Below, piece after piece: positions 1-64,000 of a stretch of DNA of 64,000 bases. Source of the stretch: an uncultured Gammaproteobacteria bacterium (GTDB lineage Bacteria > Patescibacteriota > Microgenomatia > Levybacterales > UBA12049). The notes under the pieces are model-generated. The model saw nothing but the letters and a program-made list of their open reading frames with translations, was not told the origin of the DNA and searched no databases. A program made the translations under genes and the position numbers. The stretch is taken from positions 8,129-72,128 of the forward strand of contig CAZHKZ010000002.1 of the NCBI GenBank assembly GCA_964533055.1. Reading direction: 5' to 3'. How positions within the stretch are numbered: the stretch's first letter is position 1; every line of letters begins with the position of its first letter.

Positions 1-983
1 TTGAAACACTTGCATTTAATGTTTCAGCGCTTGTTCTCGCTATGAATGGGTTTGGAGTGAGTAGCTTCACCTATGCTGTAGTGCTTCGTGGTGTGCTTGG
101 ACTCATAGCTGTTTATATTATTTCACCTTGGAAAATAAAGATTGGAATCTCAAGAAAAGCTGCAAAAGAGCTGATGTCATTTGGTATTCCTTTTCAAATT
201 AATTCATTACTCGCGCTGGCAAAAGATAATCTATTTTTTCTCTATCTTGGTGCTGTTTTGCCGCCAGCAGCACTTGGATACATTGGAGTCGCACAGAAGT
301 GGGCATATATACCGCTTCGCTTGATCATGGACAATCTTATTAGAATTACCTTCCCATCTTTTTCTCGACTTGCACATAGTCCTGAATATCTAGGAAAAGC
401 AATTGAGAAGACATTATTTAGCACCGCGTTTTTTATCTTTCCAGCAGTAACTGGAATGGTAATTCTTATGCCGCACTTTATGAGTGTTTTTCCTAAGTAT
501 CAGAAATGGGAGCCAGCTCTTGTTTCACTTACGTTTTTTGGAATAAACGCGATTCTCTCGTCAATTTCCACACCTCTGACTAATGCACTAAATGCTATTG
601 GAAAGATAAAGGTCACATTGTATCTGATGGTATTTTGGACAATAGCCACATGGGTGATTACTCCAACTATGATTCATTTTTATGGGTTTAACGGAGTATC
701 AATTGCATCTGCAATTATTGCGTTAAGTTTTGTTGGGGTTGTAATGCTTGTAAAACGGTTCATTGCCTTTTCAATATTTAAGATCATTTTATATCCGCTC
801 ATTGCCACAATTTGTATGGGAATAGCGCTGAGTGTTTTTGGAAATTACTTTATTACAAGCTATCTTACAATATTCATTGGAATAGTTATTGGCGCACTAG
901 TTTATTTTGCTGTAATGTATCTACTAGCATCAGCTATGATAAGAGCAGATATCCAGATGATAAAGGAGAATCTTAAAAAATAA
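1..983 (+). CDS. Wzx/MOP-family polysaccharide flippase, C-terminal fragment (5' end outside window)
   Basis: The reading frame is open from base 3 with no upstream stop; the first in-window ATG is at 42. The product is polytopic and hydrophobic, ending IRADIQMIKENLKK, which resembles Polysacc_synt_C-type flippase C-termini. It is followed by a GT2 gene with an ATGA overlap. Confidence 0.6.
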   Translation, partial: ETLAFNVSALVLAMNGFGVSSFTYAVVLRGVLGLIAVYIISPWKIKIGISRKAAKELMSFGIPFQINSLLALAKDNLFFLYLGAVLPPAALGYIGVAQKWAYIPLRLIMDNLIRITFPSFSRLAHSPEYLGKAIEKTLFSTAFFIFPAVTGMVILMPHFMSVFPKYQKWEPALVSLTFFGINAILSSISTPLTNALNAIGKIKVTLYLMVFWTIATWVITPTMIHFYGFNGVSIASAIIALSFVGVVMLVKRFIAFSIFKIILYPLIATICMGIALSVFGNYFITSYLTIFIGIVIGALVYFAVMYLLASAMIRADIQMIKENLKK

Positions 984-1894
984 TGAAAATCAGTGTTTGC
1001 ATCACGACATTTAATAGCCAGGAGCATATAGAAGATTGTCTAAAATCTGTTAGTTTCGCAGATGAGATAATTGTTGTTGATCATGAATCAATAGACAATA
1101 CGTTGTCAATTGTTAAGAAGTACACAAAAAATATCTATATTCAAAAGAATGACCCAGAGAAAATAGATCTTCAAAAGAATTTTGGATTTAAAAAAGCTAC
1201 TAATGATTGGATTTTGAGTTTGGATGCTGATGAGCGTGTTCCAGGTGATCTTGCAAAAGAGATTGGTCAGAAAATAAGTATTACTGGTAATGAATATGTT
1301 GGGTATAGAATACCTAGAAAAAATATTATATTTGGAAAATGGATCCAGCACTCACTTTGGTGGCCAGACCTTCAGTTGAGATTATTTCAAAGAGGTAAAG
1401 GTCAGTACTCCCAAGATAACGTTCATAAAGATCTTCAACTAAGTGGGGAATGTGGAAAGCTTGAAAATGTGTTAATACACGAGAATTATCAATCGATTTC
1501 ACAATACTTGCAGAAGATGGATGTATACACTCAGTCAGAGGCAAAAGCATATGTTGCAAGTGGGAAGAAAGTTCATATGACAGACGCAATGAGGTTTCCA
1601 GTTCAAGACTTTCTTAAGACATTTTTCCTTCAAAATGGTTATAGGGATGGTCTCCATGGCTTTGTTCTGAGTTCACTACAAGCATTTTATGCATTTCTTA
1701 TTTTTGCAAAATGCTGGGAAATACAAGGATTTAAGGAAGAGAATAGCGAAGACTTCTTAAAAGTTGTTGAGAGGGAGTGGATTAGAGCTCAGAAGGAAAT
1801 CTCATATTGGTTCTTAACATCATTTATTTCACGAACAAAGAACCCTCTAAAAAAAATGCGACTCTCTCTTCAAAGAAAGGTTAAGACTGTTTAA
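983..1894 (+). CDS. Family 2 glycosyltransferase (WaaE/KdtX-like)
   Basis: N-terminus reads ISVCITTFN...CLKSVSFADEIIVVDHESIDNT...LDADERV, the GT2 DxD context typical of WaaE/KdtX-type LPS-core GT2s. The start overlaps the upstream stop (ATGA). Confidence 0.8.
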   Translation: MKISVCITTFNSQEHIEDCLKSVSFADEIIVVDHESIDNTLSIVKKYTKNIYIQKNDPEKIDLQKNFGFKKATNDWILSLDADERVPGDLAKEIGQKISITGNEYVGYRIPRKNIIFGKWIQHSLWWPDLQLRLFQRGKGQYSQDNVHKDLQLSGECGKLENVLIHENYQSISQYLQKMDVYTQSEAKAYVASGKKVHMTDAMRFPVQDFLKTFFLQNGYRDGLHGFVLSSLQAFYAFLIFAKCWEIQGFKEENSEDFLKVVEREWIRAQKEISYWFLTSFISRTKNPLKKMRLSLQRKVKTV

Positions 1895-1895
1895 T

Positions 1896-2810
1896 ATGCA
1901 AAAAATTGTCATCTCACTTATTGACTATAAAGGGCAGCAGAAGACTGATTCATGTCTTCTGTCGTTAGACCAGATGAGATTTACGAATATGGAAGTTGAA
2001 GTGGTTGTTATAGATAACTTTCCTTCAAGCCCATTTAAGTCTGAAAGGAAATATAAAAACTTCCAACTAAAAGTAATTAGACCAGAAAAAAACTTAGGGT
2101 TTGCAGGAGGTCACAATTTAGGAATAGAGTATGCAAAAGCAAAAGAAGCTGATTTTGTGATTGTTTTGAATAATGACACAACGGTTGATGAGAACTTGCT
2201 CGTCGAGCTTGTGAGGCCATGTGAGAAGGACAGTAAGATTGGGGCAGTTGTCCCAAAGATCTATTTCATGAAAGGGCATGAATATCATAAAGATAGGTAT
2301 AGGCAGTCAGATTTAGGCAAGGTAATTTGGTATGCGGGTGGACACATGGACTGGGATAACATTAATGGAGTGCATGAAGGCGTAGATGAAGTAGACAATG
2401 GTCAGTTTGATCAAGACAGAAAAGTAGATCTACTCACAGGATGTTGTGTTCTTTTTACGAAAAGTGCCCTTGAGTCGATTGGAGGGTTTAATGAATCATA
2501 CTTTCTTTATTATGAGGATGCTGATCTAAATGAGAGATTGAAGAAGGCAGGTTTTAAAGTTCATTTTGCGGCAAAAGCGCATCTTTGGCACCTCAATGCT
2601 GGTTCGACTGGTGGGTCTGGTTCTGTTTTGCAGGACTACTTTATAAGTCGCAATAGACTGCTTTTTGGTATGAGATTTGCATCAAGTAGAACAAAGATCG
2701 CGCTTATCCGTGAGAGTTTACGAATTCTGGTCTCAGGGAGAGAATGGCAAAAAATTGGTGTGAAAGATTTTTATAAACGAAAATTTGGAAAAGGAAGTTT
2801 TGGACTGTGA
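1896..2810 (+). CDS. Family 2 glycosyltransferase (WbbL/rhamnosyltransferase-like)
   Basis: Contains VVVIDNFPSS...VLNNDT...GCCVLFTKSALESIGGFNESYFLYYEDADLNERL, the standard GT2 catalytic core. Confidence 0.8.
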   Translation: MQKIVISLIDYKGQQKTDSCLLSLDQMRFTNMEVEVVVIDNFPSSPFKSERKYKNFQLKVIRPEKNLGFAGGHNLGIEYAKAKEADFVIVLNNDTTVDENLLVELVRPCEKDSKIGAVVPKIYFMKGHEYHKDRYRQSDLGKVIWYAGGHMDWDNINGVHEGVDEVDNGQFDQDRKVDLLTGCCVLFTKSALESIGGFNESYFLYYEDADLNERLKKAGFKVHFAAKAHLWHLNAGSTGGSGSVLQDYFISRNRLLFGMRFASSRTKIALIRESLRILVSGREWQKIGVKDFYKRKFGKGSFGL

Positions 2811-3601
2811 AAAAGCGTACCCTCTCAGTAATAATTCTTACAAAAAATGAAGAATCAATGATCGCAGATTGTTTGTCATCTGTATCATTTGCCGATGAGA
2901 TTGTCGTCGTTGACAATTATTCTACCGACTCAACTGTTGAAATCGCCAAAAAACAGCATGCAAAAGTTATTAGTACAAATGCAGCAAGTTTTTCTATTAG
3001 ACGCGAGATTGGCCTTCAGAAAGCCGGGAATACTTACATTTTTTATCTTGATGCTGATGAGAGAGTGTCTCCAGAGTTAAAAATTGAGATTCAAGATTTT
3101 TTGTCATCAGCTAAAGATACAGACGCATATATTATTAAAAGACAAAATTATTATCTCGGTAAAAATCCCTGGCCTAAAATTGAGCATTTTCCACGTTTCT
3201 TTAAGAGAACAAGTCTTAAGGGTTGGCGTGGCGATCTCCATGAATCACCCATTTTTAACGGTACTCAGGGTGAATTTTCGGGGTATATCGAGCATTTTAC
3301 ACACAGGAATTTTTCATCAATGGTGGCAAAGACGAATGAGTGGTCTGGTGTTGAGGCCAAGTTGAGATTTGATGCGTCTCATCCGAAGATGTCTTGGTGG
3401 AGATTCCCTAGAGTGATGCTTGGAGCCTTTTATGAGTCATTTGTGACTGCGCAGGGATTTAAGGCAGGAAAAGTAGGCTTTATGGAGAGTGTTTATCAAA
3501 GTTTTAGTATGTTCATCACGTACGCGAAGCTGTGGGAGCTTCAGGTTAATCAAGCGAACGCTGCAAAAAGTACTCATAAAAGGGAAAAATTGCTACAATA
3601 A
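2807..3601 (+). CDS. Family 2 glycosyltransferase (WaaE/KdtX-like), paralog of 983-1894
   Basis: GTG start overlaps the upstream TGA (GTGA). Reads SVIILTKNEESMIADCLSSVSFADEIVVVDNYSTDSTVEIA...YLDADERV, the same motif order as the gene at 983. Confidence 0.8.
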   Translation: MKKRTLSVIILTKNEESMIADCLSSVSFADEIVVVDNYSTDSTVEIAKKQHAKVISTNAASFSIRREIGLQKAGNTYIFYLDADERVSPELKIEIQDFLSSAKDTDAYIIKRQNYYLGKNPWPKIEHFPRFFKRTSLKGWRGDLHESPIFNGTQGEFSGYIEHFTHRNFSSMVAKTNEWSGVEAKLRFDASHPKMSWWRFPRVMLGAFYESFVTAQGFKAGKVGFMESVYQSFSMFITYAKLWELQVNQANAAKSTHKREKLLQ

Positions 3602-3605
3602 TACT

Positions 3606-4682
3606 GTGAAGATTGCAATTTTTGATCCTTATTTAGATACCATGTCAGGTGGAGAGAAATATATGCTTACTGCAGCACTCTCTTTGGCAAAGGACCATGA
3701 TGTGACAATTCTTTGGGACACATCTCAAAAATCAGAAATAGCACTCAAAGCGAAACGACGTTTTGGATTTGAGTTAGCACCATTTGCCTTCAAGGATTCT
3801 TTTTTTACAAAAAAAGTATCACTATTCTCACGTTTGATTCAGAGTAGGGCGTATGATGCGATTCTTGTACTAAGTGATGGAAGTATTCCTCTTGTTTCTT
3901 GTGATCTAGTCCTTCATTTTCAGTCGCCAATGGAATGGGTGAGAGCAGACTCATTCCTTTCTAGAATTAAGCTTTTTCGAGTTAAAAGATTTATCTGCAA
4001 TTCAGTTTTTACAAAAGAATATATAGATAAGCGTTTTCATATTGTTAGTGATATTGTCTATCCTCCCGTCTCAATCCAGGCTGATGGAGATTTGTCGATA
4101 AAAGAGAACTATATTCTCAATGTTGGAAGATTCGGGATTACTGGAAAGGGTTCTAGTCTTAAGAAGCAGGATGTTCTCGCAGATGTCTTTTCCGAGATGA
4201 TAAAAAGCGATCTTAAAAATTGGAAAATGGTCTTTATTATGAGTGTTATGGATCAGGAGAAAATAGATTGTGATAAATTTATCCAAAAATATAAAGGACA
4301 ACCGATTGAGTTTATCATTAATCCTACAAACGCAGAGCTTTGGTCCTGGTATAAAAAATCAAGTATTTACTGGCATGCATCTGGGTTTGGGGAGGACATC
4401 AGGGCTCACCCAGATAGAGCTGAGCACTTTGGGATTGCAACTGTGGAGGCGATGGGCGCTGGCCTTATCCCTATTGTGATTAATGCAGGTGGTCAGAAGG
4501 AGATTGTTCAGAACGGGGTAAATGGGTATTTATGGGATACAAAAGAGGAATTGGTAAAGAGAACTCTTGAAGTTATTGAAGATAAGAAGAAACGAACTGA
4601 AATGGCAAAAGCCTCGATAGATAGCGTACATCATTACTCGCTTGAAGAATTTGAGAGGAAAATTCAGGCAATTTTTCTATGA
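3606..4682 (+). CDS. Family 4 (GT-B) glycosyltransferase
   Basis: C-terminal EX7E-type motif HFGIATVEAMGAGLIPIVINAGGQKEIV. I chose the in-frame GTG at 3606 (VKIAIFDPY...) just after the upstream stop at 3601; the track start at 3489 overlaps the previous gene by 113 nt. Confidence 0.75.
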   Translation: MKIAIFDPYLDTMSGGEKYMLTAALSLAKDHDVTILWDTSQKSEIALKAKRRFGFELAPFAFKDSFFTKKVSLFSRLIQSRAYDAILVLSDGSIPLVSCDLVLHFQSPMEWVRADSFLSRIKLFRVKRFICNSVFTKEYIDKRFHIVSDIVYPPVSIQADGDLSIKENYILNVGRFGITGKGSSLKKQDVLADVFSEMIKSDLKNWKMVFIMSVMDQEKIDCDKFIQKYKGQPIEFIINPTNAELWSWYKKSSIYWHASGFGEDIRAHPDRAEHFGIATVEAMGAGLIPIVINAGGQKEIVQNGVNGYLWDTKEELVKRTLEVIEDKKKRTEMAKASIDSVHHYSLEEFERKIQAIFL

Positions 4683-6910
4683 AGTCGAAGCTCATTGCAC
4701 CGTTGGTATTTGTTCTTTGTCTGATTTTCTTTTTTAAAGCATTTTTCTTTAGTGGTTTATTGCCAATTCCTTCAGATTTGCTTGTTGGTTTGTTTCATCC
4801 ATTTAGGGACTCATATGCAAAAGAATATCCAAGAGGAATTCCATTTAAAAATTTTCTCCTTACCGACCCAATTACTCAGCAGATACCATGGAGAGATTTA
4901 TCATTTCAGGAGATGGGTTCAGGTAGTCTTCCTCTTTGGAACCCATATCAAATGGCTGGATATCCGCTCTTAGCGAATATTCAATCAGCACCTTTCTATC
5001 CATTCAATCTTCTTTTTTTAATTCTGCCATTCTCCCTTGGATGGTCAATGCTTATTATCTCTCAGCCCTTAATTGCGATGATAGGAATGTATCTTTTTCT
5101 GAGGCAAGAGAAATTGAGCAAAGAGAGTAGTATTTTTGCGTCGATTATTTTTGCGTTTAGTGGGTTTATGGTCGCATGGCTTGAATGGGGGACGATAGGT
5201 TCAACTGCTGCGTGGATGCCTCTAATGCTATATTTCTTTTCAAGGACAGTTATCGATAAGAGAAAATTACCCCCCTCCTTTTTGTTAGGATTTGCAGTTA
5301 TCTGCTCTTATCTTGCTGGGCATACTCAAACATTTTTCTATGAGATGGTTATTCTTGTCTCATATATAGCTTTTTGTTTCATTAGTAAAAAGTCTCAGCT
5401 TAAAAGCATCCTACCTTCATTATTGGCTATCGGAATTGCATCAAGTATCTTGTTGCCGCTAATCTTGATGCAGTTTCAGTTTATCAATCTTTCTGCGCGA
5501 ATGGTCGATCTTGATTGGCATGCTGTTGGGTGGTTTATTCCGTGGCAGAATCTGATTCAATTTATCGCCCCAAATTATTTTGGCAATCCTGCAACGGGAA
5601 ATTATTGGGGAGTATGGAACTATAGTGAGTTTTTGGGATACGTTGGCATTCTCCCGATAATTTTTGCTTTTGCTGCGCTTCTCTTTGTGAGAAGTCGACA
5701 GGTTTTTTACTTTGGTGCTGTTGCGTTCTTAGCATTTCTTATTGGATTCCCGACTGTGCTTGCATACCTACCTTTTCAAGCGGATATTCCCTTCCTATCG
5801 TCTGCACAGCCTACGCGAATTCTATTTGTTATAGATTTTGCGCTAGCAGTACTCTGTGCATATGGTCTGGAGGCATTTAAAAAAATGCCAAAAAAATCAT
5901 TATTCTTGCCCGCTGGGATTTTGCTTATTCTTGGGGTAATTTTTATAGTTTCAAGGTCAATGATTGGTAGTAGTGCATTGACTCAGGAGAATTGGCTTGT
6001 TGCTCAGAGGAATCTTATTTTCCCAGTAATTTTTACGCTTATTTCTATAGCAATCTTTGTGTTGAGCTCTTTTCTTCCCAGAGCTAGAAGGTTTTTACCA
6101 GTTATCATAATCATTGTTGCTACTATTGACCTCTTTTTAGTTATGCAGAAGTATACGCCATTTACAACTAGTCAATACTTCTATCCAGAAGTGAAGTTGC
6201 TTACATACCTTAAAGACAAGTCGGGGATAAATAGAGTTATGAGTCTGGATAGAAGGATTCTTCATCCAAATATCGCAACAAAGTATCGGATTCAGATGAT
6301 TGAAGGGTATGATCCTCTTTATCTCCTTCGTTATGGTGAGCTCTTAGCAGCGTCAAAAAGACAAATGCCTGATATTGCACCACCCTTTGGATTCTCGAGA
6401 ATACTCACAACAGATCGTTATCTGAGTCCAATTATCAATCTTCTTGGAGTCAAATATATTCTTAGTCTTAATGAGATTAATGACCCTAATCTCAAAGAAG
6501 TGTACGCTCAGGGTCAGACAAAGGTTTATCAAAATAAGCTAGCTCTACCCCGAACATTCTTTGCAGCTCAAGTAAGCACCGTTAGTTCTAAAGAGGGCTC
6601 GATAGAGTTCCTATTTAGAGAAAAGAATTTGTTGGATAGAGTAGTTGCTGAGACAACGCAGACGATCTCAGGGGAGTACTCCAAAGGCATCGTGGAGGTC
6701 ATATCATATGAGCCTAACAGTGTTCAATTGAAGACATCTAATAAGGGCGAGGGTTTTTTGGTGCTGACCGATAGTTTTTATCCAACCTGGAAAGCATATA
6801 TTGATGGGAAGTCAACTCAAATTTACCTTACAGACTTTTTGTTTAGAGGTGTTGTTGTGCCAAGCGGCGACCATCATGTAGAATTTATCAATACTGTGTT
6901 TGCAAGATGA
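4679..6910 (+). CDS. YfhO-family GT-C membrane glycosyltransferase
   Basis: 743 aa and polytopic. N-terminal loop LPLWNPYQMAGYPLLANIQSAPFYPFN and C-terminal FYPTWKAYIDGK...HHVEF are characteristic of YfhO-like proteins. ATGA overlap with the upstream gene. Confidence 0.7.
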   Translation: MKSKLIAPLVFVLCLIFFFKAFFFSGLLPIPSDLLVGLFHPFRDSYAKEYPRGIPFKNFLLTDPITQQIPWRDLSFQEMGSGSLPLWNPYQMAGYPLLANIQSAPFYPFNLLFLILPFSLGWSMLIISQPLIAMIGMYLFLRQEKLSKESSIFASIIFAFSGFMVAWLEWGTIGSTAAWMPLMLYFFSRTVIDKRKLPPSFLLGFAVICSYLAGHTQTFFYEMVILVSYIAFCFISKKSQLKSILPSLLAIGIASSILLPLILMQFQFINLSARMVDLDWHAVGWFIPWQNLIQFIAPNYFGNPATGNYWGVWNYSEFLGYVGILPIIFAFAALLFVRSRQVFYFGAVAFLAFLIGFPTVLAYLPFQADIPFLSSAQPTRILFVIDFALAVLCAYGLEAFKKMPKKSLFLPAGILLILGVIFIVSRSMIGSSALTQENWLVAQRNLIFPVIFTLISIAIFVLSSFLPRARRFLPVIIIIVATIDLFLVMQKYTPFTTSQYFYPEVKLLTYLKDKSGINRVMSLDRRILHPNIATKYRIQMIEGYDPLYLLRYGELLAASKRQMPDIAPPFGFSRILTTDRYLSPIINLLGVKYILSLNEINDPNLKEVYAQGQTKVYQNKLALPRTFFAAQVSTVSSKEGSIEFLFREKNLLDRVVAETTQTISGEYSKGIVEVISYEPNSVQLKTSNKGEGFLVLTDSFYPTWKAYIDGKSTQIYLTDFLFRGVVVPSGDHHVEFINTVFAR

Positions 6911-7884
6911 AAATAAGTGTCGTTATCCCAAACTACAATGGAGAGAAATTGCTCCCAAAGAATATACCTCGAGTTGTCACTGTCTTGAATGAATATTGCC
7001 AAAAGTTTTCGACAACAATTCAGTTAGTTATTTGTGATGATGCGTCAAAAGACAGCAGTGCCACATACCTAAAGGAACTTGAGAAAAAAAGTACGGATGG
7101 AAAGGTCTCATACACGATCGGAATTAGAGAGAAAAATGGTGGGTTTTCGGCAAATGTAAATTATGGAGTTAGTCTAGCAACGGGAGATGTTCTTATTTTA
7201 CTTAATACAGACGTGATTCCAGAAAAAGGGTTTCTTGAACCACTGATTAAGCATTTTAAAGATGAGAATGTTTTTGCTGTTGGATGTATGGATAAGAGTG
7301 TTGAGGAGGTTGGTCAGATTGTTCTAAGAGGGAGAGGGATTGGATCATGGGTCAGAGGATTCTTGCAGCATGGTAAAGGGGATTTGGCGATGAGCAATAC
7401 TCTCTGGGTGAGTGGAGGCAGCGGCGCATTCAGTAAAAAGATTTGGGATGAAGTTGGAGGACTAACTGAATTAATGAACCCATTTTACTGGGAAGATATA
7501 GATATTTCATATAGAGCTCAGAAGTTTGGGTATAAAGTTCGTTTTGAGAAAGAGAGTATAGTCAGACATGAGCATGAAGCTGGGTCAATTAAACAGAACA
7601 CAAAACCATATAAGGTAAGGGTTATTTCATACAGAAACCAATTTTATTTTGTTTGGCTCAATATTAGTGATTGGTCACTTATGCTTAATCATATATTCTG
7701 GTTGCCATTTCATATTTTTTCAGCTGCAAAAAGGAAAGATATTGCATTTCTTAAAGGATTTTCTCTTGCAATGCTTAATGTTGTTTTTGTGCTCAGGCAA
7801 AGAGCGCTCAATCTCAGAAGGTTCAAAATTAGCGATAAGATAATTTTAGGTCAATTTGCAAAGGAATCCTCAAATGATATTTGA
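6907..7884 (+). CDS. Family 2 glycosyltransferase
   Basis: Reads ISVVIPNYNGEKLL...VICDDASKDSS...LLNTDVIPEKGF...YWEDIDISYRAQKFG, a GT2 core. ATGA overlap. Confidence 0.8.
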   Translation: MKISVVIPNYNGEKLLPKNIPRVVTVLNEYCQKFSTTIQLVICDDASKDSSATYLKELEKKSTDGKVSYTIGIREKNGGFSANVNYGVSLATGDVLILLNTDVIPEKGFLEPLIKHFKDENVFAVGCMDKSVEEVGQIVLRGRGIGSWVRGFLQHGKGDLAMSNTLWVSGGSGAFSKKIWDEVGGLTELMNPFYWEDIDISYRAQKFGYKVRFEKESIVRHEHEAGSIKQNTKPYKVRVISYRNQFYFVWLNISDWSLMLNHIFWLPFHIFSAAKRKDIAFLKGFSLAMLNVVFVLRQRALNLRRFKISDKIILGQFAKESSNDI

Positions 7885-9802
7885 AGTAGCTTTTTTTTCT
7901 TTTGTTCTCTTCATAGTCTTTTATCTACCAGGGAGATTTATAGTAAGAAAGTTTGGTTATACATTTCAATCTCAGACAATTCATCTTCCAGTCTCTTTTG
8001 CTGTCGGACTTTCCTCATTCATATTCTGTACATTCCTCCTTTCATATATCCGCTTAGACTTTCTTTATAACTTGTTCATACTCGTTCCGATAATTTATGA
8101 ACTCAAACAGATGTATAGAATTCAAAAGAAGAGAAAGAAAAAATATAGCATTCCATTTCTTAAAATTCTCTTGCTTACTGCAGGTTCGCTTTGGATGACA
8201 TTTCTTATGTGGAATTCTGGCAGAATTATTGATAACTCAATTGTCTTCTATGCAGTTAACTCAGTTGATGCTATCTGGCATCTGAGTCTTATTGGGAACT
8301 TAACCCATTCATTTCCTCCAACACATCCTGGATTAGATCCAGTAACCCTAAAAGGATACAATTTTCTTTATGATTTCCTCTTAGCTAGGTTTGTTACCTT
8401 TTATAGCTTTGATAAATTAGATTTATTTTTTAGGTTGTTTCCTCCATTCATAGCAATTTTCTACGGTCTATCTGGGTTTGCATTAGCCCAGATGCTTAAA
8501 ATGAAAAAAATTACAGCTTTCATTTTTGTCTACCTGCTTTATTTTGGATTTGGTTTCGAAGAATTGCTCTCTCATATATTTAGAATTGATCTTGATCCAG
8601 GTATAGTACACTCTTCTGCAAACATGGTTGATCCATCAGTGATTCTTTCAGTGATTTTACTTTTTTGTATCTTCATTTTATTTTTCTCTGCAAAGAATGC
8701 CAAACAAACTTTATTGCCAGCAATAATGTTAGGGATACTTCCCATGATCAAAATTTATACAGCAGTTTTGGCATTTATATCTTTTGCATGTATCGTGTTA
8801 AAGGATCTTTTATCTAGAAAGTATCAATCTATTCCCTTTTTAATTTGCGCTGGAATTGTAGCTGCGACTTTCTATGTACCAACAAATTTTGGAGCAGGTT
8901 CACTAGTGTTTGCACCATTCTTGATCTTTAAACATTACATGGAAGGTGAAAAGGTTTTTCCTGATATGTTGTGGCCATTAAAGCTTGCGACCTATCAGGT
9001 TGATCATAATTTGATTAGAATTGTACAGCTTTATCTGATTGCCGTTCTAAGTTTTATTATTCCAAGTCTTGGAATAAATATGTTGTCATTGGTAGAGTTG
9101 AGAAATATTTTTAAAGTAAGAACACTATCAGACCAGAATATATTTTTGATTATATTTATTCTTGCTGGATTTGTTATCCCTACGCTTTTTATTCAAAGTA
9201 TTGCTGTTTTTGTCATTATGCAATTCATGTGGATAGCATGCATTATTCTTTTTATTCCAACTGCAAATTCTGTCGCCTATATTCTGCAAACCCCAGGGAA
9301 AATAAAAATCTTAATTCTTTTCTGTATATTTATTTTGCTTAGTCTGATTGAGATGGCACCGATCTATAAACTTTATTCATCTGAGCCAGAAAAATTTCAG
9401 TCTAATCAATTAGAACTTCTAATGCAATTGGGGAAAGTTGTTCCAAGCTCAAACTCTGTGCTTGTGATAAAGTCACCTGAGCAATCTGAGTACAATAAGA
9501 TACTCTACACAACGCCTCTTGTCTCTGCGCTCACTTCTCGTAACGTTTATTATGAGCCAGAGGTGCTTGAATTCGCAAAGTTAGATGAAGTGAGAAATAG
9601 CAGAATTACGAATACTGCTTATTTTGAGTTGATGCTCCAGAACTGTAACCGTGACAAAATTATTGATGAAATAAAGCAATTTAAGACTAGTACAGACGTA
9701 TCGTATCTGCTAGTATTTAAAAATTATTCCTGCCTCTCATCCATCCCTAATCTTAAGAAGATATATGGGAAGGATTCGCTTAGTCTGTACCAATTCCAAT
9801 AA
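7856..9802 (+). CDS. Polytopic integral membrane protein of unknown function (possible GT-C/polymerase-like)
   Basis: 648 aa, about 14 predicted hydrophobic helices and a roughly 150-aa C-terminal soluble region. No motif I recognise. The start could instead be the second ATG at 7874. Confidence 0.55.
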   Translation: MQRNPQMIFEVAFFSFVLFIVFYLPGRFIVRKFGYTFQSQTIHLPVSFAVGLSSFIFCTFLLSYIRLDFLYNLFILVPIIYELKQMYRIQKKRKKKYSIPFLKILLLTAGSLWMTFLMWNSGRIIDNSIVFYAVNSVDAIWHLSLIGNLTHSFPPTHPGLDPVTLKGYNFLYDFLLARFVTFYSFDKLDLFFRLFPPFIAIFYGLSGFALAQMLKMKKITAFIFVYLLYFGFGFEELLSHIFRIDLDPGIVHSSANMVDPSVILSVILLFCIFILFFSAKNAKQTLLPAIMLGILPMIKIYTAVLAFISFACIVLKDLLSRKYQSIPFLICAGIVAATFYVPTNFGAGSLVFAPFLIFKHYMEGEKVFPDMLWPLKLATYQVDHNLIRIVQLYLIAVLSFIIPSLGINMLSLVELRNIFKVRTLSDQNIFLIIFILAGFVIPTLFIQSIAVFVIMQFMWIACIILFIPTANSVAYILQTPGKIKILILFCIFILLSLIEMAPIYKLYSSEPEKFQSNQLELLMQLGKVVPSSNSVLVIKSPEQSEYNKILYTTPLVSALTSRNVYYEPEVLEFAKLDEVRNSRITNTAYFELMLQNCNRDKIIDEIKQFKTSTDVSYLLVFKNYSCLSSIPNLKKIYGKDSLSLYQFQ

Positions 9803-9804
9803 CT

Positions 9805-10521
9805 ATGAAATTATCAATTGTTGTCCCGATCTTTAATGAAGAAAAGACATTAGAGAAACTGCTCACTCGCTTAAATCGTCTAGTGATCCCCGGTGTTGTA
9901 CCTGAATTTATATTAGTAGATGATGGGTCTAGTGATGACTCAAAGAAGATAGCTCAAAATTTTGTAATTAATAAGAGAAATTTTTTCCTCTTTCTTCATA
10001 AAAGAAATGCTGGAAAAGGAGCTGCGGTTAGAACTGGGATTAAAAAAGCAAAAGGAGACTTCGTTGTTATTCAAGATGCAGACCTTGAGTATGATCCAGC
10101 TCAGTTAGAAGGTCTCATGAGACCAATTCTCAATCAAGAAGCGTTAGTTGTATATGGAACGAGGATTAAGCATTTTCCTGCGTTCAGAAAGGATCTTTCA
10201 AAAACACGTTTTTTTATTCATTTTATTGGCAATAGGCTCCTAAGTCTTTTAACAAGCCTTCTCTACTTTGAATGGATCACGGATATGGAAACATGTTATA
10301 AAATAATTCCACGTAAATTTTTCGAGAGAACTCAATTGAAATCTGAAGGGTTTTCATTCGAACCTGAAGTAACTGCAAAAATTCTTAAATCTGGACTTAA
10401 AATCAAAGAACTTCCAATTACGACCAGGCCTAGGGGGTATAAGCAAGGGAAAAAACTTAGGACAATTCCTGATGGTCTAGAGGCAGTCTGGGCATTGATA
10501 AAATATCGATTTATTGATTAA
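9805..10521 (+). CDS. Polyprenol-phosphate mannose/hexose synthase (Ppm1/DPM1-like GT2, soluble type)
   Basis: Reads LSIVVPIFNEEKTLEKLL...FILVDDGSSDDS...NAGKGAAVRTGIKKAKGDFVVIQDADLEYDP, the DPM1/GtrB-type GT2 signature. There is no C-terminal TM segment. Confidence 0.75.
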   Translation: MKLSIVVPIFNEEKTLEKLLTRLNRLVIPGVVPEFILVDDGSSDDSKKIAQNFVINKRNFFLFLHKRNAGKGAAVRTGIKKAKGDFVVIQDADLEYDPAQLEGLMRPILNQEALVVYGTRIKHFPAFRKDLSKTRFFIHFIGNRLLSLLTSLLYFEWITDMETCYKIIPRKFFERTQLKSEGFSFEPEVTAKILKSGLKIKELPITTRPRGYKQGKKLRTIPDGLEAVWALIKYRFID

Positions 10522-10538
10522 GTAGAAGTGGGAGAAAT

Positions 10539-12194
10539 ATGAAAACTACTTTGATCAAAAAGAATTCTATTATTCTTATTTGTATACTTATCCTCGCAGC
10601 GCTTTTACGTTTTGTATCTCTTGATTCTAATCCACCCTCACTGAGCTGGGATGAAGTAGCCTGGGGCTACAATGCCTATTCATTAGGGATTGATGGAAAG
10701 GATGAATTTGGACGATTTTTGCCGATAGATTTTCTTGAGTCATATGGTGATTTCAAGCCACCACTTTATGCATATTTAGATATTCTACCAGTAAAAATAC
10801 TGGGTCTAACTGATGCAGCGCCTCGAATTCCATCCGCCTTTTTCGGAGTGTTTACAGTTCTTGTAACCTACTTTTTATCCTTACGACTTTTTCCTAGGTC
10901 TTTGCGAAAAAAAGAATTTGCATTAGTTGCTGCATTTATTCTCGCAATATCACCTTGGCATATTATGCTCTCAAGAGGTGCATTTGAGGCAAATGTAGCA
11001 CTCTTTTTTATAACAACAGCTGGCTACTTTTTTCTCAAAGGTGTTCAGGAAAAGAGTTGGAGCATTGTTGTAGCAGCGGCTTTATTTGCAGCATCTTTTT
11101 ATATTTTCAACACTGCCAGAATTTTTTCCCCACTGCTTGTAGTTCTTTTTATATTGGTTTTTTGGAGGACATTGTTGAGGATGAGGGTGAAGATTCTAGT
11201 AGCCATATTTGTTGGAATTGCTATGATCTTGCCACTCATCGGATTTCTGCTTTCACCTCAAGCGAGTCTACGTTTTAAGGAGGTAAATATCTTCTCAGAT
11301 ACCTCGATTGTGACAAATTCGAATCAAGAAATTACGAATGATAAAAATGCAGTTTATGGGAAGCTATTTCATAATAGACGACTTGGTTATGCGACTGAAT
11401 ATGCAAAGCACTACATGGATCATTTCAATTTTTCCTTCCTTTTCTTAAAAGGCGATGAGAACTCTCGCTTTTCAACTATGGACGTTGGTGTAATGTATCT
11501 TTGGCAATTCCCAGCTTTATTAATTGGTGCCTTAGTACTATTTAGAAAGCGAGAAGGGGAGTGGTGGATCATTCCGACATGGATACTTTTAGCGATTGTA
11601 CCAGCTGCAGTGGCACGTGAGACGCCTCATGCGCTGAGAATTGAGAATGCGATTCCTTTTTATCAGATTTTGACAGCGTACGGGCTTGTCCACCTATGGC
11701 ATTCTCTCAAAGAAAAAATATTGTCTAACAAATGGACAACGACTATAAAATCTATTGGGGGGTTAATCATTGTTGTGTCATTTATATACTTTATATGGGG
11801 ACTTACTGTGCACTATTCGCGTGAGACTTCAGTTGATTGGCAGTACGGCTATAAAGATTCTTTGAAATACGCCAAGGAAAATGAATCAAAATATGATCAA
11901 GTGCGATTTACCGGTAAGCTTGGTAGGCCATATATTTACTATCTCTACTATAATAGAATTCTCCCAGAAGATTTCCGTCGAGATTCTACGATTCGTAGAG
12001 ACGAGTTTGGGTTTGTGTATGTTGAAAGAGTGGGAAAGTATACTTTTGCGAGTCCTACGATTAATGAGGCTCCGTTTGGTGACAGTAATGTGCTTGTAAT
12101 TGAGGATAGAAAGCGAGTGCCAGATAATGTGAAAATCTTAAAGAAATTTAATCTTTTGAACGGAGAGACTATTCTTGTTGGATACACTTTTTAG
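10539..12194 (+). CDS. PMT_2/ArnT-family GT-C glycosyltransferase (protein-O-mannosyltransferase-like), paralog 1
   Basis: A GGGAG Shine-Dalgarno-like motif lies at -9. The N-terminal TM helix is followed by a loop with the DE motif (LSWDEVAWGYNAYSL) and FKPPLYAYL. 551 aa, polytopic. Confidence 0.75.
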   Translation: MKTTLIKKNSIILICILILAALLRFVSLDSNPPSLSWDEVAWGYNAYSLGIDGKDEFGRFLPIDFLESYGDFKPPLYAYLDILPVKILGLTDAAPRIPSAFFGVFTVLVTYFLSLRLFPRSLRKKEFALVAAFILAISPWHIMLSRGAFEANVALFFITTAGYFFLKGVQEKSWSIVVAAALFAASFYIFNTARIFSPLLVVLFILVFWRTLLRMRVKILVAIFVGIAMILPLIGFLLSPQASLRFKEVNIFSDTSIVTNSNQEITNDKNAVYGKLFHNRRLGYATEYAKHYMDHFNFSFLFLKGDENSRFSTMDVGVMYLWQFPALLIGALVLFRKREGEWWIIPTWILLAIVPAAVARETPHALRIENAIPFYQILTAYGLVHLWHSLKEKILSNKWTTTIKSIGGLIIVVSFIYFIWGLTVHYSRETSVDWQYGYKDSLKYAKENESKYDQVRFTGKLGRPYIYYLYYNRILPEDFRRDSTIRRDEFGFVYVERVGKYTFASPTINEAPFGDSNVLVIEDRKRVPDNVKILKKFNLLNGETILVGYTF

Positions 12195-12195
12195 G

Positions 12196-13839
12196 ATGAA
12201 GAAAAACACTTTTTTACTACTAGGGATCTTGCTAATTGCTTTCATTTTGCGTTTTTATGCGCTAGGTGATATTCCAAAGTCACCAGATTGGGATGAGGCA
12301 GCACTCGGCTACAATGCGTATTCGCTTCTGCATACAGGCATGGATGAATATGGCACTAGACTGCCAGTTGTCTTACGCTCCTTTGATGATTATAAGCCAG
12401 CTCTCTATGCATACCTCTCTGTTCCCTCTGTTGCAATTTTTGGCCTCAATGTATTTTCAATACGACTCATCTCTGCTCTTTTTGGAGTTGCAACAGTTAT
12501 AGCTTTTTATTTTCTTGTCAAAAAATTAACAAAGCATGATTTATTTTCTCTCATAGCAACTCTTCTTCTCGCAATTTCTCCATGGCATCTCCAGTTCTCG
12601 AGAACGGCATTTGAGGCAAATCTAGGCCTAAGTTTAATTGTCTTTACAGCATACTTTTTCCTCAAGGGAATTGAAAGGCACTGGTATTTGTCATTGAGCG
12701 CTTTTTTTGCTGGGCTTTCACTTTATGCTTATCAAAGTGAGAAGGTATTTACTCCTCTTTTCGTCTGCTTACTCTTAGTGATTTATTTTAGAAACCTTAT
12801 TCTTGTCAAGAAAAAATTCTTGATAACAGCCTTACTTGTAGGTGGTATTACTCTAACGCCATTTATTGTCTATACCATACAAAATCCTGAATCACTGGCT
12901 CGAGCAAAAGGAACTGTTGCTCTTATGACTGAGCGGGAGAAAATAAAAAATGATAATAGATATCACGATAATATTGCACAACAAAATAGCTTAGGAAGAG
13001 TGATTGACTCAAGGTTTTGGGTATATGGGTCTACTATTGTAAGTGGGTACTTTTCCCATTTTGATCCTAAGTGGCTCTTCCTTGAGGGAGATAATCCTCG
13101 TCACCACGCGCCTGATATGGGAATATTGTATTTTTTTGAATTCCCACTTCTTCTGATGGGTATGTACGCTCTCTTTTTTGATAAAAAGTATCTTAAAACC
13201 AAGAATACTAAGTTGTTAATAGCTGGGTGGTTACTTTTATCTCCTCTTGCTCCATCGGTAACAAATGATGTTCCTCATGCCGTGAGAAGCCTAACCATGC
13301 TGCCTATGATCGAGTTTATTGTGGCATTAGGAGGGGTCTCTTTTTTCTCATTTATTAAAAATATTAGGGTACATGGAAGAAGTCTCATGTATCCATTTAT
13401 CGTTGCTGGAGTAGTAGTCGTATTTTTCAATGTCAGCTACTATCTAGATCAGTATTATGTCCAAGCCCCTTATTTCAATGCAAAGGATTGGCAGTACGGA
13501 TACAAAGAGGTGGTGGCAAAGTTGGAGTCCCCAGAGTTTAGTGACATGAAGATTGTAGTTTCGGATGTTACCCCAATGGATCAGTCATACATCTTCTTTC
13601 TTTTTTATACTCAATTTGACCCGTCTAAATATCATGCGAGAATGGCTGAGTATGAGCGGACAGGTGTGCGTTCTTTTGATAACTATATCTTCAGAAAGAT
13701 TGAGTGGGAAAAAGATGCGCAAGAAAAAGATGCTATCTATGTTGGATCACCAGATAATTTCTCTGGTGAAACAATTGAATTTGGAGATGTATATTATCCC
13801 GATGGAACAAAAGCAATTGAGATTGTTAAACCACTATAG
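12196..13839 (+). CDS. PMT_2/ArnT-family GT-C glycosyltransferase, paralog 2 (tandem)
   Basis: Reads PDWDEAALGYNAYSLLHTGMDEYGTRLP...YKPALYAYL, clearly homologous to 10539-12194. Start placed at the ATG immediately after the upstream stop; the track start at 12175 overlaps. Confidence 0.75.
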   Translation: MKKNTFLLLGILLIAFILRFYALGDIPKSPDWDEAALGYNAYSLLHTGMDEYGTRLPVVLRSFDDYKPALYAYLSVPSVAIFGLNVFSIRLISALFGVATVIAFYFLVKKLTKHDLFSLIATLLLAISPWHLQFSRTAFEANLGLSLIVFTAYFFLKGIERHWYLSLSAFFAGLSLYAYQSEKVFTPLFVCLLLVIYFRNLILVKKKFLITALLVGGITLTPFIVYTIQNPESLARAKGTVALMTEREKIKNDNRYHDNIAQQNSLGRVIDSRFWVYGSTIVSGYFSHFDPKWLFLEGDNPRHHAPDMGILYFFEFPLLLMGMYALFFDKKYLKTKNTKLLIAGWLLLSPLAPSVTNDVPHAVRSLTMLPMIEFIVALGGVSFFSFIKNIRVHGRSLMYPFIVAGVVVVFFNVSYYLDQYYVQAPYFNAKDWQYGYKEVVAKLESPEFSDMKIVVSDVTPMDQSYIFFLFYTQFDPSKYHARMAEYERTGVRSFDNYIFRKIEWEKDAQEKDAIYVGSPDNFSGETIEFGDVYYPDGTKAIEIVKPL

Positions 13840-13840
13840 T

Positions 13841-14470
13841 TTAGGAGCGTTGCAGAACTGTGATATTAAGCCAGTGTTTTCCTTCTATCAGATCTTTATC
13901 TCTCCCATCATACTCAAAATATCCATTTGCTCGCCTCATCTCAGGCAGGTTTTTAAGAAAAATGATCGTATACGTGTCACGCTCTTTATAGATAATACCT
14001 CTTTGGTCTTTAAAGATAATTTCACGACCATTTTTGACAGTTAGATAGTCCTGTGGAAGTGCAGTTAAATCAGTAAGATAATCAATGCTATAAAGTCTTT
14101 TACTTGTAAAGAAAAGGATGGCACTACTACTTGTTGCAAGTTTTGTCTCAGGTCCCACAACCTCCTTTGCTAAAGATAGCTGTTTGGGATCAAGTCCATG
14201 CGCATTGAAATTAAAATATCCTGGTGAGTAGAACTCTCTAAATTTCCAGTATGTTTGCTCGTCAATTTTGTTAGAAGTCTTAACAGATTTGATGAACTCA
14301 TTCCAAACAAGTGTACGTTTAAAGGGAAAAAGAGAGCTTGAAACCTTTGGTACGAGTAGAAGGAATGAGAGAATGAGCGCTAGGGAGACGCCGATAAGAA
14401 ATACTACTGTTTGGCGCTCAGAACTGCTAGATGAGCTTTGTGTTTTTTGAGAGTGTTTACTATAATGCAT
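13841..14470 (-). CDS. Hypothetical signal-anchored protein (Ser-rich N-terminus, one TM, roughly 160-aa extracytoplasmic domain)
   Basis: This 209-aa ORF is the only long ORF on either strand in the interval 13840-14475. It has an N-terminal SSSSSS tract and the TM segment VVFLIGVSLALILSFLLLV. It is convergent with the upstream gene (1-nt gap) and lies 5 nt from the start of the next + gene. Confidence 0.5.
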   Translation of the reverse strand: MHYSKHSQKTQSSSSSSERQTVVFLIGVSLALILSFLLLVPKVSSSLFPFKRTLVWNEFIKSVKTSNKIDEQTYWKFREFYSPGYFNFNAHGLDPKQLSLAKEVVGPETKLATSSSAILFFTSKRLYSIDYLTDLTALPQDYLTVKNGREIIFKDQRGIIYKERDTYTIIFLKNLPEMRRANGYFEYDGRDKDLIEGKHWLNITVLQRS

Positions 14471-14475
14471 AGAGT

Positions 14476-16161
14476 GTGAGAATTAAGAGATTTGACTTAT
14501 TTTGTCTAGGTATTATCTTCGCAGAATCAATTGTATTCTTATTTGATTTTTTCATGAACCCGGGTAGATTTGCAAGTTTTGATGCCCCATTCCATATCAC
14601 CAATATTGCTCAGTTTGCAAATTCCTTACTTGACGGTAATTTCCCGGTTGTTTGGACAGATGGATTTGCAAATTATGGGCTTCCAATTGGTATTGTAGCA
14701 CACCAAATGACCTCCTATTTAGGCGCCCTGTTCTCATTACTCTTTAATGATCCCTATATGGGTTTTAAGGCTGTTGCTTTTATTGGAGTTGCGGGATCAG
14801 CACTGCTTTATTTTGTTTTTTTGAAACTTTATTTTTCTCCTCAAGTTGCACTTGCAGGAGCGACTCTTTTTAACCTCGCATCCTACAGGATCTTTAACTT
14901 TTATGTGAGAGGTGCGCTCCCTGAGATTTTTTCAGCCGTTTTTCTTCCCTTGATCCTTGTGGGGCTTTATTTTTTTATTGAGAAGAAAAATAGTAAAGGA
15001 TTGTTTCTCTTTGCACTATCAATATTCCTGTTAGCGGTGACTCATCCATTTATGCTTCTCATTTATGGAATTATCTATGGTCCTTACGCGCTCTATTTGC
15101 TATCAAAGAATGCTGGAGCAAAGTCTCTCCTTACAAAAAACTCAGTAAAGAAAGTTGTCTCGCTTTTTATTGCGCTCGGAATTGGCATTGTAAGTGCTAG
15201 TTTTTATCTCATACCTTTGAGTCGTGAAATAAGGTATTTTTATTACGGTCTCAACCCATCTAATCTTGAGCCGAATAGCTTTTTTTCATTTTCGTCATTC
15301 CTTAATTTCTCATGGCCGTATTTTACGCCAACTGAGACCTTCCCTCGTGGCCATATAGTGACATTGGGGATACTTGAGCTTGTTGGATTGTTAGCGGGGA
15401 TTGTTCTACTCGTTGTGCTTTTGAGAAAGAAAGAAAAGACAGAAAATGATGGATTTGTTATTTTTTCTGGGATTATCGCTCTCATTCTGATTTTCTTTAT
15501 GACCTCACTTTCAAGTGTTTTTTACACCTACTTACCTCTGCTTAATCAGATTCAATTTCCCTGGAGAATGATCTCTGGTCTTATTTTTATTATCCCAATT
15601 TTTTATTGCTATGTATTTTCAAAGAAGAATTCTCTCTTTCTTCTTGGCATATTTATGATGATTATTTTGTTGTTGAGACTACCTGAGTTATATGGTAAGA
15701 ATTACACATATATCCCCAAAAGTAGCTATGACAAGACTCTTATTAATGTCCACTCAGTACTTATGAACACGATTTGGACAGGAAAGACTGAAGAGTATCC
15801 TGTGAAGTCTTTGAAGGGAGAAATAATTGAGGGGAATGGCAGCATTGTTAAAAGAGAAGAGCATGTCGCAAAGAGAGAGTACGAAGTTCAAGCAGATAGT
15901 GCGATCAGGCTTGTAGATAATACATTTTACTTTCCAGGGTGGAAGGTATTTGTTGATGGGGTAGATACTCCTATTGAATTTCAGGACCCATCATATAGGG
16001 GAGTGATTACATACGCTGTGCCAGCAGGATCGCATCAGGTCGAGGTAGTATTTAAAGATACAAAGATCCGTTTAGTCAGCAAGATTTTGAGTCTTGGGGG
16101 CCTGATATTTTTGACTGGACTATTTATCATGAGAAAAAGAGTAGGTAGAATTATTTTTTAA
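14476..16161 (+). CDS. Uncharacterized polytopic membrane protein, GT-C-like with YfhO-like C-terminal domain (family A, copy 1)
   Basis: GTG start. Conserved N-terminal loop DGNFPVVWTDGFANYGLPIGI and C-terminal FYFPGWKVFVDGV...YRGVITYAVPAGSHQVEVVF, followed by a terminal TM helix. The C-terminal motif resembles that of the YfhO-like gene at 4679. Confidence 0.6.
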   Translation: MRIKRFDLFCLGIIFAESIVFLFDFFMNPGRFASFDAPFHITNIAQFANSLLDGNFPVVWTDGFANYGLPIGIVAHQMTSYLGALFSLLFNDPYMGFKAVAFIGVAGSALLYFVFLKLYFSPQVALAGATLFNLASYRIFNFYVRGALPEIFSAVFLPLILVGLYFFIEKKNSKGLFLFALSIFLLAVTHPFMLLIYGIIYGPYALYLLSKNAGAKSLLTKNSVKKVVSLFIALGIGIVSASFYLIPLSREIRYFYYGLNPSNLEPNSFFSFSSFLNFSWPYFTPTETFPRGHIVTLGILELVGLLAGIVLLVVLLRKKEKTENDGFVIFSGIIALILIFFMTSLSSVFYTYLPLLNQIQFPWRMISGLIFIIPIFYCYVFSKKNSLFLLGIFMMIILLLRLPELYGKNYTYIPKSSYDKTLINVHSVLMNTIWTGKTEEYPVKSLKGEIIEGNGSIVKREEHVAKREYEVQADSAIRLVDNTFYFPGWKVFVDGVDTPIEFQDPSYRGVITYAVPAGSHQVEVVFKDTKIRLVSKILSLGGLIFLTGLFIMRKRVGRIIF

Positions 16162-16165
16162 TCAT

Positions 16166-17863
16166 ATGAGATTTTTTAAGGATAACTTTTCATCTCTTCT
16201 TTTTCTTTTACTCCTCTCAGTAGTGACCATTCTCCCAGCACTTTTATACCCCCAGAGATCAGCCAACATGGACGGCATTGTTCATACTCTTGTTCCAAAT
16301 CTTTTCGCAAAGGCAATAAGTCAGGGCGACTTCCCTGTGACATGGGTTGATGGGTTCGCAAATTATGGGCTACCACTTGGAATTATTTCTCATCAAGTGA
16401 CCACATACTTAACTGCATTTATTATCCTTATTGTTCAAAATCCAGTAGTTGCATTTAATATAGTCGGTTTTATCGGAATTCTTCTCTCGAATATTTTTTT
16501 CTTTCTCTTTTTAAAAAAATACTTTTCAACACCTACGTCACTCACCGCAGTAGTTCTCTTTAATTTCTCACCATATAGAATTCTTAATTTTTATATTAGA
16601 GGTGCAATGCCTGAATTCTTTGCCAGCGTGTTCATACCCCTCATACTCCTCAGCCTTTTTGGCATATTTAAGGAAAGAAGAGTGTCAAGCTTTTTCCTCC
16701 TCATCCTGTCGGTGTGCTTTCTCATATTGACCCATCCTTTTATGTTAGTGGTAAGCCTCTTTCTCGTTGTTCCATACATTCTCTTTCTTACTGTTACAGA
16801 TGAGAAAATAGGTGAGTGGATAAGATCCTTTTTTAGAAAGAATATTCGTCCCATTATCGTGTCTTCTCTTGGTTTTGTAGTTGGCACAGGAATAGCATCT
16901 TATTTTCTCCTTCCGCTTCAAAAAGAGATTCAGTATTTTTATTATGGACTTTCTCCAAATCATCTAACCGCCAATAGCTATCTCACTCTTTATAATTACG
17001 TCGCCAACCCATGGGCTTACTTTACGAAGCTTGATATTGTGCATAGAGGATTCCTCATTAATGTGGGAATAATTGAATCACTTCTGGTTGTTTTAGCAGG
17101 AGGATTTTTTCTTTATAAAATTGTGAGTCTCAGAAGAGCCTATAAGGTAAGTATTGTTGATTTTGGCTTCTTTTGCTCCCTTATCATTATCTTTATGATG
17201 AGTCCATGGAGCACAGTTTTTTATGAGAAAATCCCAATGTTAAGTAACGTGCAGTTCCAATGGCGAATGCTTTCAGGCTTTATATTTCTTCCCCCTATCA
17301 TCGCAGCCTTTTTTCTCTCGAAGGTATCATCGCTAAAGTATCATGTACTTCTCATCCTCACTGTCCTTGTAGTAATAATGCCTCAACTTTATGGAAAGAA
17401 CTACACGCAGTACCCACAAGGGTATTACTCGTTTACGCCATTGAATCTTCATGCGACTGTTATGAATACGATTTGGAGTGGTGAGTCAGGAGAGTATCCT
17501 GTAGGTAAGCCTAAGGCTGAAATTATCCAGGGAGATGGATCGGTAAAGATTGAGAAGATGAAAGATTCACAGAGAGCATATCTTATTAATGCAAAGAGTG
17601 ATGTCCGCGTTGTTGATCGAACATTCTATTTTCCTGGATGGAATCTTTTAGTTGATGGCGTAAATCAACCGATTCAGTTCCAAGATCCTCTCTACAGAGG
17701 GGTTATTACCTATGATGTTCCCAAAGGTGATCATCGTATAGTGCTTGATTTTAAGCCAACAAAAACACGAATGGTTGGGGAATATCTTTCACTATTCTTT
17801 ATAGGTATAGTAGTAGGTATGTATTTATTTAGAAAAAAGATCCAGAGATTTATGCGAGAATAA
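16166..17863 (+). CDS. Uncharacterized polytopic membrane protein, tandem paralog of 14476-16161 (family A, copy 2)
   Basis: Reads QGDFPVTWVDGFANYGLPLGI ... FYFPGWNLLVDGV...YRGVITYDVPKGDHRIVLDF. It has the same architecture and similar length (565 vs 561 aa) as copy 1. Confidence 0.6.
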   Translation: MRFFKDNFSSLLFLLLLSVVTILPALLYPQRSANMDGIVHTLVPNLFAKAISQGDFPVTWVDGFANYGLPLGIISHQVTTYLTAFIILIVQNPVVAFNIVGFIGILLSNIFFFLFLKKYFSTPTSLTAVVLFNFSPYRILNFYIRGAMPEFFASVFIPLILLSLFGIFKERRVSSFFLLILSVCFLILTHPFMLVVSLFLVVPYILFLTVTDEKIGEWIRSFFRKNIRPIIVSSLGFVVGTGIASYFLLPLQKEIQYFYYGLSPNHLTANSYLTLYNYVANPWAYFTKLDIVHRGFLINVGIIESLLVVLAGGFFLYKIVSLRRAYKVSIVDFGFFCSLIIIFMMSPWSTVFYEKIPMLSNVQFQWRMLSGFIFLPPIIAAFFLSKVSSLKYHVLLILTVLVVIMPQLYGKNYTQYPQGYYSFTPLNLHATVMNTIWSGESGEYPVGKPKAEIIQGDGSVKIEKMKDSQRAYLINAKSDVRVVDRTFYFPGWNLLVDGVNQPIQFQDPLYRGVITYDVPKGDHRIVLDFKPTKTRMVGEYLSLFFIGIVVGMYLFRKKIQRFMRE

Positions 17864-17867
17864 TTTT

Positions 17868-18419
17868 ATGAAATACATTTATATTTTTATAGTATTTCTC
17901 TATCTTGCGATTACAACAGCTCTGTATTTCCAGCGAAATAGTGAGAGGATGTCATTGCCACTCACACCTTTTGTCTCTGATGATGCTTCAGCTCAAAGAT
18001 TAGCATATAGCTTTGCATATGACACCACAGATAATTCTCTTTTTATTGTAAGATTGGTTCATAATAAGGTTGAAACATCTCTCCATACATTTTTCTCATC
18101 AGCACTTAGGGCAGCAGACATACCCTTTCTCTTTGGCCTCTCAAAGACAGTTTCTTCACCTTATCAAATGGATTACAAGATACCCCCATTATTCTTAGTT
18201 GAATTACCCTTCTTTTTATTCTCTTGTTGGTACTTCATAACTAGGTACGAAAATGAGAAAAAAACTGTGATAGTCTTTGCACTTTCAGGAATAGTGAGTC
18301 TTATGATTGTGGGACTCTTTACCCCAGCTCTTCATCCATTGACTTTGCTTCCCCTTGTTCTCTGTATAAGAACGTTCACAGGTATTGGTGTTGTTAGTTT
18401 TATAAAAAGTAAAAAATGA
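17868..18419 (+). CDS. Hypothetical small membrane protein
   Basis: 183 aa with hydrophobic helices at both ends. It sits within the operon, and the downstream gene overlaps it with ATGA. Confidence 0.45.
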   Translation: MKYIYIFIVFLYLAITTALYFQRNSERMSLPLTPFVSDDASAQRLAYSFAYDTTDNSLFIVRLVHNKVETSLHTFFSSALRAADIPFLFGLSKTVSSPYQMDYKIPPLFLVELPFFLFSCWYFITRYENEKKTVIVFALSGIVSLMIVGLFTPALHPLTLLPLVLCIRTFTGIGVVSFIKSKK

Positions 18420-20077
18420 AAGAAAAAATTTGTATCGTTGTATTTATCTGTATAGGGATCTTTTTGCGTGTTTATCAATTTGGCTCAGTACCCGCGGGTC
18501 TTTTTTCGGATGAAATATCTATTGCTGTTAATAGCAAGACGATTGCTCAAAGTGGAGTTGATGAATACGGAAGGACATATCCATTTGCATTTGAATCGCT
18601 TTCAGATTATAAAATGCCTGGATATATTTATCTCAGCGCAGTTGCATACAAAATTTTTGGTCCATCAGTTGCATCAGTACGAATTACTGCACTCATTGCC
18701 TCTCTAATTAGTATCTTCTCATTCGCGTATTTAGCACAACTCCTTTTTCCTAAGAGGAAAAATATTTTTCTCTATACGTGTCTTGTTGTTTCTCTTTGCC
18801 TATTTCATATTCATTTTTCTCGAATTGCATATGAGACGATGCTGGCTACGATGTGGCTCAGTATATTCCTCATTGGTTTTTGGAAAGTTGTCCATGAAAA
18901 GATACGGTTACACTGGGTAGTCATCACTATCTGCTGTGCAATCTTTAGCATGTGGTCTTACTATGCCCCTCGTTTTATCATCCCATTATTCTCTTTTGGC
19001 TATCTATTCTATTTAATGCTAATGGCGGAGAAGGGGAAGCGACTTTCATATCGACCCTGGCTGATTGTACTTGCTGCGACAGTAATAGCGTACCTCCCGA
19101 CATTTTTTGGATCCAAAATTGACAATAGGCCTCTAAGCTATCTTATGTCAGATACGGGTGGGGGAATAATTGCATCGGTTTTACTCAAGGCAAGATCAGT
19201 TCTCGCATCATTCACTTGGATATTCAACCTTGAATTCTTATTCGATAAAGGTGATCAATTTGCTTTTAGACATGGTACAAAAAATAACGGTGTCTTTATG
19301 AGTATATTTTTAGTTCCATATATTCTTGGCCTCCTTTTTATTTTTAAAAACTTTGCTATGAAGAACAAATCAATAGTATTTATTTGCATGTTTGCGATTG
19401 TAGCGGGGCTCCCGTCATCCCTGACATCACCGGTTCCTTACGCACCAAGACTGCTTCCAATGGTCCTTCCACTAACTCTACTTATTAGCTTAGGCATTGT
19501 TGGATGCAGAACATTACTTGAGAAAACGAGGAGGTTTGTGCAGATAGGGATTATAGTGGGAGTAGTATGCTTGCTTATGTATCAAATTCTTGTCTTCAGC
19601 CATCTTTACTTTGTTCATTTTGCGAAAGACAGTCAGCCAGAATTCTCGCAAGCATCAGTTGACCTGGGAAAATATATTGCCATTCAGCATGCTAGTGCAC
19701 CTGAAAATAATATTTATTACTTGAATGGTAAGAGTTGTCATAATTGGGGGCACGATGATCTTTATTTATGGTATTACACAGAACTTCCAAATAAAGAGTT
19801 GATCGCATGGAATAATTTGTTTAGAGATGAGAGATATAAAGAATCGAGCCCATTTGATGCGTATGACCATATCATTGCCCCATCTGGTCATATCGGCTCT
19901 ATCTTTATTAATTTACCACTTGAGGAAGTAATCTCTGCTCCAAAAGGGTCATTGATAGTTCGATGTGGTATCAATGAATCGTCTATTGAGAAGAATAATG
20001 AGAAAATTGTAAAGGCCTTTTATATGTATCCAAAAGAAAGTAGAGAGCTTTTTTATATTGTGACAGTTAAGCTCTAG
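18416..20077 (+). CDS. PMT_2/ArnT-family GT-C glycosyltransferase, paralog 3
   Basis: Reads LFSDEISIAVNSKTIAQSGVDEYGRTYPFAFESLSDYKMPGYIYL, with the same loop-1 DE motif and Y(K)xPxYIY pattern as 10539 and 12196. Confidence 0.7.
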   Translation: MKEKICIVVFICIGIFLRVYQFGSVPAGLFSDEISIAVNSKTIAQSGVDEYGRTYPFAFESLSDYKMPGYIYLSAVAYKIFGPSVASVRITALIASLISIFSFAYLAQLLFPKRKNIFLYTCLVVSLCLFHIHFSRIAYETMLATMWLSIFLIGFWKVVHEKIRLHWVVITICCAIFSMWSYYAPRFIIPLFSFGYLFYLMLMAEKGKRLSYRPWLIVLAATVIAYLPTFFGSKIDNRPLSYLMSDTGGGIIASVLLKARSVLASFTWIFNLEFLFDKGDQFAFRHGTKNNGVFMSIFLVPYILGLLFIFKNFAMKNKSIVFICMFAIVAGLPSSLTSPVPYAPRLLPMVLPLTLLISLGIVGCRTLLEKTRRFVQIGIIVGVVCLLMYQILVFSHLYFVHFAKDSQPEFSQASVDLGKYIAIQHASAPENNIYYLNGKSCHNWGHDDLYLWYYTELPNKELIAWNNLFRDERYKESSPFDAYDHIIAPSGHIGSIFINLPLEEVISAPKGSLIVRCGINESSIEKNNEKIVKAFYMYPKESRELFYIVTVKL

Positions 20078-20121
20078 TATCTTGCAATTATCCCTGGTAT
20101 ATCACATGCTAAGAGGTGTAT

Positions 20122-20985
20122 ATGAGTAAAATTTCTGTCGTTTTAGCGACTTTTAATGAAGAGCAAAATATAAAAGAATGTCTTGAGTCTGTAAAAGGGA
20201 TCGCAGACGAGATCATAATTGTTGATGGAACTTCATCTGATAATACAGCCCAGATCGCAAAAGATTTTGGAGCTCGGGTCATTCTTGAGGAAAATCGGCC
20301 TAACTTTCATATAAATAAGCAGAAAGCTATATCCGAGGCAAAATATGAGTGGATACTTCAGCTAGATGCAGATGAAAGGGTCACAAAGCCTCTTGCACAA
20401 GAAATACTTTCAGTTGCTTCAATGACTAATGAGGAAATCGAGAGTTATGAGAATAGTCTTGAGAAAAAAGATCTTTTTGCAAGACACTCAAAAATTTTAG
20501 AGTCTCGTGATGGTGAAATAGGGAAAAAGACTGGGGAATATGCAGCTTTTTTCATTCCAAGACTCAACTTTTTTCTCGGAAAATATCTAAGACATGGCGG
20601 TGTCTATCCAGATGGGGTTATTCGTCTTATTCGAAATGGAAAAGCACATTTACCTGCTAAAGATGTTCATGAGCAGATGGAGGTTAAGGGTAAAGTTGGG
20701 TGGCTTCAAAATGATCTGCTTCATAAGGATTCTCCTACATTTGCAAGATATCTTGTAAGAAATAGTAGATATATCAATCTAATTGCTAAGGATCTAGCTC
20801 GAGATCATGTAGGGAAGAATCTATTTGAATTTATAAAGTATATGGTCATTCTTCCACTTCAATGGTTCTTGCTTACTTTCATCCGACATAAGGGATTCAT
20901 GGATTCTTGGCAGGGTTTTGTATTTTCATTATTTTCATCGTTACGGTTTCCGAGAGCGTATATGAGATATCTTAATAATTCATAA
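20122..20985 (+). CDS. Family 2 glycosyltransferase (WaaE/KdtX-like), third paralog
   Basis: AAGAGG Shine-Dalgarno at 20111-20116, 5 nt before the ATG at 20122. Reads ISVVLATFNEEQNIKECLESVKGIADEIIIVDGTSSDNT...QLDADERVT. Confidence 0.8.
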   Translation: MSKISVVLATFNEEQNIKECLESVKGIADEIIIVDGTSSDNTAQIAKDFGARVILEENRPNFHINKQKAISEAKYEWILQLDADERVTKPLAQEILSVASMTNEEIESYENSLEKKDLFARHSKILESRDGEIGKKTGEYAAFFIPRLNFFLGKYLRHGGVYPDGVIRLIRNGKAHLPAKDVHEQMEVKGKVGWLQNDLLHKDSPTFARYLVRNSRYINLIAKDLARDHVGKNLFEFIKYMVILPLQWFLLTFIRHKGFMDSWQGFVFSLFSSLRFPRAYMRYLNNS

Positions 20986-20986
20986 T

Positions 20987-22519
20987 ATGAAAGCTCTCAC
21001 GACATTAAATCAAGATAAATGGTGGCAGCTACTCCTAGCTCTGATAATTCTTTCCACACTTTTTGTTGGAATTGGAACAATTCTCATTGGTAACTTTCCA
21101 TTTTGGTATGATCCAGCGAGAGATTTTTTGATGGCATGGGACAATCTGTCACACCCAACATTGATTGGACCTACATCTGGAATACCCGGAATTTTCTATG
21201 GACCGTATTGGATCTGGTTACTCTCAGTTGGTGTGTTCATTTCTAAAGACCCCAGAATTGCCATGTTAATTGTCCTAGCAATCCCTTACTTGCTCATTTT
21301 GCCCATATTCTTTATCCGAGCCATGAAGTCATACGGGAAGGTCGCATTGGTGGGAGTTTGGGGACTTTATGCTGCAACATTTGGAATTGAATATGCTACA
21401 AAGCCTTGGAATCCCTATCTTGCACCAATTCTCCTCATTGTTCTCATTGCAATATTCTCCAATCTTGAACTGAAGAATATCTCTAAAAATACAATTTCTC
21501 GCTTGCTATTAGCAGGAATTGTGGGTGGGCTAATCGCAAATGCCCATCTGTCTCTTGGATCTGGGATACTGATTGGCTCAGGTTTCTATTTGATTTTATC
21601 GACAATATTTGCTGACTCAGTGAGTAGAGGAGATTTAGTGAAAAGACTCATTCATAGCGTAGCTTCGGGCGTGGTTTTTGTAATTGGGGTAGGGATTAGT
21701 TTTATTCCATATATGCTTTTTGAAGCTAGGCATGGGTTTAACCAGACTAAGATGCTTATTTTTATGGTGACGAGTCCATTCCCGGTTGTCGGAGTTTTGG
21801 GCTTAAGTAAAGATGATATTTTACGTCAATTTCCATTAGTAGCAGTTCGCCTGCTTGGTATTCCAGAGAAGTTTATTGTGATTGTTTTCGCTGTTATCAC
21901 ACTTCTATTTATCATATTGCTTGTTGAGAAGAAGATCGCTTTAACATTGTCGGACAAAAAAATATTGGGAAGCATTTCGTGCATCTTTGTAGCACTTTTT
22001 ACAATTTATATGACGTCTAAAAATCCAGTTTGGGAGTATCATTTTATAGGTATGGAAGTTCTTTTACTTTTCTACATCCTTATCATTGCAGATAAGATGC
22101 GCTTAATCAGATTTGCAATCATTATTTTTGCTGGAAGCTTGTTGATTTCACATGTGTCAAGTTTCACCCATGTTTTGCAGTCAGATGAGCGTTTTGAAGA
22201 TGTCTTGTCTACAAAGGTTGAAGTAACCGAATCTGTGATGAGAGATGCGAAAGGTTCTAATTATGTTGTATATCCACATAGTTCATCGATTTATACATAT
22301 GATTATGCCTATCTTTTTAGATGGAAAAAGGGAGTGAATGTTCCATTTGATCCTTCACAGAATACATATAAGTCAAATACCGCATATCTTATTATTCCTT
22401 CAGTGGGAACAGCTGTAAAGCAAGATTTTATTTCAGGAAAGACCAGGGACGGCGGATATGTGCTTACCAAAGAATGGGCTGTTCGAGAAGTGGAAGTGCA
22501 AAAAATTGAAAAGAAATGA
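20987..22519 (+). CDS. Uncharacterized polytopic membrane protein (possible GT-C)
   Basis: 510 aa with about 12 hydrophobic helices. The N-terminal loop carries NFPFWYDPARDFLMAWDN. No family assigned. Confidence 0.5.
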   Translation: MKALTTLNQDKWWQLLLALIILSTLFVGIGTILIGNFPFWYDPARDFLMAWDNLSHPTLIGPTSGIPGIFYGPYWIWLLSVGVFISKDPRIAMLIVLAIPYLLILPIFFIRAMKSYGKVALVGVWGLYAATFGIEYATKPWNPYLAPILLIVLIAIFSNLELKNISKNTISRLLLAGIVGGLIANAHLSLGSGILIGSGFYLILSTIFADSVSRGDLVKRLIHSVASGVVFVIGVGISFIPYMLFEARHGFNQTKMLIFMVTSPFPVVGVLGLSKDDILRQFPLVAVRLLGIPEKFIVIVFAVITLLFIILLVEKKIALTLSDKKILGSISCIFVALFTIYMTSKNPVWEYHFIGMEVLLLFYILIIADKMRLIRFAIIIFAGSLLISHVSSFTHVLQSDERFEDVLSTKVEVTESVMRDAKGSNYVVYPHSSSIYTYDYAYLFRWKKGVNVPFDPSQNTYKSNTAYLIIPSVGTAVKQDFISGKTRDGGYVLTKEWAVREVEVQKIEKK

Positions 22520-24048
22520 AAAACTTTTTTAAACCCATATTTATCCTTTTAGCGATAGTATTGCTTGCTGCGTTCCTGAGACTTTATAAAGTAGACTCAA
22601 ATCCGCCAGGACTTTACATTGACGAAGTCTCTATTGGTTATAACGCCTACACGATTCTGACTAAAGGCGTTGATGAGTATGGTACTCCGTTCCCATTATG
22701 GTTTAGGTCGTTCGGAGATTATAAGATGCCTGTCTATATCTATGCTGTTAGTGGTTCGATGTTGGTATTTGGTAAGACAGAGCTCGCAGTAAGATTGCCA
22801 TCAATTGTGGCGGGTATCATGACCGTACTTATTCTCTATCTTTTTATTAGAGGGTTTGAAAAAAAGACAGATAAGCGGGGTGAATATAAATATCTAGCAA
22901 TATTAAGCTCATTTCTCCTAAGCATTTCTAGCTATCATATTCAGTTTTCTAGAGGTGGCTTTGAAGTCAACGTAGCGCTCTTTATTTTCTTGAGCGGTTG
23001 TCTCTTCCTTCAGTACTTCTTAAAATACCAGCAAAAAAAATATCTCGCAGTAAGTTTTTGTCTTTTTGTTTTAAGTTCATACACGTATCATTCTTTCAGA
23101 GTTCTTGCTCCGATAGCTATTTTCACAGGACTCATTCTCCTTAATACTATGCGAAGTCTCACGAGGAGAGAAATTTTTTTGAGCGGAATAAGTTCGCTGA
23201 TATTATTTTTGCCGTTAATTATTTTTTCAGTAAGTCCAAATGGATCACAAAGATTTAGTCAGACCTCGATTTTTTCAGAATATCCGCTTACAAACGAATG
23301 GGCAAAGCTTTATACGTATCCAATGGTCCTTTTAAAAAATTACGTTTCGTATTTTTCGCTTCATTTTCTTTTTAGTTTTGGAGATGGCATTGGGAGACAT
23401 CAGGTTCCAGGTTTTGGCCTTCTTTTTAGAACTCAGCTCCCACTTCTGATTGCAGGTATTGCTGCACTCATTAAGATGAGAAAGACTATGCTTGCAAGAA
23501 CAATGCTATTTTTGCTCCTTGTTGCGCCAATCCCTGCAATGCTTGCAAGACCAAGTCCTCACAGCCTCAGACCACTTCTTATTGTCATTCCGTTAACAGT
23601 GATTATGGCCATGGGCCTGCGCTACCTCTTTACTGGGTTTGGAAGATGGGGTAGGGGTGTTGTACTTATCTTAGCCTGCATCTTCGTGTATGAGTTTAGC
23701 TCTTACCTTTTTAGCTACTATGTTCGCTACCCGCAGATCAATGCCCTTGATTGGGGAGCAGGATATAAAGAGATTGTTCAGAAGGCAGGAGCGCATAAAG
23801 ACGAATATCCACGTATTGTTATTGATAAAAAACTTGATAATGCTCTAATCTATTTCAAATTTTACGACGAGTCTCTTGATCCTATTCTTGTAGGCAACGA
23901 CTGGAAATTTCCATTGGGAATAAGCGGTGTTAAAACAATGTATATTCGGCCAAATTATGGCAACGTATCTGAAAATGTTTTTGATACGGTTAAATTGCCT
24001 GGGAAATATGGCGATACGTTCGCTCAGTTTTGGAGGGAAAGTCAGTGA
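22516..24048 (+). CDS. PMT_2/ArnT-family GT-C glycosyltransferase, paralog 4
   Basis: Reads LYIDEVSIGYNAYTILTKGVDEYGTPFPLWFRSFGDYKMPVYIY, with the same DE-loop signature. ATGA overlap upstream. Confidence 0.75.
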   Translation: MKNFFKPIFILLAIVLLAAFLRLYKVDSNPPGLYIDEVSIGYNAYTILTKGVDEYGTPFPLWFRSFGDYKMPVYIYAVSGSMLVFGKTELAVRLPSIVAGIMTVLILYLFIRGFEKKTDKRGEYKYLAILSSFLLSISSYHIQFSRGGFEVNVALFIFLSGCLFLQYFLKYQQKKYLAVSFCLFVLSSYTYHSFRVLAPIAIFTGLILLNTMRSLTRREIFLSGISSLILFLPLIIFSVSPNGSQRFSQTSIFSEYPLTNEWAKLYTYPMVLLKNYVSYFSLHFLFSFGDGIGRHQVPGFGLLFRTQLPLLIAGIAALIKMRKTMLARTMLFLLLVAPIPAMLARPSPHSLRPLLIVIPLTVIMAMGLRYLFTGFGRWGRGVVLILACIFVYEFSSYLFSYYVRYPQINALDWGAGYKEIVQKAGAHKDEYPRIVIDKKLDNALIYFKFYDESLDPILVGNDWKFPLGISGVKTMYIRPNYGNVSENVFDTVKLPGKYGDTFAQFWRESQ

Positions 24049-24620
24049 AGAGGATACTACTTATAGTCATTGCTATTATTCAGATTGCATACTTTTCGTA
24101 CTGGTATTCGTGTCTAAGACTCGCTGATTTCTACTATTTTTCAGCCTTTAATTTAAAGTTACGACTTGAAGATACAGCTCGATATGATTCATATCAGCCG
24201 TATCTGATTGCAAAGATTTTCAACAATAAAGTAAGCGGATTCGCTGTCGAAGTTTATTCAATACTCTCACATTATTTGGATATCACATTTTTAATCCAGT
24301 TCTTCTCACTTATAGGTTGTTTTGGGATTGTCCTCGGGTTTCATTTTATTTGGAAGCGAGAAAAGGCTAAGGCCATGGCTTTGTTTGTAGGAATTGTCTC
24401 GCTTTTGATCCTCAGTATCTTTTTGCCATCTAACAGATTCTTTGTGCCGTTTATCTTTACATTCATGGCTACAGGTCTCTTACTGTCTCTATATGGTGTG
24501 AAAAAAGCACTCGACTCAAAGCCAAGACTCTTGCCAGTTTTTGTCCTCCTCATACTATTAAGCATCTGGTGGTTTTTTGTGTTTGGTTTAAATTTGATCC
24601 AATTCTGCATAGCTAAGTAA
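24030..24620 (+). CDS. Hypothetical small membrane protein
   Basis: 196 aa with 4-5 hydrophobic helices. It overlaps the upstream gene's end by 19 nt, so the start is uncertain. Confidence 0.4.
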   Translation: MEGKSVKRILLIVIAIIQIAYFSYWYSCLRLADFYYFSAFNLKLRLEDTARYDSYQPYLIAKIFNNKVSGFAVEVYSILSHYLDITFLIQFFSLIGCFGIVLGFHFIWKREKAKAMALFVGIVSLLILSIFLPSNRFFVPFIFTFMATGLLLSLYGVKKALDSKPRLLPVFVLLILLSIWWFFVFGLNLIQFCIAK

Positions 24621-24645
24621 GGCTATTTTTATTTTCTTCGACTTT

Positions 24646-24654
24646 GCTATAATT
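24646..24654 (+). promoter_or_regulatory. Candidate extended -10 promoter (TGcTATAAT) for galE, probably giving a leaderless or near-leaderless transcript
   Basis: TGCTATAAT at 24646-24654 ends 5 nt before the galE ATG at 24660. There is no recognisable -35 and no Shine-Dalgarno motif. Confidence 0.3.
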
Positions 24655-24659
24655 ATTCT

Positions 24660-25631
24660 ATGAGGTATGTTGTAACTGGAGGAGCAGGTTATATAGGTGG
24701 ATTTATGACCGTGAGACTTCTTGAAGATGGTCATGAGGTCATCGTTATTGATAGTCTTGAGCGTAGCCATATTGAGTCACTCGATAGTAGATTGATTCTT
24801 GAACAAGGTAATCTTTTGGATAAGAAGTTCTTAAAAAATGTTTTTACCAAATATAAAATTGATGCAGTTTTTCATTTTGGAGGCTATATCTCAGTTTCAG
24901 AATCAGTCTCAAAGCCTTCAGCATATTTTGCAAATAACTTTCTTGCCACCCTCAACCTTCTAGATCAAATGGTAGAGAGTGGAGTTGAACGGATCATTTT
25001 CTCATCTAGCGCTGCAGTTTATGGAAATCCAACCATGGTTCCAATCCCTGAAAGCCACCCAAAGTCGCCAGAAAGTCCGTATGGTGATAGTAAGTGGATG
25101 GTAGAGCGTATTCTTCATTGGTATTTTGTCTCTAACAAGATTCGCTCAGTTGCTCTTCGATATTTTAATGCGTCAGGTGCAGCCCTTGATGGGTCGCGTG
25201 GCGAGGCGCATGATCCTGAGACACACATCATCCCACTGGCTATCGCTGCAGCTATGAAAGGCACTACATTTACCTTATTTGGAAGTGACTATGAGACAAG
25301 GGATGGTACTTGTGTGCGTGATTATATACATGTGCTTGATCTAGTTGAAGCACATGTGCTTTCGTTGAAAAAAATTGAGAAAGATGCTGGAAGCTTTGCT
25401 TACAATGTTGGAACTGGAAGTGGATATTCCAATCAGGAGATAGTAGATATGGTAAAGCAGGTCAGTGGCAAGACACTAGACGTTGCTCTCAAAGACAGAA
25501 GAGCAGGTGATCCTGGGGAGTTGATAGCTAAAGTGGATTTGATTAAGAAAGATCTTGGCTTTAATCCAAAATTCTCAGATCTTCAGACAGTAATTGGAAG
25601 CGCCTGGAAATGGCACTCAAAGAAAGCATGA
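24660..25631 (+). CDS. galE: UDP-glucose/UDP-galactose 4-epimerase
   Basis: Reads VTGGAGYIGGFMTVRLLEDGHEVIVIDSL (Rossmann GxxGxxG), then YxxxK as PYGDSKWMVE and YFNASGA. The 323-aa length fits GalE. Confidence 0.8.
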   Translation: MRYVVTGGAGYIGGFMTVRLLEDGHEVIVIDSLERSHIESLDSRLILEQGNLLDKKFLKNVFTKYKIDAVFHFGGYISVSESVSKPSAYFANNFLATLNLLDQMVESGVERIIFSSSAAVYGNPTMVPIPESHPKSPESPYGDSKWMVERILHWYFVSNKIRSVALRYFNASGAALDGSRGEAHDPETHIIPLAIAAAMKGTTFTLFGSDYETRDGTCVRDYIHVLDLVEAHVLSLKKIEKDAGSFAYNVGTGSGYSNQEIVDMVKQVSGKTLDVALKDRRAGDPGELIAKVDLIKKDLGFNPKFSDLQTVIGSAWKWHSKKA

Positions 25632-26686
25632 AAATAGCCCTGGATATCTCCCCACTTTCATCTGGACATAAGGTTCGCGGCGTCGGTTTCTATGTTAAAT
25701 ACCTTATGGAAGCACTGGTAAAGCATGACACACTTCATGAATATCAGTTTTTTAATAGCATTAATGAGGTTAAATCTGCAGATATTATTCACATCCCATA
25801 TTTTGATCCATTTTTCAGGCATCTCCCGATTTTGAAAAAAGCGCCGACAGTAATTACAATTCATGATCTTACGCCTATAAAATTTCCTTCACACTTCCCG
25901 GTAGGTATGAAAGGAAGTGCGCTTTGGCAGGTAAATAAGAGACTTGCCCTCTTATCAAGTGCAATTATTACTGATTCAGATTCATCGACAAATGATGTCA
26001 TCGAGCTTATGGGGGCAAGACGAGAAAGGGTTCATACGGTTTATCTTGCACCTGGTGACCAGTATTCAAGTAGAACTGCATCAAGTTTTCAGATAAAAGA
26101 CCTCATTAAAAAATATAAATTACCAAAAGATTTTGTTCTCTACGTTGGGGACGTAACCTGGAATAAAAATCTTCCTCGAATTGTTGAGGCTGCGATCAAG
26201 GCTCAAATTCCACTTGTATTGGTAGGTAAAGCAATTGCAAATACAGATTTCGATAGATCTCATCCATGGAATGCAGATCTTTTAGCTGTCCAGAAATTGA
26301 CATATGGCAATAATGATCTCTATGTGCTTGGATTTGTGCCAGATGATGAGCTGAAGGCTCTCTATGCTCACGCAAAAGCTGTCTTACTTCCATCTCTCTA
26401 CGAAGGATTTGGACTGCCTGTTGTTGAGGCAATGGCATCAGGGTGTCCAGTGATTACGTCAAAAATGGGATCGTTAAGCGAGGTAGCTGGAAATGCTGCG
26501 TACTTTGTTGATCCTTACAGTATTGAAGCAATTGCTGACGGAATAAAGGATGTTTTTCAGAGTAAGTCGCTTCAAGCGCAGTTAAGAAAAAGTGGACATA
26601 TTCAGGTTGAGAAATTTAGTTGGAAGAAAACAGCTCTTGCAACAATAGATGTTTATGAAAAAGTTGTTATGGGCAAATCATTATGA
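25628..26686 (+). CDS. Family 4 (GT-B) glycosyltransferase
   Basis: The ATG at 25628 overlaps the galE TGA (ATGA). C-terminal motif EGFGLPVVEAMASGCPVITSKMGSLSEVAGNAAYFVDP. Confidence 0.8.
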   Translation: MKIALDISPLSSGHKVRGVGFYVKYLMEALVKHDTLHEYQFFNSINEVKSADIIHIPYFDPFFRHLPILKKAPTVITIHDLTPIKFPSHFPVGMKGSALWQVNKRLALLSSAIITDSDSSTNDVIELMGARRERVHTVYLAPGDQYSSRTASSFQIKDLIKKYKLPKDFVLYVGDVTWNKNLPRIVEAAIKAQIPLVLVGKAIANTDFDRSHPWNADLLAVQKLTYGNNDLYVLGFVPDDELKALYAHAKAVLLPSLYEGFGLPVVEAMASGCPVITSKMGSLSEVAGNAAYFVDPYSIEAIADGIKDVFQSKSLQAQLRKSGHIQVEKFSWKKTALATIDVYEKVVMGKSL

Positions 26687-27960
26687 TAGTTACAGTAGTT
26701 GCATTAGTAAGAAGGTTTATCAGGCATCCCCTAATCACAGGTAGTTCAATTGTCTTTATTGGTTCATTTTTAGTTAGTATTACAAACTATATTTATAATT
26801 TGTTAATGGGTAGATTCCTTTCTGTTCAAGATTATGGATTGCTGACCTCTCTTACCTCAATTTTGGTGTTATTAGGGTTGTTCAGTAACGCATTCACCAA
26901 TGTTTTTGTTAAATTCTCTGCATCTTTTAAAAGTCAGGAGAATGAAGGTGGGATAAATTTATTAAAAGCATATGGAATAAAGTCTTTAAGAATTTTCGCA
27001 CTTTGTCTTTTGGTTTTATTAGTAGTTGCCTCACCATTTATTCAGAAATTTTTACACATAGACCATATTGAATACATATTTTTAATAGTTAGCGCTGTTA
27101 TATTCTCATTATTCTTAACACTACCCCTTGGCATTTTACAGGGAAGAATGCAGTTCCTTTTATTATCAGCAGCGAATATCAGTCAGCCAATTATTAAGAT
27201 TATTGTTTCAGTTACCCTGTTAATATTAGGCTTCTCCGTAATTAGTCCGTTAATAGCAATTTCGGTTTCTACTTTAATACCTTTAATCATTCTTTATTAC
27301 ATGCTGTTTTCAAAAAATGGGAGGGGAATAAATAAGGACTTAGATGTTGGTCTATTCAGAAAAGACTTTATACATTTTTCCTATACGTTTTTTTTGGCTG
27401 GTGTTGGAATTGCTTTATTGTCGAATACAGATATTCTTCTAGTGAGGGTTTTCTTTAGCGATATCGTTTCTGGACAGTATGCAGCACTGTCGCTAATGGG
27501 AAAAGCGATATTCTATCTGATAATGCCGATAAATTTTGCCTTCTTTCCCTTAATAGCTTATAAGAGAGAAAGAAAAGAGAGATTATTTGGAACTGTTCTT
27601 CTTGCATTTTTGATTGTAGGATCAGCATCAATTCTCTTGTCCTTTATATATTTTGTTTTCCCATCACTAGTCTTGGGAATTTTCTTTCCAGCACCTGATT
27701 ATAAAGTACTTAAAGATTATCTTGGTATCTATTCAATCTATATTATTCTATTTTCATTCGCCACGTTGTTTGCCAATTTTTTCTTATCAATTGGTAAAAC
27801 CGACATTTATAAAATTTCATTGTTTGCAGCATTTTTTCAAATATTTGCGATCATCTTATTTCACAAATCATTACTTGAAGTAATTCTTTGTCTGCTTATA
27901 GTTTCATTATTGTTTTTGCTTGTCCTGATAGGCTATTATCTTAAGCATGGAAAAGATTAA
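26683..27960 (+). CDS. Wzx-like oligosaccharide flippase (MOP superfamily)
   Basis: 425 aa with about 12 TM helices. The N-terminus resembles polysaccharide-biosynthesis (Wzx) proteins. ATGA overlap. Confidence 0.6.
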   Translation: MIVTVVALVRRFIRHPLITGSSIVFIGSFLVSITNYIYNLLMGRFLSVQDYGLLTSLTSILVLLGLFSNAFTNVFVKFSASFKSQENEGGINLLKAYGIKSLRIFALCLLVLLVVASPFIQKFLHIDHIEYIFLIVSAVIFSLFLTLPLGILQGRMQFLLLSAANISQPIIKIIVSVTLLILGFSVISPLIAISVSTLIPLIILYYMLFSKNGRGINKDLDVGLFRKDFIHFSYTFFLAGVGIALLSNTDILLVRVFFSDIVSGQYAALSLMGKAIFYLIMPINFAFFPLIAYKRERKERLFGTVLLAFLIVGSASILLSFIYFVFPSLVLGIFFPAPDYKVLKDYLGIYSIYIILFSFATLFANFFLSIGKTDIYKISLFAAFFQIFAIILFHKSLLEVILCLLIVSLLFLLVLIGYYLKHGKD

Positions 27961-29806
27961 GCTTCTTACGCTAGTTGTCCCGACCTATAAACAAGAAAAA
28001 ACCATTTTAAGAAACATTAAGAAGTTACAAGCTTCGGTTAGAAACCTTCCATTCAAAACAGAAATTATTGTTGTAATAGATGGTCACCTCGATAAGACTC
28101 CACAAATCTTAAAAAATATTCAATCTAAAAGCCTTAGAATTATTGGGTATCCAGAAAATCAGGGAAAAGGATTTGCAGTTCGCTATGGGATGCTGCAAGG
28201 TAAAGGGGATGTAATTGGATTCATTGATGGAGATTTAGATATTAACCCTACAGGTATTTCAATGTTGATTAATCATCTTCAGTGGTATGACGCAGATATT
28301 GTTATTGGGAGTAAGCTTCATCCTGTATCTCAGGTTGATTATCCAGTTTTTAGAAAAATACTTTCATGGGGATATAGGAATCTTATACGTTTGCTTTTTG
28401 GGTTAAAGGTCAGAGATTCACAGGTTGGACTGAAACTTTTTAGGAGAAAAGTAGTTATGGATGTTTTCCCGAGACTACTAGTTAAGAAATTTGCATTTGA
28501 TATTGAGGCATTAGCTGTTTCGCATCACTTAGGTTACAAGAGAATATTTGAAGCCCCCATTAGATTAGAGTTTAAATATTTGAGTAATCTCAATGCGAAA
28601 ACATTTTGGAAGACTATATTATTTATGAGTTGGGACACAATGGCTGTATTCTATCGACTTCATATTTTGAACTATTACAACGAATCTAGGAAATTATCCA
28701 ACGCTAAAAAAATTGTAATATTTAACTGGAGAGATATTAAGAATCCTTTATCAGGTGGAGCTGAAATACTCACCCATGAAATTGCTAAAGGCTTAGTTGC
28801 TGAAGGTAATACAGTGACAATCTTTTGTTCTCATTTTAAGAAAGGTAAAAGAAGAGAGATGATTGACGGAGTATTAATTATTAGACAAGGAAATCCCGAT
28901 ATTCGATCGTTGTTTAACTCTGTCCACTGGAAGGCATTTCGTTATTACTCAAGATATCTAAAAGGAAATGTCAATGTTGTTATAGACGAAATACACGGTG
29001 TACCATTTTTTACAAGATTATATGTTAAGGAAAGAATTGTTGTTTTAATATGCGAGGTTGCAAATAATGTTTGGGATACAGCATTTTCTTTTCCATGGAA
29101 TATACTGGGTAAATATTCTGAAAAATTGTTTATTAATTTTTATCGTGGACTTGCTTTCTTCACCATTTCACAATCAACTAAAAAAGATTTAGTCGATATT
29201 GGGATTTCAGCTGAGTCTATAAAAGTTATCCCAATGGGCATATCAACATATAAGTTGCCCAAAGTCAAAAAGGAGACGTATCCTACAGCAATTTTTGTTG
29301 CGCGCATTAATAAAATGAAAGGAATAGAAGACGCAATTGAAGCTTGGAAAACCGTATGTAATAAATATCCCAAAGCAATGCTTTGGGTGGTGGGAAAAGG
29401 AGATGAAAATTACCTTAACTATTTGGGTAAAAAAATTAAGTTATTAAAGCTTGAGAACAATATTCAGTTCCACGGTTACATTTCTGAAGAGAAAAAATTT
29501 AAACTTTTGGCAAAGGCTCACTTTATTGTCTCCCCATCAATTAGAGAAGGTTTCGGTCTAACAATTCCAGAAGCTGGATCAGTATTCACGCCAGCAGTTA
29601 TTTATGATGCGCCAGGCTTGAGGGAATTGGTTGATTCCACAAACGGAATTAGGTTGAAAAAAAATTCTGTAGAAGAATTGTCTAAAGCGATGTTATCGAT
29701 GTTTTCTAGTAGCCAAAAAACCTTAAGAATGGGTAGACATGCTTATAGAAAAAGTATAATATATAGGTGGGAAAATACAGTAAATTCTTTTAAGGAAGCA
29801 ATATAA
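27947..29806 (+). CDS. Bifunctional glycosyltransferase: N-terminal DPM1/GtrB-like GT2 fused to C-terminal GT4
   Basis: The N-terminal roughly 230 aa read LTLVVPTYKQEK...VVIDGHLDKT...NQGKGFAVRYGMLQGKGDVIGFIDGDLDINP. The C-terminal region carries the GT4 motif EGFGLTIPEAGSVFTPAVIYDAPGLRELVDS. It is a single 619-aa ORF. Confidence 0.7.
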   Translation: MEKIKLLTLVVPTYKQEKTILRNIKKLQASVRNLPFKTEIIVVIDGHLDKTPQILKNIQSKSLRIIGYPENQGKGFAVRYGMLQGKGDVIGFIDGDLDINPTGISMLINHLQWYDADIVIGSKLHPVSQVDYPVFRKILSWGYRNLIRLLFGLKVRDSQVGLKLFRRKVVMDVFPRLLVKKFAFDIEALAVSHHLGYKRIFEAPIRLEFKYLSNLNAKTFWKTILFMSWDTMAVFYRLHILNYYNESRKLSNAKKIVIFNWRDIKNPLSGGAEILTHEIAKGLVAEGNTVTIFCSHFKKGKRREMIDGVLIIRQGNPDIRSLFNSVHWKAFRYYSRYLKGNVNVVIDEIHGVPFFTRLYVKERIVVLICEVANNVWDTAFSFPWNILGKYSEKLFINFYRGLAFFTISQSTKKDLVDIGISAESIKVIPMGISTYKLPKVKKETYPTAIFVARINKMKGIEDAIEAWKTVCNKYPKAMLWVVGKGDENYLNYLGKKIKLLKLENNIQFHGYISEEKKFKLLAKAHFIVSPSIREGFGLTIPEAGSVFTPAVIYDAPGLRELVDSTNGIRLKKNSVEELSKAMLSMFSSSQKTLRMGRHAYRKSIIYRWENTVNSFKEAI

Positions 29807-29807
29807 T

Positions 29808-30965
29808 ATGAGAAAATTTATACATTTTACACAACCATTGTTTGGCAAAGAGGAAAGAAAGGAAGTCTTAGATGCTATGGCAAGCGGTTGGGTAACATTG
29901 GGGCCCAAAACAAAGCAATTTGAAGAAGATTTTGCTAAATATGTTGATGCTAAGTTTGCGATAGGCGTTACATCATGTACTGCAGGCCTTCATTTATCTC
30001 TTGTTGCTGCAGGTATTGGGTCAGGTGATGAAGTAATCACAACTCCATTTACATTTGTTGCCTCAGTTAACGTGATAGAGCATGTTGGGGCAAAGCCAGT
30101 CTTTGTTGATGTAGAAAAGGATTCCTTTCTCATGGATGCTGATCAGATTGAAAAGGTAATTACAAAAAAAACAAAAGCTATCATCCCTGTTCACTATGGT
30201 GGGCAAGCAGTAGATATGAGAAAAATTATGAAGATCGCTAAAAAACATAATTTAGTCGTTATTGAGGATGCTGCACATGCAACTGGTGCAATGTTTAACG
30301 GTCAAAAAATTGGAACCCACGGAGATTTTGTAAATTTTTCCTTCCATCCAGTTAAAAATATGTCAACCGGTGATGGGGGAATGATAACTACAAACAATCA
30401 AAAATACGCTGAGATTCTTAGCCAACTTAGACTGCATGGTATGAGCAAAGATGCCTGGAAGCGTCATTCAGCAAGCGGTTCATGGAAATATGACATTGTC
30501 TCTCCTGGTTATAAGTACAATATGACAGACATACAGTCAGCTCTTGGGATTCAGCAGTTAAAGAAACTGCCGTCTTTCATCAAAACAAGACAAAAATACG
30601 CCAAAATCTATGATGATTTGTTTATCAATACACCTGAAATATCTATCCCAGCTGTTTTACGCAAGGGAGAGCATATTTATAGTCTTTATACGGTTAAAAT
30701 CAATTCTGCAAATCTATCTATTGATAGGGATGAGATTATTGAATTATTAAAAGAAGCTCAAATTGGACCGAGTGTGTACTTTATTCCTGTGCATCACTTT
30801 ACCTACTATAAAGATAAATATAAATTTAATCCAAAGAAATTCCCTGTAACAGAGGAGATTTTTACACAGATTATTTCTTTGCCGTTGTACCCAGGGATGA
30901 AAGAAGCAGATATCAGATATGTTGCTAATCAACTCGTATCAATTATTTCTTCACATAGAAAATGA
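29808..30965 (+). CDS. DegT/DnrJ/EryC1/StrS-family PLP-dependent nucleotide-sugar aminotransferase
   Basis: Reads VTLGPKTKQFEEDFAKYV...AIGVTSCTAGLHL, with the PLP-lysine context FSFHPVKNMSTGDGGMITTNN. 385 aa. Confidence 0.85.
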   Translation: MRKFIHFTQPLFGKEERKEVLDAMASGWVTLGPKTKQFEEDFAKYVDAKFAIGVTSCTAGLHLSLVAAGIGSGDEVITTPFTFVASVNVIEHVGAKPVFVDVEKDSFLMDADQIEKVITKKTKAIIPVHYGGQAVDMRKIMKIAKKHNLVVIEDAAHATGAMFNGQKIGTHGDFVNFSFHPVKNMSTGDGGMITTNNQKYAEILSQLRLHGMSKDAWKRHSASGSWKYDIVSPGYKYNMTDIQSALGIQQLKKLPSFIKTRQKYAKIYDDLFINTPEISIPAVLRKGEHIYSLYTVKINSANLSIDRDEIIELLKEAQIGPSVYFIPVHHFTYYKDKYKFNPKKFPVTEEIFTQIISLPLYPGMKEADIRYVANQLVSIISSHRK

Positions 30966-31708
30966 AATATTCATGGAGAGTCCTTGAATTTGATTCTAGA
31001 ATATTTGGACTCACTTTCGCCAAAGTCCTCCTTTCAGATTCTGGAGACCATACGGATGAAGATATTGCAATTTTAATCAATGAACTAGTCGAGCAAGGAG
31101 TGTCCTATGCAAGCGTACGAATTCCAATAACTAATTTGGAAGCAGTACATCAATTTGAGAAGAACTCCTTTGTTTTAGTCGACTCACTTGTCGCGTTAAG
31201 CAAAAAAATTGACGATCAAACACCGGATCCTATCGAAAATGAAAATATAAGAAGAGCAAAGATTGAAGATCTTGAGATGCTAAAACAAATTGCAGAGGAT
31301 TCAATGGTGGAGAATAGATTTTACAGAGATCCTTTTTTTAAGAAAATGCTTCGAAAGGTTCGAAAGATATACTCTGGATGGATTGAAAATTCATTCAAAA
31401 AAATAGTAGCTGATGAAATTTTGGTTTATTTAAAAAACAATATTCCAGTTGGGTTCATTGTCCTTGAGAATTCTGGGCATATCCCACTAATAGCAGTTTC
31501 GCAAGAGCATCGGGGGAGTGGTATCGCAAGTACTCTTATTCAGCACGCGGTCGGTCATTTTAAACGTGATAAAATAAGCTTGGTACTGATTGAAGCCATT
31601 CTTGGGAACATCTCTGCGATCAGAGCTTATGAAGCCAATGGCTTTAAGATGACCGGGGGATTCTATACGCTTGCTTGGCATAATGATCACATTACTTCTC
31701 ATAATTAG
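30962..31708 (+). CDS. GNAT N-acetyltransferase with N-terminal extension (WecD/amino-sugar N-acetyltransferase-like)
   Basis: The C-terminal GNAT core reads IAVSQEHRGSGIASTLIQHAV...IRAYEANGFKMTG. The two-domain layout of about 248 aa resembles WecD, and the gene is ATGA-coupled to the aminotransferase. Confidence 0.55.
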   Translation: MKYSWRVLEFDSRIFGLTFAKVLLSDSGDHTDEDIAILINELVEQGVSYASVRIPITNLEAVHQFEKNSFVLVDSLVALSKKIDDQTPDPIENENIRRAKIEDLEMLKQIAEDSMVENRFYRDPFFKKMLRKVRKIYSGWIENSFKKIVADEILVYLKNNIPVGFIVLENSGHIPLIAVSQEHRGSGIASTLIQHAVGHFKRDKISLVLIEAILGNISAIRAYEANGFKMTGGFYTLAWHNDHITSHN

Positions 31709-33167
31709 TGTAATAATTCCAATCCTAGCATTCTTTTTTGAGATTTACCCTAGACTCATCAATAAAAAGATAGGTGTGGATATTTGGACACACCTTTTGT
31801 ACCTTAAAGAATATAAAAAACAAAAAGGTATACCAAATAATATTTCAGATGGGTTTATCATTCCTGGAGGCTATGATTATCCACCAATGTTTATAACATT
31901 GTTATCAAAGTTCTCTATTAGAATTGTTGAGAAATATGAATATCTCTTCTCTCCCTTTTTCGACTTGATACATCTTATAGCTATTTTCTTTATTACGTAT
32001 GTGATCACTGGTGATTTAGCAATGTCATTACTGACACAAGCACTCTATACTCTGACACCAATAATAATTCTTGAGAATTCAAGCGCAACACCTAGATCTC
32101 TTGGGTATCTATTATTTACGCTCTTATTTTTTTCAATTTTTAACTACACAAATAGTGGATATGAATTATTTTTGCTCTTAGCTATCTTATTCGGTTCACT
32201 AATTCTTCTTACACACAGATTCACAACACAGGGATTCTTAATTTATTCTATAGTGTTCTCGCTTGTTGAACTAAATCCTGTGTATATTGAAATTTTTCTT
32301 GGCTCGTTTCTTGGCGCAATTATCTTTTCAAAAGGATTTTATTTGAAGGTATTAGCTGGTCATATAGGAAATTTAAAATTTTGGTATAAAAATATCGAAT
32401 TTAGATTTTTCCATCAGATAAAAGGAGATTATAAATCTCATAAAAGTTCAGATTTCGTATTTAAAATCTACAATCAATTCATAAATATCCCCCCAGTTGT
32501 TCTTGCAGTAACAAATCCTTGGATATTATTTGTATTTCTGTCTATGCTTTTCTATTTTCCATCTGACCCTATTTTACAGAGGTTATTATTATGGATTATG
32601 ATCTCCTACGTTCTTGCGTTAGTTACTATTTGGGTTAAAAAACTTCGATTTTTAGGGGAGGGTCAAAGATATCTTGAGCTATCAGCTTTTCCATCTGCCT
32701 TCTTGGCAGCAAGATTTATACTTCAATATAGAGTGGATAATTTAACTCTTTCGATATATGGGCTAGCAACAATTGTGGGGATTTCCTCGCTTGTAACAAT
32801 CATTGTGATTCAGAGAAAAGCGATAATTAAGGACAGATTGCGAACACTCATTCCAGAGTTAGAGAATATGTATTTATATATCAAAAAAATGAAGAAAAGA
32901 CCAAGAATTCTTTGTATTCCTCATCAAATAACAACAAATACGATTTTTCATACTGGTGCTGATGTTTTTGTTAATGCAAATTATAGGGATATTGAAAAGA
33001 TCTCAGAGGCTTATCCGTTTTTTAGAGTGCCAATCAACAGTTTTATGAAGAAACATAAACTCGATCTAATTTTACTTAATGAAGAATATGCAAAAATCTC
33101 AGATTTAAAAATTAGAGGTTACAAAGTATTGAAGAGATTTGGGAATATCGTTCTGTTATCTATTTAG
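31671..33167 (+). CDS. Uncharacterized polytopic membrane protein (family B, copy 1)
   Basis: 498 aa with about 12 TM helices. Conserved motifs YPRLINKKIGVDIWTHLL, GGYDYPPMF, GEGQRYLELSAFPSAF and PRILCIPHQITTNTIFHTGADVFVNANY. The start could instead be the ATG at 31683. Confidence 0.55.
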   Translation: MLGIMITLLLIISVIIPILAFFFEIYPRLINKKIGVDIWTHLLYLKEYKKQKGIPNNISDGFIIPGGYDYPPMFITLLSKFSIRIVEKYEYLFSPFFDLIHLIAIFFITYVITGDLAMSLLTQALYTLTPIIILENSSATPRSLGYLLFTLLFFSIFNYTNSGYELFLLLAILFGSLILLTHRFTTQGFLIYSIVFSLVELNPVYIEIFLGSFLGAIIFSKGFYLKVLAGHIGNLKFWYKNIEFRFFHQIKGDYKSHKSSDFVFKIYNQFINIPPVVLAVTNPWILFVFLSMLFYFPSDPILQRLLLWIMISYVLALVTIWVKKLRFLGEGQRYLELSAFPSAFLAARFILQYRVDNLTLSIYGLATIVGISSLVTIIVIQRKAIIKDRLRTLIPELENMYLYIKKMKKRPRILCIPHQITTNTIFHTGADVFVNANYRDIEKISEAYPFFRVPINSFMKKHKLDLILLNEEYAKISDLKIRGYKVLKRFGNIVLLSI

Positions 33168-34662
33168 AAAGAGATACAAGCTTTACATCACCAGACTCGT
33201 ATACAACTTTCTTCTGTGATAGGCCCAGTTCTTTGAGCGTTGCAAAGCTTTCTTTTACAAGAGCGTGGGTTAGGTCATATTTCCTTGCTAGTTCATTAAT
33301 AGGCACCGTAAGTATCGGATATACCTCCTGCACTCTCATTAGGCCAGGATTGTCTGCATTTACAAATACTTGTGCTTTCGTGTGATAGATGGTCATTGTT
33401 GTGTTTTGGTGTGGAATACAGACTATTCTAGGCCTGGTATTTTGTTTATTAATAAAAGAAAAGACTTTTTCAAGGTCCGAAGTAATGCTTCTGTTTTTAT
33501 CCTTAATGACCCCCTTTATTTGGATGAATAAAATTACACTTAAATTAAGTAATAAAAGTAGGACAAATAAAACTTTAATCAGCAGTGAGAATGGACTTTT
33601 TAGTAGTTCGAAAAGAAGATATGAAGAAAGTATGGATGATGGAACAGTTGCCATCTCCATATATCTTTGTCCTTCTCCAATTGGCATGAGTTTTTTAGTT
33701 TTCAAAACTACAACACCCAGTACATAGAAAAATATTATCCAGGCTGACATTGCTTGATACAATGGGTTTTGGTGTAGCCAGCCTGCCTGAAACGATAGTA
33801 ATACGCCGAACCCAGACAGTGCCCAGGGATTGAGGCCAAATATAGCTACTGGAGAAAAAACAGACAAGAAAGTATATATTTTATTTACAAAATCAGTTTT
33901 TGTATTTTTTTTGATTACTCCTCTAATTTGATGTGCAAATCTATAATCAAGATTTTTTATCCAAAAATATATATTGAACATGTGTCCCTTCAACACTCTA
34001 ATGTAATATCCTCTTGTTGCTAACATTGCAATTGCAAATCCTAGAAGGAAGCTTTGCATAAAGACCCCGGTATTAAGCAAGAAGGTAAAGAATATTGCAA
34101 TAAATAAAAATGATTGAATAGCAAATCTGTGTGTTAGGAATAGAAGGGAGGTAAAGAGTACACCAAGAATATAAAAGAGAATATTGCCCTGAAAAACAAA
34201 TAATAATAGAGGGACTACTGCAAGTGAAAAATTAAAGTAACCAAGTGATCTTGGTGTAAGGTAGCTATTCTCAATTGCAATCATTGGTGTCAACATATAC
34301 ATTACTTGTGCTGTAAGTGCTAGTAGCTGATTTCCAGTCAGATAATATGCCAAGTAAAAAACGAAGATAACTTGAAGGGAGTCTATAAAGGGGGCAATGA
34401 TGCCCTGAATATGGAGCAATTTAGTTCTAGGTATAAATGATAATATTGTCGGGAATATCGGAGGATAGTCGAAGTATCCTTCAATTAAAAATTGGCCGCC
34501 TAATATTTTTGTAGGAATTCTATGATTATTTTTTCTAATATGGTCAGTTTCTAAAAGTCGAGTCCATACATCCACACCAAAGAGTTTATTAAATAATCTA
34601 GGATATGATTGGAGGATAAAGCTAAGTAAAGGAATGATGAGTGGTAATAATGCTTGTCCCAT
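33160..34662 (-). CDS. Uncharacterized polytopic membrane protein (family B, copy 2; inverted paralog of 31671-33167)
   Basis: 500 aa. Reads YPRLFNKLFGVDVWTRLL, GYFDYPPIF, GEGQRYMEMATVPSSI and PRIVCIPHQNTTMTIYHTKAQVFVNADN, aligning along the full length with copy 1. The two stop codons overlap convergently (8-nt overlap). Confidence 0.55.
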   Translation of the reverse strand: MGQALLPLIIPLLSFILQSYPRLFNKLFGVDVWTRLLETDHIRKNNHRIPTKILGGQFLIEGYFDYPPIFPTILSFIPRTKLLHIQGIIAPFIDSLQVIFVFYLAYYLTGNQLLALTAQVMYMLTPMIAIENSYLTPRSLGYFNFSLAVVPLLLFVFQGNILFYILGVLFTSLLFLTHRFAIQSFLFIAIFFTFLLNTGVFMQSFLLGFAIAMLATRGYYIRVLKGHMFNIYFWIKNLDYRFAHQIRGVIKKNTKTDFVNKIYTFLSVFSPVAIFGLNPWALSGFGVLLSFQAGWLHQNPLYQAMSAWIIFFYVLGVVVLKTKKLMPIGEGQRYMEMATVPSSILSSYLLFELLKSPFSLLIKVLFVLLLLLNLSVILFIQIKGVIKDKNRSITSDLEKVFSFINKQNTRPRIVCIPHQNTTMTIYHTKAQVFVNADNPGLMRVQEVYPILTVPINELARKYDLTHALVKESFATLKELGLSQKKVVYESGDVKLVSLSK

Positions 34663-34675
34663 AGATCTAAACAGA

Positions 34676-34704
34676 ATTATATGGAATAAGGAATTCTAAT
34701 GCAA
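34676..34704 (-). promoter_or_regulatory. Candidate sigma70-type promoter (minus strand TTGCAT-17 nt-TATAAT) for the membrane gene 33160-34662
   Basis: Read on the minus strand, TTGCAT (plus-strand coordinates 34699-34704), a 17-nt spacer, then TATAAT (34676-34681), then 13 nt to the ATG at 34662. It lies in the only intergenic gap longer than 100 nt in the window. Confidence 0.4.
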
Positions 34705-34718
34705 TAACACTTTATTGC
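34701..34718. promoter_or_regulatory. Perfect 7-bp inverted repeat GCAATAA-cact-TTATTGC overlapping the candidate -35 (operator or terminator-like hairpin)
   Basis: gcaataacactttattgc forms a 7-bp stem with a 4-nt loop, between the minus-strand epimerase gene's end and the promoter of the next minus gene. The downstream sequence is not U-rich, so an operator seems at least as likely as an intrinsic terminator. Confidence 0.3.
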
Positions 34719-34795
34719 ACTTAGTATTTGGCCATGAAAATCAAAAATTATCAGATTAGTTGCTCAGAGGAATTTTTCTCCACATCGGATGACAG

Positions 34796-35767
34796 TTAGA
34801 GCAGGTCTTTATATGCAGTTGCTTTCCAGTCATATTTCTTTGCAAGCTTAATCATGTTTGCTATACCATCTTCCATGCTGTATTTTGGTTCGAATCCTAG
34901 TAGCTTTTGAGCTCTCGATATATCTAATGCTCCTCTGAAAACTTGTTGGCTAGTTGGCTCTTTTACTTCATATTCAAATTTTGGAAAATATTTTTTTAAT
35001 GCTTCTGCAAAGTCTGAGGATAACCTGGGTTCACCTCTGGAAATATTGAAAGTTTGATACATAGCACTAGGTGATAATATGCACTTTGTAAATCCATCTG
35101 CAACATCACGTACATCTGAAAAATCTAATGTTTCGCCTCTAACAACCCATGCTGATTTTTTCTGAATTGCTGCATCAAACAAAAGTTGAGTAACTCTATT
35201 TGCAGCATCAGTGTATCCATAAACTGAAGTTGGCCTAACGATAACCCATTCTTTTTTTGATAGTTTGACAAAGTATTCACCTGCTGCTTTTGTTGCGCCA
35301 TAAGTGTTGATTGGATTCAGCATAACGTCTTCTGGTTGTGGAGACTGGGTGAAGTGGCCGTATGACATACTGGAAGAGGTATATATAAATCTTCGTGCCG
35401 ACGGAGAATTTTCAAATGCTTCAAGGACTCTAAGCGTGCCATCCATGTTGATCGGAATCATTGATGATTGGTAATTTGGGAGTGGTCTAGCCATTGGTAG
35501 GCCAGCAAGATGGACTACAATCTCTGGTCTAAATTTATCAAAAGCTGTTTTGAGACTAGTGCTATCCTCAATATTCTCATCGATAATTAGATGTGGAATG
35601 TTTCTGTGAAGAAGCTCTCTGTGTTCTAAGGCAGCTTTATAATAGAGGGGTTTATCAATAAAACTTAAGAATGCATCGTAGACACATATTTTATGACCTA
35701 ACGACATTAGCTGTTCAGCTAGGTAGCTCCCAATGAATCCAGATCCTCCTGTAATTAGTATTTTCAT
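34796..35767 (-). CDS. NAD-dependent nucleotide-sugar epimerase/dehydratase (extended SDR)
   Basis: Reads MKILITGGSGFIGSYLAEQL, with YxxxK as YGATKAAGEYF. 323 aa. The substrate cannot be assigned from sequence. Confidence 0.75.
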   Translation of the reverse strand: MKILITGGSGFIGSYLAEQLMSLGHKICVYDAFLSFIDKPLYYKAALEHRELLHRNIPHLIIDENIEDSTSLKTAFDKFRPEIVVHLAGLPMARPLPNYQSSMIPINMDGTLRVLEAFENSPSARRFIYTSSSMSYGHFTQSPQPEDVMLNPINTYGATKAAGEYFVKLSKKEWVIVRPTSVYGYTDAANRVTQLLFDAAIQKKSAWVVRGETLDFSDVRDVADGFTKCILSPSAMYQTFNISRGEPRLSSDFAEALKKYFPKFEYEVKEPTSQQVFRGALDISRAQKLLGFEPKYSMEDGIANMIKLAKKYDWKATAYKDLL

Positions 35768-35845
35768 CTATTGCAATTTCTATTAAATCTAGTACATTGT
35801 AATAAGAAAACGTTGAGGAATCAATAAGAAGAATTACTTTTCATT

Positions 35846-36547
35846 ATGAAACAGAACAGAATGAAGTACGTCTCAGAAAGAGATGAAAAAAGTCAGATAG
35901 TCCCAGGTCATAAGTATTTATATGACTGGGTAATGAGTAATGTTAAAAAAGGGGAAACGCTAGATATCGGTTGTTGGAATGGGCATCTTGAGTTACTTTT
36001 TAAAGATTCTCAACACCATATTACAGGTATTGATTTAGAGGAAGAACCTTTAAGATTTGCAAGAAAGAAATTTAAAAAATATTCATTTATTCAGGCTGAT
36101 ATTTCAAAACCGCTATCTTTTAAAAGCAAGTCTTTTAATACAGTTTTGTATTTTATGGTTTTGGAGCACATTCCAAAAGGAACTGAATTACAGTCACTAA
36201 AAAATATCAATAAAGTCCTAAAGAAAAACGGCTTATTATTTATGAATACAATGAATGATACCTTTCTCTCAAACCTCCTTGACCCTGCATATATTTTCGG
36301 TCACAGACATTATTCAGAAAAGCGACTTAGATCATTCTTAAAAAAAGCTGGTTTCGAAATTAAAGAGATTCATTATAACGCTGGCTTTTATACGACACTA
36401 CACATATTCCTTTTATATTTTTTTAAACATATTTTAAGACGATCAGAGCCAAGAAATGCATTTCTCGATCGGCTAATGATGAGAGATTATAGAAACAAAG
36501 GCTTTGCTGAGATAGATATTCTTGCAAAAAAAGTCAAAGATTTATGA
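35846..36547 (+). CDS. Class I SAM-dependent methyltransferase
   Basis: SAM motif I TLDIGCWNGHLELLF and the post-I acidic residue; VLYFMVLEHIP. 233 aa. Confidence 0.7.
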   Translation: MKQNRMKYVSERDEKSQIVPGHKYLYDWVMSNVKKGETLDIGCWNGHLELLFKDSQHHITGIDLEEEPLRFARKKFKKYSFIQADISKPLSFKSKSFNTVLYFMVLEHIPKGTELQSLKNINKVLKKNGLLFMNTMNDTFLSNLLDPAYIFGHRHYSEKRLRSFLKKAGFEIKEIHYNAGFYTTLHIFLLYFFKHILRRSEPRNAFLDRLMMRDYRNKGFAEIDILAKKVKDL

Positions 36548-37572
36548 AAAAAGTTTCTATATTGATTGTTAATTGGAATGGTTTAAAGCATCTTGAAAAA
36601 TGTCTCCCTACTCTAAGCAAAATTACATATAAGAATCATGAAGTTATTATGGTAGATAATGGTTCAGTGGACAATTCGATTGAATATGTCTCCAAGAATT
36701 ATCCTAAGGTTAAAATTGTTAGAAATAAGATCAATAAAGGATTTTCTGGTGGCAACAATAGTGGGTTGCCATATTGCACAGGTGATTACATTCTATTATT
36801 AAATAACGATACGATTGTCAAAGAAGATTTTGTCACAGAACTTGTGAGGGGAATTGAGGAGGACCCATCGATAGGAGTTGTTCAGGGTAAGTTATTGTCC
36901 ATGGATCATCCGGGTAGACTTGATTCAGTTGGTGCTTTCTTTACAAACACAGGATTCCTGTATCACTATGGCTATTTTCAAAAAGATCAAAGGAAGTTCA
37001 ATTATCCGATATATTTATATACTGCAAAAGGAGCCTGTTTAATGGCAAAGAAGGAAGTTATTAGTAAAGTAGGGTTGTTTGATGATGATTTCTTTGCATA
37101 CTTTGAGGAAACAGATTTTTGTCATAGAGTTTGGTTAGCCGGATACACAATTAAGTATGTTCCTGAGTCACAAATATACCATTTGATTGGTGGAACCTCA
37201 AACACAATGAAAAATGCTTTTATTCAGTTTCATTCTTTTAAAAATCGGATTAATTCTTATATTAAAAATCTTAGCATTCAAAATTTAATATTAGTTTTGC
37301 CTTTGCACTTACTACTTTGCGAGTTTGCAGCAGTAGGATTTTTGGTATATAAAAAACCAGGACATTTTATTGCAGTTAACAAAGCAATTCTTTGGAATAT
37401 CACAAATATTAACAAAACATTAAAAAAACGTACAAAAGTTCAAAAATTAAGAGTGTTTACTGATGCAGAGCTGGCACCCTTAATCTCAAAAACTGTCGGG
37501 TTATCTTATTATTACTACCTTTTTGCCAAAAGCCTTGTTGGCTATACTGACCCAAGAGTAATAAAGAGATAA
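36544..37572 (+). CDS. Family 2 glycosyltransferase
   Basis: Reads VSILIVNWNGLKHLEKCLPTL...VIMVDNGSVDNS...LLLNNDTIV...FFAYFEETDFCHRVWLAGY. ATGA overlap. Confidence 0.8.
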   Translation: MKKVSILIVNWNGLKHLEKCLPTLSKITYKNHEVIMVDNGSVDNSIEYVSKNYPKVKIVRNKINKGFSGGNNSGLPYCTGDYILLLNNDTIVKEDFVTELVRGIEEDPSIGVVQGKLLSMDHPGRLDSVGAFFTNTGFLYHYGYFQKDQRKFNYPIYLYTAKGACLMAKKEVISKVGLFDDDFFAYFEETDFCHRVWLAGYTIKYVPESQIYHLIGGTSNTMKNAFIQFHSFKNRINSYIKNLSIQNLILVLPLHLLLCEFAAVGFLVYKKPGHFIAVNKAILWNITNINKTLKKRTKVQKLRVFTDAELAPLISKTVGLSYYYYLFAKSLVGYTDPRVIKR

Positions 37573-37594
37573 TGTATTAATCTATCTCAACAAA

Positions 37595-39703
37595 ATGCGT
37601 AAAGCAATAACTCTTGTTTTTTTTGTTCTCCTCTCGATTCTATTTTATAGAAATATCTTCAATGGATATTTTCAATCTGATGAATGGTTTTACTTCTCAC
37701 AATTCTTGCCTATACTCAATGGATTAGGTGGCTTATACGTTGCTTTAATCAAAAGTATTACAGAAACCGGAGTAATATCGGGAGGTGGCCATATGACCCC
37801 AATATATACTTTAATTTGGTATCTGCATAATTTGTTTTTTAAATTAAATTACTTTCCATACATCTTCATCAGTGTTCTGGTTCATGGAGTGAATGGTGCA
37901 CTTCTTTTCTCGTGGGTGTATTCACTAACTAAACGCATCTCTATCTCTATGGTGGCAGGAATATTTTTTGTAACTAGCTTTGCTCATTTTCAAGCTGTTA
38001 CGTGGGTAATGGCATACATTCCTACGGTTTATTCAGTGTTCTTTTTATTAATTTCCCTACTGTTGCTCACTCAATCCCTTTCAGGGCAGTTGATAGGGAA
38101 AAGAAAATTAATAGCGTCATTGATCTTTCTTATTTTAGCCATCTTAACCAAGGAGACAGCAGTTGTCGGACTTGTCATCTATATAATGCTTATCTTAATC
38201 CTAAAAAAATCCTCATTTATTCCGCTTCTATTTAAATGGCTTGTTCCAATTAGTATTGCATATATTTTGTTTCGCTTCGTACTTTCAGCGGTTGTTGAAA
38301 GATCATCAGTTGCTTTACTAGATAAGCTGCCACCCTTAGATCTTAATATCTTTAGAGCAATTGTTTATCCTATTAGAATAATGGCGTTATCATTTGTGCC
38401 TGTGCCACAAATATTAAAATTATCTGACAACTTTAGTAAATTTGCATACCCATCATTTGATATTAATAGTGGTGCGCAGCAGCGAGTCATTCAGGGGCCA
38501 GTAAGTGACATCTTCCTACTATTATTTGGAGTATTAATCATCTTTACTGCGATAAAGATAGGAAGAGGGCGAAATTTGCATAGAAAAGAAATGTGGATTG
38601 TCTACATGAGCCTTGTGATTGTTCTAACCTGTGCATTGCCACTACTATTGATCTCAACGTATGCACCATGGTGGGGATTTTCAATTTTTATAGATCCGAG
38701 GCATATCTATATTGGGTCTATTGGTGCTGGAATACTGTTTGCATTCCTTTTTTCAACTATTAGCTCCTCACTTTCAAAGTATATTTCTAAAGGGGTAATA
38801 CATGGGCTTCTTTTTGTAATTTTACTAACATGGATGTGGGCAAATTACAACCTATTGCAAGCTCAAATTGCAGAGGATGTTAAGGTTGGAAGAATGAGGC
38901 AGACCGTTATAGCAAGTCTTTTAAATAGTGTCAAAGTATTGCCAGAAAATGCGATCTTTCTTGTTGAAAGCCAAAATTCTTATTATGGCTTTAGTCATAT
39001 TCCACCTTTCCAAACTAACTTAGGGCAAATAATAGCAGTACAGTATTTTAACAAAGGACAAATTGAAAAAGCTTTTGTAACAGACCTCTATTTCTCTAAA
39101 GGAATAGAAGTTCAAGGTGTTATTTCTCACGAGGGCCATAGTTTTGGATATTATTTTAATCAGAATGCATTATTGCGTGATATTCTTAATAAAAAGATTT
39201 TACCTCAAAATATTGTTGCATTTACATGGGATGAGAATACAAACACATTAAAAAACAATTCGATAGAAAAGAGAAAACTATATGCAGAATTCTCTTCAAC
39301 TGCAAAACTATTGCAGGACTGGACTAAAAAATCAGATAAGCTATTCTCATTTTCGTATCCAAAGGAGGCAGAGTTGAGCGAATTCCCTGGGCAATTGTAT
39401 AGTTATGAAATATCTAGTGTGATGGGTGGGGTTAAGATTGAAATTCTTCAGAAGAAAAAAGAAGATCCATTCCATGAATATATTGCAACTCAAATTGACA
39501 GTCGTGGGAATTTAATTCAGGATGACTTTTTGATAGATAACGCAATCAGATATGACGGTACACTTGTCACATATTTAAAATTAAAAAATTATGAAGAGTA
39601 TTTCGTTCCATTCTCATCTGGTGAGTACTATTTAAAGGTAACTTCAGACAATCCAGACAATAATGTGTTGGTAAAAGGTATTCTTAGCACTATATTTTTT
39701 TAA
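37595..39703 (+). CDS. Uncharacterized large membrane protein (N-terminal roughly 470-aa polytopic domain plus roughly 230-aa soluble C-terminal domain)
   Basis: 702 aa. The loop after TM1 contains FQSDEWFYFSQF, a possible GT-C D/E motif. No confident family. Confidence 0.5.
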   Translation: MRKAITLVFFVLLSILFYRNIFNGYFQSDEWFYFSQFLPILNGLGGLYVALIKSITETGVISGGGHMTPIYTLIWYLHNLFFKLNYFPYIFISVLVHGVNGALLFSWVYSLTKRISISMVAGIFFVTSFAHFQAVTWVMAYIPTVYSVFFLLISLLLLTQSLSGQLIGKRKLIASLIFLILAILTKETAVVGLVIYIMLILILKKSSFIPLLFKWLVPISIAYILFRFVLSAVVERSSVALLDKLPPLDLNIFRAIVYPIRIMALSFVPVPQILKLSDNFSKFAYPSFDINSGAQQRVIQGPVSDIFLLLFGVLIIFTAIKIGRGRNLHRKEMWIVYMSLVIVLTCALPLLLISTYAPWWGFSIFIDPRHIYIGSIGAGILFAFLFSTISSSLSKYISKGVIHGLLFVILLTWMWANYNLLQAQIAEDVKVGRMRQTVIASLLNSVKVLPENAIFLVESQNSYYGFSHIPPFQTNLGQIIAVQYFNKGQIEKAFVTDLYFSKGIEVQGVISHEGHSFGYYFNQNALLRDILNKKILPQNIVAFTWDENTNTLKNNSIEKRKLYAEFSSTAKLLQDWTKKSDKLFSFSYPKEAELSEFPGQLYSYEISSVMGGVKIEILQKKKEDPFHEYIATQIDSRGNLIQDDFLIDNAIRYDGTLVTYLKLKNYEEYFVPFSSGEYYLKVTSDNPDNNVLVKGILSTIFF

Positions 39704-39722
39704 ATGTATATGATAATAACTA

Positions 39723-40421
39723 TTGAGTAATAATTTTATGAAAAGTCACGAAAAAAATACTTTTGAAGAAAAATACTTCCAAGGTTGGTACAAAGCGGCA
39801 GTTGGTAATTTTGAGCCAACCGATTTAAGAATAGCTAAGAATTGGTTTTGGGCATGGCTTAAAAAAATTGAACAGTATCTTCCATTACAAAATGGAAAAG
39901 GTAAATCTGTTCTGGAAATTGGCTGCTCAATCGGTGCAGTTGCAAACCTTTTAGTTGAGAAAGGATTTGATGTGACGGCAACAGACATTTCTAAATATGC
40001 GGTTAAGAATGCAGGAAAATTAACTCCAAAAGCGAAATTTAAAGTTCTCGATATTGAGAATATTGGTTCTATTTCTAAATTATATAATTACGTTATCTGT
40101 TTTGAGGTGGTGGAACATCTTGTACATCCTGAGAAGGGTATTAGCAATATGTATAAGCTTTTGAAGAAAAACGGGTTTGTAATTATTTCAACACCATATC
40201 CATATTCATGGAACTATGGAGATCCAACGCATATTAGTGTTAAATATCCTATTGAATGGGTGCTGCTGCTTAGAAACGCTGGTTTTAGAGATATAAAGTA
40301 TTATAAATTTACCCTTATTCCCTTTTTCTATAGATTTTCGAAGTATTTTCAAATTATTATTCCATTTCACATCCAGATTCCAAAACTAAATTGCCCTATA
40401 ATCTTTATTGCTAAAAAGTGA
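39723..40421 (+). CDS. Class I SAM-dependent methyltransferase
   Basis: Reads VLEIGCSIGAVANLLVEKGFDVTATDIS ... YVICFEVVEHLVHPEKG. 232 aa. Several candidate ATGs exist at the 5' end. Confidence 0.7.
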   Translation: MSNNFMKSHEKNTFEEKYFQGWYKAAVGNFEPTDLRIAKNWFWAWLKKIEQYLPLQNGKGKSVLEIGCSIGAVANLLVEKGFDVTATDISKYAVKNAGKLTPKAKFKVLDIENIGSISKLYNYVICFEVVEHLVHPEKGISNMYKLLKKNGFVIISTPYPYSWNYGDPTHISVKYPIEWVLLLRNAGFRDIKYYKFTLIPFFYRFSKYFQIIIPFHIQIPKLNCPIIFIAKK

Positions 40422-43400
40422 AGAAGCAAACATATATTCACCTCCTCATTATTGTATCAATTGGTTTACTGCCACTGCTTTGGTTCACAAGTGGTACGTT
40501 AATTCTTGGGCATGATGCAGGTTTGCCATTTGACCCAATGACCCATTTTCTAGATAGGCTTTATGTCTGGACTCAGCGTTTTGGTATGGGATCAGACCAG
40601 AGTTCCGCATTGTTAGGAGCTGTTTTTATTCATGGAATAGAGGCTCTATTGAATCTACTTCCTATTTCTCTGCAGATGCAGCAGAAAATTCAGTTTGTTT
40701 TTTGGTTTACACTTCCTGGTATTACGATGTATATTTTTACATCAAAAATATGGCGAGAAAAGAAATATCTGCCAGTTGTAGCATCAATAATTTATATGCT
40801 GAACTACTACCTGCTACAGGGCTGGTTTATTGCTGAGAGGACTAAATTTTCGACATATGCTGCTCTACCATTAGTGATGTACTTCATATTAGTTTACTTG
40901 CAAAAAAAGATGAAGTTATTACCAGCTATTTTGGGAGCAGGGCTAACTCTGAGTATTTTGAATGGAGCCGGTAGTTTTCCCTTATATGGCGGATTATTGA
41001 TTGCAATCGGGATTAGTTATTTATTCATTTTATTTCTATCTCCTAATTTAAAGACACTTTTAAGGATATCCTACTTAAATGTAGGCGTTGGAGTAGTCTA
41101 TGTAATTTTAAATGCGTATTGGTTATTCCCATATCTTTCATATGTCACTAGTTTTTATGGTCGAGACCTGGCAATGGCCGGAGGACCAGATGGTGTATTA
41201 AATTGGGCATCCTATCTCACGCTTCACACAACATTTTTTAACCTTCTTTTCGGACAAGGTGTGCCGGACTGGTATTTGAACAAGTTTCATGCATATTCTG
41301 GAATCGTGTTGAGCAATTCATTTTTCTCTCTTTTTAGTGGATTACTATTACTATTCTTATCGATATCAGTAGTCGTCAAAAAATCTACTAAGGATAATTT
41401 TTATATTTTCCTTTTTTGGATTATAACTTTTGTCGCAATTATATTCTCAGCAGGACCAAGTTCTCCTTTTGGATTTATTTATGAGTTTTGCGTTAGGTAT
41501 GTTCCTGGTTTTGCCATGTTTAGAAGTTCTTATTACAAATTTAACTATGCAATGTGGTTTGGATTTAGTGTTTTGATCGCATTTTCTCTCGATCACATTT
41601 TGACATGGATTCACAAAACAATGAATACTAAGATTCTGGTAATTGTGTCTGCGTTATTATTCACTGGATATCTTGGGTATCACTATACAGTAATGACCGG
41701 AGGTTTTTTTGATTATAATCGTGAGCCAAATCATCAATTGAGTAATCGGATCACTGTCCCACAATATGTCTTCGATTTTGGTAAATGGGTGAATACACAG
41801 AATATTGATACTAGATATCTTATTTTGCCTGATATTAATGATTCAGGTTATATTTCATATAAGTGGGGATATTGGAGTTTGGCTACAATTAATAGTCTGC
41901 AAAACAGAAGTTCGTTTATTCAGAATAATTCATTAATGCCAGAGCGTGAACGTAGCGAAATTAAGCAGATGTCTCAGGCTCTTCTTAGTGGTGAGATAGA
42001 TAGTTTTCTAGATTATGCATCTCTTTTTGCAGTAGACAAAATTGTTCTTCAAAATGATGTTGACTGGGATAATTCATCTTGGATTTCTACCAATCCTGAA
42101 AATTATAGAAATATCATTGAGAGAAATAAAATCTTTAAGAAGGAACGGGAGTTTGGTAAATGGACTGTATATTCAATTGAAAATAGTAAAAGACTGCGTG
42201 TTTCAGCCTCGCCATCTGTTAGCTATCTTCAGGGCTCACTTCGAGATATAGTCTCTTTTAAGGACTTTGATGCTACAGTCCCACTCTATATTACAGGTGA
42301 ATCTGCACAGAAGGATTTATATTACTTGAATCAATCCAGCAACAAATATATCTCAGCAGATTGCATAGAGTGTGATGGTATTGAGACAGGTTACAAATTT
42401 GAATTTTTTAATCCAAAAATTTTGCCTAATTCACCTTTATATTTTCTTGTGAGGGAAAAGGAGGATAAAGTTGAAAAGAGTGCGAATGATTTTGAATCAA
42501 AAGTAAATTTCTACTTAACAACCGCTGATAGAAGAGCTATTGAAATTAAGTGGATGATGGATACAGGGGAGAAATCTGCCGTAGGCCCAACGATACTTCG
42601 TTATAAGAATAGTTTATCTTCACTTGAAAATTTAATTAATAAAGGTGGATCACCTTCTGATTTTGAGAAAAATAATTCTATTTTTCAGACAGTAAATGGC
42701 CATCTTCAAAAGCAACAAGAACTACTTGGATCTTTGGATGATGATTCAGTGCTTACTGAAGTATCTGGGAGATTAAACAAGCTTATCAGGACGACAGATA
42801 GATTAAAGTTTATAACCAGGCAGTTGAATCAGAAACGATTCATTATCAACGCTCCGATAGAGGACGTCTACAAGATATATGTAAAACACCCAAGTAACGA
42901 TTCGAAGTTAGACGTGCAATCGCCAATCTTGACCATAGACGGTGCCTCTCAGCTATTTGTAAGCCAAGAAGGTAGCTGGAGTAATTTTGGGGAGGTAGCC
43001 TTAAGTAAAGGTCAGCACAAGATCGAGCTAACTGAATCTACGATTAAGAATTTAGTAACAGAAAAAGCCACGTTTCCGTTCGGTGAGAGTGGGATTATGA
43101 GTAGTAATAATATACATACTTTTAATAACGCTAGTATAGGAAGGTGTATTGCCTTGCCTATTCCAGATCAGTCTGTAACAACTGATCAATCGTACCTAGT
43201 CTCATTTTCTTATAGAAATAATAATGGCCCGCTCGCATTAGTGGCTTTTGTAAGTCCAGATAAAAACCTCTCATCCCCCCATATTTTGGACACAAAGCTG
43301 AAGTCATCTAGTGAATGGTCATCATTTACCTATCTTGTGACACCTGCTGTAAAAAATACTACTTTCAATATTTGTAATCCAAATCAAGAGGGGGAGAAAG

Positions 43401-43840
43401 CCTCGAAGACTCGAGCCATAGCTGAAATATCACAAGTAAAGGTCGAGAGAATTACATATCCAAGTATTCTTTTGTTTAAAAAAAGAGATATCAGCGTGCT
43501 TGCAAATATAAAAACTTCCTATAAGAAGCTAGATCCAGTAACGTATAGCATAAGTACTTCAGGATCTACCGGGTCAGCCTCAATTGCAATGAGAGAGTAC
43601 TATGGTCAAAACTGGATTCTCTGTGATGAGAAGGAAATTTGCACATCCCCAAATGACAAATCGCATTTCGCGTCAGCAGGTTATGCAAATGGATGGTATT
43701 TTGAAGATGGGTTGTCGGGTAAGGTTACGCTTAGGTTTCAATCGCAGGGACTATATGTTAAAGGTGCCTTTTTGTCTATTATTGGCTATATAGTTTCAGC
43801 AATTATATTAATAATATGGAAAAGAAGAATAAAAAGTTAA
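40418..43840 (+). CDS. Giant membrane protein: N-terminal polytopic (GT-C-like) domain, roughly 700-aa extracytoplasmic region, C-terminal TM anchor (AftD-like architecture)
   Basis: 1140 aa with a GTG start overlapping the upstream TGA. About 12 TM helices in the first roughly 420 aa, then a long hydrophilic region. It ends ...ANGWYFEDGLSGKVTLRFQSQGLYVKGAFLSIIGYIVSAIILIIWKRRIKS, which includes a terminal TM helix. Confidence 0.55.
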   Translation: MKKQTYIHLLIIVSIGLLPLLWFTSGTLILGHDAGLPFDPMTHFLDRLYVWTQRFGMGSDQSSALLGAVFIHGIEALLNLLPISLQMQQKIQFVFWFTLPGITMYIFTSKIWREKKYLPVVASIIYMLNYYLLQGWFIAERTKFSTYAALPLVMYFILVYLQKKMKLLPAILGAGLTLSILNGAGSFPLYGGLLIAIGISYLFILFLSPNLKTLLRISYLNVGVGVVYVILNAYWLFPYLSYVTSFYGRDLAMAGGPDGVLNWASYLTLHTTFFNLLFGQGVPDWYLNKFHAYSGIVLSNSFFSLFSGLLLLFLSISVVVKKSTKDNFYIFLFWIITFVAIIFSAGPSSPFGFIYEFCVRYVPGFAMFRSSYYKFNYAMWFGFSVLIAFSLDHILTWIHKTMNTKILVIVSALLFTGYLGYHYTVMTGGFFDYNREPNHQLSNRITVPQYVFDFGKWVNTQNIDTRYLILPDINDSGYISYKWGYWSLATINSLQNRSSFIQNNSLMPERERSEIKQMSQALLSGEIDSFLDYASLFAVDKIVLQNDVDWDNSSWISTNPENYRNIIERNKIFKKEREFGKWTVYSIENSKRLRVSASPSVSYLQGSLRDIVSFKDFDATVPLYITGESAQKDLYYLNQSSNKYISADCIECDGIETGYKFEFFNPKILPNSPLYFLVREKEDKVEKSANDFESKVNFYLTTADRRAIEIKWMMDTGEKSAVGPTILRYKNSLSSLENLINKGGSPSDFEKNNSIFQTVNGHLQKQQELLGSLDDDSVLTEVSGRLNKLIRTTDRLKFITRQLNQKRFIINAPIEDVYKIYVKHPSNDSKLDVQSPILTIDGASQLFVSQEGSWSNFGEVALSKGQHKIELTESTIKNLVTEKATFPFGESGIMSSNNIHTFNNASIGRCIALPIPDQSVTTDQSYLVSFSYRNNNGPLALVAFVSPDKNLSSPHILDTKLKSSSEWSSFTYLVTPAVKNTTFNICNPNQEGEKASKTRAIAEISQVKVERITYPSILLFKKRDISVLANIKTSYKKLDPVTYSISTSGSTGSASIAMREYYGQNWILCDEKEICTSPNDKSHFASAGYANGWYFEDGLSGKVTLRFQSQGLYVKGAFLSIIGYIVSAIILIIWKRRIKS

Positions 43841-44211
43841 TAAATCAAAGTAATATTTTGATTAGAATCTTGTCTAAGGACAGCGTGCGACTATTGATCT
43901 TAGTCACTTTACTAGTGTTAACAATTATCTCAGGCAAGTTCCCCTACGTAAATCTGATTGCAAATCATTATTTCTATGGAATTGGAGTCGTGATGGTGCT
44001 TGCGTTGTTATTTTTTAAACAATACATTAATGAAAGGAGAAATAAGATTATACTAATTTGCGAAATTGTCATAGCAGTAATAGTCAAGATTATCGGGAAT
44101 CAACAGGTAGAAGATATAGTTGGTTTTATTTTATTCGTTACATTATTATTAATTGTAATACTTGGCATAGCATCGCAAAGAAGTAAGCTCGCTTTGTATT
44201 TGAAGAAATGA
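43816..44211 (+). CDS. Hypothetical small membrane protein
   Basis: 131 aa with 3 hydrophobic helices. It overlaps the end of the upstream gene by 25 nt, and the downstream gene is ATGA-coupled to it. Confidence 0.4.
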   Translation: MEKKNKKLINQSNILIRILSKDSVRLLILVTLLVLTIISGKFPYVNLIANHYFYGIGVVMVLALLFFKQYINERRNKIILICEIVIAVIVKIIGNQQVEDIVGFILFVTLLLIVILGIASQRSKLALYLKK

Positions 44212-46100
44212 ATACATTACTCAGGGGAGATTGGAGATTTTTTTGGCCAGAGAATCTCAATTATTTTATTGGATTTCCACAAGCATGGGATAGTAGTCTA
44301 AATACTGGCATTGGTCAGTCTGGAATCGCAACGCTTTGGATATCTGGATATCTTTATATAACTAATACATTGTCGCTACTAGGCCTATCTTGGACTATGA
44401 TCACATTGGTCTGTTGGATATTGCCAATTGTGTTGCTATGTTTTTTTGGTACCTACTCTCTCTTTAAGTATCTTTTTCCAGAACAGGGTAGATATGCATT
44501 TTTTGCAGGGATACTATACCTCTTTAATACCTATTTTCTATTAATTCTCTCAGGTGGACAGTTAGGCGTAGGATTAGCGTATTCAATATTTCCATTTACG
44601 ATATATTTCTTCCTAAAATTATTGGGGAACGTTTCAAGATATAATATTCTATGTTTTTCGTTAGTTTTCTCAGTACTTTTATTATTTGATTTGAGGTTTG
44701 CTTATATGTTCCTATTGGTTGCTCCAGTACTACTAATAGTTGGATTTAGAAAAGATTCAGTTAAATCCTATATTTACTCACTACCAATTATTGGAATAAT
44801 AGTTTTCCTTTTACATAGTTATTGGATAATTCCTTTGCAGATATTTAAGCCAACTGTAAATAAGGTTGTTTCTGGTGGTATTGAGGAGTTCAAATATTTT
44901 AGTTTTGCCGACTTCTCGCATGCATTAACATTTATTCATCCTAACTGGCCAAATAATATTTTTGGAAAAGTATCATTTCAAATTCCGCAATTTCTTCTCG
45001 TCCCATTATTAGCATTTTCCTCATATTTATTTCTTACAAAAAAGAATATGAAAAAGATTTTATGCTTAATGACTCTGCTATTTGTCGGTGTGTTTCTCGC
45101 AAAAGGTTCTACGGATCCGCTCCTCTTCGTAAATGATTTTATCTTTATGAATATTCCAGGAATGAGTCTATTTCGAGATCCAACAAAATTTTATGTATAT
45201 ATCTCAGTATCATTCTCTATGCTTCTTCCATTTGCTGCGTACCATATCTCCGAGTTGGTGGCTAAGAAATTCTCATCTGCAAGGCAATATCTTTTCTATA
45301 GCTTCATAATCGGTTGGTTATTATTACTTTTCTCTTCAGGGAATATAAAACTATTGCAATCATTTCTTCCAAGTCCTGTCCCTGATGACTATAGAGAGCT
45401 TACAAAATTTATTTCATCACAAGATCAGTCATTTAGAACATTTTGGGTGCCTCAGTGGCAAAGGTACGGATATTTTTCTCCAATTCATCCCGCTATAGGT
45501 AGAAATGAATTTATTGAAAATTCTTCTATATCATCTATTAAGAAATGGTTCGGACAGAAAGAAGCGGAGAAAACATTGATCGCTTCTGGAGTAAGATTCG
45601 TAATAGTCCCATTTGATTCTGAGAGTGAGATCTTTTTAACCGATAGGAAGTTCGATAAGAAAGTTTATCAAGATTTAGATACTTTCTTAAGTAAGGTCAC
45701 CTTCCTTGAAAATAGGCGCGCTTTTGGAAGGATAATTACCTATGAAGTCATAGATTCAAAGCCTAGAATTTGGGCGAACAATTCAAAGGTTAAGTTTTCA
45801 TACCTAGGTAATAACGGGTATTCACTAGAGGTAATGAATGGGAAAAAGGGAGAAACTATTCATTTTTCTGAAGGTTTTGACAATGGCTGGAGACTTATAG
45901 CTGATCAAGGAGAGGTAAATCCATTAAGGGATGGTAACTATTTTATGAAGTTTGAATTACCCAGTGATAGTGAGGAGCTAAAGTTGATTTATCGTCCTCA
46001 AAAACTTGTTGAAGTTCTCTCCATCATGAGTCTTGTCCTATTCATTGCTATGACATTCATTATCATAAGGGACAAAAAACTATTTAAATCTTCTAAGTAA
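44208..46100 (+). CDS. Large membrane protein, AftD/YfhO-like architecture (polytopic N-domain, extracytoplasmic domain, C-terminal TM anchor)
   Basis: 630 aa. The C-terminus DNGWRLIADQGEV...IYRPQKLVEVLSIMSLVLFIAMTFIIIRDKK parallels the xNGW...terminal-TM ending of the gene at 40418. Confidence 0.5.
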   Translation: MNTLLRGDWRFFWPENLNYFIGFPQAWDSSLNTGIGQSGIATLWISGYLYITNTLSLLGLSWTMITLVCWILPIVLLCFFGTYSLFKYLFPEQGRYAFFAGILYLFNTYFLLILSGGQLGVGLAYSIFPFTIYFFLKLLGNVSRYNILCFSLVFSVLLLFDLRFAYMFLLVAPVLLIVGFRKDSVKSYIYSLPIIGIIVFLLHSYWIIPLQIFKPTVNKVVSGGIEEFKYFSFADFSHALTFIHPNWPNNIFGKVSFQIPQFLLVPLLAFSSYLFLTKKNMKKILCLMTLLFVGVFLAKGSTDPLLFVNDFIFMNIPGMSLFRDPTKFYVYISVSFSMLLPFAAYHISELVAKKFSSARQYLFYSFIIGWLLLLFSSGNIKLLQSFLPSPVPDDYRELTKFISSQDQSFRTFWVPQWQRYGYFSPIHPAIGRNEFIENSSISSIKKWFGQKEAEKTLIASGVRFVIVPFDSESEIFLTDRKFDKKVYQDLDTFLSKVTFLENRRAFGRIITYEVIDSKPRIWANNSKVKFSYLGNNGYSLEVMNGKKGETIHFSEGFDNGWRLIADQGEVNPLRDGNYFMKFELPSDSEELKLIYRPQKLVEVLSIMSLVLFIAMTFIIIRDKKLFKSSK

Positions 46101-46102
46101 TT

Positions 46103-46130
46103 TTGCGTTTATCAAATAGAATGCTAAAAT
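46103..46130 (+). promoter_or_regulatory. Candidate promoter (TTGCGT-16 nt-TAAAAT) for the GtrB-like gene, leaderless geometry
   Basis: The -10 ends 6 nt before the ATG at 46137. It lies in a 36-nt gap following a 13-gene translationally coupled run. Confidence 0.25.
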
Positions 46131-46136
46131 AGAAGC

Positions 46137-47069
46137 ATGATCAGTATCGTAGTCCCCGTATATAATGAGGAGGAGAGTCTCCAGGCATTTTATGATGAGT
46201 TGATCCTTCGTATCCCATCGTTTACCAAATCATATGAGGTTATTTTTGTAGATGATGGATCAACTGATGACTCCTTGAATATTCTTAAGAAATTAGCTCA
46301 AAAAGATAAGAATGTTAAGATATTTTCTCTCAGAAAAAATAGTGGCAAGGCAGAGGCTCTGACATTAGGCTTTCAGATGGCTAAGGGAAATGCAATTGTT
46401 ACTCTAGATGCAGATCTTCAAGATCAACCAAAAGAAATTCAGAAGCTTCTTTCACTGCAAAAAAATGGCGTGGATGTTGTCTGTGGCTGGAGAAAAGATC
46501 GTAAAGATAAATCCAAGATGAAGGTGATCTCGAAGATCTTTAACCTTTTAGTGCGTAAAGTCTTTGACATAAATATTCATGATTATAATTGCGGAATGAA
46601 ACTCTATACCTCTGAGGCAGCAAAAAGCCTGAGGTTGTATGGTGGGATGCATAGATTTATCCCAATCCTTGTGAGTGAGCAAGGCTTTAGTGTTGATGAA
46701 ATGCCAATAGAGCATGTACAACGTATGTTTGGCAAATCTAAATACGGCTTTTCAAAGATCTTCAAAGATGTTCCCGATATGTTCACTATGATATTTCTGA
46801 TGAAGTATCGCAAGCAGCCACTCCATTTCTTTGGCGCTATTGGTGGCGCAGTTTTTTCAGGTGGATTCGTTATTTTGTCTTATCTCACGCTCATTAAGCT
46901 CTTTTCAGGACAGTCTATCGGCGGGAGACCCCTTCTCTTTCTAGGAGTACTTCTTGTTGTAGTAGGTATACAAATCTTCTTTACTGGATTTCTAGCAGAG
47001 TTGATTATAAATATTTCGCAGAGAAATAGGCCAATATTGCCTCTTCGTTATAGTACTGATTCTCAATGA
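46137..47069 (+). CDS. GtrB/ArnC-like polyprenol-phosphate glycosyltransferase (GT2 with C-terminal TM helices)
   Basis: Reads ISIVVPVYNEEESLQAFYDEL...VIFVDDGSTDDS...NSGKAEALTLGFQMAKGNAIVTLDADLQDQP. Two C-terminal TM helices follow (FFGAIGGAVFSGGFVILSYL, LLFLGVLLVVVGIQIFF). Confidence 0.8.
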   Translation: MISIVVPVYNEEESLQAFYDELILRIPSFTKSYEVIFVDDGSTDDSLNILKKLAQKDKNVKIFSLRKNSGKAEALTLGFQMAKGNAIVTLDADLQDQPKEIQKLLSLQKNGVDVVCGWRKDRKDKSKMKVISKIFNLLVRKVFDINIHDYNCGMKLYTSEAAKSLRLYGGMHRFIPILVSEQGFSVDEMPIEHVQRMFGKSKYGFSKIFKDVPDMFTMIFLMKYRKQPLHFFGAIGGAVFSGGFVILSYLTLIKLFSGQSIGGRPLLFLGVLLVVVGIQIFFTGFLAELIINISQRNRPILPLRYSTDSQ

Positions 47070-47281
47070 AGCTTCAAGATATATTATTTCTCTTTATTGC
47101 TCTTCTCTTGCTACTTAGGGGAAGTTCGAAATTAGCAGGTTTATTTTCAATTGTCTGTATTGCGATATCAGGTATATTGTTTTATTTCTCTATATTCTTT
47201 ACAGCGCAAAGACTCACGATGTATGCCTGTGTTTTTGCCCTAATGTCTGTCATACTATTTATTATTAAGTTAAAAAAATAA
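47066..47281 (+). CDS. Mini membrane protein (2 TM), possibly a GtrA-like partner of the GtrB-like gene
   Basis: 71 aa and strongly hydrophobic (ILFLFIALLLLL..., ACVFALMSVILFII). ATGA-coupled to the upstream GtrB-like gene. Confidence 0.35.
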   Translation: MKLQDILFLFIALLLLLRGSSKLAGLFSIVCIAISGILFYFSIFFTAQRLTMYACVFALMSVILFIIKLKK

Positions 47282-47282
47282 T

Positions 47283-47810
47283 ATGACAATTGGTATAGAT
47301 GTTTCACAGTTAGCATATCGGAATACTGGTGTTGCTAATTATCTCAAAAGCCTCCTGAACGCGCTGGTAAATGAGGACAATGATGTAAGGTACATCTTTT
47401 TTTTCTCAAGTCTACGTGGACAACTCGACGTATCAGATCTACCAAAAGGCCCGAACATTACTCTTAAGAAGTTTCCTTTCCCACCTGCGCTTCTTGCCCT
47501 TATTTGGAATAGGCTCCATATCCTGCCAATAGATTTGTTTATTGGTAAAGTCGATCTATTCTTGACATCAGACTGGACAGAGCCACCACTGAGAAACGGA
47601 AAAAAAGCGACAATACTTTATGACCTCATTGTCTATAAGAATCCAAATGAATCAGCAGATCTTATTGTTCAAAATCAGAAAAGAAAGCTACAATGGGTTA
47701 AGAAAGAGTCAGATCTAGTTTTTTGCATATCAGAGGCTACTAAGAATGACGCTCAAGAAGTACTGGGGATACATCCGGATAAAATGCATGTAATTTATCC
47801 AGGAATATAA
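47283..47810 (+). CDS. GT4 N-terminal domain only (truncated glycosyltransferase; possible pseudogene or stand-alone acceptor-domain protein)
   Basis: 175 aa starting MTIGIDVSQLAYRNTGVANY and ending ...KMHVIYPGI*. It aligns with residues 1-178 of the next gene (MIIGIDVNEAN...KVHVVYPGIKETM) and stops exactly at the boundary between the N- and C-terminal GT-B domains. Confidence 0.5.
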   Translation: MTIGIDVSQLAYRNTGVANYLKSLLNALVNEDNDVRYIFFFSSLRGQLDVSDLPKGPNITLKKFPFPPALLALIWNRLHILPIDLFIGKVDLFLTSDWTEPPLRNGKKATILYDLIVYKNPNESADLIVQNQKRKLQWVKKESDLVFCISEATKNDAQEVLGIHPDKMHVIYPGI

Positions 47811-47814
47811 AAGT

Positions 47815-48933
47815 ATGATAATTGGAATTGATGTAAATGAAGCAAATGTCGATCGAAAGGTTGGGATAAGTGAATATGTGTTCCAGCTTATGCGCCAGTT
47901 TAGCCATCTTGCATCAAAAGATATTGATTGGCAAGTCTATTTGAAGAATAACCCCTCAAAGGACTTCCCTGAGATGTCTGAGAAATGGGAATACAAAGTA
48001 TTTGGTCCTAAAAAATTCTGGACCCAATTTGCCCTTCCCCTAAAACTAGCTTTGACGAATAAAAAGCCAGATGTTTTTTTCTCACCAGGTCATTACTCTC
48101 CTCGATTCTCGCGAATTCCCAGAGTGATTTCTATCATGGATCTTGCTTTCCATCATTTTCCAGAGTATTTCACGACAAAGGATCTTGCCCAGCTTAAGTC
48201 GTGGACGAAATATTCCATACTTAAGGCAGATGCGATCATTACAATTAGCCAAGCAACTAAAGATGATATACTCAAGTTGTACGGTGTCAAAAGTGAAAAG
48301 GTTCACGTCGTTTATCCTGGAATTAAAGAAACTATGTCACTTGAGCCGCATATCTATCCTATGAAAGAATTAGAAAATAAATTTGGGATAACAAAGAAGT
48401 ATTTACTCTTTGTTGGTACTCTCCAGCCTCGTAAAAATATTAGACGCCTCATTGAAGCATTCTCAAAAGTTCATATAATCGATTCTGATTTGCAACTCGT
48501 TATTGTTGGAAGAAAAGGGTGGAAGTATGAAGAGATCCTTTCTGCTCCTGAGGAGTTTGGCGTGAAGGACTCTGTTGCGTTTCTAGATTTCGTCAAAGAT
48601 GAAGATCTCCAGATGCTTTATAAAGGAGCTCAGTGCTTTGTATGGCCTAGTCTATATGAGGGTTTTGGACTGCCAGTGCTTGAAGCAATGCAGTATGGAT
48701 GTCCAGTTATCACGAGCAATATTTCAAGTCTTCCAGAAGCGGGTGGAGATGCTGCTATCTATGTTGATCCTGAGAATGTCGATGATATTTCAGAGAAAAT
48801 TAAGAAAGTCTTGGAGGATAAAGAGCTGCGAGAAAGTATGATTAAAAAAGGGTATCAGCAAGTGAAAAAATTTAGTTGGGAAAAGGCTGCCAAAGAGACA
48901 CTTGAGATTATTAAGGAAGTTGTAAAAAAATGA
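47815..48933 (+). CDS. Family 4 (GT-B) glycosyltransferase
   Basis: Full length (372 aa). Reads KKYLLFVGTLQPRKN ... EGFGLPVLEAMQYGCPVITSNISSLPEAGGDAAIYVDP. Confidence 0.8.
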   Translation: MIIGIDVNEANVDRKVGISEYVFQLMRQFSHLASKDIDWQVYLKNNPSKDFPEMSEKWEYKVFGPKKFWTQFALPLKLALTNKKPDVFFSPGHYSPRFSRIPRVISIMDLAFHHFPEYFTTKDLAQLKSWTKYSILKADAIITISQATKDDILKLYGVKSEKVHVVYPGIKETMSLEPHIYPMKELENKFGITKKYLLFVGTLQPRKNIRRLIEAFSKVHIIDSDLQLVIVGRKGWKYEEILSAPEEFGVKDSVAFLDFVKDEDLQMLYKGAQCFVWPSLYEGFGLPVLEAMQYGCPVITSNISSLPEAGGDAAIYVDPENVDDISEKIKKVLEDKELRESMIKKGYQQVKKFSWEKAAKETLEIIKEVVKK

Positions 48934-49535
48934 AAGATAAATCAGGAGCACAATTATCACCTAGTAAAGTGGTAGCTAAAGGAGCATTTAGAATCTCGAC
49001 AATTGTTCTTGAGTTAGTGAATTATGTTCTCCATACAGTCTGCAATTTCCCATCGCATCACCTGCGTAGAGCTTTTTTGCGAATGGCTGGAATGAAAATT
49101 GGCAGAGGGTCGTCAATCCATATTGGGCCGAGGTTTTATGATGTCTCAAAGATAATTATTGGAAAGGACAGTATTGTTGGTGAATATGCAGTGCTCGATG
49201 GACGAGCCCCGTTGAAAATTGGTGATCATGTAGATATCGCATCAGAAGTTATGATCTATAACTCACAGCATGACATGGGTGCACAGAATTTTGCCGGAGT
49301 TGAAGATGTAGTGCTTGCACCAGTCGTGATTGAGGATTATGTGTTTATTGGGCCAAGGGCAATTATTCTTCCTGGCGTCACAATTGGGAAAGGAGCCATC
49401 GTGGGTGCTGGGGCAGTAGTTACAAAGGATGTTGATCCATTTGCGATTGTGGGTGGGGTGCCTGCAAAGGTTATTGGGGAGCGATCATTGAAGGATCCTG
49501 CCTACAAGCTTGGGAGAGCAGCATGGTTTCGATAG
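48930..49535 (+). CDS. Hexapeptide-repeat (left-handed beta-helix) sugar O-acetyltransferase (WcaF/WbbJ/MAT-like)
   Basis: Imperfect [LIV]GxxxxI repeats: IGRGSSIHIGP, IIGKDSIVGEYAVL, IGDHVDIA, VIEDYVFIGPRAIILPGVTIGKGAIVGAGAVV. The N-terminal amphipathic segment resembles that of WcaF. Confidence 0.75.
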   Translation: MKDKSGAQLSPSKVVAKGAFRISTIVLELVNYVLHTVCNFPSHHLRRAFLRMAGMKIGRGSSIHIGPRFYDVSKIIIGKDSIVGEYAVLDGRAPLKIGDHVDIASEVMIYNSQHDMGAQNFAGVEDVVLAPVVIEDYVFIGPRAIILPGVTIGKGAIVGAGAVVTKDVDPFAIVGGVPAKVIGERSLKDPAYKLGRAAWFR

Positions 49536-50371
49536 TCATACTCTCATACAATACCTCAGAGCTCTTGAAGAAATGTCTTGAGTCGATCTACCTTCATCTT
49601 CAGGGTAAATTCGAGGTCATAGTCGTTGATAACGCATCCAAAGATGAAAGTGTCAAAATGGTCAAAGATACTTTCAAGAAAGTTCGCCTTATTGAGAATC
49701 CTCATAATTCGGGATTTGCCGGCGGGTGCAACTTGGGAGCTGCGAGTGCAAAGGGTGAGCATATCCTATTCCTTAACTCTGATGCTGAGGTAAAGGATAA
49801 TCCACTTCCAATTCTTCTTCAGACATTTAATGATCACGATAATGTTGCAGTAGTGGGTGGAATTTTGGAGAACTATAATGGCTCTCTTCAGCGATCGTTT
49901 GGCGATTTTTATACAATTCCCAATATTATCACCTTACTTTTTGTTGGTGAAAATGGAGAGCTCAAAAAATACACAGATGAAAAAGAAATGGAGACTGACT
50001 GGGTGAGTGGGGGATTTATGATGACTGATTCGGCGCATTTTAGGTCTGTTAAGGGCTTTAATGAGTCATACTTTATGTACATCGAAGATATGGATCTTTG
50101 TTATAGATTGCGAAAGAAGGGGCTGAAGGTATTTGTGAATCCAGATGCGCGTATTAAGCATCTAGGACAGGGTAGCTCGAACAAAGCATTTGCAATTATT
50201 CACATCTATATGGGGCTGCAGATTTTTTATCAACAGCAAAGAGGTATACTGGAATACTACACCGTCAAGCTGTTATTATTAGTGAAGGCAGTACTAGCAC
50301 TGATAGTAGGTCTCCTAACCTTGAGGAAAAATCTTATCTCGACATATTACAAAGCACTAAAAACTTTATGA
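49523..50371 (+). CDS. Family 2 glycosyltransferase
   Basis: Reads VSIVILSYNTSELLKKCLESI...VIVVDNASKDES...LFLNSDAEV...GGFMMTDSAHFRSVKGFNESYFMYIEDMDLCYRLRKKG. Confidence 0.8.
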   Translation: MVSIVILSYNTSELLKKCLESIYLHLQGKFEVIVVDNASKDESVKMVKDTFKKVRLIENPHNSGFAGGCNLGAASAKGEHILFLNSDAEVKDNPLPILLQTFNDHDNVAVVGGILENYNGSLQRSFGDFYTIPNIITLLFVGENGELKKYTDEKEMETDWVSGGFMMTDSAHFRSVKGFNESYFMYIEDMDLCYRLRKKGLKVFVNPDARIKHLGQGSSNKAFAIIHIYMGLQIFYQQQRGILEYYTVKLLLLVKAVLALIVGLLTLRKNLISTYYKALKTL

Positions 50372-53300
50372 AAATATTAAAATTTGCAAAGAATAATGTT
50401 TTTCTGTTACTCACTCTTTTTCTTTTGGCATTTATACCTCTCTACCCAAAGCTTCCATTAGTTGATATCACTAATACATGGGTGTATATTCGTATTGAGG
50501 ATGTGCTAGTTGCGCTTACTTGGATCACCTTTTTTATTCTATTTTGGCGTAAAAAGGCTACTCTCAAGACTCCGTTAACGTATCCAATTCTTATATTCTG
50601 GGCAGTTGGAGCGCTTGCAACAATTCATGGTGTTATCTTTCTCTTCCCGAAGATCTCAGGACTTTTCCCACACTTGGCTCTCCTTAATTTCCTGCGAAGA
50701 GTTGAGTACCTTTCGGTCTTTTTTCTTGCTTTTAATGCAATGAGAAATAAAAAGTTTGTGACACCACTTATCTTCACCCTGGCTATTACGATGATTGGGG
50801 TCTTTATTTATGGTGTTGGGCAGAAATTCTTGGCCTTTCCAGCATTCTTGACCATGAACGAAGAGTTCGCAAAGGGAATTCCGCTGCGACTATCTCAAGC
50901 AGCACGTATTCCATCTACCTTTGGTGGTCATTATGATCTTGCTGCTTACCTTACACTCCTTATTCCAATTATGGGTGCTATGGTTTTTGGCTTTAAGAGT
51001 TGGTATGCAAAGATATTTTTTCTATTAACTTCAGTGAGCGGTCTTATCTTGCTCCTCATGACTGCTTCTCGCGTCTCCTATGGCGTATATCTTGTCTCAA
51101 TTGTCTTCCTCCTTGTGCTTCAAAAGGGAAAAAAATTCATTATCCCAGTTGTAATATTAAGTCTTTTATTAATGAGATCATTTGATGGCATTTCTCAGAG
51201 ATTTGCAAGTACATTTCAGCAGGTTGACCTCGCAGTTGATTCAAGAACTGGCAAAGCAATAGGTGTTATCTCACAAGGCGGTCAAGATACGGGTAAGATC
51301 GTGATTGAAGATAAAGAATCAACTGGTGAAAGTCTTCCACAGGGCTCAAAATACATCAATTTCCCAAGCACATCAGGTAAACAGTTTGAATCAGAGATCC
51401 TCTTTAAAAAATTAGGGAGCAATGGTCAGGAAGGAATGATTATTAGTAAGACAGGGACTATCATCGTGAAGAAGGCATTTGCTTATGACGTTTCATTTAC
51501 GACTCGCTTCCAGGGTGAATGGCCACGAGCAATTGAAGCACTTCAGCGCAATCTACTACTGGGAAGTGGTTATTCATCCATCAATCTAGCAACTGACAAT
51601 AATTATCTGCGCATGCTCGGTGAGACAGGGATACTTGGATTTGGTGCTTTTATCATGATCTTTGTTATCGCGACTATTTATGCATGGCGAGTTCTCCCAT
51701 CCATAACTGATCGAAAGACAAGAAGTCTTGTTTATGGGGTGATGGCTGGCGTATTGGCGCTCTCTCTGAATGCTGTTCTAATTGATGTATTTGAGGCATC
51801 GAAAGTTGCTTTTGTTCTCTGGCTGATAATGGGTTCGACTCTGGGACTTGTCCATCTGTATCAAGAAAAAGCTGTAAATTATGGTAAAGAGCTGCTTCGC
51901 ATCATTACATCAATTCCAGTTCTGGTCGCAGGAATTGCAATCTCAGGATCAATTATATTTTGGTCAATGATCTCGAATTATTTTGTTGGAGACGACTTTA
52001 CTTGGCTTCGTTGGGCAGCAGATTGCTCATCTCTTGTTTCACAAGGTGGGCCAAAAGTTTGTGGTTCATTAATTGAGACTATTTTGAGCTTTTTTACTCA
52101 TTCTCAGGGATTTTTCTATCGACCTGGAACGAAGACATTTTTCTATCTGATGTACCCATTGTTTGAATTATTCCCAACACCATATCATGTTGTCTCCCTA
52201 ATGCTTCATCTTATAAGCACATCTTTACTTTTTTTCATCTTTAAAAAGATTTTAGGCAGTAAATTATGGGCATTTGCTGGAGCACTTCTATTTATGGTCC
52301 TAAGTGTTCACGCAGAGTCAATTTACTGGGTCTCAGTTACGGGGCATATGATAACAGCCGTACTTATCTTACTTGCACTGCTTGCATATATGTATTGGAT
52401 GGAGACGAAGAATCATCTCCTCTTTATACTGGCATGGATAAGCGTGCTTGTCTCTACCTTCTTTCATGAATATGGAGCGATGGGCTCATTAATTCTTATC
52501 GCCTACGATATATTTAATTCACAAAAAATTACTTTTAAGAATGTTTTAAAGAGGTGGCATTACCTTGTGCTTCTGGCTCCGATTGTCATCTACGCAGTCC
52601 TTCGGACTAATGCATCTAGCTTCGTAACAGGGGGAGATTATTCGTATAGCTTGACAAATCTTCCATTTAATTTTGCCGGTAATTTAGCAGGTTATTTCTT
52701 TGCGACGATTATTGGACCGGTCTTCAATCCTATTTATACAGCTGTGAGAATGTACGCAAATTCACATATTCCAGTAGCAGTATTAGCGATGGTAGCTATC
52801 CTAATCGGGGCTATATCACTCTTTTTAAGGGCAAAGAATGTGAGGGAGCATCTTTTTGATAAGCAGATCTTATTTGCACTTACATTCTTTGTTGTAGGAC
52901 TAATTCCATTCTTAGGTTTGGGCAATCTTTCTGATAGATATGTTTATCTTGCCTCGGTAGGCCTAGTACTTGCTGTGATTATTATTCTTAAAAAGACGCT
53001 TAATATGAAAAGTAGAAATGTAGTTGTTGGTGCAGTCGTATTAGGTATTATCTACGGCTTTACCCAGATCTTTCAGCTTTTTTCAATTAATTCTGATTGG
53101 AGACAGGCAGGGAGAACATCAAATAACGCGCTCGTCGCATTATCATATGCGTATGCTAATACCGGCGCTCTTTCCTCAAAGCCAATATTCTATTTTGTAA
53201 ATGTCCCGATTAAGTATGGCGATGCTTGGGTGTTCCCCGTTGGGCTTCAGGATGCGCTGTGGTTTTCTTTTCAAAATACGCCATTGGTGATTGTGCAAAC

Positions 53301-53481
53301 TCAAGATGAAGCATCAGCTATGGAGCATGCCAAAAATGATACAGAGAATGTTCATGTGTTTAAATTTGAGAGTAATGGTGATTTGCTAGAGTTGAAAATC
53401 CCTGTAATTCCGGCTCCAATTAAATCGGGGCTAACTCCTACTCCAAAAACATCGGTAAAGTCAAAAACATCTGTTAAGTAG
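50368..53481 (+). CDS. Fusion membrane protein: O-antigen ligase/polymerase-like (Wzy_C) N-terminal domain plus a second polytopic GT-C-like domain, with a K/T/S-rich tail
   Basis: 1037 aa. The Wzy_C-type motifs are LLLMTASRVSYGVYL, a roughly 140-aa loop, then DNNYLRMLGETGILGFGAF. The WaaL consensus at that position is HNxYLxxLxExGIxG, but here the His position reads N. The second half is another roughly 10-TM domain containing NYFVGDDFTWLRWAAD. The C-terminus reads PTPKTSVKSKTSVK. Confidence 0.5.
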   Translation: MKILKFAKNNVFLLLTLFLLAFIPLYPKLPLVDITNTWVYIRIEDVLVALTWITFFILFWRKKATLKTPLTYPILIFWAVGALATIHGVIFLFPKISGLFPHLALLNFLRRVEYLSVFFLAFNAMRNKKFVTPLIFTLAITMIGVFIYGVGQKFLAFPAFLTMNEEFAKGIPLRLSQAARIPSTFGGHYDLAAYLTLLIPIMGAMVFGFKSWYAKIFFLLTSVSGLILLLMTASRVSYGVYLVSIVFLLVLQKGKKFIIPVVILSLLLMRSFDGISQRFASTFQQVDLAVDSRTGKAIGVISQGGQDTGKIVIEDKESTGESLPQGSKYINFPSTSGKQFESEILFKKLGSNGQEGMIISKTGTIIVKKAFAYDVSFTTRFQGEWPRAIEALQRNLLLGSGYSSINLATDNNYLRMLGETGILGFGAFIMIFVIATIYAWRVLPSITDRKTRSLVYGVMAGVLALSLNAVLIDVFEASKVAFVLWLIMGSTLGLVHLYQEKAVNYGKELLRIITSIPVLVAGIAISGSIIFWSMISNYFVGDDFTWLRWAADCSSLVSQGGPKVCGSLIETILSFFTHSQGFFYRPGTKTFFYLMYPLFELFPTPYHVVSLMLHLISTSLLFFIFKKILGSKLWAFAGALLFMVLSVHAESIYWVSVTGHMITAVLILLALLAYMYWMETKNHLLFILAWISVLVSTFFHEYGAMGSLILIAYDIFNSQKITFKNVLKRWHYLVLLAPIVIYAVLRTNASSFVTGGDYSYSLTNLPFNFAGNLAGYFFATIIGPVFNPIYTAVRMYANSHIPVAVLAMVAILIGAISLFLRAKNVREHLFDKQILFALTFFVVGLIPFLGLGNLSDRYVYLASVGLVLAVIIILKKTLNMKSRNVVVGAVVLGIIYGFTQIFQLFSINSDWRQAGRTSNNALVALSYAYANTGALSSKPIFYFVNVPIKYGDAWVFPVGLQDALWFSFQNTPLVIVQTQDEASAMEHAKNDTENVHVFKFESNGDLLELKIPVIPAPIKSGLTPTPKTSVKSKTSVK

Positions 53482-53487
53482 CATCCT

Positions 53488-54945
53488 ATGTTTGGTAAAG
53501 ATAAATACACATTTCTCCTCCTTGTAATATTGATTGGCTGTATCTGCATTAGACTTTTTAGATTTAATGGTCCAATTGCTGACTGGCATAGTTGGAGACA
53601 GGCTGATACCTCATCTGTCTCTCGAACTTTCATCAATGAAGGATATGATCTTCTCCATCCAAAGTTTCATGACATATCTAATGTTGCTTCAAAACTTGAT
53701 AACCCAAATGGATATAGATTTGTTGAGTTTCCAATTTACAATGTTCTTCAAGCAGGTCTGACTCAATTTATTGGTATTCTTACTCTTGAGGAATGGGGGA
53801 GGATGATTAGCATCATTTCATCCGTATTGAGCACCTATATTCTTTATAAATTAGTTAGTAAATATACCAATAAAACTGCGGGGCTTTTTACTGCTTATTT
53901 CTATGCATTTATTCCCTTTAATGTTTATTATGGACGTACCATTTTGCCGGATCCATCAATGGTTTCGACCTCACTACTTGCGATCTACCTTTTTGATCTT
54001 TATTTGAAAAATAAGAGAGGTAAGTATCTTTTACTTGCTGGAGTGAGCGCATCGCTCTCGCTTCTTCTTAAGCCGTATGCGATTTTTTTTCTGGTTCCTC
54101 TGCCAGTCATGGCAATTTACACTTATAAGCTCGCGATCTTTAAGCAATGGAAGATCATTCTTGTCGGTATTTTTACAGTTATACCATTAATTCTCTGGAG
54201 GCAGTGGATGGTGCAATTCCCCGAGGGTATTCCAACAAATCAGTGGCTATTGAATGGAAATGGAATACGATTTAGACCCTCATTTCTCCGTTGGATGCTC
54301 TATGAAAGACTAACCAAGCTTATCTTAGGCTATTTCCTAGCCCCTATTCTCTTGCTGGGCGCATATAAGGTTTTTAAAGAGAAAGCATTTATGCTTTATT
54401 CATCAATTGTGCTTGGTGCTGCTCTCTATGTCGTAACGTTTGCGACTGGGAATGTGCAGCATGACTATTATCAAATACTTATTATGCCAAGCGTTGCATT
54501 ACTCCTAGGTCTTGGCGCATATCTTCTCAGTCAGAAAATTAGTGCTTGGTTGCCTTTACATTTGCGTAAGCATAATCCATATTTCGGAGTCCTTTTTATT
54601 CTCCTGATAAGTCTGATGAGTATGGGGCATTCCTGGATGAGCGTTAAGGAGTATTTTAATATCAATAATCGAGCGATCATAACTGCTGGGGAGGCAGTGG
54701 ATCGATTAACACCAAAAGATGCTCGTATTATAGCGCTCTACAATGGTGACACTTCATTTCTTTATCAAACAAAGAGAAAGGGTTGGGCGTCTCAGCAGAG
54801 TTCACTCCCGGAGATGATTAAGCTCGGCGCTTCATACTTGGTGATTACGAATCCAAATGGGTCTGATTATAATTTTTCTAAAGAATATCAAGCAGTAGTT
54901 TCAAATAAGACATTTCTTTTAGTAGATCTAAAAAAGCCATTATGA
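53488..54945 (+). CDS. GT-C family membrane glycosyltransferase (PMT_2/ArnT-like; WRQ-motif subgroup), paralog 5
   Basis: 485 aa and polytopic. The first loop reads PIADWHSWRQADTSSVSRTFINEGYDLLHPKF. The architecture matches the other PMT_2-like genes. Confidence 0.6.
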   Translation: MFGKDKYTFLLLVILIGCICIRLFRFNGPIADWHSWRQADTSSVSRTFINEGYDLLHPKFHDISNVASKLDNPNGYRFVEFPIYNVLQAGLTQFIGILTLEEWGRMISIISSVLSTYILYKLVSKYTNKTAGLFTAYFYAFIPFNVYYGRTILPDPSMVSTSLLAIYLFDLYLKNKRGKYLLLAGVSASLSLLLKPYAIFFLVPLPVMAIYTYKLAIFKQWKIILVGIFTVIPLILWRQWMVQFPEGIPTNQWLLNGNGIRFRPSFLRWMLYERLTKLILGYFLAPILLLGAYKVFKEKAFMLYSSIVLGAALYVVTFATGNVQHDYYQILIMPSVALLLGLGAYLLSQKISAWLPLHLRKHNPYFGVLFILLISLMSMGHSWMSVKEYFNINNRAIITAGEAVDRLTPKDARIIALYNGDTSFLYQTKRKGWASQQSSLPEMIKLGASYLVITNPNGSDYNFSKEYQAVVSNKTFLLVDLKKPL

Positions 54946-56126
54946 AAATTCTAATAGTTTCATCATATCTTCCGTACCCTCTGCTAAATGGTGGCAATAT
55001 TCGTCTTTACAATATTATTAAATCTTTAGGTGACAAACACGAAATAACTCTTGTGTGTGAAAAAAGAGAGGCACAAACTCAAGATGACATAAGAGAGGTC
55101 GAAAAGATCTGTAAAAAAGTTATAACAGTAAAGCGCAATAAGCAGTGGAGTATAACTAATGTTCTTAAGTCTGGATTTTCGTCAATTCCTTTTCTTGTAC
55201 AAGGGCATACCTCTAAGGAGTTCCAGGATGCCATTTCTGCAGAGCTTGATGCCGGTGGATTTGATTTGATTCATGTCGAGACATTTTATGTCATGCAAAA
55301 TGTTCCAGATTTCGCGCTCCCAATTGTGCTTGTTGAGCATAATATCGAGTACTTAGTCTATGAGAGATTTATGCAAAAAGTACCATTTATTCTTAAGCCA
55401 TTTTTAGCAATTGATATTAACAAAATTAAAAAAATTGAGATGGCTTTCTGGAATCAGGCGAAAATAATTGCAACTGTTTCGGATCAAGAAAGAAAAATCA
55501 TTGATAAGAATAATTGTTATGTTGTGGCAAACGGTGTTGATACAAAGCAGTTTGCTAAAAAAACAATTGATAAAGATTTTGCAAAAAAACAAAAGAAAGT
55601 CTTATTTATTGGTGACTATGCATGGTTGCAAAATAGCGACGCGGCACGTTATATCATTGAGGAAGTGTGGCCATTCCTCAGTTCTCAGGGAGATTTATCA
55701 CTTTGGATAGTGGGGCGCAATATGCCTCAAAGCCTTAAGGATCTTGGTAGGGGTGATAAGAGAATTTTTTTTGATGACAAGAATACTTCATCTGCTTCTG
55801 ATATTTTTACAGAGGCAGATCTTCTTCTTGCTCCAATTCGAGTTGGAGGGGGTACAAGCTATAAGATTATTGAATCAATGGCAGTTGGAACGCCTGTGGT
55901 TACGACTAGCTTGGGCCATGAAGGGATTGATGTTCAGAAGGATAGAGATATTCTAGTTGCAGATGATCCAGAGTCGTTGTCGCGAACAGTTAGTGATATT
56001 CTCTCAGATGAGGAGAGCTATCGAAAGCTCTCCAGTAATTCACGAAAAGCCGTTGAGAGTATTTATGATTGGTCCGTTATTGCAAAGAAAATGGATGAGG
56101 TCTACCAGAAGGCGGTGGGGAAGTAG
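54942..56126 (+). CDS. Family 4 (GT-B) glycosyltransferase
   Basis: Reads RVGGGTSYKIIESMAVGTPVVTTSLGHEGIDV (EX7E region). ATGA overlap. Confidence 0.8.
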   Translation: MKILIVSSYLPYPLLNGGNIRLYNIIKSLGDKHEITLVCEKREAQTQDDIREVEKICKKVITVKRNKQWSITNVLKSGFSSIPFLVQGHTSKEFQDAISAELDAGGFDLIHVETFYVMQNVPDFALPIVLVEHNIEYLVYERFMQKVPFILKPFLAIDINKIKKIEMAFWNQAKIIATVSDQERKIIDKNNCYVVANGVDTKQFAKKTIDKDFAKKQKKVLFIGDYAWLQNSDAARYIIEEVWPFLSSQGDLSLWIVGRNMPQSLKDLGRGDKRIFFDDKNTSSASDIFTEADLLLAPIRVGGGTSYKIIESMAVGTPVVTTSLGHEGIDVQKDRDILVADDPESLSRTVSDILSDEESYRKLSSNSRKAVESIYDWSVIAKKMDEVYQKAVGK

Positions 56127-57247
56127 TGAGAATAGGGATTGATGCTCGTTTTTGGAATGAAACCGGTGTGGGTCGCTATATTCAAAACCTTGTTGCCAAT
56201 ATCATTATTCTTGATAAGTCAAATGACTATGTGTTGTTTGTTCGATCTCAAGATCTCGCAAAAGTACAACTATTTACAAAGAATTCGAATTTCACATGCA
56301 TTCCGGTAGATATTCCGTGGCACTCTTTAAAAGAGCAAACGCAATTTACGTCAATCATTAAGGAGCAAAAAGTTGACCTCATGCACTTTCCTTATTTCTC
56401 AGTACCAATTAGCTTCAATGCTCCATTTATTATCACAATTCATGATCTTATTCTGCATCACTTCCCAACAGGTGAGGCAAGTACACTATTTTTGCCACTC
56501 TATTATGCAAAATGGCTTGGGTATAAATTAGTGATTGCATCAGCTGCGAGAAGGGCATTGCATGTATTAACAGTCTCGAATGCGACAAAGGATGAGATAA
56601 TTGATCATCTCGGAATTAAGAACGAGAAAATAAGCGTGATCTATGAAGGAGTGGATAGCCAGCTTTCATCCGTATCTTTGAAATCTCAAACAACAAAACC
56701 GGAAAAATATTTTCTCCATGTAGGTAATGTCTATCCTCATAAAGATCCGAAAGTTCTTGTTGATGCATTCTCAAAACTTAATGATGAGGCAGTCTCCCTT
56801 ATATTTGTTGGCAAACAAGATCACTTTATGAAGAAATTAGAGGAGTATGTTAGAAAAAAGCATCTTAAAAATATTGTGTTCAAAGGATTTGTGCCTGATG
56901 TTGAATTGGCAAATATGTATAGAAATGCACTTGCTACTGTAGTTAGTTCAAAAATGGAGGGGTTTGGTCTTCCTGCTGTGGAAGCGATGATAAATACATG
57001 CCTTGTTGTTTCATCAGACATCCCTTCATTGCGTGAGGTTACGAAAGGTAATGCACTGTTTTTTAAGCAAGGTGATGTGGAAGGCTTGAGTCAGCTCTTA
57101 CTTACTCTTGCTAAGGATGAGCAAAACAAGTATGCTTCCCAAAAGATAGACGCAGAAAAAATCGCAAAGGAATATTCATGGGAGAGAATGGCAAAGGAGA
57201 CTATAGCTCAATATGAAGGTTGCAATCGTATACGACAGGATAAATAA
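56126..57247 (+). CDS. Family 4 (GT-B) glycosyltransferase
   Basis: GTG start overlaps the upstream stop by 1 nt. Reads EGFGLPAVEAMINTCLVVSSDIPSLREVTKGNALFF. Confidence 0.8.
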   Translation: MRIGIDARFWNETGVGRYIQNLVANIIILDKSNDYVLFVRSQDLAKVQLFTKNSNFTCIPVDIPWHSLKEQTQFTSIIKEQKVDLMHFPYFSVPISFNAPFIITIHDLILHHFPTGEASTLFLPLYYAKWLGYKLVIASAARRALHVLTVSNATKDEIIDHLGIKNEKISVIYEGVDSQLSSVSLKSQTTKPEKYFLHVGNVYPHKDPKVLVDAFSKLNDEAVSLIFVGKQDHFMKKLEEYVRKKHLKNIVFKGFVPDVELANMYRNALATVVSSKMEGFGLPAVEAMINTCLVVSSDIPSLREVTKGNALFFKQGDVEGLSQLLLTLAKDEQNKYASQKIDAEKIAKEYSWERMAKETIAQYEGCNRIRQDK

Positions 57248-58307
57248 ATGGGGAGGTGCTGAACGAGTCCTCCTTGCTCTTCACGAGCTTTTTCCGAATG
57301 CACCACTCTTCACCTCAGTCTACTACAAAGAGAAGGCAGCATGGGCAAAAGATTTTGAAATTAGGCCATCTTTCCTCCAGAATTTTCCATTTGCCAAGGG
57401 TGGACACGAGCTTTATCCGATACTTATGCCACAGGTATTTGAATCATTTGATTTTGCAGAATATGATGTTGTGATTTCGGTGACTAGTGAGGCGGCGAAG
57501 GGAATTATCACCAAGCCAGGCACGTTGCATATTTGTTATTGTCTGACTCCAACTCGGTATCTTTGGAGTGGATATGATCAATATTTCCAAACTCCACTTG
57601 TTAGGTTTTTATCCTATCCATTTGTGAGATATCTGAGGATGTGGGAAAAAATTGCAGCCAATAGGCCTGATATTTTTGTTGCTATCTCACATGAGGTTCA
57701 AAACAGGATTAAGAGGTACTATCAAAGAGATTCTGCTGTAATTTATCCACCAGTAAGTCTCTTCGAGAGATATACACATTTAAGGCGAAAGCAAGGCGAG
57801 TATTATTTGGTTGTCTCAAGACTTGTGCCATATAAAAAAGTCGAACTAGCAATTAAGGCATGTAATACCCTAAAAAGAGATCTAGTTATTGTTGGTGTAG
57901 GTAGTGAGATGACTAGGCTTAAGAGGATAGCGGGCCCAACAGTGACCTTCAAAGGCTCGCTAACTGATGATGAGCTAGCAAATGTTTATGTAGGTGCAAA
58001 AGCAGTTATTTTCCCAGGTTTTGAGGATTTTGGTATTGTGATGGGAGAGGCTCTGGGTTTTGGTAAGCCAGTAATTGCGTACAAAAAAGGTGGGGCACTT
58101 GACCTCATCAAAGACAAGAAGACAGGAATTCTTTTTCAAGACCAGACGATTAAGTCCCTGACTCAGGCAATTCTGAATTTTGAAAAGACAGTTTTTCATA
58201 CAAAAGTTCTTGAAAGTGAAGCTAAACATTTCTCAAAGAAAGTATTTAAGGACTCAATCTCATTACTTATCGATCAGGCTTTGCAAAAGACAAGTTTCAT
58301 ACTATAA
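57213..58307 (+). CDS. Family 4 (GT-B) glycosyltransferase
   Basis: The N-terminus MKVAIVYDRINKWGGAERVLLAL is a typical GT4 start. C-terminal motif GFEDFGIVMGEALGFGKPVIAYKKGGALDLI. Overlaps the upstream gene by 35 nt. Confidence 0.8.
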   Translation: MKVAIVYDRINKWGGAERVLLALHELFPNAPLFTSVYYKEKAAWAKDFEIRPSFLQNFPFAKGGHELYPILMPQVFESFDFAEYDVVISVTSEAAKGIITKPGTLHICYCLTPTRYLWSGYDQYFQTPLVRFLSYPFVRYLRMWEKIAANRPDIFVAISHEVQNRIKRYYQRDSAVIYPPVSLFERYTHLRRKQGEYYLVVSRLVPYKKVELAIKACNTLKRDLVIVGVGSEMTRLKRIAGPTVTFKGSLTDDELANVYVGAKAVIFPGFEDFGIVMGEALGFGKPVIAYKKGGALDLIKDKKTGILFQDQTIKSLTQAILNFEKTVFHTKVLESEAKHFSKKVFKDSISLLIDQALQKTSFIL

Positions 58308-58320
58308 TAATTTTAATCGT

Positions 58321-59406
58321 ATGAAAGTTGTGCTTTTTGCAGGGGGAGTAGGATCAAGACTCTGGCCACTCTCAAGAAAAAATTCTCCTAAACAGTTCGG
58401 GAATATCATTGGTGACAAATCGATGCTTCAGATTGCAGTTCAGAAACTTTTCCCCACATTTGAATGGTCGGACGTTTTTATCTCTACAGGCAAGCAGTAT
58501 GCACAAACTGTGCGTGAACAATTATCACAGCTGCCAGCAGAGAATGTTATCGTTGAGCCAGAGATGCGAGATGTCGGTCCAGCGGTCGGACTCATTACCG
58601 CCCTCTTTGTCAAGAGTGATCCAAATGAGCCCATTGCTTTGCTTTGGGGAAGTGATCATCTAGTACGCGAAGAGGAGTTATTCCGAAAACTCTTAAAGAC
58701 AGCAGAGGGAATTGTGAAGCAAGACGGACAGAGAATAGTATTTTTGGCACAAAAGCCACGATTTGCAAATCAGAATTTGGGATACATAGAGTTCTCAGAT
58801 CAAGTTGACTCTGTTGATGGTATTTCAGTTTATAAATTCTCCAATCTTCATTACAGGCCTGAGCTTGAAAAGGCAAAAGAATGGGTTAAAGACGGCAAGC
58901 ATTCCTGGAATCTTGGATATTTCGTTACGACTCCTTCGTATCTCTGGAAGTTATTTGAGGAATTCTCGCCAGATCTTTTTGAAAAGCTTAAAAAAATTCA
59001 TGATGCAATTGGGACCCCAGATTATCAAAGAGTTCTTGAAGTAGTCTACCCAAGTGTTGAAAAGATCTCATTTGATAATGCAATTCTTGAGAAGATGGAT
59101 CCAAATTCAGGCTTTGTGCTTTCAGAGGATTTGGGATGGAGCGATGTGGGGGCGTGGGAGGCACTTAAAGAGGCATTATCGGATACAGAGGAAGAGAATG
59201 TTACAAAAGGAAATGTTCTTATCGAGAATACTCAGGACTCACTCGTTTTTAACTATAATGAACAGCTTGTAGTCGGAATTGATTTGCAAGGGATGGTAGT
59301 TGTAAATACAGGCGATGTTCTGTTGATCTGTCCAAAAGACTCAGTCCCCAAGATAAAAGAGATCGTGAGTAAGCTCTCAGGAACAAAACACGAACATCTT
59401 GCATGA
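58321..59406 (+). CDS. manC: Mannose-1-phosphate guanylyltransferase-like sugar nucleotidyltransferase (ManC type, no cupin/PMI domain)
   Basis: The N-terminus MKVVLFAGGVGSRLWPLSRKNSPKQF is the classic ManC/GMP G-G-x-G-x-R-L-W-P-L-S signature. The 361-aa product lacks the C-terminal isomerase domain. The track ORF at 58180 is an in-frame upstream extension. Confidence 0.8.
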   Translation: MKVVLFAGGVGSRLWPLSRKNSPKQFGNIIGDKSMLQIAVQKLFPTFEWSDVFISTGKQYAQTVREQLSQLPAENVIVEPEMRDVGPAVGLITALFVKSDPNEPIALLWGSDHLVREEELFRKLLKTAEGIVKQDGQRIVFLAQKPRFANQNLGYIEFSDQVDSVDGISVYKFSNLHYRPELEKAKEWVKDGKHSWNLGYFVTTPSYLWKLFEEFSPDLFEKLKKIHDAIGTPDYQRVLEVVYPSVEKISFDNAILEKMDPNSGFVLSEDLGWSDVGAWEALKEALSDTEEENVTKGNVLIENTQDSLVFNYNEQLVVGIDLQGMVVVNTGDVLLICPKDSVPKIKEIVSKLSGTKHEHLA

Positions 59407-59407
59407 C

Positions 59408-60073
59408 ATGCCTTATAAAGAAATCAAAAAAAGTAAAGGCTATGAGTTAATCAAGAGACTCCTTGATATTGTTTCATCTTTTTTTCTTCTCCTTTTTTTC
59501 TCTCCAATTATCATCATTGTTGCAATTGCAATAAAGCTTGATTCGCCAGGTCCTATTTTTGCTGATACCCCTCAGAGAGTCGGGAGAAATGGGAAGTTAT
59601 TCAAAATGTTTAAATTCAGATCAATGATACAAAATGCACATAACCTTTTGCGTGAAGATCCAGAGTTTGCCCTTCTTTATGAGCAATATAAGAAAGGTAG
59701 CTATAAGTTAAAGAGTGATCCGCGCATCACTCATGTTGGTAAATTTATTAGAAAACATTCACTAGATGAGGTGCCGCAGTTTCTTAACGTACTTCGAGGC
59801 GATATGAGCCTTGTTGGTCCTCGGGCATATTACCCAGACGAACTTGTTGAGCAGCAGAAGAACTATCCTGACACACAAGATGCTGTAAAGATTGTGCTCT
59901 CAGTTAAGCCTGGAATTACCGGGTATTGGCAGGTTTCTGGAAGAAGTGATATTAACTTCGATAAGAGAATAGAGATGGACGCAGACTATGTAAAAAAAAG
60001 ATCAATTGTTTTTGACATATTCTTAATGGCAAAGTCACCATGGGCAATGCTAACTGGTAAGGGTGCGCTCTAG
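59408..60073 (+). CDS. Initiating polyprenol-phosphate sugar-1-phosphate transferase (small monotopic PglC/WbaP C-terminal-domain type)
   Basis: One N-terminal TM helix, then ...IKLDSPGPIFADTPQRVGRNGKLFKMFKFRSM...DEVPQFLNVLRGDMSLVGPRA, the 'bacterial sugar transferase' signature. I prefer the ATG at 59408 to the TTG at 59399. Confidence 0.8.
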   Translation: MPYKEIKKSKGYELIKRLLDIVSSFFLLLFFSPIIIIVAIAIKLDSPGPIFADTPQRVGRNGKLFKMFKFRSMIQNAHNLLREDPEFALLYEQYKKGSYKLKSDPRITHVGKFIRKHSLDEVPQFLNVLRGDMSLVGPRAYYPDELVEQQKNYPDTQDAVKIVLSVKPGITGYWQVSGRSDINFDKRIEMDADYVKKRSIVFDIFLMAKSPWAMLTGKGAL

Positions 60074-60078
60074 AAAAA

Positions 60079-60109
60079 TTTGACAACAAAGAGCTCCCTC
60101 TCGTATCAT
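60079..60109 (+). promoter_or_regulatory. Candidate promoter (TTGACA-19 nt-TATCAT) upstream of the DUF4012-like gene
   Basis: A consensus -35 TTGACA at 60079-60084. The -10-like TATCAT at 60104-60109 ends 7 nt before the ATG at 60117. The spacer is long (19 nt), so this is weak. Confidence 0.2.
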
Positions 60110-60116
60110 TATACGT

Positions 60117-62054
60117 ATGTCAGGATTTGAGAAGATTGATTTAGACCTAAAAACAGCTCCAATTGTAGATTCACCCGATATGGCACGAAAGACAAAAAAG
60201 ACATCATTTTTTAAGCGCAACCTCAAAAAAATTAGCATTGGACTTGCAGTCTTCATTGTTATTTTTGTTGTGGGATTTGTCATTCCAGTTCTCGCAGTAG
60301 TTTCATCAGCAAAAAAGACGTATGCACAGGTTAAGCTGCTTTCTGCCGCTATGAAACAGCAGGATATAACAGTCGCTTCAACTGAACTCAAGAAGACCCA
60401 GGCTGCACTCAATGATACAGCTTCCAAAATGAAGTTCTTAGGATACCTTCATTTTGTACCTGTTGCTAACTTCTACTATAACGATGCAGATCATCTGATG
60501 AAGGCTGGTATCGAGGGGCTTAAGACCGGAGATATAGTTGTGGAGTCTCTCAAGCCATACGCAGATGTGCTTGGGTTGAAAGGTCAAGGTAGTTTTACGG
60601 GTGGGTCGGCTGAGGAAAGAATTAAGACAGCTGTGCTTACCATGGGTAAGATCACACCTCGAATTGATGAAATTGCTGCGAGCCTTACTTTAATTCAGAA
60701 AGAAATTGATCAAGTTAACCCAAATCATTATCCAGAATTTATTTTCGGTAAGAAGATTAAGTCTCAGTTGGCTCAGGTAAAGACATTGACTGATCAGGGT
60801 GCAGGTTTTGTAGACCAGGCTCGACCCTTGATCAAAGTGCTCCCATCACTTCTTGGAGAGAATGAAGACAAGCGATACCTCGTACTCTTTCAAAATGATA
60901 AAGAACTTCGACCAACAGGAGGCTTCATTACCGCCTATGCCATTTTTAAGCTTACAAATGGCGTAATTAAACTTGAGAAGTCAGATGATATCTATGTCTT
61001 AGATAACTCAATTTCAGGAAAACCAAAAGCGCCTGCGCCAATTTTGAAGTATTTCCCTAAGGTGAGTGTTCTTAATCTGCGAGACAGTAATTTGTCTCCA
61101 GACTTCATCGAGTCGATGAAGACATTTAAGTCACTTTATAATAAGGCAGGTCAGAAAGTCGATGTTGATGGGATTATCGCAATTGATACGTATGTTCTCA
61201 CATCTACCATCAAAGTTCTTGATGATCAGATCGTGGTAAATGGCCAAACATTTACTACTAAAAATGATCCACGTTGTGATTGTCCGCAAGTTATTTATGC
61301 ACTTGAAGATAACATCTCGCGTCCTGTTAATTATATTAAGACAGACAGGAAAGGTTTGCTAGGGGACATGCTTACGGCTCTTATGAGCAAGGCGCTTTCA
61401 TCCTCGCCAAAGATCTATTGGGGCCCGCTTTTCCAGACTATGCTTACTCAAACCAATCAAAAGCACGTTCTTTTTGATCTTGAGAATGCTGATGCTCAGA
61501 AAGGTATTACAGCTCTTAAAGCTGCTGGTCGGATAGAGGACTTCGAGGGAGACTACTTCCATCTTAATGAAGCAAACTTTAGTGGAGCTAAAGCTAACCT
61601 TTTCTTAAGTCAAACAGTTGAGCATAGTTATACAGTTAAGGGGGGTGTAATTTCAAAAACCGTGACTGTCAATTACAAGAACTTGCACGAGCCATCTGAC
61701 TGCAATCTTGAGCGTGGCGGGCTTTGTCTTAACGCAGAATATAGAGATTGGTTCAGAGTTTATGTACCAAAGGGAAGTAAATTAGTGAGTAGTGATGGGT
61801 CTCAAGTCAAGATGGCTACATCAGAAGATCTTGGAAAGACGGTATTTGAAGGATTTTTGACAGTGCGCCCGCTTGGCAAGGCAACATTAACATTTACATA
61901 CACTCTTCCATTTAAGGTCGAAGGAGCTTCAATCCCACTACTTATCCAGAAACAGCCTGGTACTGACGCTCCAGAATATACCATCAAGGTCAACGGAAGA
62001 ACTGTTCAGAAGTTCCCACTCCTCACCGATAAAGAATCTGAAATTAAATTCTAA
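60117..62054 (+). CDS. Signal-anchored exported protein, DUF4012-like
   Basis: 645 aa. A basic N-terminus and one TM helix (ISIGLAVFIVIFVVGFVIPVLAVV) precede a large extracytoplasmic domain containing FQNDKELRPTGGFITAY. I recall this as the DUF4012 NxELRPTGGF-type motif, but I cannot verify it without a search. Confidence 0.55.
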   Translation: MSGFEKIDLDLKTAPIVDSPDMARKTKKTSFFKRNLKKISIGLAVFIVIFVVGFVIPVLAVVSSAKKTYAQVKLLSAAMKQQDITVASTELKKTQAALNDTASKMKFLGYLHFVPVANFYYNDADHLMKAGIEGLKTGDIVVESLKPYADVLGLKGQGSFTGGSAEERIKTAVLTMGKITPRIDEIAASLTLIQKEIDQVNPNHYPEFIFGKKIKSQLAQVKTLTDQGAGFVDQARPLIKVLPSLLGENEDKRYLVLFQNDKELRPTGGFITAYAIFKLTNGVIKLEKSDDIYVLDNSISGKPKAPAPILKYFPKVSVLNLRDSNLSPDFIESMKTFKSLYNKAGQKVDVDGIIAIDTYVLTSTIKVLDDQIVVNGQTFTTKNDPRCDCPQVIYALEDNISRPVNYIKTDRKGLLGDMLTALMSKALSSSPKIYWGPLFQTMLTQTNQKHVLFDLENADAQKGITALKAAGRIEDFEGDYFHLNEANFSGAKANLFLSQTVEHSYTVKGGVISKTVTVNYKNLHEPSDCNLERGGLCLNAEYRDWFRVYVPKGSKLVSSDGSQVKMATSEDLGKTVFEGFLTVRPLGKATLTFTYTLPFKVEGASIPLLIQKQPGTDAPEYTIKVNGRTVQKFPLLTDKESEIKF

Positions 62055-62107
62055 TCGTTCCTCAGATCTTTAGGCTGCGTTCTTAATACTGTATACTTGA
62101 ACTAGTT

Positions 62108-62656
62108 ATGCGAAGCTATAAAACCGAGGCTATCATCATTAAGAGGCGTAATTTTAATGAAGCAGACAGGATCATTACTATACTCACTCGAGATCTTGGG
62201 AAGTTGCAGGTAAAGGCACAAGGTGTACGCAAGATAACAAGTCGACGCTCTCCTCACATTGAACTTCTGAATCACAGTGAACTCTCGCTCTATAAGGGCA
62301 GTAGCATGTCAGTGCTCGTTGAAGCGCAGATGATTGAGGCGTATTCTGATATCAAAAGTGATTTTGAGAAAGTAGGATTTGCTTATCATGTCTGTGAATT
62401 GATAGATGGACTCTGCCCTGAGGGTCAAGAGTATCGCGATGTATTCTTTCTCCTTAAAAAGACTCTAGCTCGAATCTCTCAAGAGCAAGACACGCTTTTA
62501 CCTGTTCATGATTTTGAGATTGAGCTACTCACAATTCTTGGATTCTGGCACAAGACTGCAGAGGACTCAAAAACGCTTAATACGCAAGATTTTATTGAGA
62601 ATATTCTTGAAAGAAGACTTAAAAGTCAGAAGATGTTCTCTCGTCTCCACGAATAG
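62108..62656 (+). CDS. recO: DNA repair protein RecO (compact form lacking the C-terminal zinc-finger domain)
   Basis: The N-terminal OB-fold pattern TEAIIIKRRNFNEADRIITILTRDLGKLQVKAQGVRK matches the RecO consensus. 182 aa. Confidence 0.75.
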   Translation: MRSYKTEAIIIKRRNFNEADRIITILTRDLGKLQVKAQGVRKITSRRSPHIELLNHSELSLYKGSSMSVLVEAQMIEAYSDIKSDFEKVGFAYHVCELIDGLCPEGQEYRDVFFLLKKTLARISQEQDTLLPVHDFEIELLTILGFWHKTAEDSKTLNTQDFIENILERRLKSQKMFSRLHE

Positions 62657-62713
62657 CTCCGCGTTTAAGTTTTGGAATAATTCTGCTATCATAGGCTCAT
62701 GGCAAGCGTGAGC

Positions 62714-64000
62714 ATGGAAGAATTACAGGCCCTTTTTAAGAGGCGAGGTTTCGTGTACCCAGGGTCTGAGATCTATGGCGGTGTGGCAAATACCTACGAT
62801 TATGGTCCAGTTGGTACTGAAATGTTGCGAAATGTTAAGAATCTTTGGTGGAAATTTTTTGTGCAGAAAAGATCCGATATGGTGGGTCTTGACGCGAGTC
62901 TTATTTCGCATCAAAGGATCTGGGAAGCCTCAGGACATACCGCAAGTTTTGCTGATGCATATGTCGACTGCAAGACATGCCGTACTAGAATTCGAGCAGA
63001 TCATCTAATTGAGGATTACTTAGAGAAATTGTCCCCTGAAGATCTTAAGGCACAGATCACAACAATTTCCGATATCGATCAAGAGAAGCGGGCTATGATC
63101 ATTCATACCAGAAAAGTTGAGGGCTTAAGTGAGTCAGAGATGGAGCAGGTCGTCATTAAGTCGAGTATCCCTTGTCCAAAATGTGGTGAGCATAATTGGA
63201 CTCCAGTGCGAAAGTTCAATCAGCTTTTCCCAGTTCAATTAGGTATTGTAGAAGGAGATCAAGGCGTGGCATATCTTCGAGGTGAGACGGCACAGGGAAT
63301 GTTTGTGGCTTTTGACAGTATCATTAACTCTACGAGAGTGAAGTTGCCATTTGGTGTTGCCCAGGTTGGAAAGAGTTTTAGAAATGAAATAACGCTTGGC
63401 AACTCTGTCTTTAGAACAATTGAATTCGAGCAGGCAGAGATTGAGTATTTCTTTGATCCTAATAAATCTAACTGGGAAGAGCTTTTTCAGATGTGGAAAG
63501 ATCTTATGTGGAAGTTTGCAGTTGATGTGATGGGCATTCGAGAGGAGAACCTGCGTTGGAGAGAACACAGTGACGATGAGCGCTCATTTTATAGTAAAAG
63601 GACTGTGGACCTTGAATACAAGTTTCCCTTCGGATTTAAGGAGTTGTGGGGTCTTGCATATAGAACTGATTATGATCTTAAACAGCATGAAAAATTTTCT
63701 GGTAAAGACTTAAAAATCAACGATCCTGAGACAAATGAAAAAATAACACCACATGTTATCGAACCTGCTGTGGGTATCAATAGACTATTCTTGATGGCTC
63801 TGATTGATAGCTATGAAGTGCAGGATGCTCGAACAATACTAAAATTAAAGCCAATTCTTGCCCCATATAAAGTTGCGGTTTTTCCACTCCTTAAGAATAA
63901 GCCAGAACTGATAGCAAAAGCAGAAGAGGTATACAAAATGCTGCAGGAAAGAATAGATGGAAAGATCGTCTGGGATGATCGTGGTAACATTGGAAAGAGA
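62714..64000 (+). CDS. glyQS: Glycyl-tRNA synthetase, alpha2 dimeric (GlyQS) type, 3' end outside window
   Basis: The N-terminus MEELQALFKRRGFVYPGSEIYGGVANTYDYGPVGTEMLRNVKNLWWKFF is unmistakable GlyRS. The frame stays open to the window end, with ...LAPYKVAVFPLLKNK...ERIDG. The last 39 nt read KIVWDDRGNIGKR in the neighbouring frame (see findings). Confidence 0.85.
   Translation, partial: MEELQALFKRRGFVYPGSEIYGGVANTYDYGPVGTEMLRNVKNLWWKFFVQKRSDMVGLDASLISHQRIWEASGHTASFADAYVDCKTCRTRIRADHLIEDYLEKLSPEDLKAQITTISDIDQEKRAMIIHTRKVEGLSESEMEQVVIKSSIPCPKCGEHNWTPVRKFNQLFPVQLGIVEGDQGVAYLRGETAQGMFVAFDSIINSTRVKLPFGVAQVGKSFRNEITLGNSVFRTIEFEQAEIEYFFDPNKSNWEELFQMWKDLMWKFAVDVMGIREENLRWREHSDDERSFYSKRTVDLEYKFPFGFKELWGLAYRTDYDLKQHEKFSGKDLKINDPETNEKITPHVIEPAVGINRLFLMALIDSYEVQDARTILKLKPILAPYKVAVFPLLKNKPELIAKAEEVYKMLQERIDGKIVWDDRGNIGKR

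Follow-up and report, generated by a model that had tools for sequence, protein, structure and literature searches.

Extracytoplasmic glycosylation in bacteria has been described in a three-part frame, consisting of a GT-A C55-P-sugar synthase, a flippase of the GtrA or Wzx type and a GT-C enzyme that carries a YfhO domain, a PMT_2 domain or no Pfam domain (PMC8035078; PMC5836110). The mechanism proposed below for the locus resembles multi-component transmembrane glycosylation in Gram-positive bacteria as well as the assembly of mycobacterial arabinogalactan and LAM. The window, i.e. the whole stretch of 64,000 nucleotides analyzed, holds, with an estimated probability of about three in four, the greater part of a supercluster for cell-envelope glycan biosynthesis that spans at least 65 kb and in which three conserved modules lie end to end. 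Its most likely function is to assemble lipid-linked envelope glycans, which GT-C enzymes would elaborate extensively on the extracytoplasmic side.

According to the ORF list and Pfam scans, positions 42-62,054 are filled by 49 genes, and an unbroken run of genes, over 62 kb long, is given over to surface sugar polymer synthesis in a bacterium of the candidate phyla radiation (CPR). Only 3 of the 49 genes lie on the minus strand (13841-14470, 33160-34662 and 34796-35767), in line with an earlier description of the locus as lying almost wholly on one strand; all other genes below are on the plus strand. Start-stop overlaps of 4 bp (ATGA/GTGA) were found at 13 junctions unambiguously and at 2 more with the nearest alternative start, giving 15 where at least 14 had been claimed, and one-base overlaps occur twice. 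From this spacing alone, the genes appear to be tightly coupled in operons, probably with translational coupling. The 3' boundary is formed by RecO (62108-62656), followed by a glycyl-tRNA synthetase (GlyRS) gene that starts at 62699 and runs past the window end. The 5' boundary lies outside the window, the locus extending upstream of position 1; in a close relative the Wzx gene is preceded by a further GT2 gene and a further PTPS_related GT-C gene.

The earlier note read the region as one elaborate lipid-linked glycosylation system. The component assignments support such a system, but three conserved modules, joined in series and differing in history, appear to be the better reading of the sequence: module 1 (from before position 1 to ~24.6 kb), module 2 (24.6-46 kb) and module 3 (46-62 kb, beside recO-glyS). 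All three recur in relatives, each with its gene order kept. Module 1 is found in the same order at 48 % amino acid identity in the related locus L086, and the module 2 core is present on a 1.57-Mb contig (L087). Related metagenome loci, 31-79 in number and 68-100 % of those with room, carry the module 3 genes in the same order, and in GTDB MAGs these genes adjoin RecO-GlyRS. A chimeric assembly, the other possibility raised earlier, is ruled out by an independent, collinear assembly (Logan contig SRR15221276_19353) whose gene order is identical throughout the 41 kb compared, namely 1-19.8 kb and 21.7-43.2 kb of the window. In a comparison of 29 genes with this assembly, dS was not computable for 2, and all 27 computable genes showed purifying selection with dN/dS values of 0.01-0.24. 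Together with the identical gene order these values indicate that the genes are real and functional.

Judged from its homologues, the host is a Patescibacteria (CPR) bacterium, probably with Microgenomates/Levybacteria kinship; this placement draws on the taxon names carried by homologues that share 39-58 % identity. These names are Candidatus Levybacteria, Patescibacteria group or Saccharimonadales, which fits an earlier guess of a Patescibacteria-like organism, and members of two GT-C families discussed below (family C and the 7874 family) include proteins named Levybacteria or Patescibacteria. The guess also fits the DUF4012 protein encoded at 60117-62054 (79.5 bits), which has a TM helix at its N-terminus, since this family has been reported to be enriched in CPR and Gram-positive bacteria; it is also present in a Bifidobacterium CPS/EPS cluster (PMC6744442). 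The protein is a probable extracytoplasmic accessory protein. The best GlyRS matches include MAGs of Falkow-, Peri-, Peregrini- and Gracilibacteria, the best among GTDB representatives reaching only 53 %.

Profile searches recovered all the cytoplasmic enzyme types listed in the earlier note. GalE, a UDP-glucose 4-epimerase (24660-25631), scores 384 bits against TIGR01179 (cut-off 262). The ManC-like mannose-1-phosphate guanylyltransferase (58321-59406) combines NTP_transferase and ManC_GMP_beta-helix domains without a PMI domain and matches TIGR01479 with E 1.3e-67 (positions 3-349 of 467). Two further genes, adjacent to each other, encode a DegT-family sugar aminotransferase (29808-30965; DegT_DnrJ_EryC1 E 6e-129; best NCBIfam matches PseC, below its equivalog cut-off, and ArnB) and a WecD-like N-acetyltransferase with GNAT domains (30962-31708; PRK10975, dTDP-4-amino-4,6-dideoxygalactose acyltransferase, E 3.7e-23, below cut-off). 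Two SAM methyltransferases (35846-36547, Methyltransf_11/31/23 E 1e-15; 39738-40421, Methyltransf_23 E 2e-20) and a WcaF-like hexapeptide O-acetyltransferase (48930-49535; Hexapep E 1e-14, PRK10502 E 3.5e-27) are candidate modifying enzymes. The initiator is a small polyprenyl-phosphate phosphoglycosyl transferase of PglC size (59408-60073; 221 aa; Bac_transf E 2.6e-60; EPS_sugtrans/WbaP C-terminal domain E 2.5e-75). An SDR protein on the minus strand (34796-35767; Epimerase E 3e-33, RmlD_sub_bind E 1e-20) can be classed no finer than sugar epimerase/dehydratase/reductase.

The claimed minimum of 16 GT2/GT4 enzymes is correct, as Pfam scans gave 16 full proteins. GT2 domains (Glycos_transf_2 unless stated) occur in 10 proteins, encoded at 983-1894 (E 5.6e-19), 1896-2810 (Glyco_tranf_2_3/Glycos_transf_2 E 1e-12), 2807-3601 (E 1.2e-19; GTGA overlap with the preceding gene), 6907-7884 (E 4e-22), 9805-10521, 20116-20985 (E 8.6e-21), 27947-29806, 36544-37572 (E 2e-24), 46137-47069 and 49523-50371 (E 5.5e-28). 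GT4 domains (Glycos_transf_1 unless stated) occur in 7, at 3606-4682 (E 5e-19; the start agrees with a 358-aa gene call in the related locus L085), 25628-26686 (E 2.6e-30), 27947-29806, 47815-48933 (E 6e-42), 54942-56126 (Glyco_trans_1_4 E 5e-20), 56126-57247 (E 1.7e-27) and 57213-58307 (E 2e-24). The 619-aa protein of 27947 is a GT2-GT4 fusion (Glycos_transf_2 at residues 9-174, Glyco_transf_4 and Glycos_transf_1 at residues 270-601). A stand-alone GT4 N-terminal domain of 175 aa (47283-47810; Glyco_transf_4 E 1.5e-12 only), which 42 of 45 related loci share with a median identity of 57 %, was counted apart. Both proposed lipid-sugar synthases are borne out, with matches below equivalog cut-offs. 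The soluble 238-aa protein of 9805 (Glycos_transf_2 E 1e-32) resembles polyprenyl-phosphate-sugar synthases, its best NCBIfam matches being AglJ, ArnC, PpgS and dolichyl-P hexose transferase, all below cut-off. The ArnC/PgfS-like protein of 46137, of the polyprenyl-phosphate sugar synthase type with two C-terminal TM helices, matches PRK10714 (ArnC) over its full length (E 3.9e-51; positions 8-298 of 316). The two flippases claimed are Wzx-type proteins. One (42-983; Polysacc_synt_3 E 5.9e-22, profile positions 135-283) is cut by the window start, so that only its last 313 residues are encoded here out of 484 aa, the length of its 98 % identical orthologue in L085; the other lies at 26683-27960 (Polysacc_synt 45.9 bits, Polysacc_synt_3 34.9 bits).

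At least 12 large GT-C-type proteins had been reported; these are real, and a TM scan raised the number of large polytopic proteins to 16. Pfam matches (YfhO, PMT_2, PTPS_related), AF2 models, profile-profile comparisons and loop motifs place all 16 in the GT-C fold, in ~8 sequence families. Profile-profile probabilities were 90-100 %, two AF2 models (pLDDT 87.5 and 88) gave significant PDB matches exclusively to GT-C enzymes, and the N-terminal loops carry acidic motifs (WDE, GDEW, DPARD, GVDxW, D..H). The five PMT_2-like proteins recognized earlier include two PMT/PMT_2 paralogues sharing 34 % identity (blastp 1e-80), at 10539-12194 (N-terminal WDE motif; PMT_2 37.5 and PMT 33.2 bits, each exceeding its cut-off) and 12196-13839 (45.6 and 38.1 bits). 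The others are a divergent protein with an N-terminal DE motif (18416-20077; PMT_2 E 1.2e-3; blastp 5e-33 to 22516) and those of 22516-24048 (PMT_2 45.1 bits) and 53488-54945 (64.8 bits). The three YfhO-like proteins are YfhO/PTPS_related: a 743-aa protein with ~14 TM helices in the TM scan (4679-6910; YfhO 64.6 bits, cut-off 28.5), of which the C-terminal end likewise matches YfhO, and a tandem pair with 43 % identity (blastp 8e-144) at 14476-16161 (PTPS_related 37.3 bits, cut-off 26.4; family profile versus PMT_2 97.7 %, E 2e-12, by hhalign) and 16166-17863 (25.7 bits, slightly below cut-off). The WaaL-like fusion is a 1037-aa protein (50368-53481), kept at full length in at least 79 metagenome loci. 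Its N-terminal half is Wzy_C/O-antigen-ligase-like (Wzy_C 27.7-28.5 bits, cut-off 31.7; IctB family E 3.4e-8) and its C-terminal half is PMT_2-like GT-C (hhalign with the 37595 family 98.9 %, E 2e-17 over 411 columns).

Four GT-C families are without Pfam/NCBIfam coverage and a fifth (40418/44208) has sub-threshold AftD matches only. Five GT-C proteins had been missed at first reading (7874, 20987, 31683, 33160 on the minus strand, and 37595). The 642-aa protein of 7874-9802, without a match in the Pfam or NCBIfam scans, has 55 homologues; the 14 top PDB matches of its AF2 model (pLDDT 88, pTM 0.90) in Foldseek are all GT-C enzymes (STT3 3e-7, DPY19, AglB, PglB, AftA, ArnT), and hhalign to PTPS_related gave 90.6 % over 402 columns. 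Distantly PMT_2-like are the 510-aa protein of 20987-22519 (hhalign to the PMT_2 group 93.5 %, E 2.3e-7) and the 702-aa protein of 37595-39703 (family profile A4, 97.5 %, E 6.8e-12). The former has no Pfam match; its family (579 cluster representatives) conserves a FWYDPARD motif and PMT_2 is matched by 3 of 27 members. The latter has no match in the Pfam or NCBIfam scans and belongs to a family with a conserved D29-E30-W31 motif. Family C comprises the protein of 31683-33167, which overlaps the GNAT gene and has no Pfam or NCBIfam match, and a convergent paralogue (33160-34662, minus strand; blastp 1.6e-110, 39 % identity) with all family-C invariant residues. The association with GNAT and the convergent pair are kept in L082-L084, where a PMT_2 gene separates the pair. 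In L087 a 499-aa minus-strand ORF beside the minus-strand epimerase is a candidate for one family-C paralogue. The AftD-like pair is supported, with weak Pfam matches. The 1140-aa member (40418-43840; GT-C_AftD 19-20 bits, cut-off 26) has a large extracytoplasmic C-terminal region with DUF5667 (30-32 bits), and its family profile scored 90.1 % against both PMT_2 and PTPS_related. The 630-aa member (44208-46100), without a Pfam match, is related to it (family profiles 100 %, E 4e-43) and to PTPS_related (97.8 %, E 7e-13 over 442 columns). Each of the component assignments was borne out by HMM, profile or structure evidence.

Four smaller proteins have no assigned function. A conserved 209-aa single-TM protein (13841-14470, minus strand), without a Pfam match, occurs at the corresponding place and orientation in both L085 and L086; its identity is 84 % and its dN/dS 0.07. 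The TM scan revealed small membrane proteins of 183 aa (17868-18419; no Pfam match; L085 orthologue 59 % identical) and ~191 aa (24045-24620; 190-aa orthologue in L081), and a 131-aa 4-TM protein (43816-44211) with only a weak DUF2079 match; in L087 an ORF of ~135 aa comes after the 1132-aa protein.

From gene content, enzyme folds and families, conserved gene order and purifying selection the following mechanism may be proposed. In the cytoplasm GalE, ManC and the DegT/GNAT/SDR set would provide UDP-Gal/Glc and GDP-Man as well as an amino-deoxy sugar in N-acetylated form. The PglC-sized transferase would prime polyprenyl phosphate and the 16 GT2/GT4 enzymes would lengthen lipid-linked oligosaccharides, with O-acetylation and O-methylation added, while in parallel the ArnC/AglJ-like GT2 enzymes would load single sugars onto polyprenyl phosphate. 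Wzx-type flippases, possibly along with the small membrane proteins, would carry lipid-linked donors across the membrane. Outside, the Wzy_C-like/GT-C fusion would polymerise or ligate the repeat unit and the 16 GT-C enzymes would attach further sugars from polyprenyl-phosphate donors, presumably one linkage each; candidate final acceptors are a wall polysaccharide, a lipid anchor or surface proteins. Against this scheme counts that one priming transferase stands beside two Wzx flippases in the window and that module 3 lacks a flippase of its own. Pfam scans detected no GtrA-family flippase, Wzz/PCP chain-length regulator or LCP ligase within the window, and several matches lie below cut-offs (Wzy_C and AftD, curated Pfam; ArnC, AglJ, WecD and PseC, equivalog).

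The overall logic is that of an already known kind of cell-envelope glycan pathway. What is notable in the locus is its GT-C density, the four uncovered families with the fifth, the Wzy_C-GT-C fusion and the STT3-like pair. Module 3 forms the lineage-wide core, to which modules 1 and 2 would contribute GT-C-rich elaboration. The commitment of more than 60 kb, called unusual in the earlier note, is so for bacteria in general, but the locus is not peculiar to this genome and is typical of its lineage: dozens of metagenome contigs share the gene order of module 3, and the small number of relatives examined share that of modules 1 and 2.

The locus holds 49 genes packed within positions 42-62,054, and only three of the 49 lie on the minus strand, in keeping with the almost single-strand locus described in the earlier note. 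Genes and proteins are named here by their start coordinate. A Pfam scan of every ORF of at least 100 aa in the window found a GT2 domain in ten proteins (983, 1896, 2807, 6907, 9805, 20116, 27947, 36544, 46137 and 49523) and a GT4 domain in seven (3606, 25628, 27947, 47815, 54942, 56126 and 57213). With 27947, a GT2-GT4 fusion, belonging to both sets, the earlier claim of at least 16 GT2/GT4 enzymes holds. Both postulated flippases were recovered as Wzx-type proteins with Polysacc_synt/Polysacc_synt_3 above cut-off (42-983, truncated by the window start, and 26683-27960). The single initiator in the window is the priming transferase 59408 (Bac_transf 203.5 bits, cut-off 27). Other Pfam content comprises DegT, GNAT, two SDR proteins, two methyltransferases, a hexapeptide acetyltransferase, a ManC-like nucleotidyltransferase and a DUF4012 protein. 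In the NCBIfam comparison 24660 exceeded the equivalog cut-off of GalE. The nearest families of 29808 (PseC/ArnB), 30962 (WecD) and 48930 (WcaF) were all matched under their equivalog cut-offs. Protein 46137, with two C-terminal TM helices, gave a full-length ArnC/PgfS-like match (173.9 bits versus an equivalog cut-off of 529), and the soluble GT2 9805 was nearest to AglJ, PpgS and dolichyl-phosphate hexose transferases, again under the equivalog cut-offs. Because all matches except GalE stay below these cut-offs, they are taken as family resemblance and not as functional identification; of the two lipid-sugar synthases proposed before, the resemblance of 46137 (ArnC/PgfS) and 9805 (AglJ/PpgS) stands, but not a functional assignment.

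Junction analysis revealed 13 unambiguous and two alternative-start ATGA/GTGA overlaps (15 four-base overlaps) plus two one-base overlaps, in agreement with the at least 14 start-stop overlaps counted before. Promoter and terminator scans gave no enrichment compared to shuffled sequences and operon boundaries could not be drawn, so that operon structure is read from gene spacing alone. An alternative genetic code with recoded UGA was rejected: translation table 11, with TGA as stop, gives contiguous full-length ORFs, and TGA ends many genes in ATGA overlaps. Scans for tRNA and Rfam families found no RNA genes in the window. At its 3' boundary the locus is followed by RecO (62108-62656, short with 182 aa) and a class-II glycyl-tRNA synthetase (GlyRS) running from 62699 past the window end. 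The GC content is 0.32-0.41 overall, with 0.32-0.36 across 26-46 kb versus 0.37-0.41 on either side; the stretch of low GC is roughly that of module 2 (24.6-46 kb), which lies between module 1 (from before position 1 to ~24.6 kb) and module 3 (46-62 kb).

Several small ORFs accompany the recognizable enzymes. The sole minus-strand gene of module 1 (13841-14470) encodes a 209-aa single-TM protein with a Ser-rich N-terminus; it has no family match, its place and orientation are kept in two relatives and its dN/dS is 0.07. Three small multi-TM ORFs of 131-191 aa (17868-18419, 24045-24620 and 43816-44211) have no Pfam match, and a GtrA match was absent in all three even at an E value of 10. The first two are kept in the sister strain, the 17868 orthologue being the fastest-evolving gene compared (59 % identity), and an ORF equal in size to 43816 occupies the matching position in the comparison locus L087. 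By analogy with GacJ/GtrA these three ORFs are candidate small flippases or candidate membrane partners of the soluble GT2 9805. A gap of 213 bp (47070-47282) precedes 47283-47810, a 175-aa stand-alone GT4 N-terminal domain with a fragment-like appearance. A pseudogene fragment was nevertheless rejected, as 47283 is kept in 42 of 45 relatives at a median identity of 57 %; it probably is a non-catalytic or split-enzyme partner of a neighbouring GT4.

A hydropathy scan revealed 16 polytopic proteins, 485-1140 aa long, for which 9-24 TM segments are predicted. Eight of these were placed via Pfam GT-C families: 4679 in YfhO (64.6 bits versus a cut-off of 28.5, with its C-terminal end matching as well), 10539 and 12196 in PMT/PMT_2, 22516 and 53488 in PMT_2, and 14476 in PTPS_related, counting also 16166, which scores 0.7 bits under the PTPS_related cut-off and is 43 % identical to 14476, and 18416, a clear paralogue of 22516. 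The proteins 7874, 20987, 31683, 33160 (minus strand), 37595 and 44208 received no Pfam/NCBIfam assignment even at permissive thresholds, 40418 and 50368 showed sub-threshold matches only, and NCBIfam gave zero assignments among the ten membrane proteins scanned. Single-sequence hhalign comparisons of 20987, 7874 and 44208 with the PMT_2 group were not significant and deeper profiles were needed. Searches with four families yielded 365, 23, 55 and 579 homologues or cluster representatives. The profile of the 37595 family (23 homologues), with a conserved GDEW motif, matched the PMT_2 group at 97.5 % (E 6.8e-12), and that of the 20987 family (579 cluster representatives) at 93.5 %, with 3 of 27 members matching PMT_2 directly. 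The 7874 family profile (55 homologues) aligned with PTPS_related over 402 columns at 90.6 %. The 40418 and 44208 family profiles, built from homologues in loci fetched from relatives, matched each other at 100 % (E 4e-43); the 44208 profile matched PTPS_related at 97.8 % and PMT_2 at 92.9 %, and the 40418 profile each of the two at 90.1 %. The PTPS_related and PMT_2 profiles themselves matched at 97.7 % (hhalign). In the 40418/44208 family GT-C_AftD was matched by one member only, at profile positions 409-544 and with 19.3-20.4 bits versus a cut-off of 26. An iterative HMM search confined to the fetched loci was too shallow and did not link the families, and searches of PDB sequences with single sequences or profiles found nothing relevant for 50368, 40418 and the family profiles A1, A4, A5 and A6.

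Two AF2 models, one of the 7874 family (pLDDT 88, pTM 0.90) and one of family C, the convergent pair 31683 (+) and 33160 (-) sharing 39 % identity, are helical bundles with a GT-C fold, and all 14 significant PDB matches of the 7874 model are GT-C enzymes. Motifs with invariant or conserved D/E residues occur near the N-terminus (WDE, S/IDE, GDEW, DPARD, GVDxW and D..H), presumably at an extracytoplasmic position; none is clear in 44208. Taken together, Pfam, profile-profile and structure matches support all 16 polytopic proteins as GT-C-type enzymes of approximately eight sequence families, family C by structure alone. The earlier note was right about the type of these proteins, but the count of at least 12 has to be raised to 16 in the window, and to at least 17 with an upstream gene seen in the sister strain. 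Four of the GT-C families (five genes) have no Pfam/NCBIfam coverage, while the fifth family (40418/44208) has only the sub-threshold AftD match of one member.

One GT-C protein is a fusion. The N-terminal half of 50368 matches Wzy_C at 27.7-28.5 bits versus a cut-off of 31.7, and the IctB family with an E value of 3.4e-8. Its C-terminal half aligns with the 37595 family over 411 columns at 98.9 % (hhalign, E 2e-17). A metagenome scan with 50368 found 309 relatives, the best 80 of which are essentially full-length and show 40-61 % identity. The C-terminal half of the 1140-aa protein 40418 (42,218-43,837), beyond the GT-C core, contains DUF5667 and a weak Golvesin_C-like match, with a final TM helix near residue 1116. 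By analogy with AftD, this region may be an acceptor-binding domain. A DUF5667-containing gene also adjoins the related locus L082.

The component types of the locus are known from several envelope pathways. The Gram-positive scheme consists of a GT-A enzyme making a C55-P-sugar, a flippase of the GtrA- or Wzx-type, and a GT-C enzyme (YfhO, PMT_2 or without Pfam domain) which transfers the sugar to a wall polymer (PMC8035078; PMC5836110). Soluble GT-A enzymes sometimes require a small membrane partner, and the several-Mb genome of a model Gram-positive contains about three GT-A/GT-C pairs at scattered positions (PMC8035078, Table 1). The systems CsbB/GtcA/YfhO, GtlA/GtlB, GacI-J/GacK/GacL and the lactococcal CsdAB/CD/EF combine a GT2 synthase with a GT-C enzyme and may use a Wzx-type flippase, component types that the locus has as well, the synthases as candidates. 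However, the window combines 16 GT-C enzymes in one locus with only two to three candidate synthases, and no GtrA-family flippase was detected. In the synthesis of mycobacterial arabinogalactan and lipoarabinomannan, too, a polymer primed on lipid is elongated and branched on the outer side of the membrane by many different GT-C enzymes (Emb, AftA-D, MptA/B, PimE). The structural matches include AftA, AftD, AftB, EmbA/B/C and PimE, and the 1140-aa GT-C with its large extracytoplasmic domain is comparable to AftD. In mycobacteria the GT-C genes are dispersed, M. tuberculosis having roughly 15-20 GT-C enzymes over 4.4 Mb, whereas the genes in the window are clustered and co-directional, without sequence-level membership of the mycobacterial families and without genes for decaprenyl-phospho-arabinose. 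Wzx/Wzy-type O-antigen and capsule systems, and the CPS/EPS cluster of Bifidobacterium longum in which DUF4012 occurs, share with the locus a priming transferase of the PglC/WbaP type, GT2/GT4 enzymes, Wzx, a Wzy_C-like domain, an O-acetyltransferase and DUF4012. In contrast to these systems the Wzy_C-like domain of the window is sub-threshold and fused to a GT-C, no Wzz/GNVR (PCP) match was found among the 50 ORFs scanned, though such a gene may be situated beyond the window, and a tyrosine kinase and LCP ligase are absent from the window.

The locus thus follows the logic of known envelope-glycan pathways and is not a new kind of system. With a probability of roughly three in four, its gene content points to lipid-linked assembly of an envelope glycan with GT-C elaboration outside the cell as the general mechanism. 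Four steps are proposed from the component set, in which the Gram-positive multi-component scheme is joined by a full route to lipid-linked oligosaccharides, with its priming transferase, the 16 GT2/GT4 enzymes, Wzx and the Wzy_C-like domain. Precursors would be made and loaded onto polyprenyl phosphate in the cytoplasm, lipid-linked donors would be flipped across the membrane, the fusion protein 50368 would polymerise or ligate the repeat unit, and the GT-C set would perform extensive extracytoplasmic elaboration. The donor of the GT-C enzymes may be a polyprenyl-phosphate-linked sugar, for which 9805 and 46137 are candidate synthases. The two methyltransferases suggest that methylated sugars may be included. 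In module 2 the coupling of DegT, GNAT and family C, together with the ArnC-like GT2, suggests an Arn-like branch that would deliver an N-acetylated amino-deoxy sugar. Like the Arn pathway (ArnB/ArnC/ArnT) and the Fuc4NAc branch of ECA synthesis (WecE/WecD), the window has DegT, a WecD-like GNAT, an ArnC-like GT2 and adjacent GT-C genes, the GNAT gene overlapping the family C gene 31683. The matches are however below equivalog cut-offs, homologues of ArnA, ArnD and ArnE/F are absent and family C is not detectably GT83.

It could be argued that the GT-C enzymes act chiefly on surface proteins, for instance pilins or S-layer proteins, comparable to actinobacterial O-mannosylation by Pmt/Ppm1, fed by GDP-mannose from ManC via polyprenyl-phosphate mannose. 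ManC is encoded in the locus, 10539 and 12196 exceed the Pfam threshold of PMT (GT39) as well as that of PMT_2, and the structural matches include Pmt4, Pmt1/2 and DPY19. However, Gram-positive PMT_2/YfhO enzymes for the most part modify teichoic acids and polysaccharides of the wall (PMC8035078), the locus also carries the full lipid-linked oligosaccharide pathway, and it contains no candidate gene for an acceptor protein. We consider a role mainly in protein glycosylation unlikely and prefer the assembly of an envelope glycan.

Whether this glycan is the product of one system is a separate matter, and here the relatives are informative. Module 1 occurs with identical gene order in the comparison locus L086 at 48 % protein identity. 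The core of module 2 is found on the 1.57-Mb contig L087 as SDR (minus strand), methyltransferase, GT2, a 702-aa GT-C, methyltransferase, a 1140-aa GT-C and a small membrane protein, accompanied by DegT and GNAT. The overlapping GNAT-family C pair and the convergent second family C gene recur in Levybacteria-like contigs, the longest of 378 kb, with a PMT_2 gene separating the two family C genes. The widest distribution by far is that of module 3 (46.1-62.05 kb), which does not itself encode a flippase. In the best 80 loci, as far as these have enough flank, 47815, 48930, 49523, 53488, 54942 and 56126 are present in 98-100 %, ManC and the priming transferase in ~90 % and 47283 in 42 of 45 loci, with one and the same order of all these genes. 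In GTDB MAGs module 3 has an equal 3' end beside RecO-GlyRS. In most relatives (loci L095-L167) a further GT2 gene separates the homologues of 54942 and 56126. It is absent in the window, where 54942 and 56126 abut by a one-base overlap, so that this GT2 was lost here or gained elsewhere. The sister strain, represented by the 68-kb Logan contig SRR15221276_19353, is collinear gene by gene with window positions 1-19.8 kb and 21.7-43.2 kb (41 kb in total) at 59-99 % protein identity, the last gene compared being truncated where the locus ends. Upstream of the window the locus extends further on this contig: its Wzx is 484 aa long and is preceded by a 238-aa GT2 and a PTPS_related GT-C. Divergence from the sister strain changes abruptly from 64-87 % nucleotide identity and dS 0.7-2.3 (1-22.7 kb) to 89-96 % nucleotide identity and dS 0.2-0.44 (from ~23.2 kb). 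The break falls within 22,700-23,200, inside gene 22516-24048, and indicates recombination or module exchange.

Conservation, divergence and composition together lead to the division into modules: the locus is a concatenation of three conserved modules and not one demonstrable system. The interpretation of the earlier note is supported in its component assignments, but three modules describe the locus better than a single system. That the entire 62 kb forms one integrated line for a single, very complex glycoconjugate would agree with the one priming transferase serving the window, with genes that run almost continuously on one strand with 15 overlaps, and with the position of module 2 genes (40418- and 44208-like) immediately upstream of module 3 in some relatives. 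Against this stand the two Wzx flippases, the separate and different arrangement of the modules in relatives, the shift in dS at ~23 kb and the GC dip across 26-46 kb, and we regard such a line as improbable, somewhat more so than a role chiefly in protein glycosylation.

For family C a more specific role may be considered. STT3, AglB and PglB are the best structural matches of the family C and 7874-family models, and family C includes an AglB-like C-terminal domain. The pair might therefore be a minimal, divergent STT3/AglB-like oligosaccharyltransferase which would transfer a Wzx-flipped oligosaccharide en bloc from polyprenyl diphosphate. However, the proteins are ~200 residues shorter than STT3/AglB/PglB and have no WWDYG motif. 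In family C the WWD motif is absent from the consensus of 22 sequences, Pfam STT3 was matched by zero members at E values up to 10 and a PDB profile search found no OST, so that the resemblance is one of fold only. The proposed activity is doubtful. Equally doubtful is the most far-reaching scenario as a whole, in which a CPR lineage would build a conserved, possibly essential envelope heteropolysaccharide almost wholly on the outer side of the membrane. The line of at least 16 GT-C enzymes employed for this would be analogous to that of mycobacterial arabinogalactan, though of independent evolutionary origin, and would include the four GT-C families outside Pfam/NCBIfam and the fifth with its sub-threshold AftD match, a Wzy_C-GT-C fusion polymerase and family C as an en bloc STT3/AglB-like OST without WWDYG.

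Selection on the locus bears on its stability. The dN/dS was 0.01-0.24 in all 27 computable genes, including the unassigned ones (29 genes were compared, dS being not computable in two), and such values throughout identify functional genes. A strain-specific, horizontally acquired island for a variable surface antigen, resembling O-antigen or capsule loci, would fit the lower GC across 26-46 kb, the mosaic divergence with its recombination-like break at ~23 kb and the absence of the GT2 that is common between 54942 and 56126 homologues in relatives. It is highly improbable in view of the strong purifying selection throughout, the absence of mobile-element and tRNA genes from the window, and the conserved gene order of all three modules. 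This order persists where protein identity has fallen to 40-50 %: many contigs of several environments show it for module 3, single relatives at a greater distance for modules 1 and 2. The organization regarded as unusual in the earlier note is thus not peculiar to this genome but typical of its lineage. An assembly chimera of different organisms, in favour of which nothing was found beyond the general tendency of paralogue-rich regions to misassemble, is refuted by the independent SRR15221276 assembly, collinear over 41 kb and further upstream, by a third assembly (SRR27712898) that reproduces module 1 and by dozens of JGI/ENA contigs that reproduce module 3.

The Patescibacteria-like host guessed in the earlier note is borne out. 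Named homologues derive from Candidatus Levybacteria, Patescibacteria group bacterium and Saccharimonadales, and the GTDB species representatives with the best-matching GlyRS (46-53 % identity) include MAGs of Falkow-, Peri-, Peregrini- and Gracilibacteria. According to Méheust et al. (PMC6744442), DUF4012 is enriched in CPR and Gram-positive bacteria, and it occurs in a Bifidobacterium CPS/EPS cluster. On these three grounds a CPR origin is well supported, while placement in Microgenomates/Levybacteria is tentative. The best GlyRS identity of only 53 % suggests that the lineage is thinly represented among reference genomes, or reflects a limit of the pattern-based scan. Five GTDB MAGs (L001, L002, L006, L008 and L015) carry NCBI titles of uncultured Gammaproteobacteria/Pseudomonadales, yet in these a CPR-type module 3 adjoins RecO-GlyRS; as their GlyRS groups with Patescibacteria MAGs, the taxonomic labels look unreliable. 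Hainich groundwater is one environment with homologues.

Novel features of the locus are its GT-C density, the GT-C families outside Pfam/NCBIfam coverage, the conserved Wzy_C-GT-C fusion, the likewise conserved stand-alone GT4 N-terminal domain and the strongly conserved GT-C pair with STT3/AglB among its closest structural relatives. A literature search found no account of GT-C-rich loci in CPR bacteria. The fusion and the STT3-like pair are concrete targets for biochemistry, and the alignments, with two confident structure models, for GT-C families missed by HMM libraries may lead to better annotation of thousands of metagenomic proteins. Most CPR/Patescibacteria have not been cultivated; their cells are tiny and often epibiotic, and their surface presumably is the interface with the host. 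To our knowledge the chemistry of their envelope is essentially undescribed. A CPR genome typically is ~1 Mb, and if this applies here the locus takes up several per cent of it. As the locus shows, one CPR lineage maintains 65 kb or more under purifying selection for envelope glycans.

Follow-up and report, generated by a model that had tools for sequence, protein, structure and literature searches.

A 64-kb window, the whole stretch of DNA analysed here, from an uncultured Microgenomates-type (Levybacteria-like) CPR bacterium probably encodes a multi-component transmembrane glycosylation module, in which a lipid-linked sugar made by a soluble GT2 enzyme (9805-10521) would be transferred by a tandem pair of GT-C glycosyltransferases (10539-12194 and 12196-13839) to an envelope glycopolymer. 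The window map and synteny place the predicted polyprenyl-phosphate glycosyltransferase (Pren-P GT) and the GT-C genes in genetic linkage inside a glycopolymer locus, a surface-glycan gene cluster of more than 60 kb; genes given here with coordinate ranges between 4679 and 60073 lie on the + strand. A preliminary description had read these genes as a Ppm1/Pmt-like protein O-mannosylation module. Its mechanistic class, a lipid-sugar GT2 beside GT-Cs with a loop-1 acidic motif, is retained, but mannose, the Pmt identity and the protein acceptor are not supported.

The GT2 enzyme (238 aa) matches Pfam Glycos_transf_2 with 113.9 bits (E 1e-32) and has no TM helix, no hydrophobic 19-mer exceeding the threshold; its ATG comes right after the stop of the upstream ORF at 9802. 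Its best structural matches are specifically three Pren-P GTs, and it aligns with PfDPMS from end to end; the alignment takes in the amphipathic interface helices and the acceptor loop that follow the GT-A core. Invariant residues of the family include D91-A-D93, which pairs with D89-A-D91 of PfDPMS at the metal and diphosphate site of the GT-A fold, R120, corresponding to the acceptor-phosphate Arg (PfDPMS R117, GtrB R122, ArnC R128), and F183, corresponding to PfDPMS F177. From fold and conserved residues, the protein is predicted to be a polyprenyl-phosphate hexose synthase.

The earlier reading of this protein as a Ppm1-like mannose synthase was right in making it a soluble member of the Pren-P GT class, but the DPMS contacts to guanine and mannose are replaced. 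The DADLQH signature of DPMS is not kept, the family carrying invariant E95 and Y96: the metal-ligand Gln (PfDPMS Q93) has become Glu95, and H94, which contacts mannose O3, has become Y96. G68-L69 of PfDPMS, which stacks on guanine, corresponds to invariant G70-K71, and K178, which contacts mannose O4/O6, to S in the window enzyme and E, D or N in its relatives. Scores of the GT2 family against the mannose enzyme PfDPMS (82 bits) and the glucose enzyme GtrB (80 bits) are equivalent; mannose is one possible sugar. Membership in the GtrB/CsbB/ArnC clade was considered and rejected, given a length of 238 aa against about 310-330 aa and the absence of the pair of TM helices that ends the proteins of that clade; matches to the ArnC and PgfS models cover only the N-terminal half of the protein (residues 1-133 and 1-107, respectively), in agreement with its earlier placement outside the GtrB/CsbB type.

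A GGGAG ribosome-binding site lies between the GT2 stop at 10521 and the ATG of the first GT-C gene at 10539 (551 aa), whose stop at 12194 is separated by 1 nt from the ATG of the second at 12196 (547 aa); the two GT-C genes are translationally coupled. Both products exceed the Pfam gathering cut-offs for PMT_2 (26.1 bits; observed 37.5 and 45.6) and PMT (PF02366, 22.7 bits; observed 33.2 and 38.1) and share 33% identity (phmmer E 2e-77), which bears out the preliminary report of tandem PMT_2-type paralogs with a loop-1 DE motif. The model of the first protein (pLDDT 87) comprises about 11 TM helices and, at the C-terminus, an alpha/beta domain of some 120 aa that is soluble. Its invariant motifs are W37-D38-E39, D55-E56 and D71-x-K73-P-P, and the second protein retains W-D-E, D-E and D-Y-K-P; in both, W-D-E stands right after TM1 in the first outer loop and the second motif reads D-E-(F/Y)-G. 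D38-E39 occupies the post-TM1 loop of the model, the N-terminus of TM1 is positively charged, and the PF02366 match begins at model position 2-4, so that D38-E39 falls near model position 25. The conserved D-E thus sits in the loop expected from Pmt and ArnT, a point that the preliminary description had put forward for checking. Fold, topology and invariant acidic motifs suggest that both proteins are GT-C_A enzymes with intact catalytic motifs.

Assignment of the pair to Pmt itself, as initially proposed, fares less well: PF02366 with a loop-1 D-E is present, but PMT_4TMC (PF16192) has no match in the pair at E <= 0.01, the C-terminal soluble domain is additional, and the fold is equally near STT3, ArnT and Pmt, with STT3, PglB and AglB among the top fold matches. 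In Foldseek, ArnT gives the best match in both directions (TM 0.57/0.58), and its structure 5ezm is the sole PDB profile match, a marginal one (E 0.046, 15.5 bits), in which K73-P-P aligns with ArnT K85-P-P.

The window encodes about 20 soluble glycosyltransferases and at least nine GT-C proteins, an unusually high count of GT-C genes for a single locus. Its glycopolymer context consists of Wzx flippases, a Wzy_C-like protein, many GT2 and GT4 enzymes, and enzymes for aminosugar, acetyl and methyl tailoring. The gene for a small initiating phosphoglycosyltransferase (Bac_transf, 59399-60073; Pfam 203.5 bits, TIGR03025 254.7 bits) identifies the locus as one for a polysaccharide pathway of the lipid-PP-linked kind. 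The ManC-like mannose-1-phosphate guanylyltransferase previously noted at 58321-59406 is confirmed by NTP_transferase and ManC_GMP_beta-helix domains and by TIGR01479 (228.7 bits, residues 3-356, the guanylyltransferase part); located 48 kb from the GT2 gene, it is no more than a possible source of GDP-mannose. A Wzx-type flippase (Pfam Polysacc_synt, 26683-27960) is a candidate for flipping the repeat unit or a lipid-linked sugar, a second, truncated copy is found by Pfam at 42-983, and no match to GtrA occurs anywhere in the 64-kb window. There is also a weak AftD-like match at 40418, and related loci contain weak GT87 and MptA_B matches.

Four of the five PMT_2 paralogs originally counted form one family. 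Besides the tandem pair it includes a 510-aa protein (22516-24048; PMT_2 45.1 bits; phmmer E 1e-51 to 1e-60 against the pair) with I-D-E and D-E-Y-G kept, and a diverged 553-aa protein (18416-20077) with S-D-E and D-E-Y-G kept, whose PMT_2 score of 19.5 bits is under threshold and which is a true paralog by phmmer, with E values of 1e-18 to 1e-34 against the remaining members. The fifth (53488-54945, 485 aa), with the strongest PMT_2 match (64.8 bits), is a separate GT-C: phmmer finds no relation to the proteins at 10539, 12196, 18416 and 22516, and its loop 1 has SWRQAD in place of the DE motif. Several further GT-Cs had been overlooked. These are a YfhO-family protein (4679-6910, 743 aa; Pfam YfhO 64.6 bits), which by synteny belongs to a conserved upstream cassette GT4-YfhO-GT2-(X)-GT2s; a tandem pair of PTPS_related/DUF6541 polytopic proteins identified by Pfam (14476-16161 and 16166-17863; mutual phmmer E 1e-139), distant GT-C homologs with an hhalign probability of 95.2% against the 10539 family; a 510-aa protein at 20987-22519, polytopic by hydropathy, lacking any Pfam match and likewise a distant homolog (hhalign 95.6%, E 1e-8, covering residues 12-236 of the 10539 family); and several polytopic proteins without family.

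In this setting, the likeliest acceptor is the envelope glycopolymer made by the surrounding cluster, outside the membrane. Most characterised bacterial PMT_2 GT-Cs put Gal, Glc or GlcNAc on teichoic acids or wall polysaccharides, GtlB, GttB, CsdD/F, GtsC and GacL being PMT_2 GT-Cs that decorate LTA, WTA or wall polysaccharides, and the characterised systems include variants that pair a cytoplasmic GT-A with a Wzx flippase (PMC8035078). The closest known counterparts are the Gram-positive three-component systems CsbB/GtcA/YfhO, GtlA/GtlB, CsdAB/CD/EF, GacI-GacJ/GacK/GacL and B. subtilis YkcC/YkcB (PMC8035078), in which, as predicted here, a GT-A enzyme loads polyprenyl phosphate with a sugar that a GT-C of PMT_2 or YfhO type transfers outside the cell, and which likewise cluster with wall-polysaccharide genes; GacI/GacK provides the precedent for a GT-A without TM helices working with a Wzx flippase (PMC8035078). 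Unlike in those systems, the GT2 comes from a CPR-wide clade in which DADLEY replaces DADLQx, and it has no TM helices; neither a small membrane partner nor a GtrA flippase was found, and the GT-Cs comprise a conserved, translationally coupled pair plus two more paralogs.

The same enzyme classes act on proteins in actinobacteria and streptococci (PMC12041528), and the module might instead serve protein O-glycosylation, the GT2 making a lipid-linked sugar (mannose or other) that the pair attaches to Ser/Thr residues of proteins that are secreted or belong to pili or S-layers. We regard this as rather unlikely. It accords with the PF02366 scores, the invariant, PMT-typical loop-1 D-E and the ManC gene in the cluster; paired GT-Cs have precedents in Pmt1-Pmt2 and PgfM1/M2, and general glycosylation systems can be unlinked from their substrate genes. 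Actinobacterial Ppm1/Pmt (GT39) shares the soluble DPMS-like catalytic domain, the PF02366 GT-C with loop-1 Asp-Glu and, in the cluster, ManC, but differs in the points that separate the present enzymes from DPMS and Pmt, namely the unconserved mannose and guanine contacts, the absent PMT_4TMC, the additional C-terminal domain and a fold no nearer to Pmt than to STT3 or ArnT, as well as in the lack of acceptor-type proteins nearby. In Mycobacterium tuberculosis, ppm1 and pmt are not known to be neighbouring genes. Streptococcal GtrB/PgtC2 and PgfS/PgfM1/PgfM2 also combine a Pren-P GT with one or two GT-Cs and attach Glc or GalNAc to Ser/Thr-rich protein tails (PMC12041528); there, however, the GT-Cs are of YfhO type, the GT2s are of GtrB type with TM helices, and the pgf operon is linked to adhesin substrates (PMC12041528). 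The present module has no linked genes of this sort. No Ser/Thr/Pro-rich ORF was found in the 64-kb window or in 80 related loci, and the module lies within a polysaccharide-assembly cluster alongside many other GT-C families; neither the protein acceptor nor the label "mannose onto proteins" is supported.

The cassette is conserved across the Microgenomates-type (Levybacteria-like) group and is present in Levybacteria genomes. Of the 69 related Microgenomates loci that could be evaluated, 63 have the ortholog of 12196 directly 3' of that of 10539, with a median gap of -4 nt, and the acidic motifs are at least 97% conserved in both GT-C lineages (66 orthologs of 12196). The GT2 gene is found at most 6 kb upstream of the pair in 28 of 61 loci and directly adjoins the 10539 ortholog in only 4 of 78; Gottesman- and Chisholmbacteria-type loci have no GT2 copy within 6 kb of the pair. 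Where GT2 occurs, a membrane protein with at least six predicted TM segments comes next in 25 of 32 loci, and in locus L002 a Wzx gene lies directly 3' of one GT2 copy. The rarity of direct adjacency and the many loci whose pair has no GT2 copy within 6 kb indicate that donor-enzyme pairing holds at cluster level and is not strictly pairwise.

A second synthase, also missed in the preliminary description, is a GtrB/ArnC-type GT2 (46137-47069, 310 aa, two C-terminal TM helices) matched over its full length by the ArnC (173.9 bits) and PgfS (138 bits) models; by these features it is the window's true GtrB-type enzyme. With a 131-aa 4-TM protein and a 630-aa polytopic protein it makes up a candidate second three-component set (43816-47069; hydropathy and models), and it, rather than the enzyme at 9805, could supply the donor for the GT-C pair. 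That canonical Pren-P GT, the loose GT2 linkage and the top-ranking fold matches to the PP-linked oligosaccharide users STT3, PglB and AglB are all compatible with the GT2 and the GT-C pair being neighbours without a donor-user relation: the former would be an ordinary cytoplasmic GT2 acting on a lipid-PP-linked repeat unit, and the latter would draw on the 46137 donor or act polymerase- or ligase-like on lipid-PP-oligosaccharides. We hold this to be improbable, since the GT2 structurally resembles Pren-P GTs best and conserves the acceptor-phosphate Arg and interface helices, a polytopic membrane protein usually follows it, and the K-P-P aligned with the lipid-phosphate-binding Lys of ArnT fits a lipid-monophosphate donor.

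That the module modifies the head group of a membrane lipid or glycolipid, much as L-Ara4N is added to lipid A, and not a polymer or protein, is very improbable: ArnC/ArnT (GT83) likewise unites a Pren-P GT with a GT-C_A bearing a C-terminal periplasmic domain, and ArnT ranks first in the two-way Foldseek and PDB profile comparisons, but the profile match is marginal, the two TM helices of ArnC are missing from the GT2, and the window has no genes of a lipid A or Ara4N pathway (ArnA/B/D). The presence of four paralogs and many other GT-Cs points to more than one glycan acceptor. CPR bacteria are not known to have LPS, which also counts against this reading.

For the favoured envelope-glycopolymer module, fold and conserved residues suggest that the GT2 enzyme would attach to the inner membrane face through its amphipathic helices and use a nucleotide sugar to load polyprenyl phosphate with a single sugar. 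The lipid-linked sugar would then be flipped outward; with no GtrA-like gene adjacent, this role could fall to a Wzx-type flippase of the cluster or to a protein encoded elsewhere. The proteins at 10539 and 12196, judging from topology, fold and their invariant acidic motifs, would finally hand the sugar on to an acceptor outside the membrane. Mycobacterial LM/LAM and arabinogalactan assembly (Ppm1 with PimE, MptA/B/C, Emb and Aft) offers a parallel in that one or two lipid-monophosphate donors feed many GT-Cs that assemble an envelope glycan on the outside, as is predicted here; no orthology to the PPM- or DPA-dependent mycobacterial enzymes is detectable, and the GT-Cs here, unlike theirs, are concentrated in a single locus with Wzx/Wzy-type genes. 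The paralogs at 18416 and 22516 and the other GT-C families of the cluster would probably draw on a common donor pool, with differing acceptor or linkage specificities.

The window has a G+C content of about 37%, with nearly all genes on the plus strand, and includes three tightly packed ORFs at 9805, 10539 and 12196, the coordinates given for them in the preliminary description. The first, a GT2 glycosyltransferase (9805-10521, 238 aa, Pfam GT2 match of 113.9 bits, no TM segment), has its ATG directly after an upstream stop at 9802. Between its own stop at 10521 and the ATG of a first GT-C gene at 10539 stands a GGGAG ribosome-binding site, and the ATG of a second, at 12196, comes one base past the stop at 12194. 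Both GT-C products (10539-12194 and 12196-13839) score above the Pfam gathering thresholds for PMT_2 and PMT, are 33% identical (phmmer E 2e-77) and share a W-D-E directly after TM1, a second D-E-(F/Y)-G motif and a D-x-K-P-P motif. The family also includes the proteins at 22516 and 18416, the latter scoring under the Pfam threshold, while 53488 has the top PMT_2 score, yet no phmmer-level kinship to the other four, and carries SWRQAD in place of DE. The five PMT paralogs proposed earlier are therefore four paralogs of one family and one separate PMT_2 protein; with this correction, the ORF, Pfam and phmmer checks, together with the ManC at 58321, bear out the gene-level observation.

Residues of the mannose enzyme PfDPMS, as described in PMC5526996 and PMC12690121, were mapped onto the GT2 family alignment. 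The DAD motif, the lipid-phosphate arginine R117 (here R120) and F177 (here F183) are kept, whereas the guanine-stacking L69, the metal ligand Q93 and the mannose-O3 ligand H94 are invariantly replaced by K71, E95 and Y96, respectively, and the K178 position shows no conservation in the family. With the catalogue of retained DAD, R120 and F183 and replaced guanine, metal and mannose contacts, the GT2 is predicted to be a polyprenyl-phosphate glycosyltransferase (Pren-P GT) that belongs neither with the bona fide DPMS/Ppm1 enzymes nor with those of the GtrB type. It reached none of the NCBIfam models (best AglJ, 100.8 bits against a cut-off of 325), nor did the GT-C (best Agl23, 37.6 bits against a cut-off of 126). 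Phmmer searches of both GT-Cs against PDB sequences returned no meaningful match and the GT-C family profile matched only ArnT, marginally, so that a fold comparison was needed. The predicted model of 10539 (pLDDT 87.3) has about 11 TM helices, of which TM1 spans residues 4-25. Its first outer loop bears D38-E39, D55-E56 and D71-x-K73-P-P, residues 240-317 form a long conserved loop, and the C terminus folds into an alpha/beta domain of some 120 aa.

Homologs of the GT2 and GT-C proteins number in the thousands at 53-59% identity, the named ones all from Levybacteria, Microgenomates or Patescibacteria, and the window matches a metagenome contig. A cassette consisting of Wzx, three GT2s, GT4, YfhO, GT2, the 238-aa GT2 and one or more GT-Cs recurs in three related genomes, and the complete 762-kb genome of locus L003 has a second copy of the GT2 with two PMT_2 genes downstream, the arrangement also seen in the window. 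The synteny sample comprised 80 related loci, each from a different GTDB species. Of the 69 loci in which the pair could be evaluated, 63 have the 12196 ortholog immediately downstream of the 10539 ortholog (median gap -4 nt), and the acidic and K-P motifs are kept at 97% or more in both GT-C lineages (80 and 66 species). The GT2 lies directly upstream of the 10539 ortholog in only 4 of 78 loci and at most 6 kb upstream in 28 of 61; the gene that follows it codes for a membrane protein of six or more predicted TM segments in 25 of the 32 loci having the GT2. Pair adjacency and motif conservation, set against the rarer adjacency of the GT2, thus identify the GT-C pair as the most conserved unit and the GT2 as a cluster-level partner. 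In the other seven loci (L007, L009, L013, L025, L026, L033 and L042) the gene after the GT2 encodes a soluble protein, about 195 aa long, that has no counterpart in the window. Many MAG records with the cassette (L009, L017, L020, L021 and others; TPA assemblies) are titled "uncultured Gammaproteobacteria bacterium", which looks like taxonomic mislabelling of CPR/Microgenomates-cassette records in public databases.

The module is embedded in a glycan-biosynthesis supercluster that spans nearly the whole 64-kb window, from the first gene to about 62 kb, where it is followed by RecO (62108-62656) and a glycyl-tRNA synthetase-like ORF that starts at about 62680 and continues past the window end. 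Scans of the whole window for tRNAs and Rfam RNAs found neither. The window encodes two Wzx-type flippases, a small initiating phosphoglycosyltransferase (59399), about 20 GT2 and GT4 enzymes and tailoring functions (epimerases/dehydratases, a DegT aminotransferase, acetyltransferases and methyltransferases). The longest ORF for the GT4 at 3489-4682 (397 aa, from a GTG at 3489) extends into the GT2 gene before it; the metagenome contig that matches the window has a 358-aa call for this gene, which corresponds to a start at 3606. The product of 50368-53481 (1037 aa, about 25 hydrophobic segments) gives a sub-threshold Wzy_C match (27.7 bits against 31.7) and may act as a polymerase, as a ligase or in the manner of an O-oligosaccharyltransferase (O-OTase); if it were an O-OTase, the bacterium's protein glycosylation could use it instead of the PMT_2 proteins.

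Sixteen large polytopic membrane proteins are found in the window, nine of them assignable to GT-C families: the four paralogs, 53488, a YfhO protein (4679), the tandem PTPS_related/DUF6541 paralog pair 14476/16166 (14476-17863; phmmer E 1e-139 between the two) and 20987. Hhalign ties 14476, 16166 and 20987 to the 10539 family (probability 95-96%) and gave no such link for YfhO. Immediately upstream of the GT2, X_7856 (7856-9802, start probably at 7874, 642 aa) is a 12-TM protein with no Pfam or NCBIfam match and no hhalign link to the 10539 family. Four related loci (L026, L044, L048 and L057) have a strong ortholog of it (phmmer scores 395-619), flanked by the 6907-type GT2 and the 238-aa GT2. 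The polytopic paralogs 31671(+) and 33160(-) (31671-34662; phmmer E 1e-108) are convergently oriented and lack a Pfam match; in both, TM1 is followed by a G-V-D-(I/V)-W motif. The 1140-aa product of 40418-43840 is polytopic in its N-terminal region, has a DUF5667 domain and matches AftD-type GT-Cs weakly (E 3e-4); it may be a large GT-C whose extracellular part binds carbohydrate. A canonical GtrB/ArnC-type synthase (46137-47069, 310 aa, two C-terminal TM helices) matches the ArnC model over its full length with 173.9 bits and PgfS with 138 bits. It is preceded by a 630-aa polytopic protein and a 131-aa, GtrA-sized 4-TM protein, both without Pfam match, and the three genes (43816-47069) form a candidate second three-component glycosylation set. 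The small proteins 13841(-), 17868 and 24030 were considered as GacJ-like partners and rejected, having no family matches, with a 13841 ortholog in only 1 of 80 loci.

The mechanistic class proposed in the preliminary description is right: a lipid-phosphate sugar would be synthesized at the inner membrane face, flipped, and used by the GT-Cs for transfer at the outer face. As acceptor we favour an envelope glycopolymer, because of the polysaccharide context, the many different GT-C families, the lack of Ser/Thr-rich neighbours and the precedent of characterised PMT_2 enzymes, which mostly modify teichoic acids or wall polysaccharides (PMC8035078). Protein O-glycosylation by the module is a live rival, given that in streptococci YfhO-type GT-Cs together with GtrB or PgfS glycosylate proteins (PMC12041528); the search for Ser/Thr/Pro-rich candidate acceptors found none in the window and a single, probably spurious, ORF across the 80 related loci. 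The narrower label of Ppm1/Pmt protein O-mannosylation should be dropped, since defining features that were tested fail on both sides.

Beyond the favoured glycopolymer acceptor, we regard it as improbable, though conceivable, that the main envelope glycopolymer of Microgenomates-type CPR bacteria is built largely outside the membrane by many GT-Cs fed by two lipid-monophosphate donors, with 10539/12196 as an obligate heterodimer. At least nine, possibly about 16, GT-Cs of the window may take part, and one donor may come from the TM-less DADLEY synthase and the other from the GtrB-type enzyme. Such a system would resemble, in compact form, the way mycobacteria assemble LAM and arabinogalactan, and the 10539/12196 pair, which is universally conserved and translationally coupled, would act like Pmt1-Pmt2 or EmbA-EmbB.

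CPR bacteria have tiny genomes and are mostly unculturable, and to our knowledge their surface chemistry is essentially unknown; the literature on GT-C or mannosyltransferase systems in CPR or Patescibacteria yielded only passing genome-annotation remarks. Annotations such as "dolichol-phosphate mannosyltransferase" or "glycosyltransferase family 39" on the CPR proteins described here should not be taken as evidence of mannose or protein O-mannosylation. For biochemical work in heterologous hosts, the conserved GT2 and the tandem GT-C pair offer clearly defined targets. The window suggests that a Microgenomates-type lineage, with a related complete genome of only 762 kb, devotes over 60 kb to assembling surface glycans, and much of this assembly appears to proceed via lipid-linked monosaccharide donors and extracellularly acting GT-Cs. 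The main wider interest lies in an unusually GT-C-rich glycan supercluster that is conserved among small-genome Microgenomates.

Follow-up and report, generated by a model that had tools for sequence, protein, structure and literature searches.

Closest Described Systems

The two proteins reported here belong most directly to PF10131 (PTPS_related), a family that Pfam places in its GT-C clan, CL0111, and whose function is given as 'unknown' (PMC7801869). The name PTPS_related does not suit membrane proteins that resemble glycosyltransferases, and our literature searches found no member with demonstrated activity. YfhO (YfhO of B. subtilis, Lmo1079 of Listeria) is a GT-C membrane protein whose part in the extracellular glycosylation of LTA and WTA, together with CsbB, was defined genetically (PMC5836110). 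The two proteins share with it the GT-C type and a C-terminal motif, FYPxWxAxIDG...RGV..P.G.H, but differ from it in their EL1 signature (FDxxxH plus FPVxW..GFANYGLP). The logic of YfhO and CsbB, a GT2 lipid-sugar synthase combined with a GT-C protein (PMC5836110), probably applies to them as well.

The GtrA/GtrB/GtrX, ArnC/ArnT and PPPRS-MATE-GT136 systems offer a further comparison, as the island under study likewise contains ArnC/GtrB-like and DPMS-like synthases, and its GT-Cs carry a C-terminal putative carbohydrate-binding domain, as in GT136 (PMC11127046). Unlike these three-component systems, the island has no dedicated flippase that we could identify, and its synthase genes do not adjoin the pair. 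Pmt1/2/4 (GT39) and AftD/AftA (GT-C class A) share 9-13% sequence identity with the two proteins, which lack the MIR domain of Pmt and the large soluble domains of AftD and have just one small beta-sandwich, with an additional TM anchor behind it. Finally, GPI-MT-I (PIG-M/Gpi14 with PIG-X/Pbn1) is a GT-C enzyme needing a single-pass membrane partner (PMC12653191). A single-TM protein of 209 aa is likewise genomically locked to the GT-C here, with no sequence or fold relation to Pbn1 demonstrable.

Two Adjacent PF10131-Type Paralogs

The window, meaning the whole 64,000-nt stretch of DNA analysed, carries the genes ORF A and ORF B 4 nt apart (Table 1), at exactly the interval, 14476-17863, which a sequence-only reading had delimited for the pair. 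The two proteins are 43% identical across 538 aa (BLASTP, E 2e-145), a likeness which, judged from the sequences, is homology and not chance, and their earlier description as tandem divergent paralogs is thus borne out. So are the two motifs described in both of them, namely the loop DG[ND]FPV[VT]W[TV]DGFANYGLP[IL]GI[VI][AS]HQ[MV]T[ST]YL, found at aa 53-82 in each, and the C-terminal TFYFPGW..VDGV..PI.FQDP.YRGVITY.VP.G.H. AlphaFold2 modelled A (pLDDT 89.8, pTM 0.91) with about 11 TM helices, a beta domain of eight strands (aa 448-526) and a last TM helix (530-551), about 12 TM helices in total. This agrees with the architecture proposed earlier, of about 12 TM helices, a C-terminal beta-rich domain and a TM anchor at the end.

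Table 1. Features of the locus, with positions counted from the first nucleotide of the window.
Feature	Position	Strand	Remarks
YfhO-family GT-C, 743 aa	4679..6910	+	PF09586, 64.6 bits
GT2, 238 aa, candidate polyprenyl-phosphate sugar synthase	9805..10521	+	DPMS-like catalytic domain, no TM
Partner, single-TM protein, 209 aa	13841..14470	-	Divergent from ORF A
ORF A, predicted PF10131-type GT-C glycosyltransferase	14476..16161	+	GTG start, 561 aa; first gene of the pair
D36-A-P-F-H40 of A	14581..14595	+	About 9 residues past TM1; Asp and His both invariant
Conserved loop of A, aa 53-82, DGNFPVVWTDGFANYGLPIGIVAHQMTSYL	14632..14721	+	Second half of EL1 and start of TM2
Extracytoplasmic beta-sandwich of A, aa 448-526	15817..16053	+	AF2 strands; holds TFYFPGWxVxVDG...YRGVITYxVPxGxH
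Terminal TM anchor of A, aa 530-551	16063..16128	+	Model helix 530-551; hydropathy peak at aa 540
ORF B, paralog of A	16166..17863	+	ATG start, 565 aa
D36-G-I-V-H40 of B	16271..16285	+	Same invariant pair; preceded by Met instead of Phe
Conserved loop of B, aa 53-82, QGDFPVTWVDGFANYGLPLGIISHQVTTYL	16322..16411	+	Alignment to A
Beta-sandwich of B, about aa 451-529	17516..17752	+	Placed by alignment to A
ArnC/GtrB-like polyprenyl-phosphate glycosyltransferase, 310 aa	46137..47069	+	C-terminal TM; second candidate donor synthase

PF10131, which had been named first among the Pfam candidates, indeed matched A (37.3 bits, for a gathering threshold of 26.4) and 47 of 51 homologs (E<=0.01), while B, at 25.7 bits, fell 0.7 under the threshold; a fused distant relative (P0222) also belongs to PF10131. 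The match is limited to aa 81-399 (profile positions 10-301 of 621), and both the EL1 loop and the C-terminal beta domain lie outside it. The family is large, with about 2,580 representatives at E<=1e-30 (50%-identity clusters). It shows the traits expected of the GT-C fold, namely a polytopic membrane protein (8-13 TM expected, about 12 in the A model) with a conserved N-terminal TM module and a long EL1 and, shortly past TM1, a conserved EL1 acid (D36), which would be catalytic by its position. No match to PF02366 or PF13231 (PMT/PMT_2) was obtained for A or B at E<=1, and neither the pair nor the unknown ORFs next to it were matched in NCBIfam. With the family profile, the search of PDB sequences yielded TMEM260 only, at a non-significant E of 0.74, and hhalign comparisons with the PMT_2 protein of ORF 12175 (probability 4.6%) and with ORF 7856 (0.2%) were discarded as giving no usable relation. 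As a case of paralog expansion in a glycan island, the pair is ordinary.

Conserved Residues and a Candidate Catalytic Acid

Conservation was computed by column over 51 homologs, A and B both included. Thirty-nine columns were invariant and 62 near-invariant; these were concentrated in extracytoplasmic loops and included acidic and basic residues, and all the family-invariant residues were kept by both A and B. The invariant set includes D36, H40, R145, E150, H190, E251, R291, W363, R364 and K408, which sit, according to the topology of the model, within or at the ends of extracytoplasmic loops. The best-conserved stretch of the family was the C-terminal beta motif (aa 481-520), with 21 of its 40 columns at 90% identity or more. 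The 30-aa loop of EL1 ranked among the top 15% of 30-aa segments, with 10 of its 30 columns at or above 90% identity versus 18% for the entire protein. In the loop of A, W60 and G68 are invariant, and G54, V58, F64, N66, Y67, P70, Q77 and Y81 are at least 90% conserved. The loop was retained in orthologs, where its loss had been named as an argument against the assignment.

The Asp of the W-x-D-G motif in this loop (D62) had been considered as a possible GT-C catalytic site. It was rejected as a catalytic residue on account of its low conservation, since Asp was found in 34 of the 51 homologs (67%) and was otherwise replaced by Asn (12), Gly (3), Ser (1) or Glu (1); a residue replaceable by Asn or Gly is unlikely to be catalytic. 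By contrast, the acid that never varies in this extracytoplasmic loop (EL1) is D36, which occurs with H40 in an FDxxxH motif just past TM1, each of the two residues being present in 51/51 homologs. At the place of D36, more distant fused homologs display HDE, HDG, HDD or DDS. An acidic motif of EL1 is found in GT-C enzymes at the position matching D36 (PMC7801869), which makes this residue a candidate for the catalytic EL1 acid. As for the loop itself, DSSP analysis of the A model detected bridges at two loop residues, 61 and 69, along with a short strand at 31-32, which suggests that the loop packs against the stretch right before D36. The most likely role of the FPVxWxDGFANYGLPxGI loop is as a scaffold for the D36 region and not as the source of the catalytic acid.

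Duplication History

The A and B copies formed sister clades in the tree, and the pair also occurs in six or more further species-level genomes (L002, L003, L007, L009, L011 and L014), so that the question raised earlier of its conservation in related genomes can be answered positively. About 65 of 79 loci contained a single copy of this subfamily. The phylogeny points to one duplication within a Levybacteria subclade, from which A and B both derive, with ORF A retaining the ancestral-type sequence and ORF B being the derived copy. Seven substitutions are diagnostic of the two clades, and all of them are derived in B. Three lie beside invariant residues, namely F35M by D36, M192F by H190-P191 and H293F by R291-G292, and the others are A45N, Q46L, Y244F and S427A. 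As derived substitutions of B adjoin invariant residues, the specificity for donor or acceptor most likely differs between the two proteins.

The Glycan Island and the Proposed Mechanism

The pair lies in a surface-glycan island of about 62 kb, and the named records of homologs suggest that its host is a CPR bacterium of the Microgenomates, probably of the Levybacteria. The GT-Cs of the window comprise one YfhO, two PF10131 and five PMT_2-type proteins (among which ORF 18416 is a weak, sub-threshold match), so that the three YfhO-like GT-Cs counted in the sequence-only reading were both too few and mislabelled. At least six further polytopic membrane proteins of similar size, unassigned to a family, are also present.

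Two lipid-sugar synthases could provide a donor. ORF 9805 matched PF00535 (113.9 bits), and its best PDB sequence match was the dolichol-P-mannose synthase of Pyrococcus (5mlz, E 7e-16, aa 1-234); orthologs with 51-58% identity, syntenic with the pair, occur in L003, L007, L009, L014, L015, L019 and L022. ORF 46137 was matched by phmmer over its full length to ArnC (9bhc, E 2e-44) and GtrB (5ekp, 6.5e-31), with TM peaks at aa 238-275. The presence of a DPMS-like and an ArnC/GtrB-like synthase fits extracytoplasmic glycosylation from polyprenyl-phosphate sugars; given the many other GT-Cs of the island, neither synthase can be tied to A or to B in particular. A GtrA-type flippase was looked for in the window without success, ORF 43816 (131 aa, about 4 TM) being a candidate by its size only. 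Two small membrane ORFs, 17868 and 24030, did not convincingly resemble one another or the GT-C next to them.

In our favoured reading, to which we give a probability of about 0.72, A and B are paralogous GT-C glycosyltransferases of PF10131, probably both active, with donor, acceptor and catalysis proposed from fold and context as follows. A cytoplasmic GT2 (ORF 9805 and/or ORF 46137) would load a sugar onto polyprenyl phosphate, and the lipid-linked sugar would be flipped across the membrane. At the outer face, A and B would each transfer this sugar to a cell-surface acceptor, which may be a glycan, a glycolipid or a protein. D36, with H40, would be the catalytic or acceptor-activating acid, while the phosphate of the donor would be bound by the invariant R145, E150, H190, E251, R291, R364 and K408 on extracytoplasmic loops. 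The C-terminal beta-sandwich would hold the acceptor; such putative carbohydrate binding is proposed by analogy with GT136, which carries a C-terminal CBM (PMC11127046). A and B may act on successive or alternative steps, with differing donor or acceptor specificity.

A Conserved Head-to-Head Partner and Alternative Explanations

The start codon of ORF A lies 5 bp from that of a divergent gene encoding the 209-aa protein, which has an alpha/beta domain of about 165 aa with an invariant WxFREFYSPG motif, as well as two further conserved motifs, WFN[IV]T and the Ser-rich PKVSSxLFPFKR beside the membrane helix. This gene adjoins a PF10131-family gene divergently in about 72 of 75 related loci, with one partner gene per A-B pair, always upstream of the A-type copy. 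The positive-inside rule left the orientation of the protein ambiguous (flanking K+R 3.6 vs 3.1), and a promoter and terminator scan of 13500-18600 performed no better than shuffles (18 vs 15.0 expected; 4 vs 3.7). The conserved head-to-head partner is the new element here, and the only one that could lead somewhere new. Its genomic association suggests that the family works together with this protein, which may be an accessory subunit, an acceptor or a chaperone.

Heteromeric GT-C complexes include Pmt1-Pmt2 and EmbA-EmbB, and A and B might similarly be subunits of one complex, possibly with the partner as a bitopic third, although we consider this rather unlikely. The 4-nt adjacency is kept in at least seven species-level genomes, and natural fusions in which one polypeptide contains two full modules exist among more distant relatives (P0222, 1093 aa, on three independent contigs; P0235, 1116 aa), as do arrays with 4 and 6 matched stretches; such a fusion of two modules is topologically possible owing to the even TM count. 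That each pair has a single partner gene, which always lies upstream of A, points in the same direction, as does the precedent of a GT-C with a bitopic subunit in GPI-MT-I (PMC12653191). However, with a single copy in most loci (about 65 of 79), a heterodimer was not an ancestral requirement, and fusion and adjacency fit sequential steps of a pathway equally well. A broader and similarly doubtful proposal sees the PF10131 subfamily of Microgenomates as the catalytic core of an undescribed extracytoplasmic glycosylation machine, in which the 209-aa protein would be obligatory and, in the Levybacteria subclade, the enzyme would have been duplicated to give an A-B heterodimer. The partner, with its Mog1/PsbP/DcrB-like domain, might then present the lipid-linked donor or the acceptor. 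The heterodimer would resemble Pmt1-Pmt2 or EmbA-EmbB, and the two-module fusions would foreshadow it.

It is improbable that the pair performs protein glycosylation of the PMT/OST type, with the divergent 209-aa protein as dedicated acceptor substrate. Weak PMT_2 matches were observed in 13 of the 51 homologs, the partner carries the PKVSSxLFPFKR and WFN[IV]T motifs, and in streptococci GT-C enzymes are known to glycosylate membrane proteins at Ser/Thr-rich regions (PMC12041528). Yet Asp, Ser or Thr may stand in place of the Asn in the N-x-T-like motif, the membrane orientation of the partner is ambiguous, as noted above, and the glycan-modifying AftD and AftA score equally high.

The term 'YfhO-like', applied earlier to A and B, is right in a loose sense only. 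The C-terminal motif does echo that of the gene at 4679, with 19 of 47 residues identical between the C-termini of A and ORF 4679 (BLASTP, pairwise E 2e-10), and the family profile aligned with this YfhO-like protein by hhalign at a probability of 95.5%, over 125 core columns only. On the other hand, neither A nor B had a match to PF09586 (YfhO) at E<=1, and only 1 of 51 homologs had one at E<=0.01, while ORF 4679 scored 64.6 bits in the same Pfam search. Filing the pair under YfhO was therefore rejected, PF10131 being the consistent assignment. That A and B are true YfhO-family orthologs glycosylating teichoic-acid-like polymers is accordingly very improbable, despite the established function of YfhO (PMC5836110) and the JGI label 'membrane protein YfhO' on a 101-aa fragment in the cluster of B. 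The YfhO-like ORF is indeed longer by about 180 aa (743 vs about 560 aa), and the window showed no recognisable genes for teichoic-acid synthesis. Equally remote is the idea of non-enzymatic membrane proteins with a GT-C-like fold (a transporter, a scaffold or decayed duplicates), in view of the 39 invariant and 62 near-invariant columns, mostly in extracytoplasmic loops and all kept in both copies, of the size of the family, and of its embedding in glycan operons.

Significance for CPR Bacteria

To our knowledge, the surface chemistry of CPR/Patescibacteria is essentially uncharted, and our literature searches found nothing specific on GT-C expansions in CPR. These bacteria are ultra-small episymbionts, and at least eight GT-C enzymes are gathered in this glycan region of about 62 kb. 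The GT-C assignment gives handles on a large family, namely D36, the substitutions diagnostic of B and a near-obligatory partner gene.

Family Assignment of the Tandem Pair

The two adjacent ORFs A and B lie on the same strand, 4 nt apart, at exactly the positions given by the sequence-only reading, and share 43% identity over 538 aa (E 2e-145, pairwise comparison), the loop DG[ND]FPV[VT]W[TV]DGFANYGLP[IL]GI..HQ.T.YL at aa 53-82 and a C-terminal motif, TFYFPGW..VDGV..PI.FQDP.YRGVITY.VP.G.H. The AlphaFold2 model of A, computed with 51 homologs as input, is confident (pLDDT 89.8, pTM 0.91). In it, TM1 (aa 5-27) is followed by loop 1, which is long (28-76) and includes an amphipathic helix (37-52); after ten more membrane helices come a beta domain of eight strands (448-526) and the final TM helix (530-551). 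The ORF map, the pairwise comparison and this model thus confirm the descriptive part of the sequence-only reading, namely tandem ORFs sharing a loop and a C-terminal motif.

ORF A belongs to PF10131 (PTPS_related; 37.3 bits, cutoff 26.4), while B scored 25.7 bits against the same cutoff and both matched DUF6541 weakly. Among the 51 homologs of the family, Pfam matches were to PF10131 (47), DUF6541 (36), PMT_2 (13) and YfhO (1). PF10131 is a family of unknown function in the Pfam clan CL0111 of GT-C integral-membrane glycosyltransferases (PMC7801869), in line with the Foldseek match of the A model to STT3/PglB (E ~7e-5, probability 1.00). No NCBIfam model matched, and sequence-only comparison with the PDB was uninformative (best match TMEM260, E 0.74). 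The earlier GT-C assignment, with PF10131 as first candidate, was thus right, and A and B are new, uncharacterised members of this glycosyltransferase family, encoded in a CPR surface-glycan island.

The description of the pair as YfhO-like stands in part. The family profile aligned with ORF 4679, the YfhO-family protein of the window, over 125 core columns (hhalign probability 95.5%), and the C-terminal beta motif is recognisably common to both (19/47 identical), so that the label is valid at the level of the superfamily and of this motif only. Orthology with YfhO was rejected, since PF09586 matched neither A nor B at E<=1 and only one of the 51 homologs; the kinship is remote.

Conserved Loop and Candidate Catalytic Residue

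The loop at aa 53-82 had been flagged, with the question of whether the acidic residues of its W-x-D-G stretch form a GT-C catalytic site. In the alignment of 51 homologs (A numbering), it is indeed well conserved, being one of the 15% most conserved 30-aa windows, with 10/30 columns conserved at >=90%: W60 and G68 do not vary at all, and G54, V58, F64, N66, Y67, P70, Q77 and Y81 reach that level. The family's conservation peak is however the C-terminal beta motif (aa 481-520, 21/40 columns at >=90%). Moreover, D62, the Asp of W-x-D-G, is replaced in 17/51 homologs (D 34, N 12, G 3, S 1, E 1). Since a third of the homologs naturally have Asn or Gly here, this residue is an improbable catalytic acid. 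By contrast, D36, the sole invariant acid of loop 1, lies about 9 residues past TM1 in an F-D-x-x-x-H40 motif, at the position of the acidic motif of extracytoplasmic loop 1 (EL1) of GT-C enzymes ("DD motif in EL1"; PMC7801869), where distant two-module relatives carry HDE, HDG, HDD or DDS. This conservation makes D36, rather than the W-x-D-G Asp, the catalytic candidate. From a mechanistic point of view, the other invariant charged residues (R145, E150, H190, E251, R291, R364 and K408), which the A model places within extracytoplasmic loops or at their ends, would form the donor-phosphate and acceptor site. In the model, DSSP assigned a short strand to 31-32 and bridges to residues 61 and 69, so the flagged loop probably lies packed on the stretch that precedes D36, and may support the active-site loop structurally rather than act as the catalytic centre. 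Overall, the interpretation in the sequence-only reading is supported in part: its GT-C and PF10131 assignments stand, and its YfhO-like label holds in the restricted sense given above.

Distribution, Duplication and Fusion

CPR genomes of the Microgenomates type abound in members of the subfamily. A word-indexed search gave 356 subfamily matches, with names including Levybacteria and Roizmanbacteria, and a one-genome-per-species collection gave 353 confirmed places (named Levy-, Roizman-, Woese-, Pace- and Beckwithbacteria); family representatives at 50% identity numbered 2,580 at E<=1e-30 and 9,841 at E<=1e-10. Many TPA_asm MAGs with the Microgenomates-type cluster among the 79 fetched loci (L001-L079) carry the title "uncultured Gammaproteobacteria" or "Pseudomonadales", with "Limisphaerales" and "Weeksellaceae" on single records; such labels look unreliable.

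Most of these 79 loci hold a single copy. The tandem pair is conserved, an A-like gene being followed by a B-like one in six of them (L002, L003, L007, L009, L011 and L014); L041 holds an independent tandem. A-type (12) and B-type (9) sequences formed sister clades in a neighbor-joining tree, which indicates one duplication within a Levybacteria subclade, followed by retention of both copies. All 39 family-invariant residues are present in both A and B. Seven positions are fixed differently between the clades, with the outgroup state in A and the derived state in B at 7/7: F35M (beside D36), A45N and Q46L (EL1 helix), M192F (beside H190-P191), Y244F, H293F (beside R291-G292) and S427A. This pattern fits a specificity change rather than decay, and the pair is an old, retained duplication with signs of such a change in B.

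Among more distant relatives, two complete PF10131 modules occur in one polypeptide in P0222 (1093 aa; L082 4001-7282) and P0235 (1116 aa), while P0221 (1670 aa) and P0225 (3329 aa) contain 4 and 6 matched stretches. P0222, present on three independent contigs, has a third PF10131 gene before it and a GT87 GT-C after it. Tandem arrays of the module are thus recurrent, a pattern that would suit a heteromeric complex as well as successive steps of one pathway.

Glycan Island and Proposed Activity

Nearly the whole window (1-62000) is one glycan-biosynthesis island on one strand, ending at RecO (62108). It comprises about 19 glycosyltransferase genes of GT2 (~10) and GT4 (~9), at least eight recognisable GT-C genes, and sugar-tailoring genes (epimerases/dehydratases, a DegT aminotransferase, GNAT and hexapeptide acyltransferases, methyltransferases). 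Six 500-700-aa polytopic proteins with 8-14 hydropathy peaks each had no Pfam or NCBIfam match and could be additional divergent enzymes of GT-C or polymerase-like type; two of them (7856 and 20987) keep synteny in related Levybacteria loci. Two small multi-TM ORFs (17868 and 24030), each directly 3' of a GT-C gene, are also syntenic in related loci, with no family and no convincing mutual similarity.

Features of the window (positions in nt; start only where a single number is given)
Feature	Position	Strand	Description
ORF A	14476..16161	+	GTG start, 561 aa; PF10131
ORF B	16166..17863	+	ATG start, 565 aa; PF10131
Partner	13841..14470	-	209 aa; one TM helix, then ~165-aa domain
Overlapping ORF	13565-14044	+	159 aa; overlaps end of ORF 12175 and 3' part of partner gene; probably a spurious frame
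YfhO-family GT-C	4679		PF09586, 64.6 bits
PMT_2 GT-Cs	10539, 12175, 18416 (weak), 22516, 53488
Polytopic, without family (at least six)	7856-9802, 20987-22519, 31671-33167, 33160-34662 (-), 37595-39703, 44208-46100
Small multi-TM ORFs	17868-18419, 24030-24620		183 and 196 aa
Wzx-like flippases	42, 26683
Candidate polyprenyl-phosphate sugar synthase	9805-10521		TM-less DPMS-like GT2; best PDB match 5mlz
Candidate polyprenyl-phosphate sugar synthase	46137-47069		ArnC/GtrB-like GT2; matches ArnC (E 2e-44) and GtrB (6.5e-31) over its full length; C-terminal TM helices
Small membrane protein	43816-44211		131 aa, ~4 TM segments
GT4 N-terminal domain only	47283-47810		175 aa; may be a truncated duplicate or split gene
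Complete GT4	47815-48933		372 aa, directly after the preceding ORF
Wzy_C-like (O-antigen ligase/polymerase)	50368-53481		1037 aa, ~24 hydropathy peaks; sub-threshold, 27.7 bits (cutoff 31.7); may be a fused or duplicated polymerase-like protein
ManC-like nucleotidyltransferase	58180
Bac_transf initiating transferase	59399

By their similarities, ORFs 46137 and 9805 look like polyprenyl-phosphate sugar synthases. The latter matched the catalytic domain of Dol-P-Man synthase from Pyrococcus (E 7e-16), and related genomes keep its ortholog in synteny with the A-B pair. Two genes upstream of 46137, the protein encoded at 43816 resembles GtrA-type flippases in size and topology, with a weak DUF2079 match (E 0.002) and no PF04138 match. 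The component logic of the island matches that of known systems, i.e., the CsbB/YfhO extracytoplasmic glycosylation system (PMC5836110) and a synthase-flippase-GT-C system in which the GT-C bears a C-terminal CBM (PMC11127046). A polyprenyl-phosphate sugar would be the donor for A and B, which would move the sugar onto a surface acceptor at the outer face of the membrane, an activity to which we give a probability of about 0.7.

A Divergent Partner Gene

The partner gene is divergent from A, with start codons 5 bp apart. By tblastn, 67 of the 69 loci with room have a homolog directly upstream of the family gene and divergent from it, at 6-262 bp, and an HMM found it in 72/80 sources, adjacent and divergent in 83/86 matches; overall, pairing concerns about 72 of 75 related loci. 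In the HMM survey, it was missing despite room only in L056, L078 and L079, and tandem second copies never had a partner of their own. In the protein, the motif W-x-F-R-E-F-Y-S-P-G is invariant and the juxtamembrane stretch PKVSSxLFPFKR is conserved. The protein has no relative in Pfam, NCBIfam or PDB sequences; its confident model (pLDDT 88.1) weakly matched Mog1/PsbP/DcrB/START-like folds. It may act as an accessory subunit, for which Gpi14-Pbn1 offers a precedent (PMC12653191), as an acceptor protein, or as a donor- or acceptor-presenting factor. This near-obligatory head-to-head partner is the one feature of the locus worth pursuing.
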